Part shown: piece after piece, positions 1 to 64,000 of the stretch
How positions within the stretch are numbered: position 1 is the stretch's first letter
How the letters are laid out: each line of letters begins with the position of its first letter
IMG/VR virus record: IMGVR_UViG_3300032435_000001
DNA from: a virus
Length of the DNA: 64,000 nt
Direction: 5' to 3' (one strand)
Made by a program: the position numbers and the translations under genes
The notes under the pieces: generated by a model
What the model was told of the DNA's origin: nothing
Seen by the model: the letters and a program-made list of their open reading frames with translations, nothing else
Database searches by the model: none

Positions 1-89
1 GGTTTTAGAAAATTATCATTCCACACTGAAGCTTCAGATAATGCGTTGTCGATTATTCCCTTAACCTTTGTTTCTATTTCTCTTGCCAT
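1..89 (-). CDS. 5' part of a gene running off the window; possibly the N-domain of a Clp ATPase (ClpA/B/C-like)
   Basis: ATG at 89 opens MAREIETKVKGIIDNALSEASVWNDNFLK..., resembling the start of a Clp repeat domain. A TATATTTG box lies upstream. Only about 29 codons are visible. Confidence 0.35.
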   Translation of the reverse strand, partial: MAREIETKVKGIIDNALSEASVWNDNFLK

Positions 90-107
90 GTTATCTATTT
101 TATTTTA

Positions 108-167
108 CAAATATATGTATTTTTTATGGTTAAACAACACACATCACCATTTATTTTAGTATTTTTG
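108..167. promoter_or_regulatory. Divergent Bacteroidota-type -7 boxes (TAnnTTTG)
   Basis: TATATTTG on the minus strand (108-115) and TATTTTTG on the plus strand (160-167), each about 20-30 nt before an ATG. Confidence 0.45.
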
Positions 168-194
168 TAAAATAAAATAAATAAAACTTAAATT

Positions 195-629
195 ATGTTA
201 AAAAAGAGAGTTGAGATTGGTGGTAAAGTTAAATGTATATATCGGTCATCCAATATATTAGCATCTACTTACACTAAAGAGAGTAGTGAATTAGTAATAA
301 TATTTAATAATGGTGGTACTTACCTTTATAATGATGTTAAAGATAATGAGTATATGAGGTTTGAAATTGCTGAGAGTCAAGGTAGTGTATTCAACTCCCA
401 TATAAAAACTAAGTCTTTCGAGAAAAAAGATAAAATTGATGTTAACAATATTATTGAAGAATTAGAGAAAGTTGAGTTGATTGAAAGTGTAAAAATTAAA
501 GAAGAGTTGATTAGCTCAATGAATTCACTCTCGGTTATATTCGAGACCACAGGTGAGGTTGACCGTCAATTGCTAAAAGATGTTGAGACTAATATTAGAC
601 TATTCAAGGGGGAGGTAATTAGTGAATAA
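195..629 (+). CDS. KTSC-domain protein
   Basis: SSNILASTY...L.I.F.NGGTYLY.DV...F..AES.G..FN..IK pattern typical of KTSC. Confidence 0.75.
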   Translation: MLKKRVEIGGKVKCIYRSSNILASTYTKESSELVIIFNNGGTYLYNDVKDNEYMRFEIAESQGSVFNSHIKTKSFEKKDKIDVNNIIEELEKVELIESVKIKEELISSMNSLSVIFETTGEVDRQLLKDVETNIRLFKGEVISE

Positions 630-1728
630 GTTAGATAGAGATTATTTGTCGTTAATTAAAGATGTGTTAAAAAATGGTAATTATAAGGAAGGTAGAAATG
701 GTGGGACTAGGAGTGTTTTTAGTAGACATATAAGACATAAAATGTCTGATGGGTTTCCATTACTTACAACTAAAAAAATGCCATGGAAGGTAATTGTTAC
801 CGAATTAATTTGGTTTTTAAGGGGTCATACCAACATTAAGGAATTACTTGATAATAATTGTAACATTTGGAATGGTGATTCGTATGCTAATTATTTAAAA
901 AAACAACCTAAATTTCAGGTTGGGGGAAACAATGTTGATTGCGGTCCTATGAATATTGAGGATTATATAAATAAAATAAAAACTGATGACTCATTTGCTA
1001 AAAAGTGGGGTGATTTGGGTAAAATATATGGTTCTCAATGGCGAAATTGGGGTGGTGAGGTTGATTATGATAAAGGTGAGTATAATTTTAAAGGTGGTAT
1101 AGACCAAATACAAGTTGTCATTGATGAATTAAAGTCTAATCCAGATTCTAGGAGAATTTTTGTTAGTGCTTGGAATGTTGCGGAGTTAAGTGAAATGGTT
1201 TTACCACCATGTCATAATTTCTTTCAATTTTATACTAGGGTATTAAGTTATGATGAGAGGGTTACCTTATTTAATAGTAAGGTAAATATTTTGAATCCGT
1301 ATTTACCACCATTAAAAGAAACGCTAGAGCTTCATAATATACCAACAAGGGCGGTTTCACTATTATTTAATATGAGGAGTTCGGACGTTGGGTTGGGATT
1401 ACCCTTTAATTTAGCATCCTATGGTTTATTATTAAAGTTAATCGGTGTTATAGTAAATATGGTACCAGAAGAGTTAATCGCTAATTTGGGTGATGTTCAT
1501 TTATACTCAAACCATATCGAACCAATTAAACCTCAGTTAAAGAGGAGAGGTAAGGTCTTACCTGATGTTTTAATAAGTTCTAAGTTTTTACCAAATGGTG
1601 ACGGTGAAACTAGGTTTGGTGAGTTAGATTCGTCATTTCAAATTTTAATTAATAATCTTGAAGTAGATGATTTTAAATTAATTAATTATAATTCACATGA
1701 TAAAATTAAGTTGCCATTGAGTAATTAA
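622..1728 (+). CDS. thyA: Thymidylate synthase
   Basis: GFPLLTTKK, ELIWFLRG, NPDSRR, SAWN, LPPCH, RSSDVGLGLPFN (dUMP-specifying Asn), GDVHLY. Confidence 0.97.
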   Translation: MNKLDRDYLSLIKDVLKNGNYKEGRNGGTRSVFSRHIRHKMSDGFPLLTTKKMPWKVIVTELIWFLRGHTNIKELLDNNCNIWNGDSYANYLKKQPKFQVGGNNVDCGPMNIEDYINKIKTDDSFAKKWGDLGKIYGSQWRNWGGEVDYDKGEYNFKGGIDQIQVVIDELKSNPDSRRIFVSAWNVAELSEMVLPPCHNFFQFYTRVLSYDERVTLFNSKVNILNPYLPPLKETLELHNIPTRAVSLLFNMRSSDVGLGLPFNLASYGLLLKLIGVIVNMVPEELIANLGDVHLYSNHIEPIKPQLKRRGKVLPDVLISSKFLPNGDGETRFGELDSSFQILINNLEVDDFKLINYNSHDKIKLPLSN

Positions 1729-1768
1729 AAACAATAAATTAAGTTGTAGTTTACAACAAAGTTAAAAT

Positions 1769-1798
1769 AAAGCACCCAATCGGGTGCTTTTGCTTTTT
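1769..1798 (+). terminator. Intrinsic terminator
   Basis: aaagcaccc-aatc-gggtgcttt followed by a T-rich tract. Confidence 0.75.
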
Positions 1799-1831
1799 AC
1801 ATAATATTTATTATTAAAAATAAGATTTAAT

Positions 1832-2545
1832 ATGGAAAATAACAACATAAGACCAAACGGTTTGCAAGGTAAAGATAAACTTTCTCGTATGATTGAGTTG
1901 ATGGGTAAAACATCAATTAATGAAAATGTTACTAGGTCTGTAATTGAGTTAACAAAAAAAGGTCCAGATGGTAATGTCTATGCTATTGTGAGAGAAAACC
2001 ATAGTTATTTTATTAAAATTAGTACTAACAAGTCTAATTTAGTCATTGAAAACTTCGAATATATTGGTGGTCTTAAAAATAAAACCGATAAATCTTTTGA
2101 TAGTTATTCAAAGGCATTAAGACAATTAAATTTATCATTTATCAGCCTTGCTGAGGCTAACGGTAAATCTAGTGATATTAATGCATTTTTAAATGATAAC
2201 TTAATTGAGGGTTTTGGTATTATTAGAGGTAAAGGACATGATGAGCATGTTATGGGGTTAGATGGTGATAGTTCTGAAAATGAGGAAGATGTTGAATATG
2301 ATGGGGAAGATTGTATGTCTGAAAATGACGAAACTATTGATGAGATGATTGGTGATGATAATGATATGATTGAAGAGAATTTCATTCAAAATAAAAGACT
2401 TAAAATTGTTGATACTCTATTAAATATAGATTCGGCTATAGCTGAATCAACTAATGAAAGGGTTGAATTGTTAATAGAGAGTTTAAGTTTGTTATCTGAA
2501 AAAGAGCAGAAATTTTTATTAGCTAATTTAAAAAAAAAAAGTTAG
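1832..2545 (+). CDS. Acidic putative head-internal protein; N-terminal part of a possible frameshift fusion
   Basis: Late-type TATTTAT motif upstream; INE/LIE/IAE motifs; ends in TTA AAA AAA AAA AGT TAG. Confidence 0.7.
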   Translation: MENNNIRPNGLQGKDKLSRMIELMGKTSINENVTRSVIELTKKGPDGNVYAIVRENHSYFIKISTNKSNLVIENFEYIGGLKNKTDKSFDSYSKALRQLNLSFISLAEANGKSSDINAFLNDNLIEGFGIIRGKGHDEHVMGLDGDSSENEEDVEYDGEDCMSENDETIDEMIGDDNDMIEENFIQNKRLKIVDTLLNIDSAIAESTNERVELLIESLSLLSEKEQKFLLANLKKKS

Positions 2546-3618
2546 TCGAGACTAAATATAAATTAAAAATAAATAACTCAAAACCACCTGAAGATAATTC
2601 AGGTGGTTTTGAAGATTCAAGTAACTCTGATGTTGACGCTGGTTTTGACGATGCTTTAGCTAGTGATGGTGTTGACGATGGTGGTAGTGATAAACCTTTT
2701 GATGATGAACCTTTTGACGCTGGTGTTGAAAGTAATGAGGATGAAGACCCAAAGAAATATATTCAACAATTATCTGGGAAGTTAGGTCAATCAATTAGAG
2801 CTTACACTGATAAAGTGGGTCAGCCTGATTTAGAGTTAGAAAAATTCGCAATAAATTCAGTTATATCAGCTACTCATTCAAGTGATATGACACCTGAGGA
2901 TAAGCAAGATATTATTAAAAAAATTAATAATTCTGGTGATGATGATAATACCGTAGATGGTGGTGATGAGCAAGGTGATAATACCGTAGATGGTGGTGGT
3001 GGTCACCAAGGTGGTGAGCAAGGTGGTGAACAAGGTGGTGAGCAAGATGATTCTTCTGGGATTGAGGATTTTGAAAAGGCGTTAAATAGTGAGAGTGTTA
3101 TCAACGAGAACTTAGATTCGGTAAGTTTTGTCAAATTTGTTGGTATGACTGATGATGAAATTACTGTTATTTTAAATGTTAATGGTGAAAATAAATTAAT
3201 TAAATTTTACAAGGAAGAACTTTTATCCCAACCAAGTTCTCATGATGAAAGTTGGTTCTACGCATATGATGGGGTTGATAGGGATGGCGTAAAGTATGAG
3301 GCTGTGGGTTCATTCTTGGGCCACCCAGATACTAACCTAGAGTTTGAGGATATTAGTGAATTTAGCGTTTCTAAAAAAAATGAAAGTTTTGTGGTTGAAA
3401 GTGGTATTGAAATATTACCAAAGGAACATAAACAAGTTTTTGTTAACGCTAAATTAGGTGTTAAAGAAAGTGTTGCTAGTAGAATTACAATTATTAAGAA
3501 TGATGATGAGGTTGAGACACCAACTAAACCAAAAGTTAGCCCTAAAACGATTCCGAGTAGGAGGGAAAAACCTTGGGTGGTTCCAATAATAAAACCACAA
3601 CCAAAAGCTGTTAAGTAA
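2527..3618 (+). CDS. Acidic putative head protein; the frame is open from 2527 with no ATG near its 5' end and probably continues 1832..2545 by a -1 shift
   Basis: Frame 1 reads FKKKKLVETKYKLK...DKPFDDEPFDAGVESNEDEDPKKYIQQLSGKLGQS, 96 codons with genome-typical usage before the GTG at 2815. Confidence 0.65.
   Translation, partial: FKKKKLVETKYKLKINNSKPPEDNSGGFEDSSNSDVDAGFDDALASDGVDDGGSDKPFDDEPFDAGVESNEDEDPKKYIQQLSGKLGQSIRAYTDKVGQPDLELEKFAINSVISATHSSDMTPEDKQDIIKKINNSGDDDNTVDGGDEQGDNTVDGGGGHQGGEQGGEQGGEQDDSSGIEDFEKALNSESVINENLDSVSFVKFVGMTDDEITVILNVNGENKLIKFYKEELLSQPSSHDESWFYAYDGVDRDGVKYEAVGSFLGHPDTNLEFEDISEFSVSKKNESFVVESGIEILPKEHKQVFVNAKLGVKESVASRITIIKNDDEVETPTKPKVSPKTIPSRREKPWVVPIIKPQPKAVK
2944..3046 (+). 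repeat. Coding repeats (DNTVDGG x2, QGGE x3)
   Basis: gataataccgtagatggtggt twice; caaggtggtgar tandem. Confidence 0.8.
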
Positions 3619-4040
3619 TGAAGGAATTGTTTTTAATATACGTTAATGAATTAGGTGAGGATTGGAAGGGTGATTTAATTTATGAATTCATTTTTTCAGA
3701 TACAACCGATAACGTTGAGGGTGAGGATTGGGATGTTTACCCAGCTTCTGGACAACCAGAACCACCTAAAGTTACTTGTGTTAAGAGGGTTGGTAAACTT
3801 GAATCTAAATTCAGGTTATCCTTGGTACAAAATAGTGATACATTCGCAGTTTGGGATGCTATTGATGGGGTTATAGGTTTAGCTTGGGAGAATATTAGTG
3901 ATTATGAAGAATACCCTGATAAAAGAGTTGCTTTCCATTTTGGTGAGTTGTTGGGTGATGTTGAGAATAAATTATATGAGAAAGATTTAATATTAGAATA
4001 TAAAAATACAAGTAATAAAAATAGTAAAAATGGGAAATAG
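3618..4040 (+). CDS. Hypothetical phage protein
   Basis: 140-aa ORF, TAATG-coupled to the upstream gene. Confidence 0.75.
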   Translation: MKELFLIYVNELGEDWKGDLIYEFIFSDTTDNVEGEDWDVYPASGQPEPPKVTCVKRVGKLESKFRLSLVQNSDTFAVWDAIDGVIGLAWENISDYEEYPDKRVAFHFGELLGDVENKLYEKDLILEYKNTSNKNSKNGK

Positions 4041-4821
4041 AATAAAAAAACGAATTGTTGAGGCTAATAATAAAGGGGTTTATGGTTTACCAAAAACTAA
4101 ACTTGTTGAGGATAGTTATGGTGAAGATAAGGTAATACCGTTAAGTAGGGTTTATTCAATCGCTAAAAAGGCTGGTGCTCATGTTTCTGATTGTGAAGAT
4201 GATATACTTAATTTATACATGGTTTATTCGGACTCCATTGGTGTCCCAACGTCTAAAATTAAAGCGGTTTTAACTCATTATGATTTGAAATTCTCAGATT
4301 TGAAAGGACCTGAACCTAAATTAAAGCCTAGTGTTGAGTTTGCTCAACATTTTAACTCATCATTGGATGAGGATGAGGATGAGGATGTTAGTAGAGGTGT
4401 TGAACATGGTAGAAGTGAAACTGATGCGTCCAGATATGAGTGGGAAGAGCTATATCGTAATATTAGTGGGGAAGCTGATGGTAGTGAGGAGTCTATTAAA
4501 GAAGTAGATGGGGAAGAAGAAGAAGAAGGTGGACTTAATGTTGGTGATTTAAGGAATGATGTTGCTAAGTTTATTGATAAACTTGGTTTATCTCAATTTG
4601 AATCTATTCTTAAAAAGATAAACACACCAATAGAGCAAGCTGAGGTAATAGCTGCGTTTGCTGAAAAGGTTGGCGTACCTAGAGTTAAATTAGGTGTAAT
4701 CGTGAAACAATTAAGGGCCGTTGGTGAAGGTAATCTTATTAAAACTAGAGGTGGTTTAGTGAGTGAAGTTATAACTAAATCTGATTTATCAAAATCAATA
4801 AAAAGTAATAAAGATGAGTAA
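4030..4821 (+). CDS. Acidic hypothetical protein, possibly head-internal
   Basis: 263-aa ORF with IVE/LVE/IKE motifs and a basic N-terminus. Confidence 0.7.
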   Translation: MGNRIKKRIVEANNKGVYGLPKTKLVEDSYGEDKVIPLSRVYSIAKKAGAHVSDCEDDILNLYMVYSDSIGVPTSKIKAVLTHYDLKFSDLKGPEPKLKPSVEFAQHFNSSLDEDEDEDVSRGVEHGRSETDASRYEWEELYRNISGEADGSEESIKEVDGEEEEEGGLNVGDLRNDVAKFIDKLGLSQFESILKKINTPIEQAEVIAAFAEKVGVPRVKLGVIVKQLRAVGEGNLIKTRGGLVSEVITKSDLSKSIKSNKDE

Positions 4822-6007
4822 ATATAGGGAGATAGCTAGGAAAGCTTTGTTGAATAATTTCATAAAAAAACCTATAACTGAAGGTATGTTGTTGTACGAT
4901 GAAAAGCATAATGAAAAAGTTAATGGTACATTATCGAAAGAATTAAGGGATAGGAAACATTCATTAGGTAATCACCCTATATTTCCAGAGAGTGATGAAT
5001 CTCATTTTGAAGAGAAATTAATATCAAAAAGGTTTGGTGATGTTCTTAAAACCTATAAAAGACATTTCGAGGTTGATGAGATAGCGGATGTTGATGTTTA
5101 TAATAATTCAGCTTCTATAATGAATAAAATCATACCAATTGAAAGTGAGTGTATGGGTGATTTAACTGAATTGGCTATCAGAATAGTTAGGGAGGAGTTT
5201 GATATGAGTGAAAATGATGTTTTAGTTGAGGCTGAAATTGTTAGTAAAATAACTTTAAATGGTATTAATAAAAACCCAGCACCGATATCAATTGATGGGA
5301 TGGAATTTGATAACCATGCTTCAATATCTAAAGCAAATAGTGAAGTTTATAAAAGAAGGTTTATTAATTCGTTGATTCAAGGTAGTGCTAATAAGTGTAA
5401 CCACTTATTTCATATGTATGAAAGTGAGATAATGGACATTGACCATAAATTACCAAGTTTATACGCTAAATTAGTTGTTGCGGTTGATTATAGTTATTTT
5501 ATTAATGATGATTCAAGACCTAAATTAACTAGTGGTTTATCTGAAATAGATTTTAATGATGAAAATAAACCAATTATTAAAGCACAAGCTTTAACATTCC
5601 CAATATTGGTCCATGAATTAGTTAAAGGTGCTATGGAGATATTATCCTTACACGGTTTACCTAAAGAGAGTAAGATGGTTGAATATGTATTAGGTAAAGC
5701 TGATTACCTAGCTGCTGAAACTTGGGATTTAAGGTTAGGTACTTGTTTATGGGAGAAATTTTTAGAGTCAATAGGTGATGATGATTACAAAATTAAACAT
5801 CATATATTTCAAGATTTGATTAGCTTACCAGTTGATGAGTTTAACACGATAATGAGGGAGGTTATGAGTGGTACTAAAGAAGGTCATGATATTATTGATG
5901 CGATATCTAATAATATTAAAGATGATTTGGATATGGAAGATGAAATAAATAATGATAGGTTTAACTTAGATGATTTAGACGATTTATCGGTAGATGATTT
6001 TAATTAA
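4814..6007 (+). CDS. Hypothetical protein upstream of terminase
   Basis: 397-aa ORF; KRRFINSLIQG, FPILVHELVKG, ETWDLRLG. Confidence 0.75.
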   Translation: MSKYREIARKALLNNFIKKPITEGMLLYDEKHNEKVNGTLSKELRDRKHSLGNHPIFPESDESHFEEKLISKRFGDVLKTYKRHFEVDEIADVDVYNNSASIMNKIIPIESECMGDLTELAIRIVREEFDMSENDVLVEAEIVSKITLNGINKNPAPISIDGMEFDNHASISKANSEVYKRRFINSLIQGSANKCNHLFHMYESEIMDIDHKLPSLYAKLVVAVDYSYFINDDSRPKLTSGLSEIDFNDENKPIIKAQALTFPILVHELVKGAMEILSLHGLPKESKMVEYVLGKADYLAAETWDLRLGTCLWEKFLESIGDDDYKIKHHIFQDLISLPVDEFNTIMREVMSGTKEGHDIIDAISNNIKDDLDMEDEINNDRFNLDDLDDLSVDDFN

Positions 6008-6040
6008 TAAAAAGACTAGTTTTACTAGTCTTTTTATTTT
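6006..6040 (+). terminator. Intrinsic terminator
   Basis: aataaaaagactagt-ttt-actagtctttttatt. Confidence 0.7.
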
Positions 6041-6083
6041 TATTAACATTTTAATTATAGATTGTATTTATTAATAAAAAAAT

Positions 6084-9000
6084 ATGTTGACAAATGAAGA
6101 AATATTTGAAGAATATTTACTATGTTCTGAAGACCCAAAATACGCCATTGAAAAATATTTAAAAACTTTTGATAAAACCCAAGAGGGTTTTGTACCGTTT
6201 AAGTTGTTTAAAAAACAACGTGAAATTATTGATAATTATGAAAAATACCGTTTTAATTTAATAACAAAACCGAGACAAGCTGGTATATCAACAACAACAC
6301 AAGCTTATGCTGCTATGAAATGTGTTTTTGCTGATAAAAATAACCCAGAAACAATTATTGTTATCGCTAATAAGTTGACCCTAGCTAAGAAATTTGCTAA
6401 GGGTATTAAAGATTTTGTAGCTCAAATGCCAAGATGGGCTTGGGGGCCAGAATATTATGGAACAAAGGAGAAGGAAAAGGTAACTATATTTGAAAAAGAT
6501 TCTCAAATTGAGATAGAGTTAATTAACGGTAGTAAAATTATCGCTGTGGCAACATCAACGGATGCGTTAAGGGGTTATACACCAACATTCCTTATATTTG
6601 ATGAAGCAGCTTTTATCGATAAGGGTGCGGAATTATATGGTGCGGCCATCACATCTTTAGGTTGTTTAACCAAAGAAAGTTTAATATTAACGGAAAATGG
6701 GTTAGTTGAATTAAATGAATTAGTTACCGAAAAAGATAATATTGGTTTTACTGATTTAATTACACCACATAAAGTTTGTAATATGTATGGTAATATTGTC
6801 GATGCAACTCAAACTTTTGTTAGTGAATACGGTAAAACATTTAGATTTAAAACAAAGTTAGGTATTGAATTAGAAGGTAGTTGGAAACACCCAATTTTAG
6901 TGAAAAGGGGATGTGATGATATTTGGGTTAAAATGAATGATTTAGTTGTTGGTGATGAACCAATAATACAGTACAATCAAAATTATTTTGGTGGTGATAG
7001 TTCTTTTAAATTCGAGTATAGTAAACGTAGTGATAATATAAATTTACCTATAAAATTAGAAGATAATTTAAACTTCACCTATTTGTTAGGGTTATTCCTT
7101 AGTAAAGGTAATTTCACAACAAATGGTGTTACAATTACTAATATTGATGAAAATATTAGTGACTTTTTATTAAAAGATGAAGCTAATTTAGGTAATGAAT
7201 TCAAAAAATCAGGTGATAAATATTTAACGTTTAACTCAAATGAGTTAATAGAGTGGTTTACCTTATTTGGTTTTAAAAAATGTAATGCTAGGGATAAAGA
7301 AATACCTTTAAACATTTTAAAGATGCCTAAAATGGTAATTAAGGCTTTCCTACAAGGTTTATTTGATAGTGGTAGTGTTACTACACAAAAACATATTAAA
7401 TACAGTGCAACATCAAAAAAATTAGTTAAGACATTACAGACATTATTATTGAATTTTGGAATAGTATCAAGTATTAAATATTCCAATGGTAAAAATGTTT
7501 GTGGTGTATATGATTTAAAAATACATTCGGAAGACGCTATTAAGTTTTACGATGAAATTGGCTTTAGGTTGGAAATGAAACAAAATGGTCGAGATTTTTT
7601 ATTAAATAAGATGGTAAATTCTGTATTTACATCAGTAATTGAAAATAAAAGTATATTCATAGATGAAATAGTTCTAGTTGAAGAATTTGAAGATTACACA
7701 TACGATTTACACGTCCCAGATTCTAACTCATTTATATCAAACGGTGTTATAAGTCATAATACTGGTGGTAAATCAATTCTAATTTCAACCCCAAATGGGT
7801 ATGACGCTTTGTATTATAAAACTTATGAGCAATCGATAAATGGTGATAATGATTATAACATAATAGAAATGAAATGGTATCAAGACCCAAGATACAATAA
7901 AGATTTAAGATGGTTAAATAAAGAAGGGGTTTCATTTTCTGAGGTTGAGTTTACGCATGAGTCATACGAGGCTAGTTTGAGGGAAAACCTTAAACCAACC
8001 TCTAAGTGGTATGAGGATATGTGTAAGGGTATGAATAACGATAAGAGGAGAATTTCCCAAGAGTTAGATGTATCATTTTTAGGTTCTGGTGGTAATGTAA
8101 TAGACGATGAGTATATTATGATGCAAGAAAATTTAAATGTGTGTGACCCAAAGTTTATCGATAAGAAATATTTTGATGGTCAGTACGGTTTAATTTGGGT
8201 TTGGGATGAACCAATTGAAAAACATGAGTATATTATGGCTTGTTTACCTATTGGTGAAAAAGTTTTAACTGAAAATGGGTTAGTTAATATAGAGGATGTT
8301 AAATTTAGTGATAAATTAATTGGGGAGAATGGTGAGTATGTTAATATTATTAACACTCAGATTTACCCAGTTGTTAATGAGGATGTTTATGAAGTTAAAA
8401 TGAGTAACACCTTTAGAACTACTAAATTCACAAAAGAACACCCAATATTAATTAGTAAACCAAATTTAGACCTTAATCATGAAAAAAATGATTTTAATTA
8501 CACCAAAATGGAGAGTGTTGAAATTGGGGATTGGTGTAAGGTACCTAATATTTATAAAAAAACAATTGAGGGGGTATTTGACGGTAAATGGGTTAGTAAC
8601 CCTGATTTTGATAGTGATAACCCATTAGAGGTCTTAGATTTTTGGTGGTTTATCGGAGTTTGGTTAGGTAATGGGCAATTAGATGACGTGAAAAACTCAC
8701 ATACTATGTCATTATCTTTTAATAAAACTGATACGGATAAAATGGATAAGTGTTTTTTGTTAATTAATAAAATTTTTAACGTGAAACCATCTGTAGTTGA
8801 GGAAGGTCCATTAGTGAATTTAGTATTCGATTCTAAGTTTTTATATTATTTTATATTAGAAAATTTTGGTGAGAATAAGGATAATAAAAAGATAGCAGAA
8901 TGGGTTAAATTCACACCTAAAGAATATAAAGAAGAATTGTTAAGAGGGTGTTTGGGTAGTTCTTTATTAATAAATGTTGATAAAGATAGTCCTAAGATTT

Positions 9001-10085
9001 CATTTGTTAGCGTTAATTTAACTTTATTAGAGTCTATCCAAGATATTATTTTTTCATTAGGGGTGATATCGTCAATCAATAAATTAAAGGGTGATAAGCG
9101 AAAAGAGATTTATAATTTAAAATTAAGTAATTATAGTAGTTTAGAGTTAATTAAATTATTATATGATGATTTAAATACATTTAGTTTTGTTGATGACGTA
9201 ACTTTAAATAAGGGTTCTGTAAAATCATGTCATTTTGATGATGATAAAGATTATATTTATTTTAGAGTTAACGATATAACTAGAAGTGAATACACTGGTA
9301 ATGTATATAATTTTGAATGCGAAACGCATACTTTTATGTGTCATCATATAACGACACATAATTGTGATGTTGCTAGGGGTGATGGTTCAGATAGTTCCAC
9401 TTTTCAAATAATTGATTTCACAACTATGGAACAAGTTTGTGAGTATCAAGGTAAGATACAACCCGATTTATTCGCTGAAATTATTGATGACTATGGTAAG
9501 AGGTATAACGCTTATGTTGTGGTTGATAATATTGGTGTTGGTGGGACTACCGCTATGAGGTTAGAAGAAATGAAATACCCTAATTTACATTATGATGAAT
9601 CTAAATCTAGGTTATTTAATACTAACACAAACCCTATAGATGATAAGAATAAAGTGCCAGGTTTTAACGTCAACGGAGTTAGACTTAATTTGGTTTCACT
9701 ATTAGAGGAAAAGGTTAGAACTAACACCGTTAAGATTAGGTCTAAGAGGTTAATTAATGAAATGAGAACTTTCATATATAAAAACGCTAGACCTGACCAT
9801 ATGGAAGGTTATCACGATGATTGTTTAATGGCATTAGGTATGGGTTTATGGGTATTGGAGCATTCATTTAAAAAACTTAGAAAAGTATCAGAAATGACAA
9901 AATCTATGTTAAGTGGTTGGATAATGCCTAACAATAATATTGATAGTGTGGTTAATAGTGGGTTTGTACCTAAAGATAGTAAAAATAAAAAGTCTTTACC
10001 AAAACCTAAATTTTCAGCGGTAGTAGCTAAGAATATGCAAGACCCAAATGGTGATTATAGTTGGTTATTTAGTGGTTTCAAATAA
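6084..10085 (+). CDS. terL: Terminase large subunit (T4 gp17-like) with two inteins; mature protein about 593 aa
   Basis: PF.LF..Q Q-motif, KPRQAGIST Walker A, LIFDEAAFI Walker B, ISTPNG, nuclease DVARGDGSD and HDD motifs. Confidence 0.95.
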   Translation: MLTNEEIFEEYLLCSEDPKYAIEKYLKTFDKTQEGFVPFKLFKKQREIIDNYEKYRFNLITKPRQAGISTTTQAYAAMKCVFADKNNPETIIVIANKLTLAKKFAKGIKDFVAQMPRWAWGPEYYGTKEKEKVTIFEKDSQIEIELINGSKIIAVATSTDALRGYTPTFLIFDEAAFIDKGAELYGAAITSLGCLTKESLILTENGLVELNELVTEKDNIGFTDLITPHKVCNMYGNIVDATQTFVSEYGKTFRFKTKLGIELEGSWKHPILVKRGCDDIWVKMNDLVVGDEPIIQYNQNYFGGDSSFKFEYSKRSDNINLPIKLEDNLNFTYLLGLFLSKGNFTTNGVTITNIDENISDFLLKDEANLGNEFKKSGDKYLTFNSNELIEWFTLFGFKKCNARDKEIPLNILKMPKMVIKAFLQGLFDSGSVTTQKHIKYSATSKKLVKTLQTLLLNFGIVSSIKYSNGKNVCGVYDLKIHSEDAIKFYDEIGFRLEMKQNGRDFLLNKMVNSVFTSVIENKSIFIDEIVLVEEFEDYTYDLHVPDSNSFISNGVISHNTGGKSILISTPNGYDALYYKTYEQSINGDNDYNIIEMKWYQDPRYNKDLRWLNKEGVSFSEVEFTHESYEASLRENLKPTSKWYEDMCKGMNNDKRRISQELDVSFLGSGGNVIDDEYIMMQENLNVCDPKFIDKKYFDGQYGLIWVWDEPIEKHEYIMACLPIGEKVLTENGLVNIEDVKFSDKLIGENGEYVNIINTQIYPVVNEDVYEVKMSNTFRTTKFTKEHPILISKPNLDLNHEKNDFNYTKMESVEIGDWCKVPNIYKKTIEGVFDGKWVSNPDFDSDNPLEVLDFWWFIGVWLGNGQLDDVKNSHTMSLSFNKTDTDKMDKCFLLINKIFNVKPSVVEEGPLVNLVFDSKFLYYFILENFGENKDNKKIAEWVKFTPKEYKEELLRGCLGSSLLINVDKDSPKISFVSVNLTLLESIQDIIFSLGVISSINKLKGDKRKEIYNLKLSNYSSLELIKLLYDDLNTFSFVDDVTLNKGSVKSCHFDDDKDYIYFRVNDITRSEYTGNVYNFECETHTFMCHHITTHNCDVARGDGSDSSTFQIIDFTTMEQVCEYQGKIQPDLFAEIIDDYGKRYNAYVVVDNIGVGGTTAMRLEEMKYPNLHYDESKSRLFNTNTNPIDDKNKVPGFNVNGVRLNLVSLLEEKVRTNTVKIRSKRLINEMRTFIYKNARPDHMEGYHDDCLMALGMGLWVLEHSFKKLRKVSEMTKSMLSGWIMPNNNIDSVVNSGFVPKDSKNKKSLPKPKFSAVVAKNMQDPNGDYSWLFSGFK
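6663..7760 (+). mobile_element. Intein TerL-1 (366 aa, degenerate LAGLIDADG)
   Basis: SLG|CLTKESLIL ... YTYDLHVPDSNSFISNGVISHN|TGG. Confidence 0.93.
8241..9362 (+). mobile_element. Intein TerL-2 (374 aa, degenerate LAGLIDADG)
   Basis: IMA|CLPIGEKVL ... FTKEHP ... VYNFECETHTFMCHHITTHN|CDVARG; sits just before the nuclease catalytic Asp. Confidence 0.93.
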
Positions 10086-10110
10086 AATAATATAAAGTAA
10101 AATAAATAAA

Positions 10111-10347
10111 ATGAGTAAAAAGGTTTTTTCATGTAAACCATATAGTAGTTTTTTATACACATGGTCACCAGATACTGAGATAAATAAAAATAAGTCTAAC
10201 TCAGTTGATAAATTAAAAACCCCAAGTTATTGCAATGCTGTGACCTCATCCCAAGGTGAGGATTGGGTGGTTACATATGTGTATGATAAAACATTTGATG
10301 GTATTTACCATAGATGGGCATACGTAGAGTGTGATTACGTGGAATAA
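10111..10347 (+). CDS. Small hypothetical protein
   Basis: 78-aa ORF with A-rich leader between terL and portal. Confidence 0.6.
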   Translation: MSKKVFSCKPYSSFLYTWSPDTEINKNKSNSVDKLKTPSYCNAVTSSQGEDWVVTYVYDKTFDGIYHRWAYVECDYVE

Positions 10348-10401
10348 GGCTTTATTTTATAATAAAATAAAGTATATTAACATTAAAATTAAAATATAAA
10401 A

Positions 10402-13400
10402 ATGTCAAATAATAATAAAACAGTTTTCCAGAAATTAAGTGATATATTCACTAGAGATGGTGTTGCTATTAATAAACAAAATACTAATAGATATTCAATC
10501 GGTAATAATGAGATTTTAAGGACCTCATCAAAAGAAGAGTTTGAAACTGCTAAATTACAAGCACAACAAAAGAAATATTTGAGTAAAAATTGGGCTAAGA
10601 TTGATAGTGAAATGTTTCAAAAGTCAGTTCATTATGAGACAACTCGTGTTGGTTCCTATTCCGATTTTGAAAATATGGAATTTTACCCTGAAATAGCAGC
10701 AGCTTTAGATATAATGATGGAAGAGTCTACAACCGTAAATAATTATGGTAAGGTTCTTAATATATATTCAAATAGTAAAAGGGTTAAAACAATTTTAGAA
10801 GATTTAATGTTCAGTAAATTGGATTTACACACTAATCTACCAATGTGGACTAGGAATACCCCTATTAGGGAGGATAGTATTATACCATTATTAGATGGAA
10901 CTGAAGTAACTATTAAGGTGTTATCCGAAATGGTTAAAAATGGTGAGGAAGTTTGGAGTTATTCAATTCAAGATGAAACAAAAGCTATTGTACCTAGTAA
11001 AATAACATGGTGTGATTTAACTAGAAAAGATAGTGAGCTATATAGGGTAACATTAGACGATGGGACATATATTGATACCACACCAGACCATGAGTATATG
11101 CTTAGAGATGGGTCATTTAAAAGAGCCGATGAATTAATCGAAGGCCAACCTTTAATGCCTTTCCACACAAAAAAAAGTGAAAATAAAATAGATTCTATTG
11201 GTGGTTATGAGAAAGTTTATAACCCATCAAGTATCAAATATAGGTTTACACACTCTATGGTTTCAAATCAATGTATTAGGGACTTAGTTTACGAAAAATC
11301 TATTGGGGGCCAATTTGTTACGCATCACATAGATTTTAATAAATTAAATAACACCCCTAGTAATTTAATAAGGTTAACATGTTCATATAATTTAAAATTA
11401 CCTGTAGAACATTTTGATAAAACATTAGACTCACCAGAGGTTACCAAAAAAAAGGTGGGTGGGGTAAATGTATTTTCAGTTGAAAAGTTAACTGAAACTT
11501 CAGACGTATATTGTTTAGAAGCTGTTGGCCCTAATGGAGAACAAGATAGACATAATTTCCCAGTTTGTAGTAAAGACTCTAATAGTCAATACGTTAGAGG
11601 TGGTGTGTTTTTATCCAACTGTAAATATGGTGATAATTTTTTACACCTAAATATAGATGATAAGAAAGGTGTTATCGGTGTTAGGCAATTACCAAATTTT
11701 GAGATAGAACGAAGAGATTTCGATTTTTTCGAAAATATGGGTGTTGCAAATTCAGATGATAGTAATAATAAAACAAAGTTTCTTTGGAAGGGTAGAGATG
11801 TTGTGTTTAATTCTTGGCAAATAGCCCATTTTAGGTTATTAGGTGATGATAGAAAATTACCTTACGGTACCTCAGTGTTAGAGAAGGCTAGGCTAATTTG
11901 GAAACAATTACGTTTATCAGAGGATGCTATGTTGATTTATCGTGTAACTAGAGCACCAGAAAGACGTGTATATAAAATATTTGTTGGGAACATAGATAAT
12001 GAGGATGTTGAATCTTATGTTAATGATATCGCTAATAAATTTAAAAGAACACCATTGATTGACGCACAAACTGGTCAGATGGATTTAAGGTATAACCAAA
12101 TGGGTTATGACCAAGATATATTCATACCTACTAGAACTGAAAACGCTGAAACACCAATAGATACACTACCAGGTGCATGTATCGCATTAGATACCAGAAT
12201 ACCATTATTAGATGGTAGAACATTAGAGTTAAGTGAAATAATAAGTGAATGGGATAATGGTAATAAAGATATGTTGGTTTACTCTTGTGACCCTAATACA
12301 GGTGCCATGGCCCCAGGGATTATAACATGGGCTGGTGAAACTAGAATGAACACTGAAGTTATGAAAATAACGTTAGATAATGGTGAGTCTATCACAACAA
12401 CACCTGACCATAAATGGGTACATAGAACCAAAGGATTCGTTGAGGCTCAAGATTTGGTTGTTGGTGATTCATTAATGCCTTTCTATAGAGATACTAATGA
12501 ACGTGAGAAAGTTTGGGATTCAGCTAAACAAGAGTGGGTATTTACATATATAATGGTTAATGATTTTACAAAAAATGAAGGCGTTGAAAATAAAATGTCC
12601 GATGCTGAGGCTAATTATAACCATAAAATAATTACTATTGAATTTCTGGAATTGAAGCAAGATACTGGTACAATTACCGTAGATGGTGATGAATTATACC
12701 ATAATTACCACACATTCGCAACAGAAGCTGGAGTGTTTATTAAAAATTCTAATCTAGACCAAATAGCTGATATTGAGTATTTACAAAGGAAATTATTCAC
12801 AGCTTTAAGAGTACCTAAATCGTTTTTGGGTTTTGATGAGGCGACTGGTGAAGGTAAGAACTTAGCTTTACAAGATATTCGTTTTTCCAGAACGATTAAT
12901 AGGATTCAACAATCTATGATTCAGGAGCTAAATAAGATTGCGATTATCCACCTATACCTTTTAGGTTTTGAGGATGATTTAGATAACTTTACATTAACAC
13001 TTAATAACCCATCAACACAAGCTGAAATGCTTAAAGTAGAGCATTTGGGTAATAAATTTGATGTTTATAAGAACGCTGTGAGTGATGCTGGTAATGGTTT
13101 TGCCACAATGTCAATGACTAGGGCCAAGCGTGATATATTAGGTTGGAGTGCTGACGAGATAAAGCAAGATTTAATTGAACAAAGAATGGAAAAGGCCGCT
13201 GCTTCCGAATTAGAAAACACTTCTAACGTAATTAAACATACGGGTTATTTTGACACGGTTGATAAGATTTATGGTGATATGGATGTTGCGCTAAAAGGTG
13301 GTGGCGGTGAAGATGATGCTGATGTTGATAGTGAAGGTGGTTCACCTGATGGTGGCGGTTTCGGAGGTGGTTTCAGTGATGATGCTGGTGGTGATGATTT

Positions 13401-13767
13401 AGATTTCGGTGATGAGGATGATACCATTGAAGATGATGCTATTGAAGGTGGAACTGACGATGCTATTGAAGGTGGAGCTGATGATGCTGCTGAGGATGGT
13501 GAGGGTGATGACTTCTCGTTTGAATCTAAAACACTTAGAAGTAATTTAATTAATGAGAAAATTGGTGAGCGAAAGTTAATCTTAAATAAAAAATTAGAAA
13601 ATCGTAAGGGTAAGTACGTTAAAAATTATTTAAATAAATTAATTGAGTCGGTTACTATTAATGGTGTTGATGACACGGTAGAGCGTAACATTGATTCTAA
13701 AAATGAAAAAATAAATAGTAACATCAATAAAATGATGATTGAAATAGATAAAAAATTAAAAGAGTAA
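10402..13767 (+). CDS. Portal protein (T4 gp20-like) with two inteins and an acidic C-terminal extension; about 678 aa spliced
   Basis: YPEIAAALD, KYGDNF, EDAMLIYRVTRAPERRVYKIFVGN, IDTLPG, DIEYLQRKLFTALRVPKS, DIRFSRTINRIQ. Confidence 0.93.
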   Translation: MSNNNKTVFQKLSDIFTRDGVAINKQNTNRYSIGNNEILRTSSKEEFETAKLQAQQKKYLSKNWAKIDSEMFQKSVHYETTRVGSYSDFENMEFYPEIAAALDIMMEESTTVNNYGKVLNIYSNSKRVKTILEDLMFSKLDLHTNLPMWTRNTPIREDSIIPLLDGTEVTIKVLSEMVKNGEEVWSYSIQDETKAIVPSKITWCDLTRKDSELYRVTLDDGTYIDTTPDHEYMLRDGSFKRADELIEGQPLMPFHTKKSENKIDSIGGYEKVYNPSSIKYRFTHSMVSNQCIRDLVYEKSIGGQFVTHHIDFNKLNNTPSNLIRLTCSYNLKLPVEHFDKTLDSPEVTKKKVGGVNVFSVEKLTETSDVYCLEAVGPNGEQDRHNFPVCSKDSNSQYVRGGVFLSNCKYGDNFLHLNIDDKKGVIGVRQLPNFEIERRDFDFFENMGVANSDDSNNKTKFLWKGRDVVFNSWQIAHFRLLGDDRKLPYGTSVLEKARLIWKQLRLSEDAMLIYRVTRAPERRVYKIFVGNIDNEDVESYVNDIANKFKRTPLIDAQTGQMDLRYNQMGYDQDIFIPTRTENAETPIDTLPGACIALDTRIPLLDGRTLELSEIISEWDNGNKDMLVYSCDPNTGAMAPGIITWAGETRMNTEVMKITLDNGESITTTPDHKWVHRTKGFVEAQDLVVGDSLMPFYRDTNEREKVWDSAKQEWVFTYIMVNDFTKNEGVENKMSDAEANYNHKIITIEFLELKQDTGTITVDGDELYHNYHTFATEAGVFIKNSNLDQIADIEYLQRKLFTALRVPKSFLGFDEATGEGKNLALQDIRFSRTINRIQQSMIQELNKIAIIHLYLLGFEDDLDNFTLTLNNPSTQAEMLKVEHLGNKFDVYKNAVSDAGNGFATMSMTRAKRDILGWSADEIKQDLIEQRMEKAAASELENTSNVIKHTGYFDTVDKIYGDMDVALKGGGGEDDADVDSEGGSPDGGGFGGGFSDDAGGDDLDFGDEDDTIEDDAIEGGTDDAIEGGADDAAEDGEGDDFSFESKTLRSNLINEKIGERKLILNKKLENRKGKYVKNYLNKLIESVTINGVDDTVERNIDSKNEKINSNINKMMIEIDKKLKE
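10861..11619 (+). mobile_element. Intein Portal-1 (253 aa): Pro1 start, Cys at F4, ends SN|C, HNH-like remnant
   Basis: TRNT|PIREDSIIPLLDG ... TTPDH ... HHIDFNKLNN.PSNL ... DVYCLE ... HNF ... GVFLSN|CKYGDNF. Confidence 0.85.
12178..12747 (+). mobile_element. Intein Portal-2 (190-aa mini-intein, ends KN|S)
   Basis: LPGA|CIALDTRIPLLDG ... TTPDHKW ... HTFATEAGVFIKN|SNLDQIADIEY. Confidence 0.9.
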
Positions 13768-13812
13768 TAAATAACTTTACTAATATTTTGCATATTTATT
13801 AATAAAAAAGAT

Positions 13813-14598
13813 ATGCAAAATTTTGGTAAAATAAAAACAACATTCAACACTTTATTAGCTGAAAGTTTGGGTGGTGGTGTTGGTAGTGAAGGCAATAAAA
13901 AAATTTTTGGGGAATTTGTAAGATTAGTTAAAGAGAGTGTAATACTTAGAACACAATTTAACGTGTTCTACGCTATCGAGGGTAAGGCTGAGGCTGACTC
14001 TTTTAAATCAAGTGAGTATGTTAAGGAATCAATTAATTTACTAAAAAAGTTTAACAACGATAAAATACTCGAAGAAAATTTAAAATTAATATCAATATTA
14101 AAAAAAAATAATATTAAATTGATTGAAAGTTATGAGAAATTGGAATTACATGAAAATATCAGTAATTTAATTTTTAACAAACCTAATAGTAGAAATATTG
14201 ATATGGTAGTGGAGTCATTATCAAAAGTTGTTAAATATGTTAATAGTAACGATGTTGTTATAACTGAGAAGAATGATAGCCTAATCCCAAATTCAGTTTT
14301 AATCAGTATGTTTGTTGATAAGTTTAACGATAAGTATGGTGATTTGACCGTTGAGAATAAAGAAATTATTAAGATATCTTTATCAACTAATGAAGAAGAT
14401 AAAAAGGTTATGTTTAATAAAATTAAGAATGAGTGTATTGAATTAGTAAACACCAACCTTAGTGAGAGTAATGATATTGATATAAAATCTAAATTATTAG
14501 ATGTTAAAGACTCACTTTTAAGGATGGAATTTATTTCCGAAAATTACATTTCAGATATTACTAAAGTAATTGACTTGAAAGAAGCTTTGATTGAATAA
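13813..14598 (+). CDS. Putative prohead core/head protein
   Basis: Follows portal; TATTTAT upstream; LAE/ITE/LSE motifs; helical composition. Confidence 0.65.
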   Translation: MQNFGKIKTTFNTLLAESLGGGVGSEGNKKIFGEFVRLVKESVILRTQFNVFYAIEGKAEADSFKSSEYVKESINLLKKFNNDKILEENLKLISILKKNNIKLIESYEKLELHENISNLIFNKPNSRNIDMVVESLSKVVKYVNSNDVVITEKNDSLIPNSVLISMFVDKFNDKYGDLTVENKEIIKISLSTNEEDKKVMFNKIKNECIELVNTNLSESNDIDIKSKLLDVKDSLLRMEFISENYISDITKVIDLKEALIE

Positions 14599-14625
14599 TT
14601 AATAATAAAAATAAAAACTTAAGAG

Positions 14626-14877
14626 ATGCCAGAAGGACAAATGGGCGGTTGGTTATTAGAACAAGCACCAGTTATAGTAGTTATGGGGGTCGTTATTTGG
14701 TGGTTAGCTAAAAGGTTAGTTAAATCTGAGAGTTGTAAAGACGAAATGGCTAAGGATGTGATTAAAATAACAACCCTATGGGAGAGTAAAGCGAATAAAA
14801 TGAGTGATAGTGATGATTCTACTAAACATGAGATTATCACGTTATTACATGAGATAAGAGCTTTACTACATAAATAA
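14626..14877 (+). CDS. Small single-TM membrane protein (holin-like, BhlA/UviB style)
   Basis: PVIVVMGVVIWWLA hydrophobic helix followed by a charged coiled tail. Confidence 0.5.
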   Translation: MPEGQMGGWLLEQAPVIVVMGVVIWWLAKRLVKSESCKDEMAKDVIKITTLWESKANKMSDSDDSTKHEIITLLHEIRALLHK

Positions 14878-14897
14878 TAAATAAAAAATTTTTAAGT

Positions 14898-15395
14898 ATG
14901 AGTTTATTTGGTAGTATATTTAATAATTTAGATAGTGAGTCTTATTTAGAGGCCAAAAAAAGTTTATCTAGGATTAAGGAAAGAATTAGTGATTTTGAGG
15001 ATATTTACCCAAACATATCACGTTGTGATTTAAAATACATTAAATATAAATGGGTTGATTTACCATTAACAATTGGTGTTGGGGTTTCAGTCATGGGGTT
15101 GGGTGGTGATGATTTTTTCACTTCAAACCTAACACGTTTTAAAGAAAGCGGTTATTTATTACCTCACGAACATAAAAATTCATTTGAACATAATAAAGTG
15201 ATTAAAGGTGAGGTCATAAATAAGGTAAATGGTTACACCTATAAAGAGGGTGATACTTTTACTATTAATAACAACGAAAAACACCACTTATTCGCAAATA
15301 AAGAAAGTGAAATATTTTGCGTTTTGTCAGATAATTTAGATTATTTACCATTAGCGTTAATAGATTATAGATTTTTAAGCGTTTTTACCTACTAA
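14898..15395 (+). CDS. Cupin-domain protein
   Basis: PHEHKNSFE..KVIKG motif 1 and GDTFTINNNEKH motif 2. Confidence 0.7.
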   Translation: MSLFGSIFNNLDSESYLEAKKSLSRIKERISDFEDIYPNISRCDLKYIKYKWVDLPLTIGVGVSVMGLGGDDFFTSNLTRFKESGYLLPHEHKNSFEHNKVIKGEVINKVNGYTYKEGDTFTINNNEKHHLFANKESEIFCVLSDNLDYLPLALIDYRFLSVFTY

Positions 15396-15443
15396 ACTAG
15401 GTAATATAATTCTTAACTAACTAATTGTTAATAGTTTAACTAA

Positions 15444-15472
15444 TTGACTTTTAATTTTTTTATTACTATATT
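15444..15472 (+). promoter_or_regulatory. Class II promoter TTGACT-N17-TATATT
   Basis: TTGACT 15444-15449 and TATATT 15467-15472; the same layout recurs before five other transcription units. Confidence 0.6.
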
Positions 15473-15484
15473 TAACATAAAAAA

Positions 15485-15928
15485 ATGTTAAAAGGTAGAG
15501 GTAAAGAAGTTGAATTGATTATAAGTGATGATTATAATGTTTTAATTGGTACGGTTGACAATAAGAACCCAAAATCGATTTATTATAAGGTTAGTGGTTG
15601 GGGAGAACCTTTAATTGATGATGATAATATAGATTATCAAAAAGTTATTAATAAATTAAATAAAGACATTAAAAAACACACACACTCTGAGCTTGACTGT
15701 GATATGTTTAATTGTGATATTACCATTATTGATTTAGACATGCGTAAATCTGGTGTGTGTTTTAATAAGAAAAGTTTTATGTGTTGTGAGATTACTTTAT
15801 TTCAATTAAATGAACACGCTATTACATCTAATAAAATTATCGATACTAGTGTAGAGTTGTTAAGTAAAATATTAAGTAGCGTTTTTGATAAGAACGAATA
15901 TTTTAAATTCAGTAAAAAAAAGAAATAA
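15485..15928 (+). CDS. Hypothetical phage protein
   Basis: 147-aa ORF with its own promoter and terminator. Confidence 0.75.
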   Translation: MLKGRGKEVELIISDDYNVLIGTVDNKNPKSIYYKVSGWGEPLIDDDNIDYQKVINKLNKDIKKHTHSELDCDMFNCDITIIDLDMRKSGVCFNKKSFMCCEITLFQLNEHAITSNKIIDTSVELLSKILSSVFDKNEYFKFSKKKK

Positions 15929-15945
15929 TAAGATTAAGAAATAAT

Positions 15946-15980
15946 AAAAGGTCAATAAGCGCAAGTTTATTGACCTTTTT
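15946..15980 (+). terminator. Intrinsic terminator with GCAA tetraloop
   Basis: aaaaggtcaataagc-gcaa-gtttattgacctttt. Confidence 0.8.
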
Positions 15981-16010
15981 ATTTTAATAATATATTTATC
16001 AATAAAAAAC

Positions 16011-17744
16011 ATGTCTAGAATATTAACTGAAAAAGCGGGTAAGGGTAAATTTGGGTTGCTTACAGAGCAAGACTCTGGTTTCATCGAACCAAACGATATT
16101 AGGAATAAAAGGTTTGTTAATGAGGTTAATCAAATAGGACAAAAAAATACTATCATGGTTGAACCTTTGGTTTTATTCGTTGTTCTACAAAAATATGGTA
16201 TTAAGAATAAAAACGGTAGGATATACCCAGAACATATTTTAAGACGTGAAGCTGATAGATATCAACAAGTTATTAATGAAAGGTCCGCAATTGGGGAGTG
16301 TGTCCCAAGAGATACTGGTATTTTCACTAAAAATGGTTGGAAAAATATTCAAGATGTTAAAATTGGGGAGGAAATTTTCACATTAAACACTGAAACAAAT
16401 CAATTAGAAGTTCAAAAAGTTCAAAGAACAACTGATAAGTTATATAATGATGATATGATTCATATCTATAATGGTGGTTCTCTAGATATGCTGGTTACTA
16501 AAAAACATAAGGTAGTTTTATGGGATAAAAACGATAAACCATATATTTTAACAGCTGAAGAATTATTTAATAAGATTAAAACTAATGACTCAAAAATTAG
16601 TCAATCAACAATAAAGAATTCTGGTGAATGGTTGGGTGAAACCCCAGAGTTAATTGAAATTCCTAATAGCGATTTATCAATTGATTCTAATTTATGGGCC
16701 TCTTTTTTAGGTGTTTACTTAACTCATGGGTATTGTGATGAAACTAATTTGGTTGTTATCGATGATGTAAAGGGTGAATCGAGTGTTGCGATTGAAGGTT
16801 TATTAAAAGGGTTACCATTTGATTATACATTATCAAATGATAAAGAATATATAATTGATAATAAAGCTTTATACAATTTTTTAAAACCATTAGGGGATTC
16901 TAACGAGAAATACGTACCTCAATACGCTAAAGATTGGTCGATTAATTTATTAAATGAGTTACTAACTTGGATGTTATTAGGTGAAAGTGATAATGGGATA
17001 ATTAGAGAACATTCTTCTACTAGTGATAAATTATCTGAAGATATTTTTGAAATATTCTTAAAGGTTAGTAATGGTGCGAATTTTAGTAAAACTAAACAAA
17101 AAGATGTTTTTATCGATGAAGAAGTTGATATTGATGGTGAGTTAATGTTAATTAAAAAAGTTGTTAAATCTAAAGAGTTAAATGTTATATCTGAAATAAC
17201 ATCAAAGGGTTTATCATTAGATACAAGATTTATTTACGCTGAAAAAATACCGTTTGATGATAATGTTTATTGTGTGACTGTGGAAAATGGTACATGGTTA
17301 ATGAGGTACAATAATAAAATTTCTTGGACTCATAATAGTGACCACCCAGAAAGTTCTATTATTTCAAATGATAGAGTTTCACATGAAATAAAGAAAATAT
17401 GGTGGGAAGGTAAAACTTTAGTAGGTGAAATGGAGATTATAATGTCACCAGGTTTCATAAACCAAGGTATAATCTCATGTGAAGGTGATAGAGTTGCCAA
17501 TATGTTAAGAAAAGGTATTCGTGTTGGGGTTTCATCAAGAGGGGTCGGTTCTTTAGATGAAATTAAAGGTGAGTTGATTGTTCAAGAAGATTTTGAGTTA
17601 ATTTGTTGGGATATAGTAACTAGCCCATCAACACCAGGTTCCTACATGTTTAATAACAGTAGCGAGGCAAAGCCATTCATGGAATCTGAAGTTAAAACTA
17701 GTAATCTATTAATCGATAAATTAGATAGGTTTTTATTAAAATAA
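16011..17744 (+). CDS. Prohead core protease (T4 gp21-like) with intein; about 231 aa spliced
   Basis: KNKNGRIYP, GE|SDHP, RVSH, GVSSRGVGSL, DIVTSPSTPGS. Confidence 0.93.
   Translation: MSRILTEKAGKGKFGLLTEQDSGFIEPNDIRNKRFVNEVNQIGQKNTIMVEPLVLFVVLQKYGIKNKNGRIYPEHILRREADRYQQVINERSAIGECVPRDTGIFTKNGWKNIQDVKIGEEIFTLNTETNQLEVQKVQRTTDKLYNDDMIHIYNGGSLDMLVTKKHKVVLWDKNDKPYILTAEELFNKIKTNDSKISQSTIKNSGEWLGETPELIEIPNSDLSIDSNLWASFLGVYLTHGYCDETNLVVIDDVKGESSVAIEGLLKGLPFDYTLSNDKEYIIDNKALYNFLKPLGDSNEKYVPQYAKDWSINLLNELLTWMLLGESDNGIIREHSSTSDKLSEDIFEIFLKVSNGANFSKTKQKDVFIDEEVDIDGELMLIKKVVKSKELNVISEITSKGLSLDTRFIYAEKIPFDDNVYCVTVENGTWLMRYNNKISWTHNSDHPESSIISNDRVSHEIKKIWWEGKTLVGEMEIIMSPGFINQGIISCEGDRVANMLRKGIRVGVSSRGVGSLDEIKGELIVQEDFELICWDIVTSPSTPGSYMFNNSSEAKPFMESEVKTSNLLIDKLDRFLLK
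16299..17336 (+). mobile_element. Intein in prohead protease (346 aa, degenerate LAGLIDADG)
   Basis: IGE|CVPRDTGIFTKNGW ... VTKKH ... VYCVTVENG ... SWTHN|SDHP. Confidence 0.92.
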
Positions 17745-17856
17745 GAAAATAATAAAAAAAATATATAAAAAAAGAGTTTTTGTGTAACTCCCATATATTT
17801 ATTAGGAAATGCAAGAGATTGTATAATTAATATTTTTAAAAAAAACAAAAATAAAA

Positions 17857-19188
17857 ATGACCAACAAAAAAAATTCTATAGTAGAGAGTGCGATGTTAGA
17901 TATTAAAACTATCCAAGAAGCATTAAATCAAAACACAAAAGGAATACTCCATAACCTTGCGTTAGGAGAAATCGATAGTGTTGTTACGAAAAGTATAAAT
18001 GAAATGTACGAAGAGGAAGATGTAGCTGAAATGTATGAGGGTGAAATGTACGAGGATGAAGAAGGTATGGAAGATGATTCCCAATCTGAAGATTCAATGG
18101 AAGTTGGTGCAGAAGCTGATGCTGATGCTGAAGAAATTACACCAGAAGTTGAACCAGAAATGGGTGATATGGGTGGTACTGATTTAGATAATCTTAATGT
18201 TGACTCAGAGGAAGGTAGTATTGAAGACTACGATGCTGAAGAAGGTGGTATTGAAGACTACGAAATGGACATGACAGGTGCTTCTGATGAAGATGTTTTA
18301 AATGTTTACAAAAAATTAAGCGGTGATGATGAAATCGAAGTTGTTTCCGATAACGAGGTTTTAATTAAAGACCCAGTTAGTGGTGCTGAATACCAAGTTA
18401 AATTTGGTGGTAACAAAGCTGGTGCTGGTATTAAAGGTTTAGATTATGACGATAATGAAGACGAAGATGTTATCGTACCAATGTCAGTCCAAAATGTTGA
18501 ACCAGAGATGGGTCCAGAAGACACTGAAGATTTAGAAGGTGTTGAAGATTTAGAAGGGGTTGAAGATTTAGAAGGTGCTGAGGATTTGGAAGATGCTGAG
18601 GATTTAGAAGACGTTGAGGATGGTGATGAAATGGCTGAAAATGTTGTTTATGAAATCGATATGAGTGACGATAGTGAATCACTTGAAGAAGCTATCCCAG
18701 TTGGAAGTGCTCAGGGTCGAAGAGTGCCAGGTAAAGCAACACCAATAAAGGGTGCTGGTGCTAAAGGATTAGCAGAGGCTAATAAAAAGTATAACACTTT
18801 ATTATCTGAGGCTAGGAAAATTAAAAAGGAAAATGATGAGTTAAAAGTTGCCTTAAATAAATTTAGAAGAATGTTAGGTGAGAGTGTTGTATTTAACTCA
18901 AACTTAAGTTATGTAACTAGATTATTTATGGAACATTCAACAACCATTTCTGAAAAGAAAATTATACTTGGTCGATTTGATGAAGAAGTTACTACAATTA
19001 AAGAATCTAAAAAGTTATATAAAACAATTTCAAGTGAATTAGGTTCTAAAAAACCTATGATTGAATCTGTTGAGGGTAAAATTATTAAAGAAGGTAGTTC
19101 TAGTGTTTCTAATCAATTAAATGAGAGTCCTGTTGATTACAGTACCTCTAGAATCAATGACTTAATTAAAAGAGTCGAAAAAAGATAA
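17857..19188 (+). CDS. Prohead scaffold protein (gp22-like)
   Basis: Between protease and MCP; very acidic middle and coiled-coil C-terminus. Confidence 0.8.
   Translation: MTNKKNSIVESAMLDIKTIQEALNQNTKGILHNLALGEIDSVVTKSINEMYEEEDVAEMYEGEMYEDEEGMEDDSQSEDSMEVGAEADADAEEITPEVEPEMGDMGGTDLDNLNVDSEEGSIEDYDAEEGGIEDYEMDMTGASDEDVLNVYKKLSGDDEIEVVSDNEVLIKDPVSGAEYQVKFGGNKAGAGIKGLDYDDNEDEDVIVPMSVQNVEPEMGPEDTEDLEGVEDLEGVEDLEGAEDLEDAEDLEDVEDGDEMAENVVYEIDMSDDSESLEEAIPVGSAQGRRVPGKATPIKGAGAKGLAEANKKYNTLLSEARKIKKENDELKVALNKFRRMLGESVVFNSNLSYVTRLFMEHSTTISEKKIILGRFDEEVTTIKESKKLYKTISSELGSKKPMIESVEGKIIKEGSSSVSNQLNESPVDYSTSRINDLIKRVEKR
18526..18620 (+). repeat. 18-nt coding tandem repeat (EDLE[G/D][V/A] x5)
   Basis: gaagatttagaaggtgtt-like units. 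Confidence 0.85.
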
Positions 19189-19223
19189 TAAAATAAAATA
19201 AATTAAAGTTAAAAAAAAGAATT

Positions 19224-20972
19224 ATGTCAAATTTATTAACAAGCGGTCATGTTGGAAACATTGGTTTAAACCACATGAAAGCGGTACGTGAAAGTGTACA
19301 AACAAAATGGGATTCATTAGGATTTTTAGATGGTCTTAAAGGTCACGTTAAAGAGAATGTTGCTCAATTATTCGAAAATGAAGCGACTCATTTATTAAAC
19401 GAATCTACAACTGCGGATTCATCAGGTTCTTTCGAAACTGTTGTATTCCCTATTGTAAGAAGAGTTTTCTCTAAATTATTAGCTAATGAAATTGTATCGG
19501 TACAAGCGATGAGTATGCCAATTGGTAAATTATTCTTCTTCGTTCCAGTTATTTCTGAAAGAGTTACCGCTGGGGCAACTCAAAGTCACACATCAATGGC
19601 TGAAGGTGGTTTACCTTCATGTATAACTGTTGGTGCTGGTTGTGAAATGACAACGTTCCAAGGTAAGAATCTTTATGATATTTACTATAATGATGGTTTA
19701 TTTGACCACTCAAAAGGTGAAATTACTATTAAAACAGGTTCTTATGATGTAGTTACTTTAGGTGCTGGTGGTAACTTTACAGTTGCAAATGGTTCAAGGT
19801 TACCAGGTTCTACTGATGGTACTATAAGAGGTGTTATGTTAGCAGTTAAAGGGTTTAACTCAGTTCAAAAAGGTAGATTAAATGGTCCAGATGGTAATCA
19901 AATGGATACTGAATCTTTCTTAGCTTCATTAATGGTTATTAATGGTGTTGCACCAATTCTTAGCCCAGATGGTGATGTAATTGTAGCTCCAGGCGCTGTG
20001 ATTCCATTTAGATTGGTTACTCAAAGATACGGTAAAGGTATTGTTGGTTACGATAACATTTGTGATGCAGATGGTAATCTTTATGTTGAATTAGATATCA
20101 CTAACCCAGTTTCTGCTACAGGTACTGAGACTTTTGATGGTTATGTTGGTTCAGAAGCATTTACTGCTAATACAGCTTCATTCTTAGTTTCATGGGCTGA
20201 ATACGCATCTCTTGAATTAGAGACTGAAATGGGAGAAGTTTCTTTCAAATTAGACGAGGTAGTTGTATCTGTTGAAGAAAGAAAATTGAGAGCTACTTGG
20301 TCTCCAGAGCTTGCTCAAGATGTTAGTGCTTTCCATAATATCGATGCTGAAGCTGAATTAACTGCAATGTTATCAGAGCAAGTTGCGGCTGAAATTGATA
20401 GAGAAATCCTTAGAGACTTAAGAAAAGCAGCTGCTTGGCAAATAAGATGGGATTATAACGGATGGAGAAAAACTTCATTAGCAGCGAATGCTTATACTCA
20501 AAAAGATTGGAATCAAACTTTAATCACTAGAGTTAATCAAATTTCTGCTCAAATCCACAAATCTACGTTAAGAGGTGGTGCTAACTTTATTGTTGTATCT
20601 TCTGAGATTTCAGCTATTTTTGATGATTTAGAGTACTTCCACGTATCTGACGCATCAGCTGAACAAGATAACTACAACATGGGGATTGAAAAAGTAGGTT
20701 CATTAAGTGGTAGATACCAAGTGTATAGAGACCCTTATGCTCCAGCTAACTCTATGATTATAGGTCATAAAGGTAAGTCATTGTTAGACACTGGGTATAT
20801 CTATGCTCCATACGTGCCATTACAATTGACACCTACAATGTATAACCCATTCAATTTTGCACCAGTAAAAGGTATTATGACTAGATATGCGAAAAAAGTT
20901 GTAAATAACAGATTTTACGGGCATATTTCTGTTGATGGTGTTCCAACATTTAACCTTAATGAATTAAGATAA
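19224..20972 (+). CDS. Major capsid protein (T4 gp23-like)
   Basis: FPIVRRVF, IVSVQAMSMPIG, RKLRATWSPELAQD, AEIDREI, GYIYAPYVPL, GIMTRY. Confidence 0.96.
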   Translation: MSNLLTSGHVGNIGLNHMKAVRESVQTKWDSLGFLDGLKGHVKENVAQLFENEATHLLNESTTADSSGSFETVVFPIVRRVFSKLLANEIVSVQAMSMPIGKLFFFVPVISERVTAGATQSHTSMAEGGLPSCITVGAGCEMTTFQGKNLYDIYYNDGLFDHSKGEITIKTGSYDVVTLGAGGNFTVANGSRLPGSTDGTIRGVMLAVKGFNSVQKGRLNGPDGNQMDTESFLASLMVINGVAPILSPDGDVIVAPGAVIPFRLVTQRYGKGIVGYDNICDADGNLYVELDITNPVSATGTETFDGYVGSEAFTANTASFLVSWAEYASLELETEMGEVSFKLDEVVVSVEERKLRATWSPELAQDVSAFHNIDAEAELTAMLSEQVAAEIDREILRDLRKAAAWQIRWDYNGWRKTSLAANAYTQKDWNQTLITRVNQISAQIHKSTLRGGANFIVVSSEISAIFDDLEYFHVSDASAEQDNYNMGIEKVGSLSGRYQVYRDPYAPANSMIIGHKGKSLLDTGYIYAPYVPLQLTPTMYNPFNFAPVKGIMTRYAKKVVNNRFYGHISVDGVPTFNLNELR

Positions 20973-20994
20973 TTAATTCTTTATTATAAAACTT

Positions 20995-21026
20995 AAAAAG
21001 TCTAACCGAAAGGTTAGACTTTTTTT
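20995..21026 (+). terminator. Intrinsic terminator after MCP
   Basis: aaaaagtctaacc-gaaa-ggttagacttttttt. Confidence 0.9.
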
Positions 21027-21068
21027 GGTTTACATAATATTTATAAACATAAGATAAAGTTTAGATTT

Positions 21069-21488
21069 ATGAAATTAAGTAAAATATTAAATAATATTAT
21101 TAAAGAGGGTTTAAGTCGTGAGATATTAAAAAATTTAGAGAATGATAATAAAACAACATTACCTAAGATTCTAAGTAATAAAATATTCTTCCACGAAGTT
21201 CCAGATATGGGTGTGATATTAAAATCAACTAAAGGTGGTAATGATGATTTAACAAATAATAAAGGTGATGGTTTTGTTTTAACAACAGTTAACGTTAAGA
21301 TGATTATCCCAACCCAAAGAAGTATAAACATAGATAACCTAAAATCAGTTAGTGGTGTCGGAACTAATGGTGTTGAATTAGCTAAGGATAATCAATTCTA
21401 TTTCGTTATAGATGGACACCATAGAATAGCTAATGCCATTTTAAATGGTGAAACTGAAATTGATGTCAAAGTTTTTGGTGGTGAGTAA
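21069..21488 (+). CDS. ParB/Srx-like domain protein with a capsid-targeting-like leader
   Basis: IPTQ and FVIDGHHRIANAILNG; N-terminus MKLSKILNNIIKE. Confidence 0.7.
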   Translation: MKLSKILNNIIKEGLSREILKNLENDNKTTLPKILSNKIFFHEVPDMGVILKSTKGGNDDLTNNKGDGFVLTTVNVKMIIPTQRSINIDNLKSVSGVGTNGVELAKDNQFYFVIDGHHRIANAILNGETEIDVKVFGGE

Positions 21489-21552
21489 AGATTTTAAAAC
21501 ACTTTTTAAAGCTATTTAAGGCAATTTCACAACATTTGACGACTTAATTAAA

Positions 21553-21578
21553 ATACAAACCGTTTAAACGGTTTGTAT
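21553..21578. repeat. Perfect 26-bp palindrome between convergent genes
   Basis: atacaaaccgtttaaacggtttgtat. Confidence 0.9.
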
Positions 21579-21615
21579 GGCTTAAAAATGTGTTTTAGTG
21601 GTAATGTATTACCGT

Positions 21616-23016
21616 CTAATCATTTATTAATTCAGATTGGTTTACAATTTGAAACCTAAGTGTATCGTTGAGTGTTCTAACCTCAAAATTACCTGAATAC
21701 CTAATATCTAGGTAATACGTGTTTGGTACTAAACTTATCGTATCTAATAAGAAGTAATTTTGGTTAAAACCTATATTGATTGGTTGGAAATCAATTACTG
21801 TGTATTGTGAGTTCCCTTCCTTAACGTATAATCTATATTCCAAGTCATCCAACGGTGCTGATTGATTTGAGGTATATGGGATTTTAACATTAACAACCAC
21901 TTTTCTAATATCACCTCTATAAACACTTTCATTCATTTTAATACCTTTAAAGGTAAAACCATAATTAGGGGTATCGTATGTGTCTGAACCAATATTAAAA
22001 TAACCTTCACCCTTAACTGAGAATTCTAATTCAATATCTGGTTTAACATTACCATTAATTACAATGTTAGACCAAACATCATTATACATGGTACAATCAT
22101 TTTGCCCATCATCATCGATATTTAATTCTATATAATAAACACCTTTAGTTGCTTGTAAGGCTGTAATTGTTATTAAAGGTGTTGAACTACTATCTAATAT
22201 AGTTACTATCGGTAGAGCGTCTAAATTGGTTGGTTGACCACCGAATGATGAGTATAAGTAAAGTCTATTATCTTTACCTAAGTAAAAATTACTTCTATCA
22301 TCTTTAATTGTCTCCAAGTTTATAGTCTCTATTAGTGGTTCGAAAAATGTTTGTGTGTGTCTAGTGAAAAAACCAACGTATTGTAAGTTATCCGTAACGG
22401 TATTTTGTTCTAAGCTTAAATCAAAACTTAAACCTAAATTAATTGTCGTTGCTGTTGTTGTGGTTATAAAATTATTTATAACGTCACTAATATCTAAATT
22501 AATGTTCTCATTACCTTGTTCAAAGTGTATTCGACCCACTTCATTTGAGCTACCACTAAATACTCCATCACCACCAATCCAATTAGTGTTAGTTTTAGCA
22601 TTACCCCAATTTGATGGTGAACTATTTAAAGATTGTGAATCGTATGGTATCATAAGTTCATTCACGAAATAATCATAACCAACACCCTCATCCCACTCGT
22701 CATCAAATTTAAATAATGATAAGTCAAATGATGATGTTCTAATTTTCATATCGCTAGTGAAACCACCTAATAAGGAATCATCAAACGTACCAGTATTTGT
22801 TAGTCTTAATGTGTGTTTTAACGTACTTATATTTGGGTAAAAACCATTTTCATGTAAATCCCTAATCCTTTCTAAATTAATACCAAAAATGAACCGACTA
22901 TAATTTCTTAGAAGGTCACCACCATAAAATAATTCAGCAACTGGGTTTTGACCAGTATTTAAAGTACTATCTTTAACTATCGTATTATTTCTATCAAAGT
23001 AGCTTCTAATTACCAT
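21616..23016 (-). CDS. Putative virion structural protein (beta-rich, WDEG.G motif)
   Basis: YSRFIF, WDEGVGYDY, FFTRHTQTFFEP; late motif upstream. Confidence 0.6.
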   Translation of the reverse strand: MVIRSYFDRNNTIVKDSTLNTGQNPVAELFYGGDLLRNYSRFIFGINLERIRDLHENGFYPNISTLKHTLRLTNTGTFDDSLLGGFTSDMKIRTSSFDLSLFKFDDEWDEGVGYDYFVNELMIPYDSQSLNSSPSNWGNAKTNTNWIGGDGVFSGSSNEVGRIHFEQGNENINLDISDVINNFITTTTATTINLGLSFDLSLEQNTVTDNLQYVGFFTRHTQTFFEPLIETINLETIKDDRSNFYLGKDNRLYLYSSFGGQPTNLDALPIVTILDSSSTPLITITALQATKGVYYIELNIDDDGQNDCTMYNDVWSNIVINGNVKPDIELEFSVKGEGYFNIGSDTYDTPNYGFTFKGIKMNESVYRGDIRKVVVNVKIPYTSNQSAPLDDLEYRLYVKEGNSQYTVIDFQPINIGFNQNYFLLDTISLVPNTYYLDIRYSGNFEVRTLNDTLRFQIVNQSELIND

Positions 23017-23072
23017 CCTTTTTATTTATAAATATCTAAATAATTAGAATAATCACTTATAATTACTTATTT

Positions 23073-24002
23073 TTAGTTAATACGTATATTCTTTGATAGC
23101 ATTGAATCTAAATCGAATTTTAAACATTCGCTAATACTATTACTACCAGCTAAATCCTCTGGTTTAAGGCCATTGTAGGCATGTACGTGATTTAAAAAAG
23201 CGTTCCTTAAAAATTTTAAGTATGTGACTAACGTATCACCAAACACTAATGGGTGTGCTTCTCTTATAATTTTATTTAATTCGTCTTTAGTGATTAAATC
23301 ATCTTGGTCATTTAAAATAAATCTTGGTGAACCTTCTTTATGTGTTAATAAATTTATTTTATCAGATACTAAATTAATAACACCAGTTTTAATGGTATCA
23401 CCATCCAACCTCAAATTATGTTTGATTTGGATAAAACTTTGGTTAACCATATTAAAGTTTGGGATACTACCTTTTAATGTGTTTAACTCGAAAACACCAG
23501 CTCTAATAACAACTTCGGTGTGTTTAAATGTTAAGTCTGAATTATTCCTACCTAAAATAGCGACATCCTCTTTATTAGGTGATACGCCTTTATTACTTGG
23601 TACTGTTGATGGGCTTTGCTTTTCTTTATGGAAACCACTGTTTAACATGGATGTTGCACCATTAATATAAGTATCACCAGCTAACATTTGAGGTTGGGAT
23701 ATTACAGGACCAAAAAAAACCCTATCCGAATATGGGTTTTTTGATGATGGTACCAAAACAAAAACAACTTCACCAACTTTAGGTGTGATGTGGAAAAATT
23801 TTTGTAACATTGGGAAACAGAATGGTAAATCTGAATCTGAGATACCTTCGTCAAGACCTAAAATCCTAACCTTCACTCTACCAGCATCACTTTTATCGGT
23901 ATTAGTTAACACTACACCAGTAAAAAAGTTACTTTTTAATACGTTATCATTTGAGTTACCGTTAAATATACTCTTACTACCTGATATAAACTTATTACTC
24001 AT
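23073..24002 (-). CDS. Baseplate hub/spike protein with Gp5-like N-terminal OB fold
   Basis: GVV..TD...GRVKVRI.G.D...LPFC.P...PKVGE.VFV; C-terminal HVH. Confidence 0.75.
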   Translation of the reverse strand: MSNKFISGSKSIFNGNSNDNVLKSNFFTGVVLTNTDKSDAGRVKVRILGLDEGISDSDLPFCFPMLQKFFHITPKVGEVVFVLVPSSKNPYSDRVFFGPVISQPQMLAGDTYINGATSMLNSGFHKEKQSPSTVPSNKGVSPNKEDVAILGRNNSDLTFKHTEVVIRAGVFELNTLKGSIPNFNMVNQSFIQIKHNLRLDGDTIKTGVINLVSDKINLLTHKEGSPRFILNDQDDLITKDELNKIIREAHPLVFGDTLVTYLKFLRNAFLNHVHAYNGLKPEDLAGSNSISECLKFDLDSMLSKNIRIN

Positions 24003-24175
24003 TACTTTAACCTATCACTTAAAATTTCATTAATATTATTAAAGTCAACCTCAATAGTTTCCATCTCATCAACTAATTTTAATATCTTAGTTTTAATAGA
24101 GTTATGTTCTTCTTGTAGAGATTTAACCTCTGTTATTAATTTATTTGTCGTTTGTTCGTTCCAATTTTTCATCAT
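24002..24175 (-). CDS. 57-aa coiled-coil protein (not in ORF track)
   Basis: MMKNWNEQTTNKLITEVKSLQEEHNSIKTKILKLVDEMETIEVDFNNINEILSDRLK; TAATG overlaps with both neighbours. Confidence 0.7.
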   Translation of the reverse strand: MMKNWNEQTTNKLITEVKSLQEEHNSIKTKILKLVDEMETIEVDFNNINEILSDRLK

Positions 24176-24609
24176 TACCTAATAACTCCAGTTCCAATCG
24201 CTATGTTAGTGGTGGCACCTTGCGATATCACAGGTCCACCTAAATTACCTACACCAATAGTTGTTACCTGAACACCAGGCGGTATCACAACCTCAATTTT
24301 AGAGGTCATTTGTAGGGCCTTAATTATCTCCTCGATTCTTATTAACTCCATCAACTCACTAATATTACCATTTTCAGTGAATAAATTACCAACTGGGGCA
24401 CCAGCATCAACTTGTCTAGCGATAATTCTAGATGCAACACCTCTAGGTGATAACCCTGGTCTGGTATTAGAACCTAACAATAGTAATTGTGGGGGTAATG
24501 GTGGTAATGGTTCTTCAGGTGCATCAAAAGCACCCATAATAAGATTTATTATATTCCCAATAGAACTAAAATCATCTTTACTTTCTGGACCAACTTTATC
24601 TTCAGCCAT
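24175..24609 (-). CDS. Hypothetical protein, probably structural
   Basis: 144-aa ORF in the late operon with the Gp5-like gene. Confidence 0.7.
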   Translation of the reverse strand: MAEDKVGPESKDDFSSIGNIINLIMGAFDAPEEPLPPLPPQLLLLGSNTRPGLSPRGVASRIIARQVDAGAPVGNLFTENGNISELMELIRIEEIIKALQMTSKIEVVIPPGVQVTTIGVGNLGGPVISQGATTNIAIGTGVIR

Positions 24610-24640
<31 letters not shown>

Positions 24641-24642
24641 TT

Positions 24643-26094
24643 TTAAGCTAAATCAGTAGCTTTACTTAATTTAGCCTTACTACTATTAGTGGCATTTAGG
24701 AGACTAGCTTTTTGCTCCATTTTTATCCTCTCCTTTTCCTTCCTAGCTTCAATCATACTTTCGGCCACTAACTCTAAAACCATTTTTAAAACCTCTTTTA
24801 GTAGTAGTCTTATTATAATCTCTTTAACGCTTTTAATGATAGAATTTACTAACGCTTTATTTTTAGTAATAAACTCAATAGGGTTTTCAAATGACGTACC
24901 ATATATTATTGAGTGGTTTAAAGCGAAAATCATAATTAGTTTAGGTGATAAAATAATACTCATAACAGATGTGATTAATTTTTTAATAACCGAATCTATA
25001 AAGTCTAATTTAATAGTTGGTATATCACCTAGTTTACTACCTATAGACGATAACTCACCTAATTTAGATAACCCACCATTTAATTTCTGAGCTAAATCAG
25101 ATTTAGATACAGCTCCTTTTAATTTCTCACTAATAGCTGCTAACTCATTGAATGGTATTGAAGACGCTACTGGTGTATCTAAATTTAAATTTTTAACACC
25201 AATCTTCTTATTCATAATCAATTCCTCAAATTCAACGGTATCATCATTTGAGAACTTAAAATAACTATCATTAATTACTTTACTCTCATCAGCCTTTACA
25301 ATCTTATCGATTATTTTCTCAATTTGCAACTCCTTTAAAATTTGACTATCACTTTTTTTACTTTGAAGTGACATGGTACCAAATATAGAATCAACAATAC
25401 CGTTGATTAGTTTACTAGCATCAAACAAGTCAATACTATCAATGAAATCATCATTTAAATCCTTCATTTTCTTCCCATTAGCTGGGTTACTGTAATACTC
25501 ACTAACTTTTACGTTAATAGTATTATTTGAACTACCCACTGGGTTAAATTTAAATGTTAATATATCATTTTCACTAGTAGCACTACCCCAATTCTGTTCC
25601 AAGTTTGGTAATTGAATTGAGTTGAATAAAAAAGTGTTAAAATCAGAACTATTAATACCACCACCAACATCGTCATATAACAACTTACCAACATCACTAG
25701 TTGGGTCAGTTAACATTATACCTAGATAATCTAGTTTCCTTATATTAACATCAAACCCAGTTGAAGCTGGGTTAATGGTTTGGTGTTTTACCCATTCTGG
25801 TATTGAAGGATTGATACCACAACTAATAATCTTACCTAAATCTTTTTTTAATATTTTTTTAACTTTAACTTCAATATTATCTAAATTAAAAGCTATGGTT
25901 TCAATAATAATTTTTTTTTGCGATTCAAATCCAGCTAATGTTTTTAATAAATCATTTAAAAAAGCCATAGAATCACCAGACTTGTCTATCGAACCAAAAG
26001 AATTATCAATTTTAAATTTAGGTATACCTTCCTTTGAGACCCTAAGGGCTGCTATTTCACCAAAAACTTTCTTTTTACTACCAGTAACATCCAT
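24643..26094 (-). CDS. Hypothetical protein, probably structural
   Basis: 483-aa ORF in late operon. Confidence 0.7.
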   Translation of the reverse strand: MDVTGSKKKVFGEIAALRVSKEGIPKFKIDNSFGSIDKSGDSMAFLNDLLKTLAGFESQKKIIIETIAFNLDNIEVKVKKILKKDLGKIISCGINPSIPEWVKHQTINPASTGFDVNIRKLDYLGIMLTDPTSDVGKLLYDDVGGGINSSDFNTFLFNSIQLPNLEQNWGSATSENDILTFKFNPVGSSNNTINVKVSEYYSNPANGKKMKDLNDDFIDSIDLFDASKLINGIVDSIFGTMSLQSKKSDSQILKELQIEKIIDKIVKADESKVINDSYFKFSNDDTVEFEELIMNKKIGVKNLNLDTPVASSIPFNELAAISEKLKGAVSKSDLAQKLNGGLSKLGELSSIGSKLGDIPTIKLDFIDSVIKKLITSVMSIILSPKLIMIFALNHSIIYGTSFENPIEFITKNKALVNSIIKSVKEIIIRLLLKEVLKMVLELVAESMIEARKEKERIKMEQKASLLNATNSSKAKLSKATDLA

Positions 26095-26097
26095 ATA

Positions 26098-26472
26098 CTA
26101 CCCCTCATTATCTTTTTTCATTATACTTCTTAACCTACTAAACTCCTCTAAAGTAGGTGAACCATTAGAAACTCTGGAGGTTTCTACATCATCAATATTA
26201 CCATTATGTTTAACAATATCGTTTAGTAATTTAGCAACCTCTAATTTAACTTTAATAGCTGAATCCTTAACTTTATAACCGTTTGTTTTTTCCCTAGCTA
26301 TTTTAGTTATATCATCAACAGTTTCAGCGATAGTAGAATTACTTAATTCATTTATAGCTCTTTGTACGTCATTAATTTGAGCGCACGAATCGTTATAAAC
26401 TTCTTGCATTAAACCTTGTATACTATCAATGTTGTTAACTGTAATCTGCTGTTTCTTTTTACGTCTGTTCAT
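26098..26472 (-). CDS. Hypothetical helical protein (terminase small subunit candidate, unproven)
   Basis: 124 aa, coiled-coil, late motif upstream. Confidence 0.55.
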   Translation of the reverse strand: MNRRKKKQQITVNNIDSIQGLMQEVYNDSCAQINDVQRAINELSNSTIAETVDDITKIAREKTNGYKVKDSAIKVKLEVAKLLNDIVKHNGNIDDVETSRVSNGSPTLEEFSRLRSIMKKDNEG

Positions 26473-26511
26473 AGTTTTAGTTTATTAATAAATACTTTGG
26501 TTTTTCATTTT

Positions 26512-27246
26512 CTACAAAAACCCACCATCTATTTTACTATTCTTTATCAAACTATATAATTTTTTAAACCTTCGCATTGAAACTCTAATGTCTTTGGTGG
26601 TTAAATTAGTATAATCCCTTATAGTTGCTAAGACAGTATTCTTATTATATTTAGAACCACCTTCCATACTTTCAAATATCCCTTCCCAATTACCTAGTAT
26701 TACAATTAACGCCTCACCAACTTTACGTTCATTCTCAGTAATCTTCTTCTTACCTTCAATACCATCTAACTCACTTTGTATTTCAAGAGATACGCTCTTG
26801 ATGAAATCATCTAAGGTGTATTCAGTATCGTCTAATAAATAAGTCATATCTTCCCTTTCTTCTAAGTAAGTTGATGATTTATCGAAAGACGTATTTTGTC
26901 TCATTTCCTTATCATCTTTAATTAAAAGACCTAATATATAATTTTTACAAATAGTACCATAATAGGAGTAAGCTTTCTTACCTTTACCAACCTCAAATCT
27001 ATCCGATTTCCATATTAAATGTGAAACAGTATCAGCATGTAATTCCTCATAAGTTATACCTTTACGGTATAACTTATAACGTCTTATTATTGATTCAACC
27101 ATTTTATTAATGGGCCCCATAAGAAACTCATTATAAATCAAATTTCTATCAGCGATATCTTTAGATTCAATAAATCTAACCACAGCTTTTTCTTCTTCTG
27201 GACCGAAATACAAATCATTTTTCCTTTTTCGACCTCTACTACTCAT
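26512..27246 (-). CDS. Phage sigma factor (T4 gp55-like late sigma)
   Basis: KMVESIIRRY..Y.ELHAD......KSDRFEVGKGKKAYSYYGTICKNY resembles sigma region 2 of gp55-type proteins. Confidence 0.7.
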   Translation of the reverse strand: MSSRGRKRKNDLYFGPEEEKAVVRFIESKDIADRNLIYNEFLMGPINKMVESIIRRYKLYRKGITYEELHADTVSHLIWKSDRFEVGKGKKAYSYYGTICKNYILGLLIKDDKEMRQNTSFDKSSTYLEEREDMTYLLDDTEYTLDDFIKSVSLEIQSELDGIEGKKKITENERKVGEALIVILGNWEGIFESMEGGSKYNKNTVLATIRDYTNLTTKDIRVSMRRFKKLYSLIKNSKIDGGFL

Positions 27247-28046
27247 TAAACCATTTCTTTACTATACGTAATATTCCTATCATTTGTGTGGTAGTATTCT
27301 TTTTTAGCAGTTGCCATCCACCATCTAGCCTCATCAATAGATAAATTATTTTTATAATCATTAAAAAGAGAACCTTCTCTTTGGTTGACATGTTTATAAC
27401 CAAATTTAGGTATTACCATAATATTAACAGATAAATTTACCATTCTTAAAAAGAATTCATAAATAAAAGTTAACTTCATACTAGCTTTCAAACCACCATT
27501 TTCCTCGTAAATAGATTTTTTCATAACCATACCACCAAAATTAAAATTTTGATACTTTAATAAACAGTTAATATCTAGTTGACCCATTATATCTGAAAAC
27601 TCAGCTGCCCATACAGCTTCATTAGTGAAACCAATAAACTCTTCTTTAGCATTTACATCAACAATAACAGGTAAGAATACCCCAACATCACCATAAACTT
27701 CTTTATACTTAACAACATTATCAAACCAAATATTAGAATACTCATCATCTAACTCTAGGATTGAAAACCATTCGGTTTTTGATTTACTAACACCTAAATT
27801 TATTTGTGATGAGAAATCGGTTTTACCTTCATTCTTAACTATAGTAACATTTAAATCTTTAAAATCAAACCCTTCTAAGTATGTTAACGCCTCACTATTA
27901 ATTGGTGTTACTACAATTAGACCCTCTGGTTTAGTTTTTTGGTCTAAAATAGATTGTACTGCTCTACCAAATAAAACTTTAGTTTCATCCGTTAACTCAT
28001 GTATTGGTAAAATTACTGAAATACCATTTTTATTTTCTTTAATCAT
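27246..28046 (-). CDS. Glycosyltransferase family 2 (GT-A)
   Basis: ISVILPIH, AVQSILDQ, INLGV, ILELDD. Confidence 0.85.
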   Translation of the reverse strand: MIKENKNGISVILPIHELTDETKVLFGRAVQSILDQKTKPEGLIVVTPINSEALTYLEGFDFKDLNVTIVKNEGKTDFSSQINLGVSKSKTEWFSILELDDEYSNIWFDNVVKYKEVYGDVGVFLPVIVDVNAKEEFIGFTNEAVWAAEFSDIMGQLDINCLLKYQNFNFGGMVMKKSIYEENGGLKASMKLTFIYEFFLRMVNLSVNIMVIPKFGYKHVNQREGSLFNDYKNNLSIDEARWWMATAKKEYYHTNDRNITYSKEMV

Positions 28047-29148
28047 TTTTCTCTAAGTTTAATTCTTCCGACTCTAACATACGTTCAAAGTCTTTAATTC
28101 TATTACTAACCAAACCTTCAAAAACTTCTTTAACTTTTAAAGTTTGATTATCGGTTGTGTAAATATTTTTAGTTGTTTCCATACCCTCATACAAAGCATT
28201 TGGTATAGAATCTTCCATCCATAACTTAATATACGTTGCGATTAGTTCTGGGATATTTAAAACATTATTAGTCCAAATACCATTATCTTTAATATCTAAA
28301 ACACCTTCAGTCTCAATTTCCATCCACTCTGGAACTAAGTTAGGTATTTTACCAATAACTGGTGTGTTTGACTGGATAGCTTCTAATGGGAATGTTCCGA
28401 AACCAGATACATCATCAACCCAAACAGCTAAACAAGCTTCACTTAATTCTTTAGCGAATTCCGTTCTTGGTAAACCTCTCAATTCTTTGAATGTAACCCA
28501 TTTATACGCTGGGTATTGTAAATAGAATGATTTAGCTATTTTAAGAGCATCTGATTGGTCTCTAGTGTGAATTGCTATAACTGGTATTTTAATTTTTTTA
28601 GTGTCTTTAAAATACTCTGGAATCGAAACTGGTATAACGTGTGTTTTAATACCACTAAAGATACTCTTTAAGTATTCACCTTGTTTTTCACTAGTGGTGA
28701 TAACATCATTAAACCCAAAATCAGTGTTCCATTTCTTACCTGGTTGTAGTAATTCAAAAATATAGTTATAACTTTGAGCCATGACAATTTTTTTACAAGG
28801 GAAAGCTTTAACTTGGTCCATAACATTAGCAAAAACCTCAGGGATTATAATGAAATCACTTGATTTAATGTTTATGCTTTGCGATGTAATTGAAGTGTGA
28901 GGTAATTTCATATACTCTTCACCCAACCAACTAGAAACTCCAGTATATTCATCTTTTTCGTGTAATATAACAGCGTTATACCCTAAATTATTTAATATTT
29001 TAACATTCTCATAAACATTAGCAATACCAGCCGTTGGGTTACCCATCGTGTCTAAAACAAAGAAATATAAAGAAAAGTCTTTATTTTCTAAATGTTGTAT
29101 AACTTCATTAATTTGCTTATTTTTTTCTCCTAATTCCATACTATTCAA
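28039..29148 (-). CDS. Glycosyltransferase, GT-B fold (GT4-like)
   Basis: IIIPE, SGFGTFPLEAIQSNTPVIG. Confidence 0.8.
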   Translation of the reverse strand: MNSMELGEKNKQINEVIQHLENKDFSLYFFVLDTMGNPTAGIANVYENVKILNNLGYNAVILHEKDEYTGVSSWLGEEYMKLPHTSITSQSINIKSSDFIIIPEVFANVMDQVKAFPCKKIVMAQSYNYIFELLQPGKKWNTDFGFNDVITTSEKQGEYLKSIFSGIKTHVIPVSIPEYFKDTKKIKIPVIAIHTRDQSDALKIAKSFYLQYPAYKWVTFKELRGLPRTEFAKELSEACLAVWVDDVSGFGTFPLEAIQSNTPVIGKIPNLVPEWMEIETEGVLDIKDNGIWTNNVLNIPELIATYIKLWMEDSIPNALYEGMETTKNIYTTDNQTLKVKEVFEGLVSNRIKDFERMLESEELNLEKND

Positions 29149-29497
29149 TTATATTTAAAACTTTATATTCAATTAACGTGTTAAAAGCGATTATCTCACC
29201 AACAGTAAAATTATCAAAACCTACTTTCCCCAATGAATCTGCTTCCGATTCACTATCCATTAATTTTTGTATCATTTGCATTAATATCTCATACCTAAAA
29301 CCATCGATAACCCTAGGTTTAGTAAAATGGTTAGTAACCACTTTTTTACCAATTAATAAACCATCACTACCGAAAGTTTCCTTAACTTCACTTTCACTAC
29401 CATCACCAGCTTTTAAAGATGGGTCACCACTTGTTAACATTGTGTTTAATTGCTCAAAATCAATAAACAATTTTTCACCTCCAATTTCTAAATACAT
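29141..29497 (-). CDS. Hypothetical protein
   Basis: 118-aa ORF, overlap-coupled. Confidence 0.7.
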   Translation of the reverse strand: MYLEIGGEKLFIDFEQLNTMLTSGDPSLKAGDGSESEVKETFGSDGLLIGKKVVTNHFTKPRVIDGFRYEILMQMIQKLMDSESEADSLGKVGFDNFTVGEIIAFNTLIEYKVLNIIE

Positions 29498-29498
29498 A

Positions 29499-30074
29499 TT
29501 AATTTAAAATTTTATTTTGCATCTCCTCTGATTCAATAAAGTCAATTATACTATCAACTTGGTAATCGGATTCGATATTTTCGTTATAACTAGTGTTTAC
29601 TTTAATTGAGATTTTATTCTCAGGTTTCAATTTCAACGCTTCTGGGTTTGCTGTGATTAATAAATCAATACCATCCCATTTATCTTCCAATTTCGTGACG
29701 AATTTAATCGTTTTAAAACTAGCGCCTAATTTAGATAAGAAGAATAAAGTTGATGGGATACTTTTACCAAACTCTTTTGATACCAATATAATCTCATGCT
29801 CACCCTCATCTTCAATGTCTAATATAAATTTATTTAATTTTGTAAATAAATTATCATGTGATTGGTCGGCCATACCAAAAATCTCTAACGATGCCTCAAC
29901 ATAAAGGAAATCATTAAGCCCATTATCCTTATCAAATTTAAAATACTTAGATAAATCAAAATCAGTCATTTCTAAATCCTTCAATTCCATTTCCTCAATG
30001 TATTTAGAATATGTGTAGACTAATTGACCAGTAAAATCTCTTAAAACATCGTTTAGTGTAATTCCTATTTTCAT
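29499..30074 (-). CDS. HAD-fold 5'(3')-deoxyribonucleotidase-like protein with degenerate catalytic motif
   Basis: MKIGITLNDVLRD (DxD replaced), IILVS, YNEN. Confidence 0.6.
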   Translation of the reverse strand: MKIGITLNDVLRDFTGQLVYTYSKYIEEMELKDLEMTDFDLSKYFKFDKDNGLNDFLYVEASLEIFGMADQSHDNLFTKLNKFILDIEDEGEHEIILVSKEFGKSIPSTLFFLSKLGASFKTIKFVTKLEDKWDGIDLLITANPEALKLKPENKISIKVNTSYNENIESDYQVDSIIDFIESEEMQNKILN

Positions 30075-30078
30075 ACTA

Positions 30079-30108
30079 AATATATAATTAAATTATGGTG
30101 TAAGTAAA
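30079..30108 (-). promoter_or_regulatory. Class II promoter (TTTACT...TATATT) for the HAD-GT-GT-sigma operon
   Basis: TTTACT 30108-30103 and TATATT 30084-30079 (18-nt spacer). Confidence 0.5.
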
Positions 30109-30110
30109 GT

Positions 30111-31046
30111 TTACCAAGTGAATTTTTTACGTATGTTGAAAATAAACGACTCGAATTTAGTAGGTATCACTACTTTAGTAGGTAACACCCCTTTAGGTGT
30201 GGCCCTTTCATTTAAATTAAGTTTCACAACTTTAGTTGGTTTCAAATTCTCAACATCATCTAAATCATACCTATCTAAAATCTTAGCTATTATAGCGTGT
30301 CTAACGATATCACCTTTTGTGAATTCAAAGAAATCAACTTCTGGTAAACCATTAAGAATTTTTATTACATGATACAAACCACTTTCATGGTAGTCCCTAA
30401 ATTTATCAGATTGTCTTAAATCACCAGTAATTATGAATTTTGAGTTATCACCAATTCTAGTTAAAAGTGTCTTCATTTGACTTTTAGTTAAATTTTGAGC
30501 TTCTTCTAAAACTAAAATTGTGTTATCGATAGTTTTACCCCTTAAAAACCCAATTGGTTCAACTTTAAGAATCTTACTATATTCTAATTCAAGTCTATTA
30601 TGGTAACCAACTAACTTATCAATAATGTCCATAGATGAAGCCAAATGTGGTTCTAACTTTTCTTTTAGATTACCTGGGATGAAACCTAGATTTTCTTCCG
30701 CTTCAACCGCTGGTTTAACTATAACTAAGTTATGGTATTTAGTTGGGTTGGTTTGTAATAAATTAATAGCCTTACCGATAGCAGTGTAACTCTTACCAGT
30801 ACCAGCTGGACCGTAAGCGATTAAAATATCCTTAACACCAATTAAATTGATAAAATCTTTTTGTTTAGAGTTTCGACACTTTAAATTTACCTTAGTAGGT
30901 AATATTTCATTAATCGTGCGAATTGTAAAATCCTTTTCGGGTAAATCTAAACTAGTTTCCTTTTTGGGTTTACGCTTATTGGACTCCCTAGTTGTAGATT
31001 TCGTTGTTGTAGAACTAATAGTTCCACTTTCTTTTTTTCTATTCAT
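30111..31046 (-). CDS. phoH: PhoH family ATPase
   Basis: GPAGTGKS, KPAVEAEENLGFIPG, FLRGKT, EEAQN, LTRIG, TGDLRQSD, DIVRH. Confidence 0.95.
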   Translation of the reverse strand: MNRKKESGTISSTTTKSTTRESNKRKPKKETSLDLPEKDFTIRTINEILPTKVNLKCRNSKQKDFINLIGVKDILIAYGPAGTGKSYTAIGKAINLLQTNPTKYHNLVIVKPAVEAEENLGFIPGNLKEKLEPHLASSMDIIDKLVGYHNRLELEYSKILKVEPIGFLRGKTIDNTILVLEEAQNLTKSQMKTLLTRIGDNSKFIITGDLRQSDKFRDYHESGLYHVIKILNGLPEVDFFEFTKGDIVRHAIIAKILDRYDLDDVENLKPTKVVKLNLNERATPKGVLPTKVVIPTKFESFIFNIRKKFTW

Positions 31047-31074
31047 AATTAAATCATATAATTTTTATAAAACT

Positions 31075-31103
31075 AATATAATTACACTTTATCGAGTAGT
31101 CAA
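31075..31103 (-). promoter_or_regulatory. Class II promoter TTGACT-N17-TATATT
   Basis: Exact layout upstream of phoH. Confidence 0.6.
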
Positions 31104-31105
31104 GT

Positions 31106-32053
31106 CTATTTAATAATTTTATTATCGTATTTAAACTCTAATGACTCATTTAGATACGCATTAGTCACATCCTCACCATTTATTAAGGCCCTAGCTTTAA
31201 ATTTAACAACGTAAAAACCATTGTAGCTAATTGTTTTATCATATTCAACAATTTCATACTCGTAATATAGGTTGTCATCACTACCAATCGTATTAGAGGA
31301 TAGGAAACTTATTTTATTAATAAAGAAAAAACTTAACTTAATACCCGTTAAAGCCTCTTTTAGTGATTTAATTAGGAAAACAGTTTTCCTATTACCATAA
31401 TCTGGGTATTTTGAGATGTACAACTCTAATAGGAAGTTACCGTCCTCCATGTCCCTAACAACCATTTTATCAGTGTAAGTTTCAAGATTAAAAATATCTA
31501 CGGAATCCCTATCAATTTTAATAGGTCTACAAGTTTTCACGTTAGAAACATAATTATCATTTGATAACACACCTAAATTATTTGGATTCAAAATATCGGT
31601 ATCACTATCGTATGGTTTATAAACCTTAGCATCAATTTCAGTGAAACCACCAAAATCTAAAGTCTCCTTAGTACTAAGAGTTATCTCACCATTATTAACC
31701 ACTAAAATAACTTTGTGGTTATCAAAATCATCAACCTTAACCTTATCTAATTTATGTCTATTAGTATTAGTGGTCTTAGTTATTGGTAGTCCATCTAAGT
31801 CATAACCAATGATTTGAGTTTTTAGATTAACACTTTTTTTAATAACCTTGTACATTCTCCACCTCAATTCCTTAACCTCCTCAGTTACCTCACCATTTAT
31901 TAAGGAATCTGACAACCTACCTTGTGAAAACCTATTATGAGAAGCATCTATTGAATCCATTGAATCCCCAGTGTTATTAATAGCATTACCCTGAACTTTA
32001 TTTAAAGCTAATGCAATCATACCTAATTTCCTTTTAAACCATTTTCCCATCAA
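31106..32053 (-). CDS. Hypothetical protein
   Basis: 315-aa ORF; GEVTEEVKELRWRMYKV. Confidence 0.7.
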   Translation of the reverse strand: MMGKWFKRKLGMIALALNKVQGNAINNTGDSMDSIDASHNRFSQGRLSDSLINGEVTEEVKELRWRMYKVIKKSVNLKTQIIGYDLDGLPITKTTNTNRHKLDKVKVDDFDNHKVILVVNNGEITLSTKETLDFGGFTEIDAKVYKPYDSDTDILNPNNLGVLSNDNYVSNVKTCRPIKIDRDSVDIFNLETYTDKMVVRDMEDGNFLLELYISKYPDYGNRKTVFLIKSLKEALTGIKLSFFFINKISFLSSNTIGSDDNLYYEYEIVEYDKTISYNGFYVVKFKARALINGEDVTNAYLNESLEFKYDNKIIK

Positions 32054-32965
32054 TTAATTTATTTACCATTTTGTTATAAAAATAACTTTTTATTATAGTT
32101 TCCACATTATCCAATTCACCCCAATAAAATTGTTTCCCTTTTAAGTGGGTTATGAATTGTTTATTTTCACCCTCTTTAAAATCTCGACTAGTTATACCTC
32201 TACCTAATGTTATAACATTATTAGTATAAATCAAGGATTCCAACAAAACGTTTGAGTTTATACCAATGATTTGCTCAGCGTATGGTAAATAGTGGTGAAC
32301 ATTCTCATATACTTCAATAAAACCTTCCCTATGTTTTAAATCACATTTACCCATGGGATGTTTTTTAAATAACACTTTCACATCACTACCCAATTTTAAA
32401 TTATCTTGAACATGTTGTAAAAACTCATCCATCTTTTAAAAGGTGAGTTTTGCGTTATATTAGTATCTTTTTCATCTTGTAAAGGAATGAATATAAACCT
32501 ACCATTATATAGTGGTGGTTTTATATAAGTTTTTTTAATCTCATTGAAACACTCCTCATTAAAAGGTGATAAGTCACAAGTAAGGTTTTCAGAATTACCA
32601 TTAACACCTTTAAAATCAAAAAATAATGTTTTGTAGTGGTCGAAAAAACCTAACTCAGCGAATACCATTTTTTCTTCTCCAAATTCTTTAATAATTTCCC
32701 TATCACCCTCACTACCCCCATTCCAAGTGAATACCCATTCTGGGTTAAACTTTTTAGCTTCACTTAGTTGAACCCCATTAACTAATATGGAGTTGAAATT
32801 ATTCTTATAAATTAATGGGTTTTTAGCTTCCGAATGATTCCATAATAAACATTCATGACCTAATTTTTCTAAAGTCCTAGCTAAGTTAGAGAATAACATA
32901 TTAATGAATTGCCATCTGTATGGTCTATCTAAATTGCCAACCCCTACATGGAATAATATTCTCAT
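32034..32965 (-). pseudogene. Capsule-synthesis (KpsS/KpsC-like) glycosyltransferase split by a one-base frameshift (ORFs 32396..32965 and 32034..32432)
   Basis: N-part FTWNG, FAELGF, D.KGVN, FIPLQDEKD; C-part KKHP, INSNVLLESL. One extra A in CCTTTTAAAAGATG gives ...SPFKKMDEF... Confidence 0.7.
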
Positions 32966-33429
32966 AACCTATCTTTGATTTTTTTCACTGGTACGCCACC
33001 CCAAATTTCATTTTTAGGGATATCTTTATTCACGAATGAATTAGCACCAATGATTGAATTATCATTAATTGTTGTATTATAACCAATAGTTATGTTGGCA
33101 CCTAACCATACATTATCACCAATTACGATATAACCTCTATCTAAAGGTTGTCCAACTAATGGTTTATCGTTAATTACATGTGATGATGTTATATATGATA
33201 TTCTAGGTCCTAATAAGGACCCGTTACCTATTTTTAGACTACCACTACACTGTATGAAGGAAAAGTAACCAATAACGCTATCTTTACCAATTCCTAACAC
33301 CCCATTTGACATCTCAATAATTGAATAATCTCTAATCTCACTACCAGCGGAAAGTATGACCTCACCACTACCAATAAAAATTACCGTTGATGCGATTTTA
33401 CCACCGTTATTTGTTATTTTTATAGCCAT
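32962..33429 (-). CDS. Hexapeptide-repeat (LbH) sugar O-acetyltransferase
   Basis: ITSSH, IGDNVWLGAN, IIGANSFVNKDIP.NEIWGGVP. Confidence 0.9.
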   Translation of the reverse strand: MAIKITNNGGKIASTVIFIGSGEVILSAGSEIRDYSIIEMSNGVLGIGKDSVIGYFSFIQCSGSLKIGNGSLLGPRISYITSSHVINDKPLVGQPLDRGYIVIGDNVWLGANITIGYNTTINDNSIIGANSFVNKDIPKNEIWGGVPVKKIKDRL

Positions 33430-34148
33430 TATAACCTTTTTATCTCTTTAAACGTTGGTTTTATCAGACTAATATTTAAATTAGGTTTAAGGTGGTGCTT
33501 GAAACCCATATCTACAAATTTATGAATATCCAACATACCATTTTCTTTTAAATATTCCTTACTTTTACCTTCGTAATGTATAATAGGCGAACTTAATATA
33601 TAAGCCATTTTATAACCACTGTCATACACATTTTGAAAAATGAAGTCATCACCACAATAAGTTCTTAGTGCGTGTGGTATAGGTTTGAATAAATCTCGCC
33701 TAATCGCATAGTCCCACCCTTGCATGTGTATATTATTTAACATCACTTCGTAACGTAATTCAGGTATCTCCTCACTAAAATTAGGGTGGTTAGTTGAGTG
33801 AACCGCAATACCAACATTGTTTTCCTTTTGAAATAACTCTATTGTGTCCTTAACAAAGTTATTACTGATTCTAACATCATTATTTAAGAAACATAATATT
33901 TCATCATCATATTTTTCATAGAACCAATTCCATACGTGGTTTAATGGGGTATTAACCTCATTTCTAACCACATCAATTTGTTTGAACTTAGAAACCAACA
34001 TATCAAGATATTCTTTAGTACCAAGTTCACTAGAATTTTGGTCAACTAGCGTTATTTTAAATGAGCTATAATTTTGATTTAATAAATCATTTATACAATC
34101 ATTTGTATAAGCTATGTTATTCAAGTTTACTACTAATATGTTAAGCAT
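33429..34148 (-). CDS. Glycosyltransferase family 2
   Basis: ILVVNLN, VDQNS, FLNNDV, YCGDD. Confidence 0.88.
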   Translation of the reverse strand: MLNILVVNLNNIAYTNDCINDLLNQNYSSFKITLVDQNSSELGTKEYLDMLVSKFKQIDVVRNEVNTPLNHVWNWFYEKYDDEILCFLNNDVRISNNFVKDTIELFQKENNVGIAVHSTNHPNFSEEIPELRYEVMLNNIHMQGWDYAIRRDLFKPIPHALRTYCGDDFIFQNVYDSGYKMAYILSSPIIHYEGKSKEYLKENGMLDIHKFVDMGFKHHLKPNLNISLIKPTFKEIKRL

Positions 34149-35022
34149 TAAAAGTTTCTTTATAAATTTTTATTATATCATCCACAACTAAAGAGCATTT
34201 GAATTTATCAACATCATACGGTATTGGTTCTAAACTGAAAGAGTTAATCTTACCATCCTTATTTATATCATACACCCAACCAGGCTTACCACATAACCAA
34301 CCCTCAATAGTTGTTCTACCTAATAATATCCCAGCTGTCTCATCACAACCTTTAAAGTATTTATCAACATCCCATGTTTGTGGGAAATGTTTAACGTGTT
34401 CATAACCTTTAGCTAAGTTTTTAACAAGAACACCATGTTCTTTACCGACTATCCATAACATATTACCATCATCGTGAGTTTTTTTAATCAAACTCACTAA
34501 CATAGGTTCCCTTAAAGTGTGAATAGACCCAACAAATAAAACTATTTTTTTTTCATTAATTTTATTTTCTTGATTATCAAGGTTAAACCTTTTATCATCT
34601 ATCGGGTTATAAATAACTGTAATTAACTCGTCAGGTACCCCATATTGGTTAATCAAATGTTCTTTAATTTTAGGTCTAATCGCTATGTATTTTTTAATCA
34701 TATCGTTAAAAATTGGTGCTTCTAAAGATATTAATTCAGAATGTATACCACACACTATTGGGGTGTTTACATATTTAGTAACTACATGTTTACAAACTAA
34801 CCCTTGATTAATGTGTAGTAAGTCAAATTCAACATCTGGGAGGTTATTTAACTGGTAAAGTTTAACACCATTATTCATAGCTTTTAAAGCTATATCCCCA
34901 CCAAAATTTGAGGCTACGCTAACATCAAAACCCCTCTCAATTAAACCTCTAGATAATTCATAAACGTATAATTCAGAACCAGTAAACGAATTAAAATTAA
35001 CACACGTTATCAGTATTCTCAC
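34141..35022 (-). CDS. Glycosyltransferase family 4-like
   Basis: TGSELYVYEL..GL, VIYNPID..RF, VLFVG, GRTTIEG. Confidence 0.85.
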   Translation of the reverse strand: MRILITCVNFNSFTGSELYVYELSRGLIERGFDVSVASNFGGDIALKAMNNGVKLYQLNNLPDVEFDLLHINQGLVCKHVVTKYVNTPIVCGIHSELISLEAPIFNDMIKKYIAIRPKIKEHLINQYGVPDELITVIYNPIDDKRFNLDNQENKINEKKIVLFVGSIHTLREPMLVSLIKKTHDDGNMLWIVGKEHGVLVKNLAKGYEHVKHFPQTWDVDKYFKGCDETAGILLGRTTIEGWLCGKPGWVYDINKDGKINSFSLEPIPYDVDKFKCSLVVDDIIKIYKETFNA

Positions 35023-36545
35023 TAGCCAAGATTTTTAATATATTTATGTAATTTCGTATTTTTAATCATAAAAGGTAATAATCGCTCTTTATAATCAATT
35101 TGGATTTTAGCCATAGCTTCTTTGGATTTACCTCTTGTGAAACTTTCATAGTGATAACAAACAGCGTTACCCACAAAGTAATTTTTTTTATTCATTAAAA
35201 GACATCTAAGATTTAGTTCAACATCCTCAAAACACTCGATATATCCCTCATTAAAACCACCTATAACGTTAAATAAATTTTTATTAATTAACACAAAGGC
35301 ACCTGTATTACCTATAACTTCAGATACATCCCCATAATTATAATTCGTGTCTAGACCTAAATGTGTGAACACTAACCCACCATTTTGGTCCACAAAACTT
35401 AAAATACCAGCATGTTGTATTTTATTATTCTCAAAATGTAATCTAGCACCAACAGTGCCAACATGGTTTTTTTCTTTTTGATGAATCCTAACCATATTTG
35501 TAATCGCATCATTAATCATCACAATATCATTATTACAAAATAATAACAATTCACAATCATCAGATAGGTGATTTTTAACAACATCATTATTTATTTTAGC
35601 GAAATTATAATAATCATATTTGATTAGTTTAACATTTCTACCAGGATTTGAGTCAATAAACTTCTCAATTTCATCAATTTCCATTTCACTTGAACCAGTG
35701 TCAGCGACTAATAATTCGAAATTTTTATATTTTGTTTTATCGTAAATAGAGTTTACGCAATTAAATAATAAATTAAGATTACCCTTTGTTGGGATAATAA
35801 TATTTATTTTAGGCTCTTTTTTAATACTATAAACTTTATCATTATAAAATATTTCACCCTTTATCCCCAAAGGTATATTATCGGACCATTTTTCAATAAA
35901 TTTAACTCTATTATCTTCCCATTGTTGATTTACTTGACCTATCGATTTATGGGTAATTCTAATGTCAAACATAACACCAACTTTACAACCATTAATATGA
36001 TTACCAAAGGTAAAATCTAAATCATAAAAATGGAATCCCTTAACATCAGAATTAAACTCATACTTTAACCTATCTTTTTTAACAGCGAAGAATAAACCAT
36101 CAACCACCACACTCTGTAGTACTTTACTTCCAAAACTATTAGAATATTTTGATTCCCATTTTTTACCTTTATGTTCGTGATTAACAATCCCCAATGTTAG
36201 ATTTTTTTGGTCCCACCACTTACCACTTTTAGTGATTGAGGTTGTACCCACAACACCTAACACACCAAAATCAGTATCCTCAAAATGTTTAACTAATCTT
36301 TTTCCCCAATTTTTAGTTTCTAATATGATATCATCATGACAAAACACCACGATATCATGTTTAGCGTTTTTTAATTCGCCACCATAAACATCGGTTAGTG
36401 ATTTACCACCATTAAACCATTTTGATGTTGGGTCTGTGTTATTAATAACTTCAATAATTTCATAATCTTTAACACCAATAGTATTTTTAAGATGTTTAAT
36501 AAATTCTGGTCTACTTTCTTTTGATGAGAATATTACACTTATCAT
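35022..36545 (-). CDS. Two-domain GT2 glycosyltransferase
   Basis: Domain 1 VFCHDDI, VDGLF, GFHFYDLD; domain 2 IIIPTK, DTGS, FCNNDI, VGARL, FEDVELNLR, HYES.TRG. Confidence 0.9.
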   Translation of the reverse strand: MISVIFSSKESRPEFIKHLKNTIGVKDYEIIEVINNTDPTSKWFNGGKSLTDVYGGELKNAKHDIVVFCHDDIILETKNWGKRLVKHFEDTDFGVLGVVGTTSITKSGKWWDQKNLTLGIVNHEHKGKKWESKYSNSFGSKVLQSVVVDGLFFAVKKDRLKYEFNSDVKGFHFYDLDFTFGNHINGCKVGVMFDIRITHKSIGQVNQQWEDNRVKFIEKWSDNIPLGIKGEIFYNDKVYSIKKEPKINIIIPTKGNLNLLFNCVNSIYDKTKYKNFELLVADTGSSEMEIDEIEKFIDSNPGRNVKLIKYDYYNFAKINNDVVKNHLSDDCELLLFCNNDIVMINDAITNMVRIHQKEKNHVGTVGARLHFENNKIQHAGILSFVDQNGGLVFTHLGLDTNYNYGDVSEVIGNTGAFVLINKNLFNVIGGFNEGYIECFEDVELNLRCLLMNKKNYFVGNAVCYHYESFTRGKSKEAMAKIQIDYKERLLPFMIKNTKLHKYIKNLG

Positions 36546-36567
36546 ATTTTTTTATAAATTTGACTTA

Positions 36568-36596
36568 AATATAATTAATTTAAAATTTAAAGTAAA
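36568..36596 (-). promoter_or_regulatory. Class II promoter TTTACT-N17-TATATT for the glycan operon
   Basis: Exact layout 22 nt upstream of the ATG at 36545. Confidence 0.6.
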
Positions 36597-36797
36597 TGTT
36601 AATTAAAAAAAGCCACATAAGGATATGTTGGTTTTAATTAGAATATGATAATAGTTTAATGTGGACCCAAACTAAATAACCCACCCAATAAATTAGATTT
36701 TATAAATGAAGTTTTTTTTAAAAAATAATCGTAAAACATTTTCTCATGTTTTTATGTTTTACATATTTTTTTTAATATTTATAACAAAGTAAAGTCT

Positions 36798-37046
36798 ATG
36801 CCTAAAAATTTTTTAAAAAGTGCTCAAGTCAACACTTACGAAGTAGATAAATCAAATATTTATGGTAAATCTATCGGTATCAGTAAAACCGTAAGTGGTT
36901 CTGGTACAGGTGGTACTGATAACCCCAATGGTTCCAATGGTTCCAATGGTATCGATGATAATAACATAACAAATGTACCATTTATTTTGACCGAAAATAA
37001 TTTTTATTTACTTCAAGAAAATGGTTTTAAAATTAATTTAATTTAA
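36798..37046 (+). CDS. Small virion-associated protein
   Basis: C-terminal ILTENNFYLLQENG.KI repeat; late motif upstream; precedes the fibre gene. Confidence 0.6.
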   Translation: MPKNFLKSAQVNTYEVDKSNIYGKSIGISKTVSGSGTGGTDNPNGSNGSNGIDDNNITNVPFILTENNFYLLQENGFKINLI

Positions 37047-37048
37047 AA

Positions 37049-39256
37049 ATGCCAAACTTAAAAATTAGTCAACTACCTACGGGTCAAATTAACCCACAAA
37101 CGTTAATACCAGTTGTCACCAATGGTGTAACTTCAAAAATTAATATTAATGAATTAATTAATTCGGTAATACAAGTCATAAATACCGATGGTTCTTCTGT
37201 TAATATAACATGGGAAGGGTTATGGTCAGAAAATACTACTTATTCGGTTAATAGTGTGGTTCAATACGATAATTCTTCTTATATATGTGTTTCACCTATT
37301 ACAAATACTAATAATAATGAAAATCCGAGTCCAAGTATGGATACAGTCAATTGGGCTTTATTAGCGTCACAAGGTATACAAGGTGTTCAAGGGGTGGAAG
37401 GTATACAAGGTATACAAGGTATCCAAGGCGTTGCAGAGGAGGTAACCGTAAAGACTCTTGGTTTTGTTTCGGGGGAATGGAGTGAGGCACCTTTTAAAAG
37501 GCCATTAATTTTTGATATAAACACAGTGATAACTGGTCAATTTGGTTCTCAATTTAAACTACCTTCAGAGAGTGTTGTAGGGAGAGAAATTATTGTTCAA
37601 AACCCAAACAATATACCTGCTGAAATATTCCCATTTAATAATGGGGTTACAATAACAAGTACGCAAGTAAGCGGTCAGTCTGACCGATATTCAATTGGTT
37701 TTAATGAAAGAATAAGATTTATTTATTTAGGTAACGATAATTGGCTTTCTGAATTTATAAATACGGTAGCTCCAATTGTTGTCACTCCTTTTGTGCCCGA
37801 AACAGAGGGTTCTCGTGATGCGGGTACTTTTGAACAAGCTGAAACTTCTGCTAAAATTATTAGAAACTTTACTAGGGTAAACTTAGAAAATGATATTTCC
37901 ACTTACGTAGGCCTTTCCGCTTTAAACGTAGCGGTTGGCTCAGTTTTTACTATTTTAAATAAAAGTCAAACAAGGGTTTTAAATGTTAGACTTTTGGATG
38001 ATGCTACGGTGTTAATGTCTAATGGGTCTTATTCAAACCCAATTTACGAAATACAACCAAATACCGCTTGTAAATTTACAATGTCAGAAACAACTAGTGG
38101 AAGTGAGAAACTTTATTTGACTGAAATAATATATCCTCTTGGTATAAACCCAGAGATAATAGTTGCTCCCGTAAAGACACTTGGCTTGGTTAGAGGTTTT
38201 AGTAATGTAGACCCTTTTAGAAGACCATTAATTTTTGATATAAACACAGTGTTAGCTGGTCAATTTGGTTCTGAATTTAAACTACCTGACCTAACTTTGG
38301 AGACTGATATAGGTAGGGAAATTATTGTTCAAAATAATGAAGTTGCACCTGCTGAAATATTCCCATTTAATGGTGGTGTTACAATAACGAGTACGCAAGT
38401 AAACGGTCAGTCTGACCGATATACAATTGATTTCAATCAAAGAATAAGGTTTATTTATCTAGGTAACGATACTTGGCTTTCTGAATTTATAAATACGGTA
38501 GCCCCAGTAGTCCCAGCAGTTATACCAAATAAAACAACAGGTGAAGTACAATTTTTAACATTTTCTGCTCAACCTTTACTTTTACCCTTTGATATAAATA
38601 CAGTAAATTCAAATGATGATGGTAATCAGTTTAGACTACCTTTGTTGCCAAATTCAGACATAGGAAGAGAAATAATTGTTCAAAATAGGGAAATAGGTCA
38701 AGTGTTTATATATACCACCAATGATACTCCTACAATTACCTCCGCTTTTATAGGGGGGAATTCAAATCAATACATTATTAAATTTAACGAAAGAATTAGA
38801 TTTATTTATTTAGGGAGTACAAATTGGCTTGCGGAAATTATAACTACAGTTGTCCCAGTTGCCCCTGTGACAAAAGTTCAAAAAACCACAATCACAGCTG
38901 CTCAAGTTTTACAGCTTTTCACAACGCCTATTGCGATATTAAATAGTGGTGTAGAGGGTAAATGGATATACCCTACAAATATTTACATAAAAAGAAATGT
39001 AGGTGATAGTTATATTTTAGCAACCAATACATTTAATATTATTAACGATTTTGGTGATAGTATAGGGGTTAATATTAATCCGAACCCACTAACGAGTAGT
39101 GCCGTTGGATATACTCAGCACAGCATAAATATCGCTCAAAATGTAATAGGAGGTGCATCAAATACTTTATATAGATTAAGTGCAAATACGGGAAACCCAA
39201 CTTTAGGTACGGGAACGTTAGATGTTTATGTGACTTATAATGAAATAACACTTTAA
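37049..39256 (+). CDS. Fibre/decoration protein: KISQLP anchor, CBM5/12-like module, short collagen stretch, repeated ~110-aa domains
   Basis: MPNLKISQLP, W.GLWSENTTY...VVQY..SSY.C, (GxQ)n, repeated FDINTV...REIIVQN...RIRFIYLG...WL.E. Confidence 0.7.
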   Translation: MPNLKISQLPTGQINPQTLIPVVTNGVTSKININELINSVIQVINTDGSSVNITWEGLWSENTTYSVNSVVQYDNSSYICVSPITNTNNNENPSPSMDTVNWALLASQGIQGVQGVEGIQGIQGIQGVAEEVTVKTLGFVSGEWSEAPFKRPLIFDINTVITGQFGSQFKLPSESVVGREIIVQNPNNIPAEIFPFNNGVTITSTQVSGQSDRYSIGFNERIRFIYLGNDNWLSEFINTVAPIVVTPFVPETEGSRDAGTFEQAETSAKIIRNFTRVNLENDISTYVGLSALNVAVGSVFTILNKSQTRVLNVRLLDDATVLMSNGSYSNPIYEIQPNTACKFTMSETTSGSEKLYLTEIIYPLGINPEIIVAPVKTLGLVRGFSNVDPFRRPLIFDINTVLAGQFGSEFKLPDLTLETDIGREIIVQNNEVAPAEIFPFNGGVTITSTQVNGQSDRYTIDFNQRIRFIYLGNDTWLSEFINTVAPVVPAVIPNKTTGEVQFLTFSAQPLLLPFDINTVNSNDDGNQFRLPLLPNSDIGREIIVQNREIGQVFIYTTNDTPTITSAFIGGNSNQYIIKFNERIRFIYLGSTNWLAEIITTVVPVAPVTKVQKTTITAAQVLQLFTTPIAILNSGVEGKWIYPTNIYIKRNVGDSYILATNTFNIINDFGDSIGVNINPNPLTSSAVGYTQHSINIAQNVIGGASNTLYRLSANTGNPTLGTGTLDVYVTYNEITL
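37448..38506 (+). repeat. Direct repeat of about 330 nt (37448-37774 and 38171-38506)
   Basis: Long identical runs, e.g. ccattaatttttgatataaacacagtg and tggctttctgaatttataaatacggtagc. Confidence 0.9.
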
Positions 39257-39273
39257 GATTTTAAGATTTTAAT

Positions 39274-39316
39274 AAAAAAAACTGCGAGAAACTTATGAAT
39301 CCCGCAGTTTTTTTTT
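39274..39316. terminator. Bidirectional terminator
   Basis: A8-ctgcg...cgcag-T9 between convergent genes. Confidence 0.7.
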
Positions 39317-39325
39317 ATGTTAAAA

Positions 39326-39475
39326 TTAAATAATAGATTTTAAGACATCCCCTTTTCTGTAAGCCATTACATCAAACGTAACTCCAAATGAGGAGTTATC
39401 ATTTCTAGTTTTGTGGATAAGTTTACCATTCATGTGAATGTAAGTCTCGTTATTTTTTTTTATAATCACTACCAT
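39326..39475 (-). CDS. 49-aa hypothetical protein (not in ORF track)
   Basis: MVVIIKKNNETYIHMNGKLIHKTRNDNSSFGVTFDVMAYRKGDVLKSII, starting 5 nt after the dut stop. Confidence 0.55.
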   Translation of the reverse strand: MVVIIKKNNETYIHMNGKLIHKTRNDNSSFGVTFDVMAYRKGDVLKSII

Positions 39476-39480
39476 AGCTT

Positions 39481-40053
39481 CTATTTTACGCCAGTACTAC
39501 CAAAACCCTTATCACTTCTATCAGTTTTAATGTTAATTGAATCTACTTTTACTAGCTCAACATAATTACTACCCATAGCTTTACTTATAACACCTTGCGC
39601 TATTCTATCACCGTTTTGAATTGTGAAGTCTTCTTTACCTAAATTAATTAGTATAATACCTACTTCACCACGGTAATCGGAGTCGATGGTGCCTGGTGAG
39701 TTTAAAACTGATATACCGTTTTTTAAAGCTAACCCACTTCTGGACCTAATTTGTATCTCATGATTTTCAGGTATCTCAAAAAATAAACCAGTTTTAATTA
39801 AACCCCTATCACCAGAGCGTAATGTAATTGGTTCTGATGTATGTGCTCTTATATCAAAACCAGCAGCACCACTTGTCTCATAGTTTGGGTCCTCATTATT
39901 TGATTGGTTTAAGAACTTAAAAACGTTTTCGGTTTCACTTAAAACTGCAAATTCTTTTAAGAAATCCTTATGACTATAGTTACTACTCAAATCTAAAGAT
40001 TCGAATAATTTTGCCTTAATACCTTTTAAACTTCTATTCACTTTTTGTTTCAT
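39481..40053 (-). CDS. dut: Trimeric dUTPase
   Basis: AAGFDI, RSGLA, GTIDSDYRGE, GDRIAQ, R.DKGFGSTG. Confidence 0.96.
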   Translation of the reverse strand: MKQKVNRSLKGIKAKLFESLDLSSNYSHKDFLKEFAVLSETENVFKFLNQSNNEDPNYETSGAAGFDIRAHTSEPITLRSGDRGLIKTGLFFEIPENHEIQIRSRSGLALKNGISVLNSPGTIDSDYRGEVGIILINLGKEDFTIQNGDRIAQGVISKAMGSNYVELVKVDSINIKTDRSDKGFGSTGVK

Positions 40054-40636
40054 TATTTAAACTAATCTTATGATTTATTTGTTCTTCGGCAATAGCTAAT
40101 TGAATAGCTTGTTTTAATATTGTACCTAACATTGATGAATGGTAGTTAGCTTGTTTATCGGTATCATCTTTTGAGAAATTAAGTATAGCTTGATACTCAT
40201 CATCAGTAAAAGTAACACCATTATCCATAGCGTATTTGACGGACCTTTCCCCAACACTCATGGAGGTTGAATCATTTACGAATTCATACATTTTGCCTTG
40301 GTTAGTTCTATGGCATTCCGATAAACAAGGTTTATATAATTTAGCTTTACCTATTTGATGTAAGCAGCAAACTTTTATAAGTGATGCTACGTCAATAACC
40401 ATACCCTTATCTTTTGGTAATACATCATTAATTAAAAACGCATATTTAGTGACCCTTAGAGTGTGGTCAACTAACCCACCTTCAAAAGCATTGTGTAAAT
40501 CACTCATTGTCGAAGCTGGTGCTTCCATAAAATCAGCTCCCAAAAAATCCATTAACTCTTTAGTCATAAAACCATATTTTTCACCTGTTGCGAAATAATG
40601 TTTAATGTTTTTAACTACCCTATCCTTATCTAACAT
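40034..40636 (-). CDS. HD-domain-like protein (YhaM-like) with HD replaced by HQ
   Basis: APAS...H.AFEGGLVDHTLRV, LHQIGK. Confidence 0.7.
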   Translation of the reverse strand: MLDKDRVVKNIKHYFATGEKYGFMTKELMDFLGADFMEAPASTMSDLHNAFEGGLVDHTLRVTKYAFLINDVLPKDKGMVIDVASLIKVCCLHQIGKAKLYKPCLSECHRTNQGKMYEFVNDSTSMSVGERSVKYAMDNGVTFTDDEYQAILNFSKDDTDKQANYHSSMLGTILKQAIQLAIAEEQINHKISLNNETKSE

Positions 40637-40678
40637 AATTTATTTATTTATTCACTCTGTTATTTATTAGACCAGAAA

Positions 40679-40700
40679 ACCCTCTAATTAATTAGAGGGT
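40679..40700. repeat. Perfect 22-bp palindrome
   Basis: accctctaattaattagagggt. Confidence 0.85.
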
Positions 40701-40739
40701 GGGAGGTTACTATTTATAATTCACCTAATTCTTATCTTT

Positions 40740-42035
40740 CTACAAACTTACTAATTTTTTTTGATAATTCACAACTAAATTAAGGTAATAATTTCGTCTA
40801 TCTGTAGTTACACTATCTAATGAAAATTTATCTGATACCGTATCATGTAAATTATTACCAATTTTAGTTATTAATTCTGGGTTATCGACTAATAGTTTTA
40901 TATATTTAAACCAATCTTTATGGTTATTACTATGTTTAACTAAAAACCCATTACCCTTATCATTTACAACACCACCTTTTTCAAAATAATTTATAACATC
41001 TAATTTATAAGGTCCAAAATCCTGAGCTATGATAGGTTTTTTAAACATTCCAGACTCTATGACTTTTAATTGACTCTTCATTTTATTAAAAACGTTATCA
41101 CCTAATGGAGCTAATGATATGTCAAATAAATTATAATTTGAAGCGTAGTTATTAACTGGTTTAGTCCAAACTCGTCTGTATGGTTCGTTAATAACATTTG
41201 GGTATTCCTCATTTGAAAATTTCATTAAGAAACTTTTATACTCATCACTAATAGTAGTATAATTATCTGTAAATATTTTCTCATATTTATACCAAACTGA
41301 TTCTATTGGTGAAATCGCTCTTTGTGTTGTAGTATTATTAACATTATCAATATTTGTTGCGTATCCATTTAAATCAAAACCACATAAAACAAATTGGATT
41401 TTATCCAATAAATTAGCGGCACCCAATTTATTTACTAACCCACTTAATAAATCAATATCTTTCTCATGACTACTACCACCTAACCAACCAATTCGTATCT
41501 TTTTAGATTCTTCTGGTTTAATTAAGAATTGCTTTTCATTTTTATCAATAGCATTAGGTATTACCGACACGTTTTTATTAAACTTAGTAATCTCATCAGC
41601 GAAAATTTGTGTGGTTGTAAGTACGTTATCAGCGTTTTTTATATTTTTTAATATCTTTTTGTCTAATTTATAATGTTTAAATAAGTTAAAAGCTGGGTGG
41701 TGAGTACCTGGTGCCCAATAATCATCAATATCCATAATTGATATAATACCTAATGATTTAAATTTTAAAACTAATTCTTCCATTTTATCATAATCACCAA
41801 TATTTCTATGGTAATGTATAATATCATACTGTTTTAAGAATTCATCACTATTGATATTTGGCTCGAAATCTATGTCGATGTGAAATTCATCTGGGTACAT
41901 TTTCTCTAGGTTTAAATGTGGTTTTGTAGAACGGAAATAACCCACCCCAGTTCGGTCACTAGGTACTACAAGTAATCTAATTTTATGACTAATTGGAGAG
42001 TTTTCGTTTTCAATTTTTGTTATCATATTTCCCAT
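40740..42035 (-). CDS. Glycosyltransferase, GT-B fold
   Basis: GVGYFR..P, DIDDYW, VIPNAID, IGWLGGSSH..D, DISLAPL...FN..KS.LK..E. Confidence 0.88.
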   Translation of the reverse strand: MGNMITKIENENSPISHKIRLLVVPSDRTGVGYFRSTKPHLNLEKMYPDEFHIDIDFEPNINSDEFLKQYDIIHYHRNIGDYDKMEELVLKFKSLGIISIMDIDDYWAPGTHHPAFNLFKHYKLDKKILKNIKNADNVLTTTQIFADEITKFNKNVSVIPNAIDKNEKQFLIKPEESKKIRIGWLGGSSHEKDIDLLSGLVNKLGAANLLDKIQFVLCGFDLNGYATNIDNVNNTTTQRAISPIESVWYKYEKIFTDNYTTISDEYKSFLMKFSNEEYPNVINEPYRRVWTKPVNNYASNYNLFDISLAPLGDNVFNKMKSQLKVIESGMFKKPIIAQDFGPYKLDVINYFEKGGVVNDKGNGFLVKHSNNHKDWFKYIKLLVDNPELITKIGNNLHDTVSDKFSLDSVTTDRRNYYLNLVVNYQKKLVSL

Positions 42036-42084
42036 GACTTTTTTATCTTAAATTATTTATCATATTATCATTATTTTTTTTATA

Positions 42085-42113
42085 ATCATAATCATGTTTT
42101 TCATCTAAGTAAA
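42085..42113 (-). promoter_or_regulatory. Class II promoter TTTACT-N17-TATGAT
   Basis: Upstream of the GT/HD/dut operon. Confidence 0.5.
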
Positions 42114-42132
42114 GTTTTTAAATATCATAAAT

Positions 42133-42159
42133 AAAAAAAGCTACATTATGTAGCTTTTT
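42133..42159 (-). terminator. Intrinsic terminator
   Basis: aaaaagctaca-tta-tgtagcttttt. Confidence 0.75.
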
Positions 42160-42161
42160 AT

Positions 42162-42698
42162 TTATTTTTTATTAACGTTTATCTTACCTTCTTTAATTAG
42201 AGTCGTTATTGTTGTAGTTATAACGCTTTCACTTAAATTCTTTACGAAAGTTTTAGTCATAAACTCCATTAAAGTTTCATTAATCATATTTTTGAGTTGT
42301 GATTCAGTTAAATTGTAAACCTTTTCACCTGAATTATTAGTACCCTCACTAATATTTTTTGGTCTGTAAACTCCCTTACTTGGTATTTGTTTCTCAATTA
42401 AATCCTCACTAACATCAGACAGATTAAATGTTTTAGGTGCGTTATCCGTTTGGTTTTCCAACATCATTTTCTTTATCGCTGGGTCCATTTTACTAGTTTC
42501 CATATTTCTGAATTTACTACCATCATTTTTAGGTTGGTACCCTTGTTCCATTAATTGACTCACTCCTGATTCAGTTAAAGCCATCTCATTAACATGTCCA
42601 GTTGAATAATCCCCATTATCAATCTTATTCATAATTTTTTTAGCATTCCCTAAAATAGCGGAAAGACTACTTAGGTCAACTGGTTTTGGTGATTCCAT
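42162..42698 (-). CDS. Putative head-internal protein
   Basis: LTES, LTESQLKNMINE, LSES motifs. Confidence 0.6.
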   Translation of the reverse strand: MESPKPVDLSSLSAILGNAKKIMNKIDNGDYSTGHVNEMALTESGVSQLMEQGYQPKNDGSKFRNMETSKMDPAIKKMMLENQTDNAPKTFNLSDVSEDLIEKQIPSKGVYRPKNISEGTNNSGEKVYNLTESQLKNMINETLMEFMTKTFVKNLSESVITTTITTLIKEGKINVNKK

Positions 42699-42703
42699 AA
42701 TTT

Positions 42704-43066
42704 TTAAAATTTAGCAACATTATATATTGTTGTCATCATATTATCCCCCATAGAGTTAAATTTAGGTCTAGGGGTGTCAAATGTGTTATCAGTAGCTTCC
42801 CACCTATTAACTCTATCTAACCTAAATAACTTCCATTCTGGTTTAAAGGTTTTTGTATCACCAGAAACTTGATAAGCTCTGACAACTAAATTACCTGTTG
42901 TTGACATACCGAAAGAATAAACCTCAATCGTTCTCAACCCAGCATGGGTATTATCGTCACCAGCATAAGATATGTTAACAACTTGTCTATTATTAATAGC
43001 GTTATTAACTTCATCTCTAGCTGTGCTTTCAAATATAAGTTTAGATAAAATTTTGTAAAGCTTCAT
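42704..43066 (-). CDS. Stand-alone WYL-domain protein (ATG at 43066 preferred over TTG at 43072)
   Basis: AI.NRQVV.ISY, R.IEVY..G, VRAYQ, WKLFRLDRV. Confidence 0.75.
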   Translation of the reverse strand: MKLYKILSKLIFESTARDEVNNAINNRQVVNISYAGDDNTHAGLRTIEVYSFGMSTTGNLVVRAYQVSGDTKTFKPEWKLFRLDRVNRWEATDNTFDTPRPKFNSMGDNMMTTIYNVAKF

Positions 43067-43072
43067 GTGCAA

Positions 43073-43393
43073 CTATATTACAACCATACCAACATTACCT
43101 GAAGTATCTGGATTTTGGTATCTCTCGTTTTTATTATATTGGTTAAAAACTACATTTCCAACTCTACCCGAACCCATAGCATTTGGGATTCCGTAAATGT
43201 CTAAACTACCACCACCGTTCTCAGTATCTAAAAAAACACCAGTACCCTTACCGTTAACTGGAGTTTCATTATCACTCAAAGCTCTTGTGTGTGTGCTACT
43301 ATAGTTATTAGCATCAGCTGTGCTATTGTAATTATTAAAAGGTATTAAAACACCTCTTTGAGCGATTGCTATTTGTTCTAATTTGCTTTGCAT
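43073..43393 (-). CDS. Hypothetical protein, likely virion
   Basis: 106-aa ORF in late operon. Confidence 0.65.
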   Translation of the reverse strand: MQSKLEQIAIAQRGVLIPFNNYNSTADANNYSSTHTRALSDNETPVNGKGTGVFLDTENGGGSLDIYGIPNAMGSGRVGNVVFNQYNKNERYQNPDTSGNVGMVVI

Positions 43394-43409
43394 TTTTTTT
43401 TATTTTTTT

Positions 43410-43910
43410 TTATTTGTTATTTAAAAATTCTATTAACTTATTAATTGAATTAGTTTCTTCGTAAACCGTTCTGTTATTCATAATATTCTTAAGGTTAGTT
43501 CCCTTGTGAATGTTAACTAACCCAACACCCGTAGGGTTTGCATTGTCGGGGTCCTTCTCATGGTTTCTAATGAATTGATTCTCAGCACCAGCATCCATCT
43601 TAGTTTCCTTATAATCGTGAATATCACCCCTTTTAGATTCTAATGCGTTATTAACCCATTTTTGTGTTAATTTACCACCAATTAATTTAAATTCATCATC
43701 AAAACCATCACCTTCATAATTATCAAAAAAATTTTTAATTCTTTTCATTTGAGAATATGAAACTTTTTTTTTACTTAAAATTTCCTTCCCACGCCTAAAA
43801 CCTTTTATATCCTTTTTACTCAAATCAATTTTCGCCATAGCGGATTCTATTTTATGTAAAACATTATCTGGTGGTGTGAAAAACTTATTTTCTAAATCAC
43901 TATTAGCCAT
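43410..43910 (-). CDS. Hypothetical protein
   Basis: 166-aa ORF; YSQMKRIKNFFD, GG....WV...L. Confidence 0.7.
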   Translation of the reverse strand: MANSDLENKFFTPPDNVLHKIESAMAKIDLSKKDIKGFRRGKEILSKKKVSYSQMKRIKNFFDNYEGDGFDDEFKLIGGKLTQKWVNNALESKRGDIHDYKETKMDAGAENQFIRNHEKDPDNANPTGVGLVNIHKGTNLKNIMNNRTVYEETNSINKLIEFLNNK

Positions 43911-43912
43911 TT

Positions 43913-44416
43913 TTAATTAAATAAGTTTTTAATGTTATTTTTATAAATATCAGGTAATTGATTTACATTTAAATTTGATAAAATATAATACAAAGCTATG
44001 CCAGTTTGTTCGCCATTTAAACCATTTTTATTAACACTACTTATGAATTCATTACACTTATTAACAACTATGGGTTTTTGGTGTACACTACTCAAATCAT
44101 TTATATCTGGTATTGTATTCCCATCTAAATCAGAATTAACATTTTCAACAAGTTCGTCTTCAGCTTCATCCGACTCAACCCTAACGTTCATTGGGTAACC
44201 ACCTACGCCACCATATAAAGAATTAATTGTATTTTGTTGCACACCAGCAGCTCTTACGGCATCGGTGGTCTTAGCACTTTCTATTTCACTACCCATGTTA
44301 GTTTCATCGCCCTCTATAGGTGTACCATCAGAATCTACCAATTCCGTTATCTTAACATTACCGTTATTTTCAACTATAAATTTAATATTTTTTAATAGTT
44401 TCTTTTTAATAATCAT
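43913..44416 (-). CDS. Putative head-internal protein
   Basis: Basic leader then IVE/ITE/LVE; ELVDSDG; late motif upstream. Confidence 0.6.
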   Translation of the reverse strand: MIIKKKLLKNIKFIVENNGNVKITELVDSDGTPIEGDETNMGSEIESAKTTDAVRAAGVQQNTINSLYGGVGGYPMNVRVESDEAEDELVENVNSDLDGNTIPDINDLSSVHQKPIVVNKCNEFISSVNKNGLNGEQTGIALYYILSNLNVNQLPDIYKNNIKNLFN

Positions 44417-44433
44417 AATAAATAGCTTTTTTA

Positions 44434-44463
44434 ATAAATATAACGAATATTGTTAATATTTAT
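44434..44463. promoter_or_regulatory. Back-to-back late promoters (TATTTAT on each strand)
   Basis: TATTTAT on minus at 44440-44434 and on plus at 44457-44463. Confidence 0.65.
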
Positions 44464-44479
44464 TAAAAAATAAGTATTC

Positions 44480-46534
44480 ATGGGATTTAGAACAAAAATT
44501 GATTTTTCAAATAATAGACAAGTAAATCAAAGGCAACAAACTTTAACCGAACTTTTTGGTAGAACAGACTTTGGTTTACCTATTAGTGGGCTAACTAGTG
44601 GCCCTAATTTAAGTTCAGCCTATATTAGTGGGGTTGATGAGAATATAGTTTCAACTTTCTCAGGTAATGTGACAACAACCGTATTTAATTTTGGGATTCC
44701 GATAATGAATGATGGTGCTATGTATTTAAATACTATCACAAATCAAAATCAAAATGTTGACCAAGAAATATTAGAGCCTTTTTTTAATGGTGTTAACCTC
44801 TCAATAAACCCTTATTTTGGTAATAATGTTTATGAATTTTATAGTGGTTTAACATTTGATATCACGGTAACCAACTTTGAGGAAATATCAGTAGGTATTT
44901 TCACTGGTTCATTATTAACTAATATTGTAACTTATTATACAGCTGATTCCAACGATTATAATGGGGATGGTACGTGGGTTAATGTTAATGGAATTTTAAA
45001 AACTAAAAATTTATACGTATCTAGTGGTGCCACAACTGGTTTAATATTAACAGCTTTAGATGATAATGGTAAAGTTGGCTGGGGGCCTAATTACGCTGGT
45101 AGTGGTAATACTAGTTTATGGACTGGTAGTACTGGTTTAAACTCAGTAACAGCGGTAGGTCATGGGTCGGATTCCTCTGGTTTGCAAAGTGTTAGTTTTG
45201 GTAATAATGTAATTGCTAGTGGTGAATATAGCCATGCTCAGGGGTGGTCGACCATTGCTAGTGGTGTATTTTCACACGCTGAGGGTCAAGGTACTATAGC
45301 AAGTGGTCAACCATCACACGCTGAGGGTAGGGATACCGTAGCTAGTGGTAATAGTTCGCATGCTGAAGGTTATTTAAGTCAAGCTATTGGTGGTGCCTCA
45401 CATGCTGAAGGTAAAGGTACTGTTGCTATTGGGTTATTTTCACACGCTGAGGGTGAGGAATCTACTGCTAGTGGTGATTATAGTCATTCTGAGGGGTATA
45501 TTACCACGGCTATTGGTGATGGTTCACATGCTGAAGGTAGGGATACAATAGCTAGTGGGCCCGCTTCACATGCTGAGGGGTTAATAACATTGGCTAGTGG
45601 ATTTGAATCACATGCTGAAGGTTTTTTAACTCAAGCTACTGGTGGCGCATCACATGCTGAAGGTACTCAAACGATTGCTAGTGGTGACGGTTCACATGCT
45701 GAAGGTGATAATACTGTGGCTAGCGGTCCAATATCGCATGGTGAAGGTTTATATACCATAGCAAGTGGTTTTGCATCGCATGCTGAAGGTAGTGATACTG
45801 TAGCTAGTGGACCATTTTCTCATGCTGAGGGTAGGGAAAGTGTTGCTAGTGGTAATACTTCACATGCTGAGGGTAGGACGACTATTGCTGGTGGTGATAA
45901 TTCACATGCTGAGGGTAGGGATACCTCTGCTAGTGGTGACGATTCACATGCTGAAGGTTATAATACTGTGGCTATTGGTGGTGCCTCACATGCTGAAGGT
46001 TTTCAAACATTAGCTGGTGGTTTTGTATCACATGCTGAAGGTTTAAATACTACTGCTATTGGGTCGGGTAGTCATTCTGGTGGTGGTGGGTTTAACAATT
46101 TAAATAGGGTCGTTGCTAGTGGTTCTACATCATTCGTACATTTCGCTCAAACAGTCGCTAGTGGTAATATCGGAGCTTTTGGTGATTTTAGTTCTATTTT
46201 AGGGGGTGTTGACCACTTAATTGAACTTGGTTCCAATTCAAGTATTATATTGGGTGGGAATCAGAATCTGATTAAAGGAAATGCGATTGATTCCGCTATA
46301 ATAGCAGGTAAAAATAATATTATAAATGTTGGTATTAGAGGTGCTGTAATCTTAGGTGGGGAAGGTATTATCGCTGAAAATATAAACACAACTTACATAC
46401 CAAATTTAGAAGTTGTAAGTGGAGTTATAAAGTTACATAACTTACCAATATTTGATTCAGACGCATTGGCTAATAGTTTAGCTATTAATCAATTATATAA
46501 AACATCAACTGGTGAGTTGAGAATAAAACTATAA
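44480..46534 (+). CDS. Fibre/adhesin-like virion protein with YadA-head (Hep/Hag-like) SHAEG beta-roll
   Basis: 20-21 copies of the 14-aa unit ASGxxSHAEGxxTx, followed by SxILGG repeats. Confidence 0.85.
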   Translation: MGFRTKIDFSNNRQVNQRQQTLTELFGRTDFGLPISGLTSGPNLSSAYISGVDENIVSTFSGNVTTTVFNFGIPIMNDGAMYLNTITNQNQNVDQEILEPFFNGVNLSINPYFGNNVYEFYSGLTFDITVTNFEEISVGIFTGSLLTNIVTYYTADSNDYNGDGTWVNVNGILKTKNLYVSSGATTGLILTALDDNGKVGWGPNYAGSGNTSLWTGSTGLNSVTAVGHGSDSSGLQSVSFGNNVIASGEYSHAQGWSTIASGVFSHAEGQGTIASGQPSHAEGRDTVASGNSSHAEGYLSQAIGGASHAEGKGTVAIGLFSHAEGEESTASGDYSHSEGYITTAIGDGSHAEGRDTIASGPASHAEGLITLASGFESHAEGFLTQATGGASHAEGTQTIASGDGSHAEGDNTVASGPISHGEGLYTIASGFASHAEGSDTVASGPFSHAEGRESVASGNTSHAEGRTTIAGGDNSHAEGRDTSASGDDSHAEGYNTVAIGGASHAEGFQTLAGGFVSHAEGLNTTAIGSGSHSGGGGFNNLNRVVASGSTSFVHFAQTVASGNIGAFGDFSSILGGVDHLIELGSNSSIILGGNQNLIKGNAIDSAIIAGKNNIINVGIRGAVILGGEGIIAENINTTYIPNLEVVSGVIKLHNLPIFDSDALANSLAINQLYKTSTGELRIKL
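45230..46083 (+). repeat. 42-nt coding tandem repeat array (SHAEG)
   Basis: tcacatgctga[a/g]ggt core every 42 nt. Confidence 0.92.
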
Positions 46535-46537
46535 TAT

Positions 46538-48199
46538 ATGAGTAATATAAAAAATTTTAATTTTAACAATTTAGATTTGAGGCTTAGTAATAGTGAGTTT
46601 TATGATTTTTATCTTGGTACCGATGAAGATTATAGAACTAACTATGATTGTTTAATAAGTAATGAATGCCTAATTTCTAATTTTGATTTTAACGATTCAG
46701 AAACAATATTACCTAGTGATACTAAAACAATCTTTAGTTTAGATAATTGGATTGGAGCCACTAATAATGGTATCTTAATCACAACATATGGATTAACTGG
46801 TATTGATAATGGTGTAATACCTTATAATGATACAAATATTGACCCCACAAATCAAAACCTAGTAGATTTATTAACTGGTAGTTCGTTAACCATATCATCT
46901 GGTGAGACTAGATTTTTCATGAGTCAAGTTAGTGGTTCAACAAATTCCATTGATTACCCAATTGAATACGTTACTGGTTCAACAATTGGCTCATATATGG
47001 ATTTTAAGGGTGGTTTCTACCAAGGTTATTATAAATTGGAGGGATATGATTACGAGGTGTTACCTAATAGGGTAAATAAGGGTATTATGTTTGATTTTTG
47101 GTTGAATAAGAATGATGATTTAATTTCCAATTCGAATGATACAATTTTAAATGATTTATACCCTAATAATAAAGGTTTTTTCTTCTATTGGGGAACTAGA
47201 GCTGAGAATAAGTTTTGGAGTCAATGGGAAGGGTTAAACACTGGTTTAACCTCTAATTGTACAAGTGGTGCTACTGATTATTGTACGATACCTAAGGAAT
47301 TGAATTTTGATATCGTTAATGAAGAGGGCCTAATATTACCTTTAAACCCACCATTAACAACTTTTAACGTAATTAGTAATGAATTTCTAATATATGGTAG
47401 GGCTAGAGGTACATCTTGTGGTTATGATTCTAATCCTAATAGGTTAGCAACTGTATTAGCTAAAGACGTTAGTGGTGCTACACCAACAATAACAGTTAGT
47501 GGGGTTAGTAGTAGTGTCGTAAACACTTTAAACCCATTTTTAATATATGGTAGAGCTAGAGGTGGTTATGGTACTGGTCGTAGACCTAGTGATGGGTATG
47601 GTAGGGAGACAACTGAAAGTTTTAGTGGTACAACAACACCTATAACTGAGTTAGACAAAGATTTTGATATAATTGATAACGCATTAGGTTTTAGAATTAA
47701 AGACGATGGTAGTATAGGTTATAGAATGCTTACATTAACATCAACTTGTGTTGGTGATGTAACAATTAGTGGCGTTTCAGTTATGGAGGAATATTCTATG
47801 AGTGGTGTTGTTACCGATAATTCTTGGGAACACATATCTGTAAGGTGGGTAGCTGATGCATATTACGATGATTGTGAATTAGTTAACGGTAGTAGAAGAA
47901 ATGGTCGTTTACTTTTTTATGTGAATTGCAAACTTAAGTTTATTGTTGAGGATTTTAAAGAGTTCATAACAAAACCTTTAGGTGATTATAAAGAAAAGCA
48001 AGTTGGGGTACCCTATAACATTAGTTTAGGTGGTGGGTCCCAAGGTTTACTTGAAAGCATGACATTTGATGGGCAAGACCCAAATGATTTAAATTTAATG
48101 ATTCAAGAAAATTTTGCTGGAACATTTATAGGGTCAATATCGAAATTTAAAATATTTGGTTGTGACGTTAATTGGTGTGCTATAAAAGCTTTGTGTTAA
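46538..48199 (+). CDS. Virion structural protein (LamG/ConA-like C-terminal features)
   Basis: W.HISV.W, LLFYVN, ISLGGG, FIGSISKFKI; rich in SGxT motifs. Confidence 0.6.
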   Translation: MSNIKNFNFNNLDLRLSNSEFYDFYLGTDEDYRTNYDCLISNECLISNFDFNDSETILPSDTKTIFSLDNWIGATNNGILITTYGLTGIDNGVIPYNDTNIDPTNQNLVDLLTGSSLTISSGETRFFMSQVSGSTNSIDYPIEYVTGSTIGSYMDFKGGFYQGYYKLEGYDYEVLPNRVNKGIMFDFWLNKNDDLISNSNDTILNDLYPNNKGFFFYWGTRAENKFWSQWEGLNTGLTSNCTSGATDYCTIPKELNFDIVNEEGLILPLNPPLTTFNVISNEFLIYGRARGTSCGYDSNPNRLATVLAKDVSGATPTITVSGVSSSVVNTLNPFLIYGRARGGYGTGRRPSDGYGRETTESFSGTTTPITELDKDFDIIDNALGFRIKDDGSIGYRMLTLTSTCVGDVTISGVSVMEEYSMSGVVTDNSWEHISVRWVADAYYDDCELVNGSRRNGRLLFYVNCKLKFIVEDFKEFITKPLGDYKEKQVGVPYNISLGGGSQGLLESMTFDGQDPNDLNLMIQENFAGTFIGSISKFKIFGCDVNWCAIKALC

Positions 48200-48260
48200 A
48201 TTAGCGGTTATAGTAACTTATAAAATAAAAAAACTATTTATAGATAACTTAAAATATATC

Positions 48261-50888
48261 ATGTCAAATAAATTAATATTAAGAGAAACTAACTCACCAT
48301 ATGGTGATTTGAATAAAAAATCAGTTCTATCTAGAAGAGAATTGGATAATAACTTTATTCACCTTAAAGGTGAATTAATTGTTAGTGGTTTAACTACGGA
48401 TAATACTATTATTTTAGAAAAAAATAACGGTGATAATATCGTAATACCATTACCAGAACTTATCGAACCTTTAGGTCAAGATAATAGATTTAGGTTTGTA
48501 GATTTAGGTAGCTTTATACAAGGAGGTAGAGGTGTACCTGATGTTGATATTGAAACAGCTTTCGTAAATCAATTAAACATAGGGATGTCTTCGCTTAACC
48601 TTATAGTTGCGGATGATGAGTTGATAATACTTAAGATTAGTATTACAATTTATGGGGCGTTTGAAGCTGAAGAAAGAAAGTATTATTTTAAGGGTGGTAT
48701 GGGTAAGGGAGTGTATAACCCTTTAAGTGATTACATCACACCAAATGAATTAGAGTTAGCTTTTAGAGATTGGACACCACCAAATGTTGATATTCTAGAA
48801 TCATCACCTAATGTTAATATATTTAACTTAGGTATTATACCTGATTCTGATTACATTTCATACATAAATAATAACGGGTCGTATGATTTAAGAGATGCAT
48901 CTAAGATACATTATTTTAGGTTTAATTATCAGAGTGTGGATTATTTATACTTTTTTGATTCTAATGATTCATCATACGGTAATGCTATATACGGAGCCAA
49001 CTTACCTCAATTTATTACAGAAGATTTAGTTTTATTTTATGATAGCTCAACAGCGGTAATTATCAATTCAGACGCAGTTTTTAACGGTAGTTACGCTGAT
49101 TTAAGTAGTTTGGTTAATACAAATCAATTAATCATAGGTAAAAATTACATATTAAATGATTATGTAACTAAGTACCAAATTTTTGGTAGTGATTCAGGCC
49201 CTAGAATTCAAATACACGAAATGATTGGTTCTACTGGTAGTTACACCCAATTTAATAACGTACCAGTTGATATTATTCAAATTGGTAGTGTTGTAACTTG
49301 TGTTTACGCACCACCTAACGCTTTAATATCATCTGGGGATACTTTCACAATTGTGGAATATTTTAATTTTGGATACACTAGGTTTTCACCAAACGTAACA
49401 AACCCATTAAATATTGGGGCTAAATTTAGGTTTCAAAAACAAAGATATTCGAACATACCAAATGATTCCGTGATTTTAGATACTTATGGGAAACCAGTTA
49501 TAAAACCAAATGGTGTTATAAATACTGAGGTGCATGATGGTGAACCTTATATGGCGATGACTGGTCTTGAAAACCCAACACCACTCGTTGAGTCAATCAT
49601 ACTAAAAGCGATTGATAGTAATAAATTTTCTAGGAATGCTGAATCATTAATTTTTGTTGGTGATGAGTTAACCTATGACTTTAACGATAACATTATTTAT
49701 GATGATAATAAAACACAAATAGGTGAAAGAAAAGGTTTTATATTAAAAAGAACTAATATAAGTGGTTCGATTTCAATGGATAAAGATTGGAGGGTACAAA
49801 GGTATCGTAGATATAAAATTGATAATTTTAATTGGGATTGGTTATTGAATAAGAAAGAGTTTAGTGGTAATGCGTTGACATCTGGTAGTACAATATATAA
49901 GATGGGTGATGAAAATTACTGCACAACTACTAACCCTAATTTAAGTGAGGACCATAAGTATATAATGTGTGAACCTTTCATAAGTGATTTTCACACTGAT
50001 TTCGCAAAAACAAGTGGGAACCCATTTATAAGTGGTACTACCTCAGCTAGTTTATTATCAAGTGGTCTTAGATTTAGGGAAGATAATGAAACCACACCTT
50101 ATAGTGTGAATGTTTCATTACCATTACTTGGGTTCAGTACTAATCAATCCGCTAAAGATTTTCACATCATACCAATATATGCGTTCAACTCAACAAACTT
50201 AACAACAAAAGCTGTTGTTAAGAGTTTAAGTAATACGGTATTTTTACCTTACTCCCAAAGATATGGTAGTACCTTTAATTTAGTAGTAGATTCCGATATT
50301 GGTGATATACATAATTCAACTTTCACAACCTTAATAACAATTAAAAATAGAGGTTTAATCTCTACATTTACATCAATCGATGGTTTAACTGTTAATAATG
50401 ACTCTAGGATAACCAATACCATTAATTTAATCTATGGTGTTGTTAATAATTACGGTATTATTGCCAACTCAAAAATCGGTGGTGGTGCGAATGATAATAT
50501 CAATGACTTCAATAACTTTACAGTTAGTGATAATTCAAAAATCATAAATTCAGTAATAGGTGGTTCTAGGATTGATTCATTAATATTTAATGATTTTCAG
50601 TGTAATAACTCCATAATAATAAATAGGGTAACTGGTTATTCAACAATATCTGGTAAGTGGTATTTAACAATGTATAAAAATTTTGGTGAGGTTTACGGTT
50701 CTGAGCTTAGGTTAAACACTTTTTCTAATCAAAAACCTAGTAAAGGGTTTTGGGGTCATATTTATGATTTTAATAGAGATTATAATGATACGCAAGTAAA
50801 TAATTTTAATTTAAATAAAACACTAGTTACCGAATTAATTGATGGGAATTTAGTTAGAACTATAGAAATATTAACAACAGCATCTTAA
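48261..50888 (+). CDS. Large virion fibre/spike protein
   Basis: L..RE.D.NF..L N-terminal anchor, Y.L.DY.T motif, Asn-rich beta-helix-like C-terminus; late motif upstream. Confidence 0.6.
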   Translation: MSNKLILRETNSPYGDLNKKSVLSRRELDNNFIHLKGELIVSGLTTDNTIILEKNNGDNIVIPLPELIEPLGQDNRFRFVDLGSFIQGGRGVPDVDIETAFVNQLNIGMSSLNLIVADDELIILKISITIYGAFEAEERKYYFKGGMGKGVYNPLSDYITPNELELAFRDWTPPNVDILESSPNVNIFNLGIIPDSDYISYINNNGSYDLRDASKIHYFRFNYQSVDYLYFFDSNDSSYGNAIYGANLPQFITEDLVLFYDSSTAVIINSDAVFNGSYADLSSLVNTNQLIIGKNYILNDYVTKYQIFGSDSGPRIQIHEMIGSTGSYTQFNNVPVDIIQIGSVVTCVYAPPNALISSGDTFTIVEYFNFGYTRFSPNVTNPLNIGAKFRFQKQRYSNIPNDSVILDTYGKPVIKPNGVINTEVHDGEPYMAMTGLENPTPLVESIILKAIDSNKFSRNAESLIFVGDELTYDFNDNIIYDDNKTQIGERKGFILKRTNISGSISMDKDWRVQRYRRYKIDNFNWDWLLNKKEFSGNALTSGSTIYKMGDENYCTTTNPNLSEDHKYIMCEPFISDFHTDFAKTSGNPFISGTTSASLLSSGLRFREDNETTPYSVNVSLPLLGFSTNQSAKDFHIIPIYAFNSTNLTTKAVVKSLSNTVFLPYSQRYGSTFNLVVDSDIGDIHNSTFTTLITIKNRGLISTFTSIDGLTVNNDSRITNTINLIYGVVNNYGIIANSKIGGGANDNINDFNNFTVSDNSKIINSVIGGSRIDSLIFNDFQCNNSIIINRVTGYSTISGKWYLTMYKNFGEVYGSELRLNTFSNQKPSKGFWGHIYDFNRDYNDTQVNNFNLNKTLVTELIDGNLVRTIEILTTAS

Positions 50889-50925
50889 ATAATAACAAAT
50901 AAAAATAATTAAAATAATTAAAAAT

Positions 50926-51561
50926 ATGAGTAAAATAATTGAATTTCAGAAAAATAATGGTTTATCTGATGATGGTATTATAGGTAAAAAGACATTAAAT
51001 ATGATTAGATTGAAATTAAAAATACAATCAGATGAGGAGTTAGCTAATTTTATGGGACAGATTTCCCATGAGACTGGTAATTTTAGGGCTGATACTGAAA
51101 ATTTAAATTATTCAGCTAATGGTTTGATGAAAATATTTAAAAAATATTTCACGTTGAGTATAGTTGGTAAGTACACAAGGAACCCTGAAAAGATAGGTTC
51201 TAGAGTATACGCTAATAGAATGGGTAATGGTGATGAAGCTTCTAAGGAAGGGTTTATTTTCCGTGGGAGAGGTAGTTTACAACTTACTGGTAAAAATAAT
51301 TATAAATTATTTTCAGATTTTATTGGTGAGGATTGTGTTAAGAACCCAGAATTAGTAGCAACTAAATATTATTTTGAGAGTGCTAAATTTTATTTTGATA
51401 CTAATAAACTATGGAGTATAGCTAAAAAAGTTGATGTCAAATCTATAACTAGTTTATCCAAAGCTATAAATTTAGGTAATAGGAATAGTAGGGCGACTCC
51501 AAATGGGTTAGAGGATAGGATAGATAAGACTAACGAATTTTATAAAATATTAAAAAAATAA
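50926..51561 (+). CDS. Endolysin, glycoside hydrolase family 19 with N-terminal PG-binding motif
   Basis: FQK.NGL.DDGIIGKKT, Q..HETG, ENLNYS, YANRMGNG, RGRG.LQLTG..NY, GL.DR. Confidence 0.92.
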   Translation: MSKIIEFQKNNGLSDDGIIGKKTLNMIRLKLKIQSDEELANFMGQISHETGNFRADTENLNYSANGLMKIFKKYFTLSIVGKYTRNPEKIGSRVYANRMGNGDEASKEGFIFRGRGSLQLTGKNNYKLFSDFIGEDCVKNPELVATKYYFESAKFYFDTNKLWSIAKKVDVKSITSLSKAINLGNRNSRATPNGLEDRIDKTNEFYKILKK

Positions 51562-51947
51562 TGGATTTTCATATTAATAAAAACGCCACCCTACCAATTC
51601 TTAAGCTGGAGTTAATAAAAGATGGTAGGAATGACTATAGTAAATTTCACGATATGATTCAAAATTCAGACATAACTTTCTGTATGACAGATTTAGATAC
51701 TGGTATTAGAAAAATTGGTAATAAGAATGGTATTTGCATCTTAAAAGAAGTTGGTGAGGATTCTACAATTGAAGAATATTATATTGGTTATAAATTTACT
51801 AGTAAAGACACTAAAAAAAGTGGCACTTTTATTGGTGAGTTCACAATTAACTTCGTAGATGACGCAATTGGACCATCTGGGTTATTAATTGTACCTATCA
51901 GAGATGAGTTGAGAATCCACATTTTAGAGGGTTCTATAAGAAAATAA
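51561..51947 (+). CDS. BppU-N-like structural protein
   Basis: F.I.K..TLP.L, Y.FT..DT...G.F.GEF.I.F, L.VP. Confidence 0.6.
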   Translation: MDFHINKNATLPILKLELIKDGRNDYSKFHDMIQNSDITFCMTDLDTGIRKIGNKNGICILKEVGEDSTIEEYYIGYKFTSKDTKKSGTFIGEFTINFVDDAIGPSGLLIVPIRDELRIHILEGSIRK

Positions 51948-51970
51948 ACGGGGTTAACCCCGTTTATTTT
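51941..51970. terminator. Perfect 30-bp palindrome / terminator
   Basis: aaaataaacggggttaaccccgtttatttt followed by Ts. Confidence 0.8.
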
Positions 51971-52000
51971 TTTAAACCATTTTATTTTATTTAAAATTAG

Positions 52001-52008
52001 TATATTTG
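52001..52008 (+). promoter_or_regulatory. TAnnTTTG (-7) box upstream of the DNA polymerase
   Basis: TATATTTG 27 nt before the ATG. Confidence 0.45.
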
Positions 52009-52035
52009 TAGAATTATTAATTAATTTTAAATTAA

Positions 52036-55000
52036 ATGAATAAAACACAAATTAGTAGTGAGGATATTGAAAATTACCTACAAGGTAATGACCCTCAAAA
52101 ATACATAGTATCCGTTGAAGCACCTTATTATCAAAATGTAGCTTCTTTGGTCATAAACGACCCAGAGTTAGGTAAATATATTGAACGAGTAACATATAAG
52201 CCATTTGTTTGGATGAGTCATGATATGTCTAAAATTATGTTCAATGGTAATCGTACTAAGATAGCTCAGGCTATGAAAGATTATTCCGTAACTATTTCAG
52301 ATTTAACAATTAAAGATGGTAATGGTTTTATACCTAGTAGGATGGATAATGGTTATAAATACATTGTCAAAACTACATTATCTTATACTAACCTATTAAA
52401 CTTCTTTAAAAGTGGTGGTGTTGATATTTACAGTGAGGAACATAGGAAATACTTCATGTACATATCACCAACCGAGCAATTTTTAATTCAGACTGGTAAG
52501 CGTTTATTTAAAGGTTTTGGTGATTACAATGATTTACATAGGTTACAATTTGACCTTGAAACCACTGGTTTAAAGCCTAGTACCAGTTCTATATTCCAAA
52601 TAGGGATTAAAGATAATCGTGGTTATGAAAGGGTTTTAGAGGTTAAAGGTAATGACGAGTTCGAATTAAGAGAAAGCGAGAGGTTATTAATATTTGAATT
52701 TTTTAATATTGTAGATGAATTAAAACCAGATGTTATATCAGGTTATAACTCTGAAAATTTTGATTGGGATTTCTTTTTTGTTAGGTGTGAAAAATTGGGG
52801 ATATCCATTACTGAGGCTTCAACTACTTTAAATGATTCTAAGATTGTTAGAAAAGCAGCTAGAGTTAAATATGGTGGTGATACTGAGGATTACGAACAGA
52901 CTTATATGTGGGGTTATAATATTATTGATATTATGCATTCCGTTAGAAGGGCAATGGCTATTAATTCAGATATAAAAGAGTATGGTTTAAAATATATTAC
53001 TAAATTCTCTAAGATTGCTAAACCAAATAGGGTTTATGTCCCTGGTAATAAAATCCATAGTACTTGGGCTGACACCACAAATAATTATTACTTTAATGAT
53101 GATAATGGTGATTGGTTTATAGAGGATAGTGAAAACGCTAGAAATGTAGAAAAAATTAATGGTGAGTACCATAGTTATGTGAAAGTTTCTGGTTCATTTA
53201 TTGTACATCGTTATTTATTAGATGACCTTTGGGAAACTGAGAAAATTGATGAGCGTTTTAATCAAGCTACATTTTTATTAGGTAAGATTATACCAACTTC
53301 GTACATGCGTAGTTCAACTATGGGTACCGCTGGTATTTGGAAATTAATTATGATGGGTTGGTCCTATGAGAATGGTTTAGGTATACCACAGTTACAATCG
53401 CAAGAAACTTTTGTCGGTGGTTTATCTCGATTATTAGAGGTTGGATACGCTGTGAATGTTGGTAAGTTAGATTATGCGGCTCTATACCCTAATATTGAGT
53501 TAACGTGGGATATATTCCCAGATATTGACATTAGTGGGGTTATGAAAGGTATGTTACTATATATAGCTGAAACTCGTGATGTTTATAAAGCTATTAAAGG
53601 TGAGCATAATGTTAAAGCTAGTAAGTTAAAAGATAAGTTTAGTTTATTGGATGAATTAAGCGAGGAATACATCAAACTTAAAAAAGAATATGACATCGAG
53701 AAAGGTCTAGAAGATAAATTTGATAAAAAACAGTTACCACTTAAGATTTTAGCTAACTCATTCTTTGGTTCATTTGGGGCACCTCACTTATTTCCATGGG
53801 GTGATATTGATTGTGCTGAAGAGACGACATGTAGAGGTCGTCAATATTTAAGATTAATGGTTAGTCATTTCCATGAAGGTTATAATTTTAGACCTTTGGT
53901 TGGTGATTCAGTTACATTTGACACCCCAATATATGTTAAGTGGAAAAACGATAATAAGTTAGATATATTACCAATATCAGATGTTTTTAATGTAAACTCA
54001 GACGTATTTGATGAGACTGGTTTAAGAGATTTAGAAGTAAAACCTTATGAGGTTCTAACTGTCAATGGTTGGCGGGAAATAAATTATGTTTATAGACATA
54101 AAACTAATAAAAAAATTCATAGAGTATCTACTAAAGATAGGTTAGTTTGTGTAACGGAAGACCATTCGTTATTCCAGAATGGTATACAAGTGAAGCCATC
54201 TGATTTAAAAAGAGGTGATTTATTAGATGTTCATAAGATACCAAATTTGGGGGATTTTCATAACGCTGAAATTATTGATGACGACTTGTATTTTTTATAC
54301 GGTTACTTCCTAGGTGGTGGGTCGTATGAGAATGATACTTTTAACATTTCTGGTGGTAGTTTAAGTGATTTAGAGCGATTGCAAAAGATAATTTCCATAA
54401 AATTTTTAATAGATTATAAATTAATAGACCTTAGGGGAACTAATGGTGTTTATAGTTTAACTTATAATAGTGTTGAATTAGTAAAGATATTCGGTAGTGA
54501 GTTTTATACATCATATGGTGATAAAAAAATACCATGTTTTATCTTAAATACCAATGATAGTAATAAATTATCATTCTTAAACGGTTTTTCATCATATGAT
54601 AATTATGTTGATGAATTAGAAACCTCATCATTTTTAGGTCTTAAATCTCAAGTTGCTATGTCTGGAATAGCTTATTTAATGGATAATTTAAATCTAAATA
54701 AGGAAATAATTTCCAAAAAAGGTGATAATGAGTTAATGACATTTAGGGTTGAAAGTATAAATGATGTTAACCCTGAATTAATTAATAAGATGAAAAGTAA
54801 TGAGGTTTGGTTAAATGAGGTTATCATGAATGGGTGTCCAAATGGGTATGTTTACGACATATCAACACAAGATGGGACCTTTATAGGTGGTATAGGTGGT
54901 ATTGACCTTAAAAATACAGATGGTTTTAACTTCGCAATACCAGATAGTGTTGAAGATATACAATATTACGTTAAAGGTAATCATAGATTAACGGAATATA

Positions 55001-56496
55001 ATAAAGGTAAAACTTTAACTGGTTTAAATGCTGTTGTTGCTGAGTTTAATGAGGTTTACATGATTGGTAGGATGGGATTAGATATTGATGATATCTGTAA
55101 TTCAACTATAAACTTTTCTAGGAAGAATTACGCTAATGATATTGGTGGTAAGATTAAATTAGTTGGTAACACAATTAAATCTAAAAAAATGCCAACTTAT
55201 ATTGAAGAGTTTTTAGGTAAGGGTTGTAAGTTATTATTAGAGGGGAATGGTAAAGATTTCATTACCTTATATCAAGATACGGTGGATAACATTGTTAATT
55301 ATGATATTCCTTTAGTTAAAATAGCTTCAAAAGCTAAAGTTAAGATTAGTAAAGAAACTTATGCTAAGAAAATGAAAACTAAAAATAAGGCTGGTAATAT
55401 GGCAGCTAAACAAGCTCACATGGAGTTAATGGTTGCACATGACTTAGAATTGAATTTAGGTGATGTTATTTATTACGTTAATACTGGAACTTTAAAATCG
55501 CATGGTGATATTAAAACCATCAAAGAAGCGAATGGTAGTACTAGAGTTGAGATGATGTGTAAGTTGATTTCAGCTGAGGAAATTGAGCGTAATCCAGATT
55601 TAACGACTGATGGTTATAACGCCCCAAAATATTTAGCTGCTTTTAATAAGAGGATTAACCCGTTGTTAGTTTGTTTTGAACCAGAGGTTAGGAAATTGTT
55701 AATTATGGATTTAGTTAAAAATACTAAAACTAAAGAGATGGAATTAACTGAGAAGAATTACTTTACCGATGAGCAATGTGTTTTAATATCTGGTAAACCA
55801 TTTTTAGATAGTGACCAAGATACTTACACTGATTTGATGATTATGGAAGATAAAGAGATAGTTTTTTGGTTAAGGGTGGATAAGATACCTAATAACATGT
55901 TGGAAACTGAGTGGGTGGAAACTGTAGCTGATTACCATGAAAGAATGCGATTGGCTAGGTTAGATGGTATTGAAAGAGACGTTAAATTATTCCCTAAAGT
56001 AGTTAGAAGACTTGAATACCATGAATTAGAAGAAATTAGAGGTAAAGGTGTTTTACCTAAAGATTTAGACTTCATCACACTTGAACCAGTTATATTAGAT
56101 GGTGAGGTAAGTGAGATTAACGTACACTCTAAAAAATGGGGGGTGATTATAGGTAAATTTGACGATATATTCTCTTATGAAACACTAGCTAAAGAAAGAA
56201 GTGAGTTTTACGAAGATAGAGCTGAAGCCAAAGGTTTAGAACTTAATATTAGTAAAATAAAGATAATGGATTATTATGAGTGGTTATTCGATAAATTAGC
56301 TATAGTCACCACTTACGCTAAATTAAAAAGGAATAGGACTTTAAATTTAGTTGAGTACCTAAATAATGTTGAGAATCAATTTTTTAATAACATTAAAAAA
56401 GAGCAGCCTAAATTATTTGTTGGTGATACTTTAGAAATTTTAGAAATTAAAGATGATGTTTTACCTAGTGATGATTATGAGTTTAGTATTTTTTAA
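52036..56496 (+). CDS. polB: Family B DNA polymerase with intein; about 1150 aa spliced
   Basis: Exo FDLETTG, GYNSENFD, Y.LDD; DYAALYP, KILANSFFG, GD|TDG, RKNY. Confidence 0.95.
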   Translation: MNKTQISSEDIENYLQGNDPQKYIVSVEAPYYQNVASLVINDPELGKYIERVTYKPFVWMSHDMSKIMFNGNRTKIAQAMKDYSVTISDLTIKDGNGFIPSRMDNGYKYIVKTTLSYTNLLNFFKSGGVDIYSEEHRKYFMYISPTEQFLIQTGKRLFKGFGDYNDLHRLQFDLETTGLKPSTSSIFQIGIKDNRGYERVLEVKGNDEFELRESERLLIFEFFNIVDELKPDVISGYNSENFDWDFFFVRCEKLGISITEASTTLNDSKIVRKAARVKYGGDTEDYEQTYMWGYNIIDIMHSVRRAMAINSDIKEYGLKYITKFSKIAKPNRVYVPGNKIHSTWADTTNNYYFNDDNGDWFIEDSENARNVEKINGEYHSYVKVSGSFIVHRYLLDDLWETEKIDERFNQATFLLGKIIPTSYMRSSTMGTAGIWKLIMMGWSYENGLGIPQLQSQETFVGGLSRLLEVGYAVNVGKLDYAALYPNIELTWDIFPDIDISGVMKGMLLYIAETRDVYKAIKGEHNVKASKLKDKFSLLDELSEEYIKLKKEYDIEKGLEDKFDKKQLPLKILANSFFGSFGAPHLFPWGDIDCAEETTCRGRQYLRLMVSHFHEGYNFRPLVGDSVTFDTPIYVKWKNDNKLDILPISDVFNVNSDVFDETGLRDLEVKPYEVLTVNGWREINYVYRHKTNKKIHRVSTKDRLVCVTEDHSLFQNGIQVKPSDLKRGDLLDVHKIPNLGDFHNAEIIDDDLYFLYGYFLGGGSYENDTFNISGGSLSDLERLQKIISIKFLIDYKLIDLRGTNGVYSLTYNSVELVKIFGSEFYTSYGDKKIPCFILNTNDSNKLSFLNGFSSYDNYVDELETSSFLGLKSQVAMSGIAYLMDNLNLNKEIISKKGDNELMTFRVESINDVNPELINKMKSNEVWLNEVIMNGCPNGYVYDISTQDGTFIGGIGGIDLKNTDGFNFAIPDSVEDIQYYVKGNHRLTEYNKGKTLTGLNAVVAEFNEVYMIGRMGLDIDDICNSTINFSRKNYANDIGGKIKLVGNTIKSKKMPTYIEEFLGKGCKLLLEGNGKDFITLYQDTVDNIVNYDIPLVKIASKAKVKISKETYAKKMKTKNKAGNMAAKQAHMELMVAHDLELNLGDVIYYVNTGTLKSHGDIKTIKEANGSTRVEMMCKLISAEEIERNPDLTTDGYNAPKYLAAFNKRINPLLVCFEPEVRKLLIMDLVKNTKTKEMELTEKNYFTDEQCVLISGKPFLDSDQDTYTDLMIMEDKEIVFWLRVDKIPNNMLETEWVETVADYHERMRLARLDGIERDVKLFPKVVRRLEYHELEEIRGKGVLPKDLDFITLEPVILDGEVSEINVHSKKWGVIIGKFDDIFSYETLAKERSEFYEDRAEAKGLELNISKIKIMDYYEWLFDKLAIVTTYAKLKRNRTLNLVEYLNNVENQFFNNIKKEQPKLFVGDTLEILEIKDDVLPSDDYEFSIF
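53908..54915 (+). mobile_element. Intein in PolB motif C (336 aa; Ser1, ends KN|T; degenerate LAGLIDADG)
   Basis: VGD|SVTFDTPIYV ... VTEDHSL ... VYDISTQDGTF...LKN|TDG. Confidence 0.93.
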
Positions 56497-56510
56497 ATAA
56501 TAATAATAAT

Positions 56511-56537
56511 AAAAAAGAGGCTAACGCCTCTTTTTTT
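56511..56537. terminator. Bidirectional terminator
   Basis: aaaaaagaggc-taac-gcctctttttt. Confidence 0.8.
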
Positions 56538-57669
56538 ATTTTACGCTAAACCCTAAAGGGCGAAAACGTAAGTGTCTATTTAAATTTTCAGCTTCATTAG
56601 CAGCTCTCTCTATTTGTTTTTCAGTACTTAGGCGACCTAATCTTTCGTCAAGACGTTCCATTATACTTTTTTTCTCTTCATTACCTTCACTTAAAAGACT
56701 TTCCCAATCCATGGTTCTTTCAGCTTCTTTTAATCCAACTACACCACCAAATTTACCTCTAGTTCTACCTAAAGTTATCTTTGCTTCGGCTATGAATAAT
56801 TGTCTAATTAATATTTTAGTAGGTGAATTAAATTTAGCGTAATCTAATTCTTCTAAAGGAACTTCATTTGGTAATGTAATAATATCAGAATTAGCTCTTC
56901 TACACTCGTCTAAATTTTCAGGTGTTGTTTCATAATAATGATACCACACTTTACAACCAACCATACCAATGGATGTACCACCAACAGACCTAGCGCCACC
57001 AGCGAAACTTAGTCTTGAGCCTGGTGTACTTATAAGATGTAATAATCTAGTACCATCTGGACCAGCTGTTAATTTGTAAACCAATTCACTTCTTAGAATC
57101 CTATTTTTTAAATTAAAATCAGCAGCGGTTAATAGAATATCGAAAGCTGGTGCGATGTGAAATCCACCCATACCAGCACCACCAGCACCAGCTCCCATTT
57201 GAGCGTTACCACCACCAAAGCCAGTGTCTAGACCACCATGGTTAGCGAATAAAGCTCTATCAATAGTTGATGGTGTCATCCATAGAACCTCATTAACTTC
57301 CCTTCCAGCTGGTATTTGGTATACTTGTCTACCAGCTTCAATGTCAATAAAATCTTTTTTCAGTTCCCAAGGACCTCTAGCTTGTAGACCTACTTGTTTA
57401 GAATAAGCATAACTAAATTGAGTCATGTAATCAAAATTTCTAGTACTTAATGCGAATGATAAATCTAAAGAGCTAATACTTTGACCTAATAGTGATTGCC
57501 ATTGGTGTTCTATTAACCATTCTTGTACGTATTGACTATAATTTTCTATCGATATTTCCAATAAAGTTTCTAACATCTCTTCAGTTAATTCAATCTTTCT
57601 AATTGGGGCCCCTAGTGAGTGTTTAAGTTGTCTAAAAATTTTCTCTTTTTCTTTTCTTTCTACTGACAT
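56536..57669 (-). CDS. Neck/head-tail adaptor (T4 gp13-like)
   Basis: LGAPIRKIELTEE.L, A.AKITLGR.RGKF, L.SEG..E...L. Confidence 0.8.
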   Translation of the reverse strand: MSVERKEKEKIFRQLKHSLGAPIRKIELTEEMLETLLEISIENYSQYVQEWLIEHQWQSLLGQSISSLDLSFALSTRNFDYMTQFSYAYSKQVGLQARGPWELKKDFIDIEAGRQVYQIPAGREVNEVLWMTPSTIDRALFANHGGLDTGFGGGNAQMGAGAGGAGMGGFHIAPAFDILLTAADFNLKNRILRSELVYKLTAGPDGTRLLHLISTPGSRLSFAGGARSVGGTSIGMVGCKVWYHYYETTPENLDECRRANSDIITLPNEVPLEELDYAKFNSPTKILIRQLFIAEAKITLGRTRGKFGGVVGLKEAERTMDWESLLSEGNEEKKSIMERLDERLGRLSTEKQIERAANEAENLNRHLRFRPLGFSVK

Positions 57670-57697
57670 AATATCTTTTAATATAAATATAAAATTA

Positions 57698-57970
57698 TTA
57701 TGTAAACTGATTATTACTCAATAATTTATTTATAATTGAAAAAGCTTGGTCTATTGTTTTAAAGCTAGTTTCAGGTACCAATATTAATTTATCAACCATT
57801 AATATTGGTACATAATCTAGTTTAACACTTTTACCTAAAAATTCCACTTCATCTTTATTTTTAACATCATCTATATCATAATCTATAAACTCAATACCAT
57901 CGTTTATTAATAAATTTTTTATCTTGTCACAATAAGAGCAAGATTTAACACTAAACACTTTAACTCTCAT
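57698..57970 (-). CDS. Glutaredoxin/NrdH-like protein
   Basis: CSYC and YVP; the start may be any of three tandem Mets. Confidence 0.85.
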   Translation of the reverse strand: MRVKVFSVKSCSYCDKIKNLLINDGIEFIDYDIDDVKNKDEVEFLGKSVKLDYVPILMVDKLILVPETSFKTIDQAFSIINKLLSNNQFT

Positions 57971-60746
57971 CATCAACCCCTTCTATTAACACTTCCATGA
58001 ACTCATTTATAATATCATCATCATTAAACGCAACATTACCCATAATTGTATTTATTATTTTAGTTTTATTTTTAATTGTATACCACATTCTAGTTGATAC
58101 GGTATCAGCGAATAATTGATAGTATACCGATACATTATTTGTTTGTCCAATTCTATACGCTCTATCTTCGGCTTGTTCGTTGTTTCCTGGTACCCAATCG
58201 AATGAGTTAAAGATAACAACACTACCAGCGGTTAGAGTTATCCCAACACCAGCTGATTTTATATTACCAATAAACACATTTATTTTAGGGTTATCTTGGA
58301 AACTATCGATTGAGTTTTGTTTACCCTTAGCATTCATAGGGCCATTATGTACAACACATTCTTTTCCGAACTTATCAGCTAATTCCATCAACTCATCTGT
58401 GAATGTTGTGAATATGATAACCTTTTGACCTTGGTCTATCGCATTTTTAGCTAATTCAATTGTTTGGGGAATTGCTTCCATTGCTATGAATTTCCTAAGT
58501 AGGATTAATTCAACCATGTCTTTCTCCACCTTACCTCGTTTTTTAGCTATTTTCCTCTCTTCTAAGTACTCTTCCCACAAATTATTGTATTCAGCCAGCC
58601 CATTCTTATCTAGTTGGTGAAATAGGGTTGTAATCGTTTTATCGGGCATATCTAAAACATCATTTTTTTTCCTCATTAAAATAAGGTTTCTAGTTCTAAC
58701 TGATAATTCCTCTAAATTAGAAGCTCCATTAGTAATCCAAATTTTCTTATTTTTACCACCGTATTTATTCCCTTGGAAAATTTGTTTACCTTCACAATAT
58801 CTCTTAACAAAAAACATCCAATTATCAGCGATTGGTGCTTTAATTAGTTTTAATAAATTAAAATAATCCATTGGTCTATTAGCTATTGGGGTTCCAGATA
58901 ATAACCACACTTTCTTAACATTATGGTTAACACATAAATCAACCATAATCTCACCTCTAATTGATTTATGGTTCTTTAAATTGTGGGCCTCATCGATTAT
59001 GACTAAATCAAAATGTGAATTTACCAAATGTCTATGGAAAACAGCTGTGGGGTCCTCCTCTTTACTAATTTTTTTCTCACCCAATGTATGGAAATTCTTT
59101 AAAATATCGTAGTTTATAATTGTGAATTTACTAGAATCCCATTTCCTACCACTAACAATGGCGGTTTCATCACAAAAACAATTAATTTCCCTCTCCCAAT
59201 TAATTTTAACTGACGATGGACAAACTATTAATATTTTTTTAGCTCCACTCTCTAAAGCTGAAACTACTGACATATATGTGTTATGCGTTACAATAGCATG
59301 GTTTAATGTGAATAATGAATCCTCAGCATCAACTTTAATACAAGTACTATCACCACCACCAATAGATTCAATATTCTTAATGTACCTACCCACCTTATGT
59401 TTTTTAGATGTATTATACTCATCCGATTTCATTTTAAATCTAAATGGGTTCATATCTTCTGGTAATTTAATATTCAACCTATAAGCTAGTTTACATAATA
59501 CTTTAGTCCCATCTTCTTTTTTATATGACCCAATTTTACTACTTTTCTTAACAATACCACCCAAACTATGAACAATTTCAGCAATGTCATCAACTAATTG
59601 TTCTGACACACTGCAATATTTAACACCACTAAAATTACCATTCTTAGATTTCACACAATGACCATCAATATCCATAAGACCTTGTAGGGTTGATAACCTA
59701 TCTTCTATATTAGAGTATTTAAACACATCTGGGATGAATTTAGTGTGTGATAACGTAACATCACCATAACCTAGAGATACCCCTAATAAATAAGGTTCGA
59801 TTGGTAATGAATATTCATTTTCAAATTCGATTGGTTTAACAATCGGAATTTGCCATTTAGAATCACCATTTTTTACCTTATAATAGGTTTTAAATTTATA
59901 TGGTCGTTTTTCATTCAACCCAAAACCCTTCTGTTCTAATTCTAAATTCTCATCTAACATTTGTTCAATGGTTAGATTAGCATATCTAACACTACCATTA
60001 CGAGATGTTACCGTCCACATATGTTCTTTACAACAAGTAGTAGAATAACCATCATTAAATGTTACTTTAAAAATTTCTTTTTTAGGTTGTGGGTGAACTT
60101 CAAGAACTTTAGTTTTCTTACCGTCAGAACCTATTACATAATCACCAACTTTTAACTCACCCATTTTAACTTTCCCTGTAGGTGTATACACTAATTCTGA
60201 GGTACTTACACATTTCCCTAACCCCATATCATCAGCTAAAACACAACCATCTCTAGATAATAAAAACTTAATACCTTCTTTTTGATGTTCGTAAGGTGTT
60301 CTACTTTTAGTATCTAATTCTACGTATTTATCGAAATCCACATCAATATCAACTGATTCAAAATATGGGTCATCAATAACCATAGTTTTAGGTAACCAAT
60401 ACATCTTAGAATTTTCTTGATTCCTAGTTAATTTACCATAAACATGATAAGCTTTTTCGGTGTCGGCTAACATAAATTCAACCAATATTTTAGTTGGAAG
60501 GAAGCTTAATTCCAAATCTTTTTGTAGTTGTTGACCTAGGAAAGTTGAGAATTCAATAATCCTATTAATTAACAATGGTTCTTTATCATGAAAGTTAGTT
60601 ATGTAATCAACTTGCTTTTCAGTTAAACTTATTTTATTATTTTTAACTAGTTGACCCTTTAGTTTCCTTAGATAAGGGTTTTTACCAGAATACTCCTCTA
60701 GTATCACTAAAGCTGAACGACTTTTAAGGAAATTTATATCAATCAA
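57960..60746 (-). CDS. SNF2-family (SMARCAL1-like) helicase with intein; about 617 aa spliced
   Basis: LADDMGLGK|T, IIDEAH, LSGTP, AGVGITLT, QAEDRAYRIGQ. Confidence 0.93.
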   Translation of the reverse strand: MIDINFLKSRSALVILEEYSGKNPYLRKLKGQLVKNNKISLTEKQVDYITNFHDKEPLLINRIIEFSTFLGQQLQKDLELSFLPTKILVEFMLADTEKAYHVYGKLTRNQENSKMYWLPKTMVIDDPYFESVDIDVDFDKYVELDTKSRTPYEHQKEGIKFLLSRDGCVLADDMGLGKCVSTSELVYTPTGKVKMGELKVGDYVIGSDGKKTKVLEVHPQPKKEIFKVTFNDGYSTTCCKEHMWTVTSRNGSVRYANLTIEQMLDENLELEQKGFGLNEKRPYKFKTYYKVKNGDSKWQIPIVKPIEFENEYSLPIEPYLLGVSLGYGDVTLSHTKFIPDVFKYSNIEDRLSTLQGLMDIDGHCVKSKNGNFSGVKYCSVSEQLVDDIAEIVHSLGGIVKKSSKIGSYKKEDGTKVLCKLAYRLNIKLPEDMNPFRFKMKSDEYNTSKKHKVGRYIKNIESIGGGDSTCIKVDAEDSLFTLNHAIVTHNTYMSVVSALESGAKKILIVCPSSVKINWEREINCFCDETAIVSGRKWDSSKFTIINYDILKNFHTLGEKKISKEEDPTAVFHRHLVNSHFDLVIIDEAHNLKNHKSIRGEIMVDLCVNHNVKKVWLLSGTPIANRPMDYFNLLKLIKAPIADNWMFFVKRYCEGKQIFQGNKYGGKNKKIWITNGASNLEELSVRTRNLILMRKKNDVLDMPDKTITTLFHQLDKNGLAEYNNLWEEYLEERKIAKKRGKVEKDMVELILLRKFIAMEAIPQTIELAKNAIDQGQKVIIFTTFTDELMELADKFGKECVVHNGPMNAKGKQNSIDSFQDNPKINVFIGNIKSAGVGITLTAGSVVIFNSFDWVPGNNEQAEDRAYRIGQTNNVSVYYQLFADTVSTRMWYTIKNKTKIINTIMGNVAFNDDDIINEFMEVLIEGVDDES
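59280..60212 (-). mobile_element. Intein in SNF2 Walker A (311 aa, degenerate LAGLIDADG)
   Basis: LGK|CVSTSELVYTPTG ... EHMW ... STCIKVD ... IVTHN|TY. Confidence 0.93.
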
Positions 60747-60780
60747 TTGTAAAATTTTAATTTTATATTATAATTATTAA

Positions 60781-60825
60781 AATATAAGCATTTTTTTTGA
60801 ATAAGTAAATTTTTATACTATTTAT
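60781..60825. promoter_or_regulatory. Divergent promoters: class II for SNF2 (minus) and late TATTTAT for the neck gene (plus)
   Basis: TTTACT-N17-TATATT at 60809-60781; TATTTAT at 60819-60825. Confidence 0.6.
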
Positions 60826-60837
60826 ATTAAAAAGAAT

Positions 60838-61356
60838 ATGGATAAGAAGAAAATACCTATTAATAGAAATAATAAATTTTTTTCACAAGAAGATTTTAAT
60901 TTAGAAATCTCTATGGGTCGTGAGTCTATTGAGGGTGATGGTAATTTTACTGTAATACTTTATAGAGTTGATATTGAGAATACGCAAAGTGATGATATTT
61001 ATAATGAAGCGTCTAAGAATAATATTAATTTTTACCCACCACAAGAATTATACGTACAACCAATATTAGGGGAATCCGAAAATAAAACTTACACTAATCA
61101 AGGTAGTGGTAGGTATTTACAAGATGGTGTTCTATCTTTTGGTATATATGTCGCACAACTAGAAGAATTAGATATTGATATAAGTTATGGTGATTACATT
61201 GGTTATGCTGTTAGCGAGACAAATATAAGGTATTATTCAGTATCTAATGATGGGCGTAAAAATTATGATAATGGTCACACTATCATGGGTTATAAGGGTT
61301 ACTATAGAACAATAACCGCATCACCTATTGATGAGGATGAATTTAACGGATTTTAA
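60838..61356 (+). CDS. Head-closure/neck protein (gp14-like)
   Basis: V.LYRVD...T..D.IY.E, GDYI.Y, YY.V. Confidence 0.6.
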   Translation: MDKKKIPINRNNKFFSQEDFNLEISMGRESIEGDGNFTVILYRVDIENTQSDDIYNEASKNNINFYPPQELYVQPILGESENKTYTNQGSGRYLQDGVLSFGIYVAQLEELDIDISYGDYIGYAVSETNIRYYSVSNDGRKNYDNGHTIMGYKGYYRTITASPIDEDEFNGF

Positions 61357-61358
61357 TT

Positions 61359-62387
61359 ATGGGATTACCTAATGGTTTTAAAAAAAATATTAAAATATCA
61401 CCACAGAAAGTTGGACCTGAAAGGAGACAAGAGATTTTAAGTGATATAGCTAATAAAGGTACTTATTTACCAGAAGGTATTAACTATGAGGATATGGATG
61501 AGGCTTTCGTTAAGTACATTAAGGATGAATTTAATGTAACCGTTAATGGTGAGGAAGTTCCAGTTTTATTCTTAACAATACAAAGATGGGCTGAGTTTAG
61601 TAAGACTTGGAAATTTACCGATTCTAATAAAGACATTAAGTTACCATTTATTAGTATAGTTAGAAAACCAAATATTCAAGTGGGTACCAATCAAGTTGGT
61701 TTCTACAACATACCAGGTCGAAGAACCTACACATATGTTAAAGTACCAACTTTTAAAGGTGGGAGAAATGGTATGGATGTGTATAAGATACCACAACCAA
61801 CCTCAGTAGATGTTGGTTATGAGGTTAGGTTATTCTGTAATAGAATGTCAGATTTAAATATATTAAACTCTAAGATGCACTTAAAATATCAATCTATACA
61901 ACATTATATAAATATAAAAGGCCACCCAATACCAACCGTTTTGGAAGAAGTGGGTGATGAAAGTCCAATTGAAGATTTTGAGAATAGGCGTTTTTACGTT
62001 CAGTTATTTGAAATACTAATGATGGGTTATATTTTAAATGAGGATGATTATGAGGTTGTACCAGCATTTAATAGAGCCGTATTACTAAATGAATTAGTTG
62101 AAGGTAGAGTGTTACCTAGATTTAAAACTAGTAAGGATGGAGCGTCTACTGTTTACGAGTTTATATTTAAATGTGAGACAATAAATGATTTTAATTTTAC
62201 TGCAACGCAAAATATTGATTTTTATGCTGTAACTGACGCTAAGAATATTGATTGTATCGATTATTACGTTAATAACGTTAAACTTGATTTACCATTTTCA
62301 ATTGTTAGTGGTGATTCTGTGTATATAGTTATAGAAAGAGATTCAAATAATGAAAGTAAATTTAAATTAATTGGTACTAATGAATAA
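61359..62387 (+). CDS. Tail terminator/completion-like protein (gp15-like)
   Basis: D.AF..Y, VPV.F....RW, LP.I.I.R, P..VDV.YEV. Confidence 0.5.
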   Translation: MGLPNGFKKNIKISPQKVGPERRQEILSDIANKGTYLPEGINYEDMDEAFVKYIKDEFNVTVNGEEVPVLFLTIQRWAEFSKTWKFTDSNKDIKLPFISIVRKPNIQVGTNQVGFYNIPGRRTYTYVKVPTFKGGRNGMDVYKIPQPTSVDVGYEVRLFCNRMSDLNILNSKMHLKYQSIQHYINIKGHPIPTVLEEVGDESPIEDFENRRFYVQLFEILMMGYILNEDDYEVVPAFNRAVLLNELVEGRVLPRFKTSKDGASTVYEFIFKCETINDFNFTATQNIDFYAVTDAKNIDCIDYYVNNVKLDLPFSIVSGDSVYIVIERDSNNESKFKLIGTNE

Positions 62388-62784
62388 AATTTTTATTATT
62401 GATAATTGTAACTTACCAGCACCAACGGATATTTGCCCAATAAAAGCGAATAGTATAACCGCATGTGATAGTGATAATAGTATATTATTAACTAGCGGTG
62501 CTACTATATTCAATAAAACAATTATAATTGAAGACATAACAATAAACGGTAGTTTAAATACCGATATAATACCTAAAATTAATGACACGTTAGAGTTAGG
62601 TAGCCCAATAAAAAGATTTAGAGGTATAAACACATATAGTGGTACTACCACAATATGGAATGTAAATGAGGTTGTTAACACACCAGAAGTAAATTTAGGT
62701 GTGGACTCGTTAGGTATTTCTAGGGTTTTGAACGCTAATAACTCAATATTAGAAAACGATTATTTAATTGGTGGTACTTATTAA
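62371..62784 (+). CDS. Small virion protein (the ATG at 62380 may be the true start)
   Basis: DIIP.....ELGSP.KRF motif, SGxT motifs, C-terminal GGTY. Confidence 0.6.
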   Translation: MVLMNKIFIIDNCNLPAPTDICPIKANSITACDSDNSILLTSGATIFNKTIIIEDITINGSLNTDIIPKINDTLELGSPIKRFRGINTYSGTTTIWNVNEVVNTPEVNLGVDSLGISRVLNANNSILENDYLIGGTY

Positions 62785-62817
62785 TAATGATAATATATTT
62801 ATATAAAAATAGAATAA

Positions 62818-64000
62818 ATGGGAATTAGAAACGCTAAATTAATTATTAAAAATAGTGATATCGTAAATAGACCTTTACCATCAACATTATTAGCTGGTGA
62901 GGCTATTGTAAACACTGCCGAAGGTATAATGTACTTATCAGGTGTGACGACATCTACGAATAATTGGACACCAGCTGGTGTTGGTCCTAACGCCAATTTC
63001 TTTGAGGTAGGTTCCAACCTTTATGACTTACAACTTAGAAATAAGATAACTAAATATGAAGGTGTTAGTGGTAGTGGTTTAGTAGATAAAATCTTAATTG
63101 GTACTGCTAATGGTTTTGTTCTAAATGATATATCAAACATTGGTGATTTAATTGATTCATATATAAGTGGTGGTACTTTTAGTAATACAACAAAGATATT
63201 AACCTTAACATCTAATTTAGGGAAACCAGATGTTAATATTGGTGGGTTTGTAGATACTTTCACAACTGGTAGTACCCTAGTTGGTAATCAATTATCATTT
63301 GATACCAATACCACTTTAAGTGCTTACACAGTTGATTTATCCAACTTAGCAACAGTTGATACATATGTAACTAGTTTAACTTACAATAACAGTTTACTAA
63401 CCTTAAATCAAAATCAAGGGCAAACACCTTTAAATATAGTAATTGACTCTGTGTCGGGTTTAACCGTTGGGAATTTAGTTAATGGTAGAGTTGTTTATGT
63501 TGGTGCGTCAGGTAATTTAGTTGATGAAGCTGGTTTTGAATATAACCCAAATACCAATACATTTTTAGCTGGTAATATTATCACTTCAACAACTGGATTT
63601 GCAAATGTAGGTGATGGTGGTTTAGTAGTTGGTTCTGGTGGTAGTCCTACCAACCCAGGGGTTGGTAATGTTGTTATTCATGGTAATTTAACTATTTTTG
63701 GTGATGCGATTACTGCATCAACTAGTGAGTTATACATTGAGGATAATAGAATTACTTTAAATTACAACCCAACAACTAACACTAATATTAGTTCATTAGG
63801 TTCTGGGTTTGAGATTCAAGATGGTGATGGTAATAGTAGTATGCTTACATTTAAAGTAGCGGAACTTAACACTTTTAATAATATTGAATACCCATCAAAC
63901 ATTGGTGCTAGTAATAGAAGTTATTACACTAATTTGAATGATATTATAATTAGACAAGTAACGGACACATCATCCCCAACAGTTGGTAATATAGGTAAAA
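62818..64000 (+). CDS. 5' part of a long fibre-like virion protein (runs off the window; not in ORF track)
   Basis: MGIRNAKLIIKNS...LLAGEAIVNTAEG; repeats DSYISGGTF/DTFTTGSTL/DTYVTSLTY; IED..I.LN; late motif upstream. Confidence 0.75.
   Translation, partial: MGIRNAKLIIKNSDIVNRPLPSTLLAGEAIVNTAEGIMYLSGVTTSTNNWTPAGVGPNANFFEVGSNLYDLQLRNKITKYEGVSGSGLVDKILIGTANGFVLNDISNIGDLIDSYISGGTFSNTTKILTLTSNLGKPDVNIGGFVDTFTTGSTLVGNQLSFDTNTTLSAYTVDLSNLATVDTYVTSLTYNNSLLTLNQNQGQTPLNIVIDSVSGLTVGNLVNGRVVYVGASGNLVDEAGFEYNPNTNTFLAGNIITSTTGFANVGDGGLVVGSGGSPTNPGVGNVVIHGNLTIFGDAITASTSELYIEDNRITLNYNPTTNTNISSLGSGFEIQDGDGNSSMLTFKVAELNTFNNIEYPSNIGASNRSYYTNLNDIIIRQVTDTSSPTVGNIGK

What the first reader, a model, noticed from the sequence alone, without database searches (positions are those of the whole stretch)
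10861..11619. Portal intein with no N-terminal nucleophile (Pro1) and Cys at F4 but not the full class 3 WCT signature
Seen: the N-terminus PIREDSIIPLLDG aligns without gaps to CIALDTRIPLLDG of the second portal intein, so residue 1 is Pro. Block F reads DVYCLE (Cys codon 11512-11514), block B reads TPDHEY, and the end is FLSN|C. Known: inteins lacking Cys1/Ser1 splice either via a Cys-F4 branched intermediate (class 3, normally Trp-B12/Cys-F4/Thr-G5) or by direct Cys+1 attack (class 2, KlbA type, Ala1). This one has Cys-F4 and Cys+1 but Tyr at B12, Leu at G5 and no penultimate His. Inference: because the portal is essential it probably splices, so it may be a variant or independently evolved non-canonical splicing type.
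Basis: partly seen in the sequence, partly recalled or inferred. Interest (0 to 1): 0.82.

Follow-up and report, generated by a model that had tools for sequence, protein, structure and literature searches.

The report
Proline-first portal intein, internal cysteine nucleophile
The portal gene of this phage carries a self-splicing protein insert that starts with proline instead of the usual cysteine. It belongs to a large, uncharacterised metagenomic lineage that most likely splices through an internal cysteine, as known "class 3" inteins do, but lacks their other signature residues.

Summary
Window 10861-11619 encodes a 253-aa intein in a T4-type portal gene. Intein-free homologs fix the junction at MWTRNT|P...N|CKYGD.

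The key residues are Pro1, His at B10, Tyr at B12, Cys218 at block F4, Leu-Ser-Asn at G5-G7 and Cys+1.

It is not a one-off:
- Among 470 related inteins, 203 start with Pro, and all 203 have Cys at F4.
- Cys1/Ser1 relatives mostly have Asp, Thr or Asn there.
- Pro1 is written with all four proline codons.
- The -1 residue varies between Thr, Leu and Met, so it is not the nucleophile.
- No member carries the WCT triplet (YCL 79, FCV 69).

The most likely mechanism is class 3-type splicing with Cys-F4 as first nucleophile. This is inferred, not shown.

In sequence and modelled fold the lineage is much nearer to class 1 portal inteins than to WCT class 3 inteins. It is not nested inside the sampled WCT clade. 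However, an AU test does not reject a sister relation, so independent origin remains open.

The class 3 prototype itself begins with Pro1, and FCV triplets were tabulated in 2020. This scan has noted the same lineage in other genomes.

Verdict: a new variant of a known kind.

The parts
10402..13767 (+). T4-type portal (gp20-like) gene, 1121 codons, carrying two inteins
   Evidence: ORF list. Pfam Portal_T4 E 4.7e-63 and Intein_splicing E 1e-22.
10861..11619 (+). Intein 1, 253 aa, from Pro1 to Asn253. The N-extein ends MWTRNT and the C-extein starts CKYGD.
   Evidence: Junction fixed by intein-free homologs and by about 100 homologous portal inteins. HINT-fold model.
10861..10863 (+). Pro1 codon (CCT), a non-nucleophilic first residue
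   Evidence: 203 of 470 related inteins start with Pro. All four Pro codons are used among 42 distinct DNAs.
11011..11013 (+). Cys51 (motif WC), a lineage-specific second cysteine of unknown role
   Evidence: Cys in 196/203 Pro1 inteins, against Ala in most class 1 relatives.
11080..11097 (+). Block B, TPDHEY: Thr74 (B7), His77 (B10), Tyr79 (B12)
   Evidence: Sequence. In the 203 Pro1 inteins B10 is His in all, and B12 is Phe 97, Tyr 89, Trp 7.
11308..11391 (+). Remnant HNH endonuclease motif. About 172 aa of the endonuclease part are missing after intein residue 203 (about 11469), compared with 425-aa relatives.
   Evidence: Pfam HNH_3, weak (E 0.0011, below cutoff). Alignment gap spans columns 219-397. 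Model pLDDT is below 50 at the deletion junction.
11512..11514 (+). Cys218 at block F position 4, the proposed first nucleophile
   Evidence: Invariant in 203/203 Pro1 inteins. Same column as Asp in class 1 relatives and as the Cys of WCT class 3 inteins.
11545..11559 (+). DRHNF: Asp229, Arg230 (F12), His231 (F13)
   Evidence: His in 203/203. Arg in 197/203 Pro1 inteins, against Tyr, Asn or His in class 1 relatives.
11611..11622 (+). Block G: Leu251 (G5), Ser252 (G6), Asn253 (G7), then Cys+1
   Evidence: Sequence. In the lineage G5 is Leu or Val (Thr 2/203), G6 is never His, and G7 is Asn.
12178..12747 (+). Intein 2, 190 aa. A class 1-type relative: Cys1, Trp at B12, Thr at F4, Lys at G6, Asn, then Ser+1.
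   Evidence: It falls in the clade next to the Pro1 clade.

Best explanation
Window 10861-11619 is a functional intein of the portal protein. It splices without an N-terminal nucleophile, by the class 3 route.

Proposed steps:
1. Cys218 (block F4), positioned by block B His77, attacks the Thr(-1)-Pro1 peptide bond and takes the N-extein as a branched thioester.
2. The N-extein passes to Cys+1 by trans-thioesterification.
3. Asn253 cyclises and releases the intein.
4. An S-to-N shift seals MWTRNT-CKYGD.

The intein belongs to a large lineage of portal inteins from uncultured T4-like phages. That lineage has its own signature: Pro1; [TA]xxHx[FY]; YC[LM]E...DRHNF; GVF[LV]SN. It does not have the Trp-Cys-Thr triplet.

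This copy has lost most of its HNH homing endonuclease, so it probably no longer moves.

Shown here: the anatomy, the junction, the conservation, the Pro1/Cys-F4 covariation and the fold. Inferred: splicing itself and the identity of the first nucleophile.
For: Junction and fold.

Pro1 always goes with Cys-F4. It is 203 of 203, while 230 Cys1/Ser1 relatives (34 Cys1/Cys-F4 inteins set apart) have Asp 165, Thr 49 or Asn 13 at F4.

Selection keeps Pro at residue 1: codons CCT 18, CCA 18, CCC 4, CCG 1 among 42 distinct DNAs.

The -1 residue varies (Leu 84, Thr 70, Met 25), so it is not a nucleophile.

Lineage members at two further portal sites have Ser or Thr at +1 (58 of 203). No intein is known to splice by direct attack of a +1 Ser or Thr on the amide bond. 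Cys-F4 stays invariant at those sites.

His B10, His F13, Asn G7 and the +1 nucleophile are conserved in all members, in open frames on contigs of up to 378 kb.

Precedents:
- The class 3 prototype starts with Pro1 and absolutely requires Cys-F4 (PMC2807308; sequence).
- AceL NrdHF splices by the class 3 route with an MCT triplet and without the F13 and G6 histidines (PMC7891396).
- Phage inteins often lack the penultimate His (PMC5050341).
- Class 3 was defined operationally as no Cys1 plus Cys at C2:4 (PMC7891396).
Against: There is no experiment.

Thr G5, part of the proposed Cys-His-Thr triad of class 3 inteins (PMC7664689), is Leu here. Trp B12, needed for N-terminal activation in MP-Be, is Tyr here.

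Cys+1 makes the second step isoenergetic, rather than downhill as with Ser or Thr at +1.

Grafting WCT onto a class 1 intein did not give splicing (PMC7664689), so Cys at F4 alone is not sufficient.

The deletion in this copy ends right at the start of the C-terminal splicing strand and removes the nearly invariant NHK motif, which could impair folding.

Confidence: 0.7

Rival explanations
1. Class 2 (KlbA-like) route. Cys+1 attacks the Thr(-1)-Pro1 amide bond directly, and Cys218 is only structural or regulatory, for example as a redox-sensitive disulfide partner of Cys+1 or Cys51.
For: This intein has Cys+1 and no N-terminal nucleophile, as KlbA inteins do (PMC2807308). All 145 site-a members have Cys+1. 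Disulfide control through intein cysteines is reported in the abstract of PMC6195587, not read further here.
Against: KlbA inteins carry Asp at F4, which activates Cys+1. Here F4 is Cys in 203/203. 58 lineage members at other sites have Ser or Thr at +1 with the same Pro1/Cys-F4 pair. The model matches KlbA worst among the intein classes: Z 14.5 against 16.3-21.2.
Confidence: 0.12
2. This particular copy no longer splices, or splices poorly, because the internal deletion damaged the fold. The genome would then be a defective or decaying variant.
For: About 172 aa are deleted up to the first strand of the C-terminal splicing domain, and the NHK motif is lost. The model has pLDDT below 50 at residues 188-205.
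Against: All catalytic positions match the lineage consensus. The splicing core is modelled at pLDDT 90-96. Natural mini-inteins of 155-261 aa are common in the lineage, and one of them (P0115) also lacks NH. The identical portal protein is recorded on 5 contigs. The portal is essential.
Confidence: 0.08
3. Thr(-1) is really residue 1 and acts as a class 1 nucleophile. The spliced junction would then read MWTRN-CKYG.
For: Thr precedes Pro in this copy.
Against: Intein-free homologs keep the extra residue. The position is Leu, Met, Phe, Val or Ile in well over half of the lineage. Pro aligns with Cys1 of relatives without a gap.
Confidence: 0.02

Closest known systems
Class 3 inteins with the WCT triplet: MP-Be 'DnaB' intein (in GenBank it lies in the Bethlehem large terminase, P0263 residues 141-481), Msm DnaBi1 (PDB 6BS8), MchDnaB1 (6RIX)
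   Same: Pro1 or another non-nucleophile at residue 1. Cys at block F4 in the same alignment column. His at B10 and a C-terminal Asn. Phage setting.
   Different: B12 is Tyr or Phe, not Trp. G5 is Leu or Val, not Thr. G6 is Ser, not His. +1 is Cys here. B7 is Thr or Ala.

The endonuclease is HNH rather than LAGLIDADG. The lineage has a 4-aa F-loop insert and a 12-aa insert between blocks F and G, Arg at F12 and Cys51.

The lineage N-terminal HMM scores WCT inteins at -4 to 12 bits, against a median of 51-98 bits for class 1 relatives. Structural Z is 16.3-16.5, against 19-21 for class 1 mini-inteins.
AceL NrdHF split intein (PDB 6ZGQ; PMC7891396)
   Same: Shown to use the class 3 route despite a deviant triplet (MCT) and no penultimate His. 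It comes from a phage-like metagenomic contig.
   Different: It keeps Thr at G5, lacks His at F13, is split and starts with Ala1. Only 10% identity to the model, Z 16.7.
FCV-triplet inteins counted among 1702 class 3 inteins (7 cases; Table S1 of PMC7891396)
   Same: The same deviant triplet as 69 of the 203 lineage members. They were counted as class 3 under the operational rule of no Cys1 plus Cys at C2:4.
   Different: They were only tabulated. I found no description or test. Their identity is not given, so membership in this lineage is unverified. The YCL triplet of this copy is not in that table.
Class 1 portal inteins of the same phages, including intein 2 of this gene, and the solved NrdJ-1, Ssp DnaB and Npu DnaE inteins
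   Same: These are the nearest relatives by sequence (35% identity over 136 residues to intein 2) and by fold (Z 18-21). They share Phe/Tyr at B12 and Val/Leu/Ile at G5.
   Different: They start with Cys1 or Ser1 and mostly have Asp, Thr or Asn at F4.
Class 2 KlbA inteins (Mja KlbA, PDB 2JMZ)
   Same: No N-terminal nucleophile, and Cys+1.
   Different: Ala1 and Asp at F4. No block F cysteine. Z 14.5.

Membership tests
Intein (HINT splicing domain) | HINT fold with blocks A, B, F and G, a C-terminal Asn and a +1 nucleophile, inserted in a conserved host protein | tested here: met
   Pfam PF14890. Model Z 21.2, rmsd 1.7 over 147 residues to NrdJ-1. Junction fixed by intein-free portals.
Class 3 inteins | No Cys/Ser/Thr nucleophile at residue 1 | tested here: met
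   Pro1. Conserved with four synonymous codons.
Class 3 inteins | Cys at block F position 4 (C2:4) | tested here: met
   Cys218. 203/203 in the lineage. Same column as the WCT Cys and the class 1 Asp.
Class 3 inteins | Trp at block B position 12 | tested here: not met
   Tyr79 here. In the lineage: Phe 97, Tyr 89, Trp 7 of 203.
Class 3 inteins | Thr at block G position 5 | tested here: not met
   Leu251 here. In the lineage: Leu 95, Val 84, Thr 2. No WCT triplet in 203.
Class 3 inteins | Ser or Thr at +1 (usual, not absolute) | tested here: not met
   Cys+1 at this site. Lineage members at other portal sites have Ser or Thr.
Class 3 inteins | Thiol-labile block F branched intermediate, and obligate need for Cys-F4 | not testable with these tools
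   Needs splicing assays and mass spectrometry.
Class 3 inteins | Descent from the WCT clade | tested here: inconclusive
   The WCT clade is separated by a 100% SH-aLRT branch, and the Pro1 clade is not inside it. A sister relation is not rejected (p-AU 0.58 and 0.50).
Class 2 (KlbA) inteins | No residue-1 nucleophile, Cys+1, Asp at F4 and no block F cysteine | tested here: not met
   F4 is Cys, not Asp.
Class 1 inteins | Cys, Ser or Thr at residue 1 | tested here: not met
   Pro1. The nearest relatives are nevertheless class 1.

The most novel reading that the evidence does not exclude
The Pro1 portal lineage is a second origin of block-F-cysteine splicing. It arose stepwise inside a class 1 intein radiation: Cys1/Asp-F4, then Cys1/Cys-F4 dual-nucleophile forms, then Pro1/Cys-F4. 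It has its own compensating set (Arg F12, Asp F11, a Glu-bearing F-loop insert, Cys51) in place of Trp B12 and Thr G5.

That would show that a class 1 intein can turn into a class 3-type one by divergence. It would also supply the natural intermediates, against the argument that such a path is improbable (PMC7664689).
Probability: 0.4. Interest if true: 0.8.

Novelty: new variant of a known kind. Interest (0 to 1): 0.62.

Why it matters
Class 3 splicing is currently defined by the WCT triplet, which was found in about 92% (weighted) of 1702 catalogued class 3 inteins. This lineage has hundreds of members in metagenomes and none in 50,697 GenBank phage records. It keeps only the Pro1/Cys-F4 pair, and it sits in sequence space among ordinary class 1 inteins, next to natural Cys1/Cys-F4 forms.

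If it splices through Cys-F4, Trp B12 and Thr G5 are not required for that chemistry. A different set of helper residues could then be mapped. How one splicing mechanism evolves into another would become testable with natural intermediates.

The mini versions (155-175 aa) could also be useful as cysteine-first-independent ligation tools.

For this genome, the practical consequence is correct annotation: the mature portal is the 1121-aa product minus 253 aa and 190 aa.

Tried and rejected
1. Thr(-1) as residue 1. Rejected by intein-free homologs and by Leu, Met or Ile at -1 in relatives.

2. Sequencing error or recent mutation of a TCT Ser codon. Rejected because Pro1 is conserved in 203 inteins with four codons.

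3. AU test on the full 158-row alignment. It did not finish after 862 s and was replaced by a 58-row subset.

4. Claim of independent origin. Not sustained, because the AU test does not reject Pro1 clade plus WCT as one clade, with or without the trait columns.

5. Bethlehem gp52 phosphoesterase intein. It starts with Cys1 and is not the class 3 prototype. The prototype lies in the large terminase gene.

6. Mapping the insertion site onto T4 gp20 structures. phmmer aligns only from residue 238 of the intein-free portal onward, so the site could not be placed.

7. Measuring the distance from Cys218 to the scissile bond. Model coordinates are not exposed.

8. The look-up of encoding contigs, for the sample and source of the portal.

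9. Sequence search of PDB with the single intein and with a profile. Only class 1 inteins and one BIL domain were matched, and no class 3 chain passed E 1.

Full report
**Observation.** The ORF at 10402-13767 (+) encodes a 1121-aa protein. Pfam gives Portal_T4 (E 4.7e-63) and Intein_splicing (E 1e-22).

- CCT at 10861-10863 is Pro, preceded by Thr.
- Block B reads TPDHEY.
- TGT at 11512-11514 is the Cys in DVYCLE.
- The insert ends FLSN and is followed by TGT, which is Cys.

The N-terminal half aligns without a gap to the second portal intein, at 35% identity over 136 residues, with Pro opposite its Cys1.

Two intein-free portals fix the junction. Flavobacterium phage immuto reads NLWSWIRNM|CKYGD. 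The uncultured phage LR756508 reads WWVRTL|TKYGD. With Pro as residue 1 the spliced product MWTRNT-CKYGD has exactly their spacing. With Thr as residue 1 it would be one residue short.

**It is a lineage, not an accident.** A word-indexed search restricted to the intein region returned 216 portal-type proteins. In about 100 of the 104 whose junctions I could parse, the intein at this site starts with Pro. Four start with Cys. All carry VYC[LM]E, DRHNF and GVF[LV]SN|CKYGD.

An exhaustive HMMER search found 3664 proteins with related inteins, many with several inteins each.

I built HMMs of the N- and C-terminal splicing halves from a 40-sequence alignment of IMG/VR loci and iterated the C-terminal one. 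This delimited 470 complete inteins in the 261 proteins held. As a quality check, position G7 is Asn or Gln in all paired N/C domains (512), and +1 is Ser, Cys or Thr in all but one.

| Residue 1 | F4 | Count |
|---|---|---|
| Pro | Cys | 203 |
| Pro | anything else | 0 |
| Cys | Asp | 159 |
| Cys | Thr | 49 |
| Cys | Cys | 34 |
| Cys | Asn | 13 |
| Ser | Asp | 6 |

The Pro1/Cys-F4 inteins occupy at least three portal sites:
- W.R..|CK[YF]GD: 145 inteins, all with Cys+1.
- RYN..|S/T: 46 inteins.
- PGG..|T and a few others: 12 inteins. Together with the RYN site this gives 58 with Ser or Thr at +1.

Among 42 distinct DNA versions, residue 1 is written CCT 18, CCA 18, CCC 4, CCG 1 and TGT 1. Selection therefore keeps proline.

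The -1 residue is Leu 84, Thr 70 or Met 25, so it is not a nucleophile.

Within the 203:
- B10 and F13 are always His.
- G7 is Asn.
- B12 is Phe 97, Tyr 89, Trp 7.
- G5 is Leu 95, Val 84, Thr 2.
- G6 is Ser 113, Lys 33, Ala 19, and never His.
- The B12/F4/G5 triplets are YCL 79, FCV 69, FCL 16, YCV 9 and others, with WCT absent.

**Structure.** An AlphaFold model of the intein with native flanks, built on the 40-row alignment, has mean pLDDT 82.8 and pTM 0.80. The splicing core is at 90-96. The only disordered stretch lies at residues 188-205.

It is a HINT fold. The best matches are class 1 mini-inteins: NrdJ-1 (Z 21.2, rmsd 1.7, 147 aligned), Ssp DnaB (20.5) and Npu DnaB (19.3). Class 3 AceL NrdHF scores 16.7, Msm DnaBi1 16.5 and MchDnaB1 16.3. 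Class 2 KlbA scores 14.5.

Coordinates are not exposed, so I could not measure the distance from Cys218 to the scissile bond.

**The endonuclease.** Full-length relatives are 417-432 aa, with a weak HNH_3 match. This copy keeps the HNH-like motif (window 11308-11391) but lacks one block of about 172 aa after residue 203. It is therefore probably immobile.

The deletion ends at the first strand of the C-terminal splicing half and removes a nearly invariant NHK motif. Natural minis of 155-261 aa are common in the lineage, and one of them also lacks that motif.

**Mechanism.** The best-supported reading is the class 3 route. Cys-F4 attacks the peptide bond before Pro1. The N-extein then passes to Cys+1, Asn253 cyclises, and an S-to-N shift follows.

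The grounds are:
- the absolute Pro1/Cys-F4 covariation;
- the invariance of Cys-F4 at sites where +1 is Ser or Thr, where direct attack on an amide has no precedent;
- the conserved His B10.

The published precedents are:
- The prototype MP-Be intein begins with Pro1 and has an obligate Cys-F4 (PMC2807308). I located it in the Bethlehem large terminase as PLALNTE...ILTHN|T.
- AceL NrdHF uses the class 3 route with an MCT triplet and without the F13 and G6 histidines (PMC7891396).
- Penultimate His is often absent in phage inteins, and restoring it in one case slowed splicing (PMC5050341).

Against this reading:
- Thr G5 of the proposed Cys-His-Thr triad is absent, and so is Trp B12.
- Grafting WCT on a class 1 intein gave no splicing (PMC7664689).

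Splicing and the first nucleophile are inferred, not shown.

**Lineage-specific helpers.** I compared 203 Pro1 inteins with 230 Cys1/Ser1 relatives column by column. Besides residue 1 and F4, the sharpest differences are:
- Arg at F12 (197/203, against Tyr, Asn or His);
- Asp at F11;
- a 4-residue F-loop insert (PNGE, with Glu in 187/203);
- Val rather than Asp or Glu at F8;
- a 12-residue insert between blocks F and G;
- Cys at intein residue 51 (196/203, against Ala).

These are candidates for the compensating changes that class 3 chemistry is thought to need. Their roles are unknown.

**Relation to known class 3 inteins.** By sequence the lineage is close to class 1 portal inteins. Its N-terminal HMM scores them at a median of 51-98 bits. 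It scores nine WCT inteins from GenBank phages at -4 to 12 bits. PDB sequence searches found only class 1 inteins and one BIL domain.

In a 158-row tree (144 columns, SH-aLRT support only):
- The WCT inteins form a clade behind a 100% branch.
- All 38 Pro1 representatives fall in one clade, together with six Cys1/Cys-F4 inteins of the same site nested inside it.
- The neighbouring clade holds most other Cys1/Cys-F4 inteins and this gene's intein 2.

A 58-row subset gives the same picture. With WCT as outgroup it reads as Cys1/Asp-F4, then Cys1/Cys-F4, then Pro1/Cys-F4, with supports of 88-92.

The position of the long WCT branch is not determined, however. Forcing WCT and the Pro1 clade together costs nothing: lnL is 3.3 higher with p-AU 0.58, and with the four trait columns removed lnL is 0.3 lower with p-AU 0.50.

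So the intein is not nested inside the sampled WCT clade. Independent origin is not demonstrated either.

**What is already known.** Hoffmann et al. defined class 3 as no Cys1 plus Cys at C2:4. They counted FCV seven times among 1702 such inteins, and YCL is not listed. I found no paper describing or testing such inteins.

No member of the lineage is present in 50,697 GenBank phage records. The best hits are 28-34% identical inteins in other genes.

The scan's own notes show the same lineage reported from other genomes. One follow-up concluded it had reached the class 3 strategy on its own. My AU tests weaken that conclusion.

**Verdict.** It is a new variant of a known kind: a non-WCT, Pro1/Cys-F4 intein lineage with HNH endonucleases in T4-type portals. 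This copy is one endonuclease-depleted member.

Noticed in passing
window 11011-11013 (intein residue 51): A second cysteine (motif WC) is nearly fixed in the Pro1 lineage (196/203). It is Ala in most class 1 relatives. Its role is unknown, and a disulfide or metal partner of Cys218 or Cys+1 is conceivable.
   Followed up: partly
window 11524-11559 and 11566-11601: The lineage has a specific 4-aa F-loop insert (PNGE), an Asp-Arg pair before the F13 His, and a 12-aa insert between blocks F and G. All are absent from class 1 relatives and from WCT inteins.
   Followed up: partly
window 12178-12747: Second portal intein, 190 aa: Cys1, Trp at B12, Thr at F4, penultimate Lys, Ser+1. It belongs to a clade in which close relatives have Cys at F4 together with Cys1.
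   Followed up: partly
P0062, P0103, P0115, P0121, P0173, P0190 (portal site W.R..|CKYGD); L072:3016-4275: These Cys1 inteins have Cys at F4 and carry all the Pro1-lineage features. They are nested inside the Pro1 clade. They are either reversions or dual-nucleophile forms, and are natural material for testing which cysteine starts splicing.
   Followed up: partly
P0122 (2818 aa), P0124, P0123 and others: Portal proteins of related uncultured phages carry up to eight matched stretches to the intein query (P0122). Pro1/Cys-F4 and Cys1 inteins occur side by side in one polypeptide.
   Followed up: no
window 6084-10085: The upstream 1333-aa ORF is a T4-type large terminase (Terminase_6N). It is interrupted by intein sequence with a LAGLIDADG endonuclease. 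The Pro1-lineage HMMs do not detect it, so it belongs to a different intein family.
   Followed up: partly
L082:12578-14296 (Mycobacterium phage Bethlehem gp52): The phosphoesterase intein of Bethlehem starts with Cys1 but has Cys at F4 (VWCLRV), Thr at G5 and a penultimate Gly. It is another Cys1/Cys-F4 combination, outside the portal lineage.
   Followed up: no

Follow-up and report, generated by a model that had tools for sequence, protein, structure and literature searches.

A conserved frame of glycosyltransferase genes around an exchangeable sugar cassette in an uncultured giant T4-like phage, a candidate locus for virion-protein glycosylation

The window analysed here, a 64,000-nt stretch of DNA (IMG/VR virus record IMGVR_UViG_3300032435_000001), derives from an uncultured giant T4-like phage. 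The locus belongs to a family of T4-like jumbo phages with genomes of about 350 kb, and the sequence base for this phage comprised 94 kb, by estimate ~27% of the genome. Comparable sugar islands have already been described in the literature for aquatic T4-like phages. The eight enzymes named in the original prediction, six glycosyltransferase (GT) genes, one gene of the KpsS/C family (PF05159) and one hexapeptide acyltransferase, were recovered at the same coordinates, all on the minus strand. They do not form the one uniform assembly line that had been envisaged; instead, four conserved GT units surround a variable cassette, with unrelated genes interspersed. The features of the region are:

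44480..50888, plus: fibre-like late genes adjoining the locus; their [ST][GA]xT-rich products are candidate acceptors (motif counts)
42085..42113, minus: sigma70-like -35/-10 site, TTTACT, 17-nt spacer, TATGAT, 49 nt upstream of the GT gene 40740..42035
40740..42035, minus: probable GT-B glycosyltransferase, 431 aa, conserved, outer flank of the locus (phrog_7162 'glycosyltransferase', E 2.5e-43)
40034..40636, minus: HD-type phosphohydrolase-like protein, 200 aa (phrog_28876, E 7e-7; no Pfam match)
39481..40053, minus: dUTPase (Pfam dUTPase, E 2.1e-28), at the same position in 4/4 complete relatives
36798..39256, plus: 82-aa gene and 735-aa tail-fibre gene between dUTPase and cassette (phrog_5073 tail fibre, E 2.5e-16)
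36568..36596, minus: sigma70-like site, TTTACT, 17-nt spacer, TATATT, 22 nt upstream of the cassette operon
35022..36545, minus: two-domain GT, Glyco_tranf_2_5 (cassette leader, conserved) fused to a GT2 domain (Pfam)
34141..35022, minus: GT4-like GT-B, 293 aa (Pfam Glyco_transf_4, E 1.9e-13)
33429..34148, minus: GT2, 239 aa, cassette-specific (Pfam Glycos_transf_2, E 2.4e-13; 0/42 relatives' loci)
32962..33429, minus: left-handed beta-helix (hexapeptide) acyltransferase (Pfam Hexapep, E 1.5e-11; 1/42 relatives' loci)
32034..32965, minus: split gene of PF05159, a KpsS/KpsC-type capsule-synthesis family (ORFs 32396-32965 and 32034-32432)
31106..32053, minus: 315-aa protein between cassette and PhoH (tblastn match in 15/42 loci)
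31075..31103, minus: sigma70-like site of the PhoH gene (regex scan)
30111..31046, minus: PhoH-like ATPase (Pfam PhoH, E 8.3e-61; 40/42 loci)
30079..30108, minus: sigma70-like site of the GT-B/GT2/sigma operon, before the 191-aa gene (regex scan)
29499..30074, minus: conserved 191-aa protein with a 5'(3')-deoxyribonucleotidase-like HAD fold (AF2 and Foldseek; 42/42 loci)
29141..29497, minus: 118-aa protein (no Pfam or PHROG match; 15/42 loci)
28039..29148, minus: conserved GT-B (GT4-like) glycosyltransferase (predicted fold, Foldseek; 42/42 relatives' loci)
27246..28046, minus: conserved GT2 (GT-A) glycosyltransferase (Pfam Glycos_transf_2, E 7.4e-7, 29.7 bits vs cut-off 23.3)
26512..27246, minus: probable gp55-type late sigma factor (weak matches; 41/42 loci)
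26481..26494, minus: late-type promoter-like motif TATTTAT[AT]A[AT][ATC]AAA, just downstream of the sigma gene

The four GT units common to all relatives are the GT at 40740, the Glyco_tranf_2_5 domain at 35022, the GT-B at 28039 and the GT2 at 27246. The 431-aa GT occurs in 5/5 complete or near-complete relatives (56-62% identity), and Phapecoctavirus has two copies of it at ~25% identity. The island separates it from the GT-B gene further downstream, by ~13 kb in the window and roughly 14-18 kb in the relatives. It is probably a GT-B enzyme, on weaker grounds than 28039..29148; its Pfam matches to GT1 and GT4 both fall under the cut-off, and a profile search of the PDB retrieved only 5i45 (E 0.013). 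In the two-domain GT, Glyco_tranf_2_5 (E 2.1e-27) covers residues 14-219 and Glycos_transf_2 (E 3e-12) residues 249-378. The Glyco_tranf_2_5 gene is the first cassette gene in 4/4 complete relatives, with differing C-terminal partners. The GT2 at 27246, which carries the invariant motif E98-x-D100-D101-E102, is found in 42/42 relatives' loci, as is the core GT-B, with 38-66% identity and with R196 and E256 invariant. The latter had no match in Pfam, PHROG or NCBIfam searches, and its confidently predicted structure (pLDDT 88, pTM 0.86) has a GT-B fold. The best Foldseek match was 8xsg (E 8.8e-15, TM 0.71/0.76), and the closest solved structure is that of AmGGT. AmGGT is >50% identical to ApAgt, which, as described in part of PMC12159676, elongates glucose on cytoplasmically glycosylated adhesins. 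A pattern-limited scan of 185,579 prokaryote genomes for the core GT-B yielded three matches, all with the same phage gene order, on MAG or single-cell contigs labelled as unrelated organisms, including a Prochlorococcus cell. Within the searchable data the core GT-B is phage-restricted, and a conserved enzyme shared by phages with apparently different hosts points to an acceptor that is likewise conserved and is the phage's own.

The remaining sugar genes are exchanged between relatives, as a comparison of synteny proposed with the original prediction revealed. Apart from the Glyco_tranf_2_5 leader, the cassette genes were found in 0 to 8 of 42 relatives' loci, and in 11/12 relatives this site is occupied by another sugar cassette. 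In one relative (L036), DUF4116-repeat genes replace the sugar cassette and the conserved GTs are kept. In the present phage the cassette genes form a single operon with overlapping or directly adjoining ends. The GT4-like gene, in 6/42 relatives' loci, matches Glyco_transf_4 over its N-terminal domain only (residues 15-145). The models closest to the acyltransferase in NCBIfam are O-acetyltransferases of the WbbJ/WcaF type, all far under their cut-offs. The PF05159 gene, present in 0/42 relatives' loci, is divided by a one-base frameshift into two overlapping ORFs in different frames, the second of which matches Pfam Capsule_synth with an E of only 0.15. The first ORF has 47 homologues other than itself; in 44 of these the gene product is one protein of 295-316 aa, and for 23 of the 47 a precomputed PF05159 match exists. 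One homologue spans both ORFs, with residues 1-178 corresponding to the first and 179-303 to the second. The identical N-terminal ORF is recorded on six contigs and is hence a stable allele, which may work as two chains. No nucleotide-sugar genes occur in this cassette, so that its activated sugars must come from the pool of the host. In a hydrophobicity scan of the locus enzymes, none contained a 19-residue hydrophobic segment, and no GT has a transmembrane segment; the enzymes are soluble.

The sugar locus is interrupted by the genes for PhoH, the nucleotidase-like protein, dUTPase, the HD protein and the opposite-strand tail-fibre pair. The 191-aa nucleotidase-like protein opens the GT-B/GT2/sigma operon. 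Its AF2 model (pLDDT 93) resembles 3bwv (Foldseek E 4.9e-7, TM 0.65/0.73) and 4yih (TM 0.67). Aligned to the DxDGV motif, its N-terminal consensus MKIGIxINEVLRDF presumably lacks the catalytic aspartates, and we take the protein to be a dead enzyme. The 315-aa protein had no match to Pfam, PHROG or NCBIfam families. The tail-fibre pair, with a CBM_5_12 match barely under the cut-off and a late-like motif at 36775-36784, gave zero tblastn matches over the 42 relatives' loci; at its position, four complete relatives carry metabolic genes on the same strand as the locus. The nucleotide-metabolism neighbours of the relatives also include GMP-reductase-like and DHFR genes.

Two GTs had been proposed to be coupled with a late sigma factor. 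The genes overlap tightly, by 1 nt between sigma and GT2 and 8 nt between GT2 and GT-B (and another 8 nt between GT-B and the 118-aa gene); the label 'late sigma' comes from weak matches, to Sigma70_r2 (E 0.01, under the cut-off) and, in a profile search, to SigA (E 0.013) and T4 gp55 (E 0.85). Each of the four transcription units of the region has an upstream sigma70-like -35/-10 site, these being regex consensus matches only, of a pattern not enriched overall (20 vs 15.2 in shuffles). Such sites probably drive early or middle genes. The late-type motif has 11 matches in the 94 kb, 10 of them within 40 nt upstream of a same-strand start and none before GT genes. In line with the original prediction, the GTs lie behind sigma70-like sites; the late-type motif begins only past the sigma gene. 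The nucleotide-metabolism surroundings and the sigma70-like sites speak against a virion acceptor insofar as they suit DNA modification or host remodelling equally.

Candidate acceptors adjoin the locus. The protein encoded at 46538-48199 contains 7 [ST][GA]xT motifs vs 0.9 expected, and 22/22 homologues are enriched (6-18 vs 0.5-2.0 expected); 44480-46534 encodes YadA-head repeats. Across this genome the motif, the most extreme among 10 tried, was counted 45 times vs 23.9 expected in 43 structural-block proteins and 2 times vs 7.0 in 41 others, with the two classes drawn after the top matches were known. In one complete relative, whose motif-rich fibre genes also adjoin the locus, the counts were 128 vs 37.8 in structural homologues and 3 vs 7.5 in non-structural homologues. 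The depletion in non-structural proteins concerns small counts, and in the relative an [ST][GA]xS control showed the same degree of depletion (2 vs 6.7). A reversed control motif was likewise enriched in structural proteins, at 1.55-1.64x expectation, and NxS/T gave no signal (0.97 vs 1.01). Many motif copies belong to tandem repeats of fibre proteins, spaced 5 and 14-15 residues apart. These repeats account for part of the signal, and their motifs could be purely structural Thr ladders. GT41, a known kind of initiating protein GT, was found in 0/6 relatives, and no initiating protein GT of known kind is present.

It is possible, though doubtful, that the soluble GTs act at the cytoplasmic face on host undecaprenyl-linked O-antigen, capsule or core intermediates. 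The initiator, flippase, polymerase and ligase of the host would then be used, and the altered surface glycan would block superinfection or spare progeny loss on infected cells. The families found (GT11, GT10, GT25, GT17, FkbM, GMD/GFS, Glf, WbbJ/WcaF-like, PF05159) are types of LPS, O-antigen and capsule loci, the cassette is hypervariable like O-antigen loci, and the probable early or middle sites fit. Comparable islands in pelagimyophages and cyanomyoviruses are read as host-surface modification in passages of PMC7029224 and PMC12801897. The predicted absence of flippase, polymerase and lipid-carrier initiator holds in five complete or near-complete relatives (Bac_transf, WecA-type, Wzx and Wzy_C, each 0/5), and a phage ligase is lacking in 5/5 as well. 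This absence leaves the host lipid-carrier pathway usable. Ordinary O-unit GTs also have no transmembrane helices, so that missing phage export genes are not decisive. Against a host acceptor, the four GT units are 40-60% identical between phages whose contigs are recovered together with widely differing organisms; as host O-units vary by strain, a conserved host acceptor would need to be an inner-core or carrier structure. In addition, the core GT-B is seen in phage contigs only, and host remodelling gives the fibre motif pattern no role.

That some or all GTs, above all the conserved ones, sugar a modified phage base and thereby evade restriction is improbable. The neighbouring dUTPase, HD hydrolase, PhoH and nucleotidase-fold protein would suit it, as would the GMP-reductase-like and DHFR genes of relatives and the sigma70-like sites. 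BshA, sucrose-phosphate synthase, tetrahydrobiopterin glucosyltransferase and 7qsg, to which the core GT-B is structurally close, are also the reported structural neighbours of proven or predicted DNA arabinosyl- and glucosyltransferases (PMC13326640, Table 1). Diverse mono- to trisaccharides are possible on phage DNA, according to part of bioRxiv 10.1101/2023.12.21.572611, and UDP-galactopyranose mutase, used by Rhizobium phage RL38J1, is in the cassette of two relatives. However, no enzyme providing a hydroxyl handle was found, with ~27% of this phage's own genome covered. By the residue criteria of PMC13326640, section 24, the single ThyA-family gene per relative encodes the ordinary dUMP methylase (dTMP synthase) that had been predicted, with Leu at the L143-equivalent and Asn (N177-equivalent) in the PFN motif in 5/5 genomes. 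Tet_JBP (TET enzyme) was found in 0/5 relatives, with the control genomes also silent, and a C5-methyltransferase in 1/5. The absence of export and base-activating enzymes is established for the sequences covered. Moreover, at least seven GT domains and the acetyl-, methyl- and fucosyltransferases of relatives exceed the DNA glycans in the cited work. It is also unlikely that the conserved GTs and the cassette serve different acceptors (e.g. the virion vs host envelope or a small molecule) or that the cassette is partly decaying cargo. Four separate promoter-like sites and transcription units, the interspersed non-glycan genes and the retention of conserved GTs beside DUF4116-repeat genes in L036 favour different acceptors; the frameshifted PF05159 gene favours decay, against which stands its recurrence in identical form. 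In every case the conserved GTs flank the cassette, and the site does not vary, which suggests one pathway, and the operon structure of the cassette also opposes a division.

We tentatively favour the reading that the locus glycosylates virion proteins of the phage itself, with the adjoining fibre-like proteins as the likeliest targets. The original preference for virion glycosylation over serotype conversion and DNA glucosylation survives as the best reading, the virion acceptor being putative and the motif signal partly one of repeats. Enzyme families and folds, solubility and the arrangement of a variable cassette within a conserved frame are established; the acceptor, the order of the steps and the timing of expression are inferred. 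The region would be a cytoplasmic glycan-building locus whose enzymes are expressed from sigma70-like promoters, ahead of the activation of the structural genes by the late sigma factor. The 431-aa GT-B, the Glyco_tranf_2_5 domain, the AmGGT-like GT-B and the GT2 would lay a common inner glycan on virion proteins, and the cassette, in this phage a GT2 domain, a GT4-like enzyme, a GT2, an acetyltransferase and a split PF05159 enzyme, would add the strain-specific outer part.

The IMG/VR record from which the window is taken comprises 94,460 bases, with a CheckV completeness of 27% and a G+C content of 30%. Among its products are a T4-type portal, a prohead protease, a Gp23-type capsid protein, a sheath and a tube, and its IMG/VR relatives include records of 345-362 kb, three of which have terminal repeats. 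Based on this gene set and the size of the relatives, the record was concluded to be part of the genome of a jumbo myovirus distantly related to T4. The identity of its capsid protein to counterparts in GenBank phages does not exceed 42-43%, and neither megablast of the region against GenBank phages nor tblastn of the protein encoded at 28039 against phages yielded a match. Several genes of the record contain inteins. Intein-splicing domains were seen in the terminase (together with a LAGLIDADG domain), the portal, the prohead protease and a ClpB-like ATPase (window 6084-10085, 10402-13767 and 16011-17744; contig L001, 699-2177), and DNA polymerase B (1486 aa) and an SNF2 helicase (928 aa) are much longer than their domains require. 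The Gp23-type major capsid protein (window 19224-20972, 582 aa) aligns to T4-like capsids in two pieces, over 54-59% of its length; it appears from this alignment to carry a large insert, which matched no intein model.

Every enzyme named in the original prediction is present on the minus strand of the locus. The notion of one uniform glycan assembly line had to be given up, since four conserved glycosyltransferase (GT) units surround an exchangeable cassette.

Sugar-related genes of the locus
40740-42035, minus strand: probable GT-B glycosyltransferase, 431 aa (phrog_7162, E 2.5e-43; Pfam GT1 and GT4 below cut-off)
35022-36545, minus strand: two-domain protein, Glyco_tranf_2_5 plus GT2 (Pfam; PF00535 in the C-terminal half, 47.3 bits)
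34141-35022, minus strand: GT4-type N-terminal domain (Pfam)
33429-34148, minus strand: GT2 (Pfam PF00535, 50.8 bits)
32962-33429, minus strand: hexapeptide acyltransferase (Pfam)
32396-32965 and 32034-32432, minus strand: probable PF05159 gene, divided between two ORFs that overlap by 37 nt and are read in different frames
28039-29148, minus strand: GT-B glycosyltransferase, 369 aa (predicted fold and Foldseek)
27246-28046, minus strand: GT2 (Pfam PF00535, 29.7 bits; the curated cut-off for this inverting GT-A-fold family is 23.3)

With the protein encoded at 28039 as query, 79 related loci were obtained, and the 42 of at least 11 kb were compared with the proteins of the window. A sigma-like gene, the GT2 gene, the GT-B gene, a gene for a 191-aa protein and PhoH occur in the same order in 40-42 of the 42 loci and are followed by baseplate-type genes.

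Cassette genes matched among the 42 loci, most of which extend only 10 kb from the GT-B gene
PF05159 halves: 0 of 42
GT2 at 33429: 0 of 42
Acyltransferase: 1 of 42
GT4-like protein: 6 of 42
Two-domain GT: 8 of 42

Annotation of the 9 kb upstream in 12 relatives (124 ORFs) revealed a sugar cassette at the equivalent site in 11 of them, each time with a different gene set. These cassettes encode GDP-mannose dehydratase with a second epimerase, GT11, GT10, GT17 and GT25 enzymes, UDP-galactopyranose mutase, UDP-GlcNAc 2-epimerase, DegT aminotransferases, FdtA, FkbM and TylF methyltransferases, nucleotidyltransferases and a UDP-glucose dehydrogenase. The twelfth relative, L036, has five opposite-strand DUF4116-repeat genes (1235-5965) where other relatives have the sugar cassette. 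In all four complete relatives the 431-aa GT gene is followed by small genes, dUTPase, metabolic genes (GMP-reductase-like, DHFR, an AAA protein or a homing endonuclease) and the Glyco_tranf_2_5 gene, which opens the cassette and whose C-terminal fusion partners vary. All five complete or near-complete relatives have the 431-aa GT, at 56-62% identity and on the far, upstream side of the island as seen from the GT-B gene; the two genes are about 13 kb apart in the window and some 14-18 kb apart in the relatives. The gene order and the counts in the relatives thus show four conserved GT units around an interchangeable middle part.

Between dUTPase and the cassette, the window contains an opposite-strand tail-fibre pair that is absent from all relatives examined. 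The tail-fibre protein at 37049-39256, whose gene lies in reversed orientation within the locus and downstream of a late-type motif, combines a CBM_5_12-like start with a short collagen-like GIQ/GVQ run and three internal repeats, each about 115 aa long. Among NCBIfam models, sugar O-acetyltransferases of the WbbJ/WcaF type are nearest to the acyltransferase at 32962-33429, with scores far under the cut-offs. NTP_transferase does not occur in the 94-kb record and was found in one of five relatives; an Atlas search with a 315-aa protein returned a low-confidence model and no usable match. The 191-aa protein (29499-30074) is encoded in all 42 loci by the first gene of the GT-B/GT2/sigma operon and has a 5'(3')-deoxyribonucleotidase-like HAD fold, and its profile found no match among PDB sequences. 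Its N-terminus, MKIGIxINEV, presumably places I-x-I-N-E at the position of the catalytic DxDGV of active enzymes, and the protein looks like a catalytically dead nucleotide-binding relative. The PhoH proteins of two compared loci, L014 (6984-8957, 658 aa) and L036 (7127-8851, 575 aa), contain a LAGLIDADG domain, which suggests an intein or a homing-endonuclease insertion.

The conserved GT-B at 28039 had no match in Pfam, PHROG or NCBIfam. Folded from an alignment of 30 relatives, it yields a GT-B model of two Rossmann domains (pLDDT 88). Foldseek ranks AmGGT, a glucosyltransferase of Actinobacillus minor (8xsg; E 8.8e-15, TM 0.71/0.76), well ahead of the next matches, which are GT4 enzymes (E near 1e-10); the sequence profile likewise finds AmGGT among PDB sequences (E 7.9e-13). 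Two invariant residues, E256 and R196, fall in the alignment at the region of AmGGT E231, which is the second Glu of its EX7E motif, and R170, its UDP-binding Arg. The position of the first Glu aligns to Ser248, and the invariant D245 is close by. In the core GT2 at 27246, the acidic DXD-type motif for metal and nucleotide-sugar binding is formed by E98, D100, D101 and E102, which are invariant in 31 sequences. The 431-aa protein is probably also a GT-B, on weaker evidence than the protein at 28039: its four-sequence profile matched only 5i45 in the PDB (E 0.013), and as a single sequence it had no match among PDB sequences. The double GT2 at 35022-36545 had no match among PDB sequences either.

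The homologue of the 431-aa GT in G001, the genome of one relative, lies within a 771-aa open frame (G001:C1:181765-184068) and matches in two parts; the insert is possibly an intein. Phapecoctaviruses such as Escherichia phage Mt1B1_P17 (45046-48190 of its record) have four adjacent annotated glycosyltransferase genes, two of which are distant homologues of the 431-aa GT (about 25% identity), and a literature search on the function of Phapecoctavirus GTs returned nothing on the four-GT cluster. A profile-derived pattern of the core GT-B was found three times in a scan of 185,579 prokaryote genomes, and all three contigs share the phage gene order GT-B, GT2, sigma and baseplate genes. They are filed as a Prochlorococcus single cell, a Methanobacterium MAG and a Bacteroidales MAG. 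The single-cell match may be a clue to the host of a related marine lineage, and the two MAG labels may be binning artefacts.

The KpsS/C-like gene had been predicted as a transferase. The gene is real and probably of the PF05159 family, but there is no single intact frame. The second ORF alone scores 12 bits against the Pfam Capsule_synth model (E 0.15, cut-off 20). The first has 47 non-self homologues; 44 of these are unsplit proteins 295-316 aa long, and a precomputed PF05159 hit is recorded for 23, including some that are 66-69% identical. A 303-aa homologue spans both ORFs: its residues 1-178 are 69% identical to the first and its residues 179-303 are 72% identical to the second. The break between residues 178 and 179 thus marks a one-base frameshift exactly at a Met of the homologue. 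Programmed frameshifting was also considered; a stop lies two codons ahead of the downstream ATG and no slippery heptamer was seen, which argues for a plain one-base frameshift with a usable internal start. Because the identical first ORF is present on six contigs, the split is a stable allele rather than a one-off assembly error. KpsS/KpsC-type enzymes transfer beta-Kdo onto a lipid anchor. The likeness to these capsule enzymes consists of PF05159 on the full-length homologues and, as we take it, of a resemblance of the stretches PLQDEKD and KKHP to the QxxxD and HP motifs of the family. By contrast, the phage protein, at about 300 aa, is much shorter than KpsC and is split in two, and the window contains neither a transmembrane or lipid-related partner nor CMP-Kdo genes.

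The late-type motif TATTTAT[AT]A[AT][ATC]AAA occurs 11 times in 94 kb, in 10 cases within 40 nt upstream of a same-strand start. It precedes terminase, baseplate, fibre and sheath genes, one copy directly follows the sigma gene (26481-26494), and none of the 11 lies upstream of a GT gene. The T4 late-promoter word TATAAATA occurs about as often as chance predicts (25 matches, 24.6 expected). Sigma70-like sites (TT[GT]AC[TA]-N15-19-TA[TG][AG][AT]T) lie ahead of all four of the region's transcription units, at 42085, 36568, 31075 and 30079; overall, the pattern is not enriched (20 versus 15.2 in shuffles). These patterns fit the proposal that the GTs are read from class II promoters before the late genes, but the sites are consensus matches only and the identification of the sigma gene is itself weak. 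In the 63-nt divergent intergenic region 44417-44479, the late-type motif occurs on both strands (44427-44440 and 44457-44470), an arrangement suggestive of two mirrored promoters, one for 43913-44416 and one for the fibre gene 44480-46534.

These data are best accounted for by a glycan pathway in the cytoplasm, the conserved part of which would act on a conserved acceptor of the phage's own. No GT and no acyltransferase contains a hydrophobic 19-mer at a Kyte-Doolittle value of at least 1.6. As had been noted, flippase, polymerase and lipid-carrier initiator are lacking: Bac_transf, WecA-type (Glycos_transf_4), Wzx-type (Polysacc_synt) and Wzy_C families were each absent from all five complete or near-complete relatives, whereas control genomes responded. 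The initiator, flippase and polymerase/ligase of a phage-encoded Wzx/Wzy O-antigen synthesis or serotype conversion were accordingly not found. The glycan might instead enter a lipid-carrier pathway of the host and change the cell surface. This is the published interpretation of comparable islands, in which host O-chain modification is favoured (PMC7029224 and PMC12801897, in their available text); for the present locus we consider it unlikely. Mixed or other targets are given a small chance, slightly below that of the host surface.

Modification of the phage DNA, for which precedents exist in the glucosylation of hmC in T-even phages, the arabinosylation of 5hoC in RB69 and DLP3 (PMC13326640, available part) and the 5mYOX-dependent glycans on phage DNA (bioRxiv 10.1101/2023.12.21.572611, available part), has in its favour GT-B enzymes with the same structural neighbours amid the nucleotide-metabolism genes of a T4-like phage. 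What is missing is the base-activating enzyme. In dCMP-using ThyA homologues Asp replaces N177, and in hydroxymethylases and 5hoC synthases Asp or Glu replaces L143 (PMC13326640, same part). The ThyA proteins of the window and of four relatives all have Leu (LPPCH or LTPCH) and Asn (PFN) at the equivalent positions, so that none of the five genomes has the T-even/RB69-type residues and ThyA is, as predicted, an ordinary dUMP enzyme. There is one ThyA gene per relative and no second homologue. The combination of a TET/JBP dioxygenase and a C5-methyltransferase required by the 5mYOX route was not found among five relatives: Tet_JBP was absent from all five, with the control genomes silent for this family too, and DNA_methylase was present in one. 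The known routes to a glycosylatable DNA base are thereby removed for the jumbo-phage family, and DNA modification is considered improbable. The window ThyA (622-1728, 368 aa) has an insert of about 42 residues between the catalytic-Cys and PFN regions and a longer loop near residue 100. The ThyA proteins of the relatives are 328-442 aa long, and that of G001 is in pieces with stops, perhaps broken by an inserted element.

Among the acceptors, virion proteins, specifically the fibres, are placed first, with a probability that falls somewhat short of even and on the basis of 94 kb, 27% of the phage genome. The candidates are the fibre-like proteins at 44480-50888. Of 76 proteins of at least 100 aa, the six with the highest z-scores for the motif [ST][GA]xT are all encoded in the blocks 43913-50888 and 62371-65069. 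All but one are products of fibre-like late genes, the exception being that of the unannotated 43913-44416, with only one motif. Among 10 motifs tried, [ST][GA]xT showed the most extreme contrast between structural and other proteins.

Occurrence of [ST][GA]xT in two related, not independent, genomes; protein classes were drawn after the top matches had been seen
Record, structural blocks, 43 proteins: 45 observed, 23.9 expected
Record, other proteins, 41: 2 observed, 7.0 expected
Complete relative (472 ORFs), structural homologues, 29 proteins: 128 observed, 37.8 expected
Complete relative, homologues of the other set, 40 proteins: 3 observed, 7.5 expected

The protein encoded at 46538-48199 (553 aa) and its 21 homologues have 6-18 motifs each, where 0.5-2.0 would be expected; certain sites persist in 22, 19 or 17 of the 22 sequences, and others vary in occurrence. 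In the complete relative, the motif-richest proteins belong to fibre-like clusters, one of them directly beside the 431-aa GT. With Ser in place of the final Thr, the ratio of observed to expected is 1.13 in structural and 1.07 in other proteins; for the reversed motif it is 1.64 and 1.08. In the non-structural set of the relative, the Ser control is equally depleted (2 versus 6.7). Many of the motifs belong to tandem repeats, spaced 5 and 14-15 residues apart and flanked by hydrophobic residues, a pattern expected of a Thr-laddered beta-solenoid fibre without sugar. This counts against a sequon, as do the depleted Ser control, the drawing of the classes after the top matches had been seen and the relatedness of the two genomes. 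NxS/T shows no contrast between the classes (0.97 structural, 1.01 other), and G-x-[TS]-small was also tried as a sequon. The 94 kb contain no mucin-like Ser/Thr-rich substrate (highest S+T fraction 0.21), and an initiator of the GT41 family (HMW1C/NGT, PF13844) was found neither in six relatives nor among the window proteins.

In the fullest form of the proposal, which we regard as speculative and rather doubtful, the family of T4-like jumbo phages of about 350 kb would put a two-layer glycan on its own tail fibres. The four phage-only GTs would build a conserved inner part on Thr in the context hydrophobic-[S/T]-[G/A]-x-T-hydrophobic, the exchanged cassette would add a strain-specific outer part, and the motif would be counter-selected in cytoplasmic proteins. 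Such a structure would be the virion counterpart of the bacterial O-antigen.

GT-islands of this kind are already known from aquatic T4-like phages, and the locus is a further member, a hypervariable island of the HRC/CWSM type. Hypervariable islands rich in GT and LPS genes lie next to fibre genes in the 'host recognition cluster' of pelagimyophages (PMC7029224), and cell-wall synthesis and modification genes are found in the cyanomyoviruses S-SCSM2R, S-SCSM1 and P-SSM2 (PMC12801897). Both these islands and the loci of the present family contain GTs and nucleotide-sugar enzymes (GT2, GT10, GT11, GT25, epimerases), are non-syntenic, lie between conserved T4-like modules and adjoin tail-fibre genes, here at 37049-39256 and 44480-50888. 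Here, however, the island is framed by four conserved GT units of a jumbo family and sits at the junction of nucleotide-metabolism genes with late sigma and baseplate genes. Moraphages, large aquatic phages outside the T4 groups with four core GT orthologous groups (PMC12619734), are similar in being uncultured and in having several GTs in the core genome, whereas the present phage has T4-type portal, capsid and sheath genes.

Virion glycosylation of the Che8 type in mycobacteriophages (Freeman et al. 2023, as cited in the available text of PMC12619734 and PMC12801897) offers a parallel in that cytoplasmic modification of the phage's structural proteins would be carried out by soluble GTs that the phage itself encodes. 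The phage type and the host group differ, far more GTs are present here, and the Che8-type glycans are described at the C-termini of capsid and tail-tube subunits, in contrast to the internal Thr motifs of fibre-like proteins considered here. AmGGT (PDB 8xsg) is a soluble alpha-1,6-glucosyltransferase that elongates glucose chains (PMC12159676, available part). The core GT-B is nearest to this enzyme in both profile and fold, yet only 18-19% identical to it, and neither the GT41 initiator (in six relatives) nor the NxS/T signal of the NGT/Agt system, which N-glycosylates adhesins of Actinobacillus in the cytoplasm, was found. Added to the known picture are the explicit four-unit frame, the AmGGT-like identity of an unannotated core GT-B, the PF05159 frameshift, named candidate acceptors, and the family-wide exclusion of export genes and of the known routes to a glycosylatable base.

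Few unexplained features of large aquatic phages stand out as clearly as their GT-rich islands, for which a change of the host O-chain and protection of the DNA have been proposed in print. The present locus separates four conserved, phage-restricted GT units from an exchangeable cassette and thereby permits a narrower experiment. If the virions are glycosylated, virion glycosylation would be extended from mycobacteriophages to T4-like phages, and this would suggest that glycan variation is part of the evolution of phage host range or of the evasion of defence.
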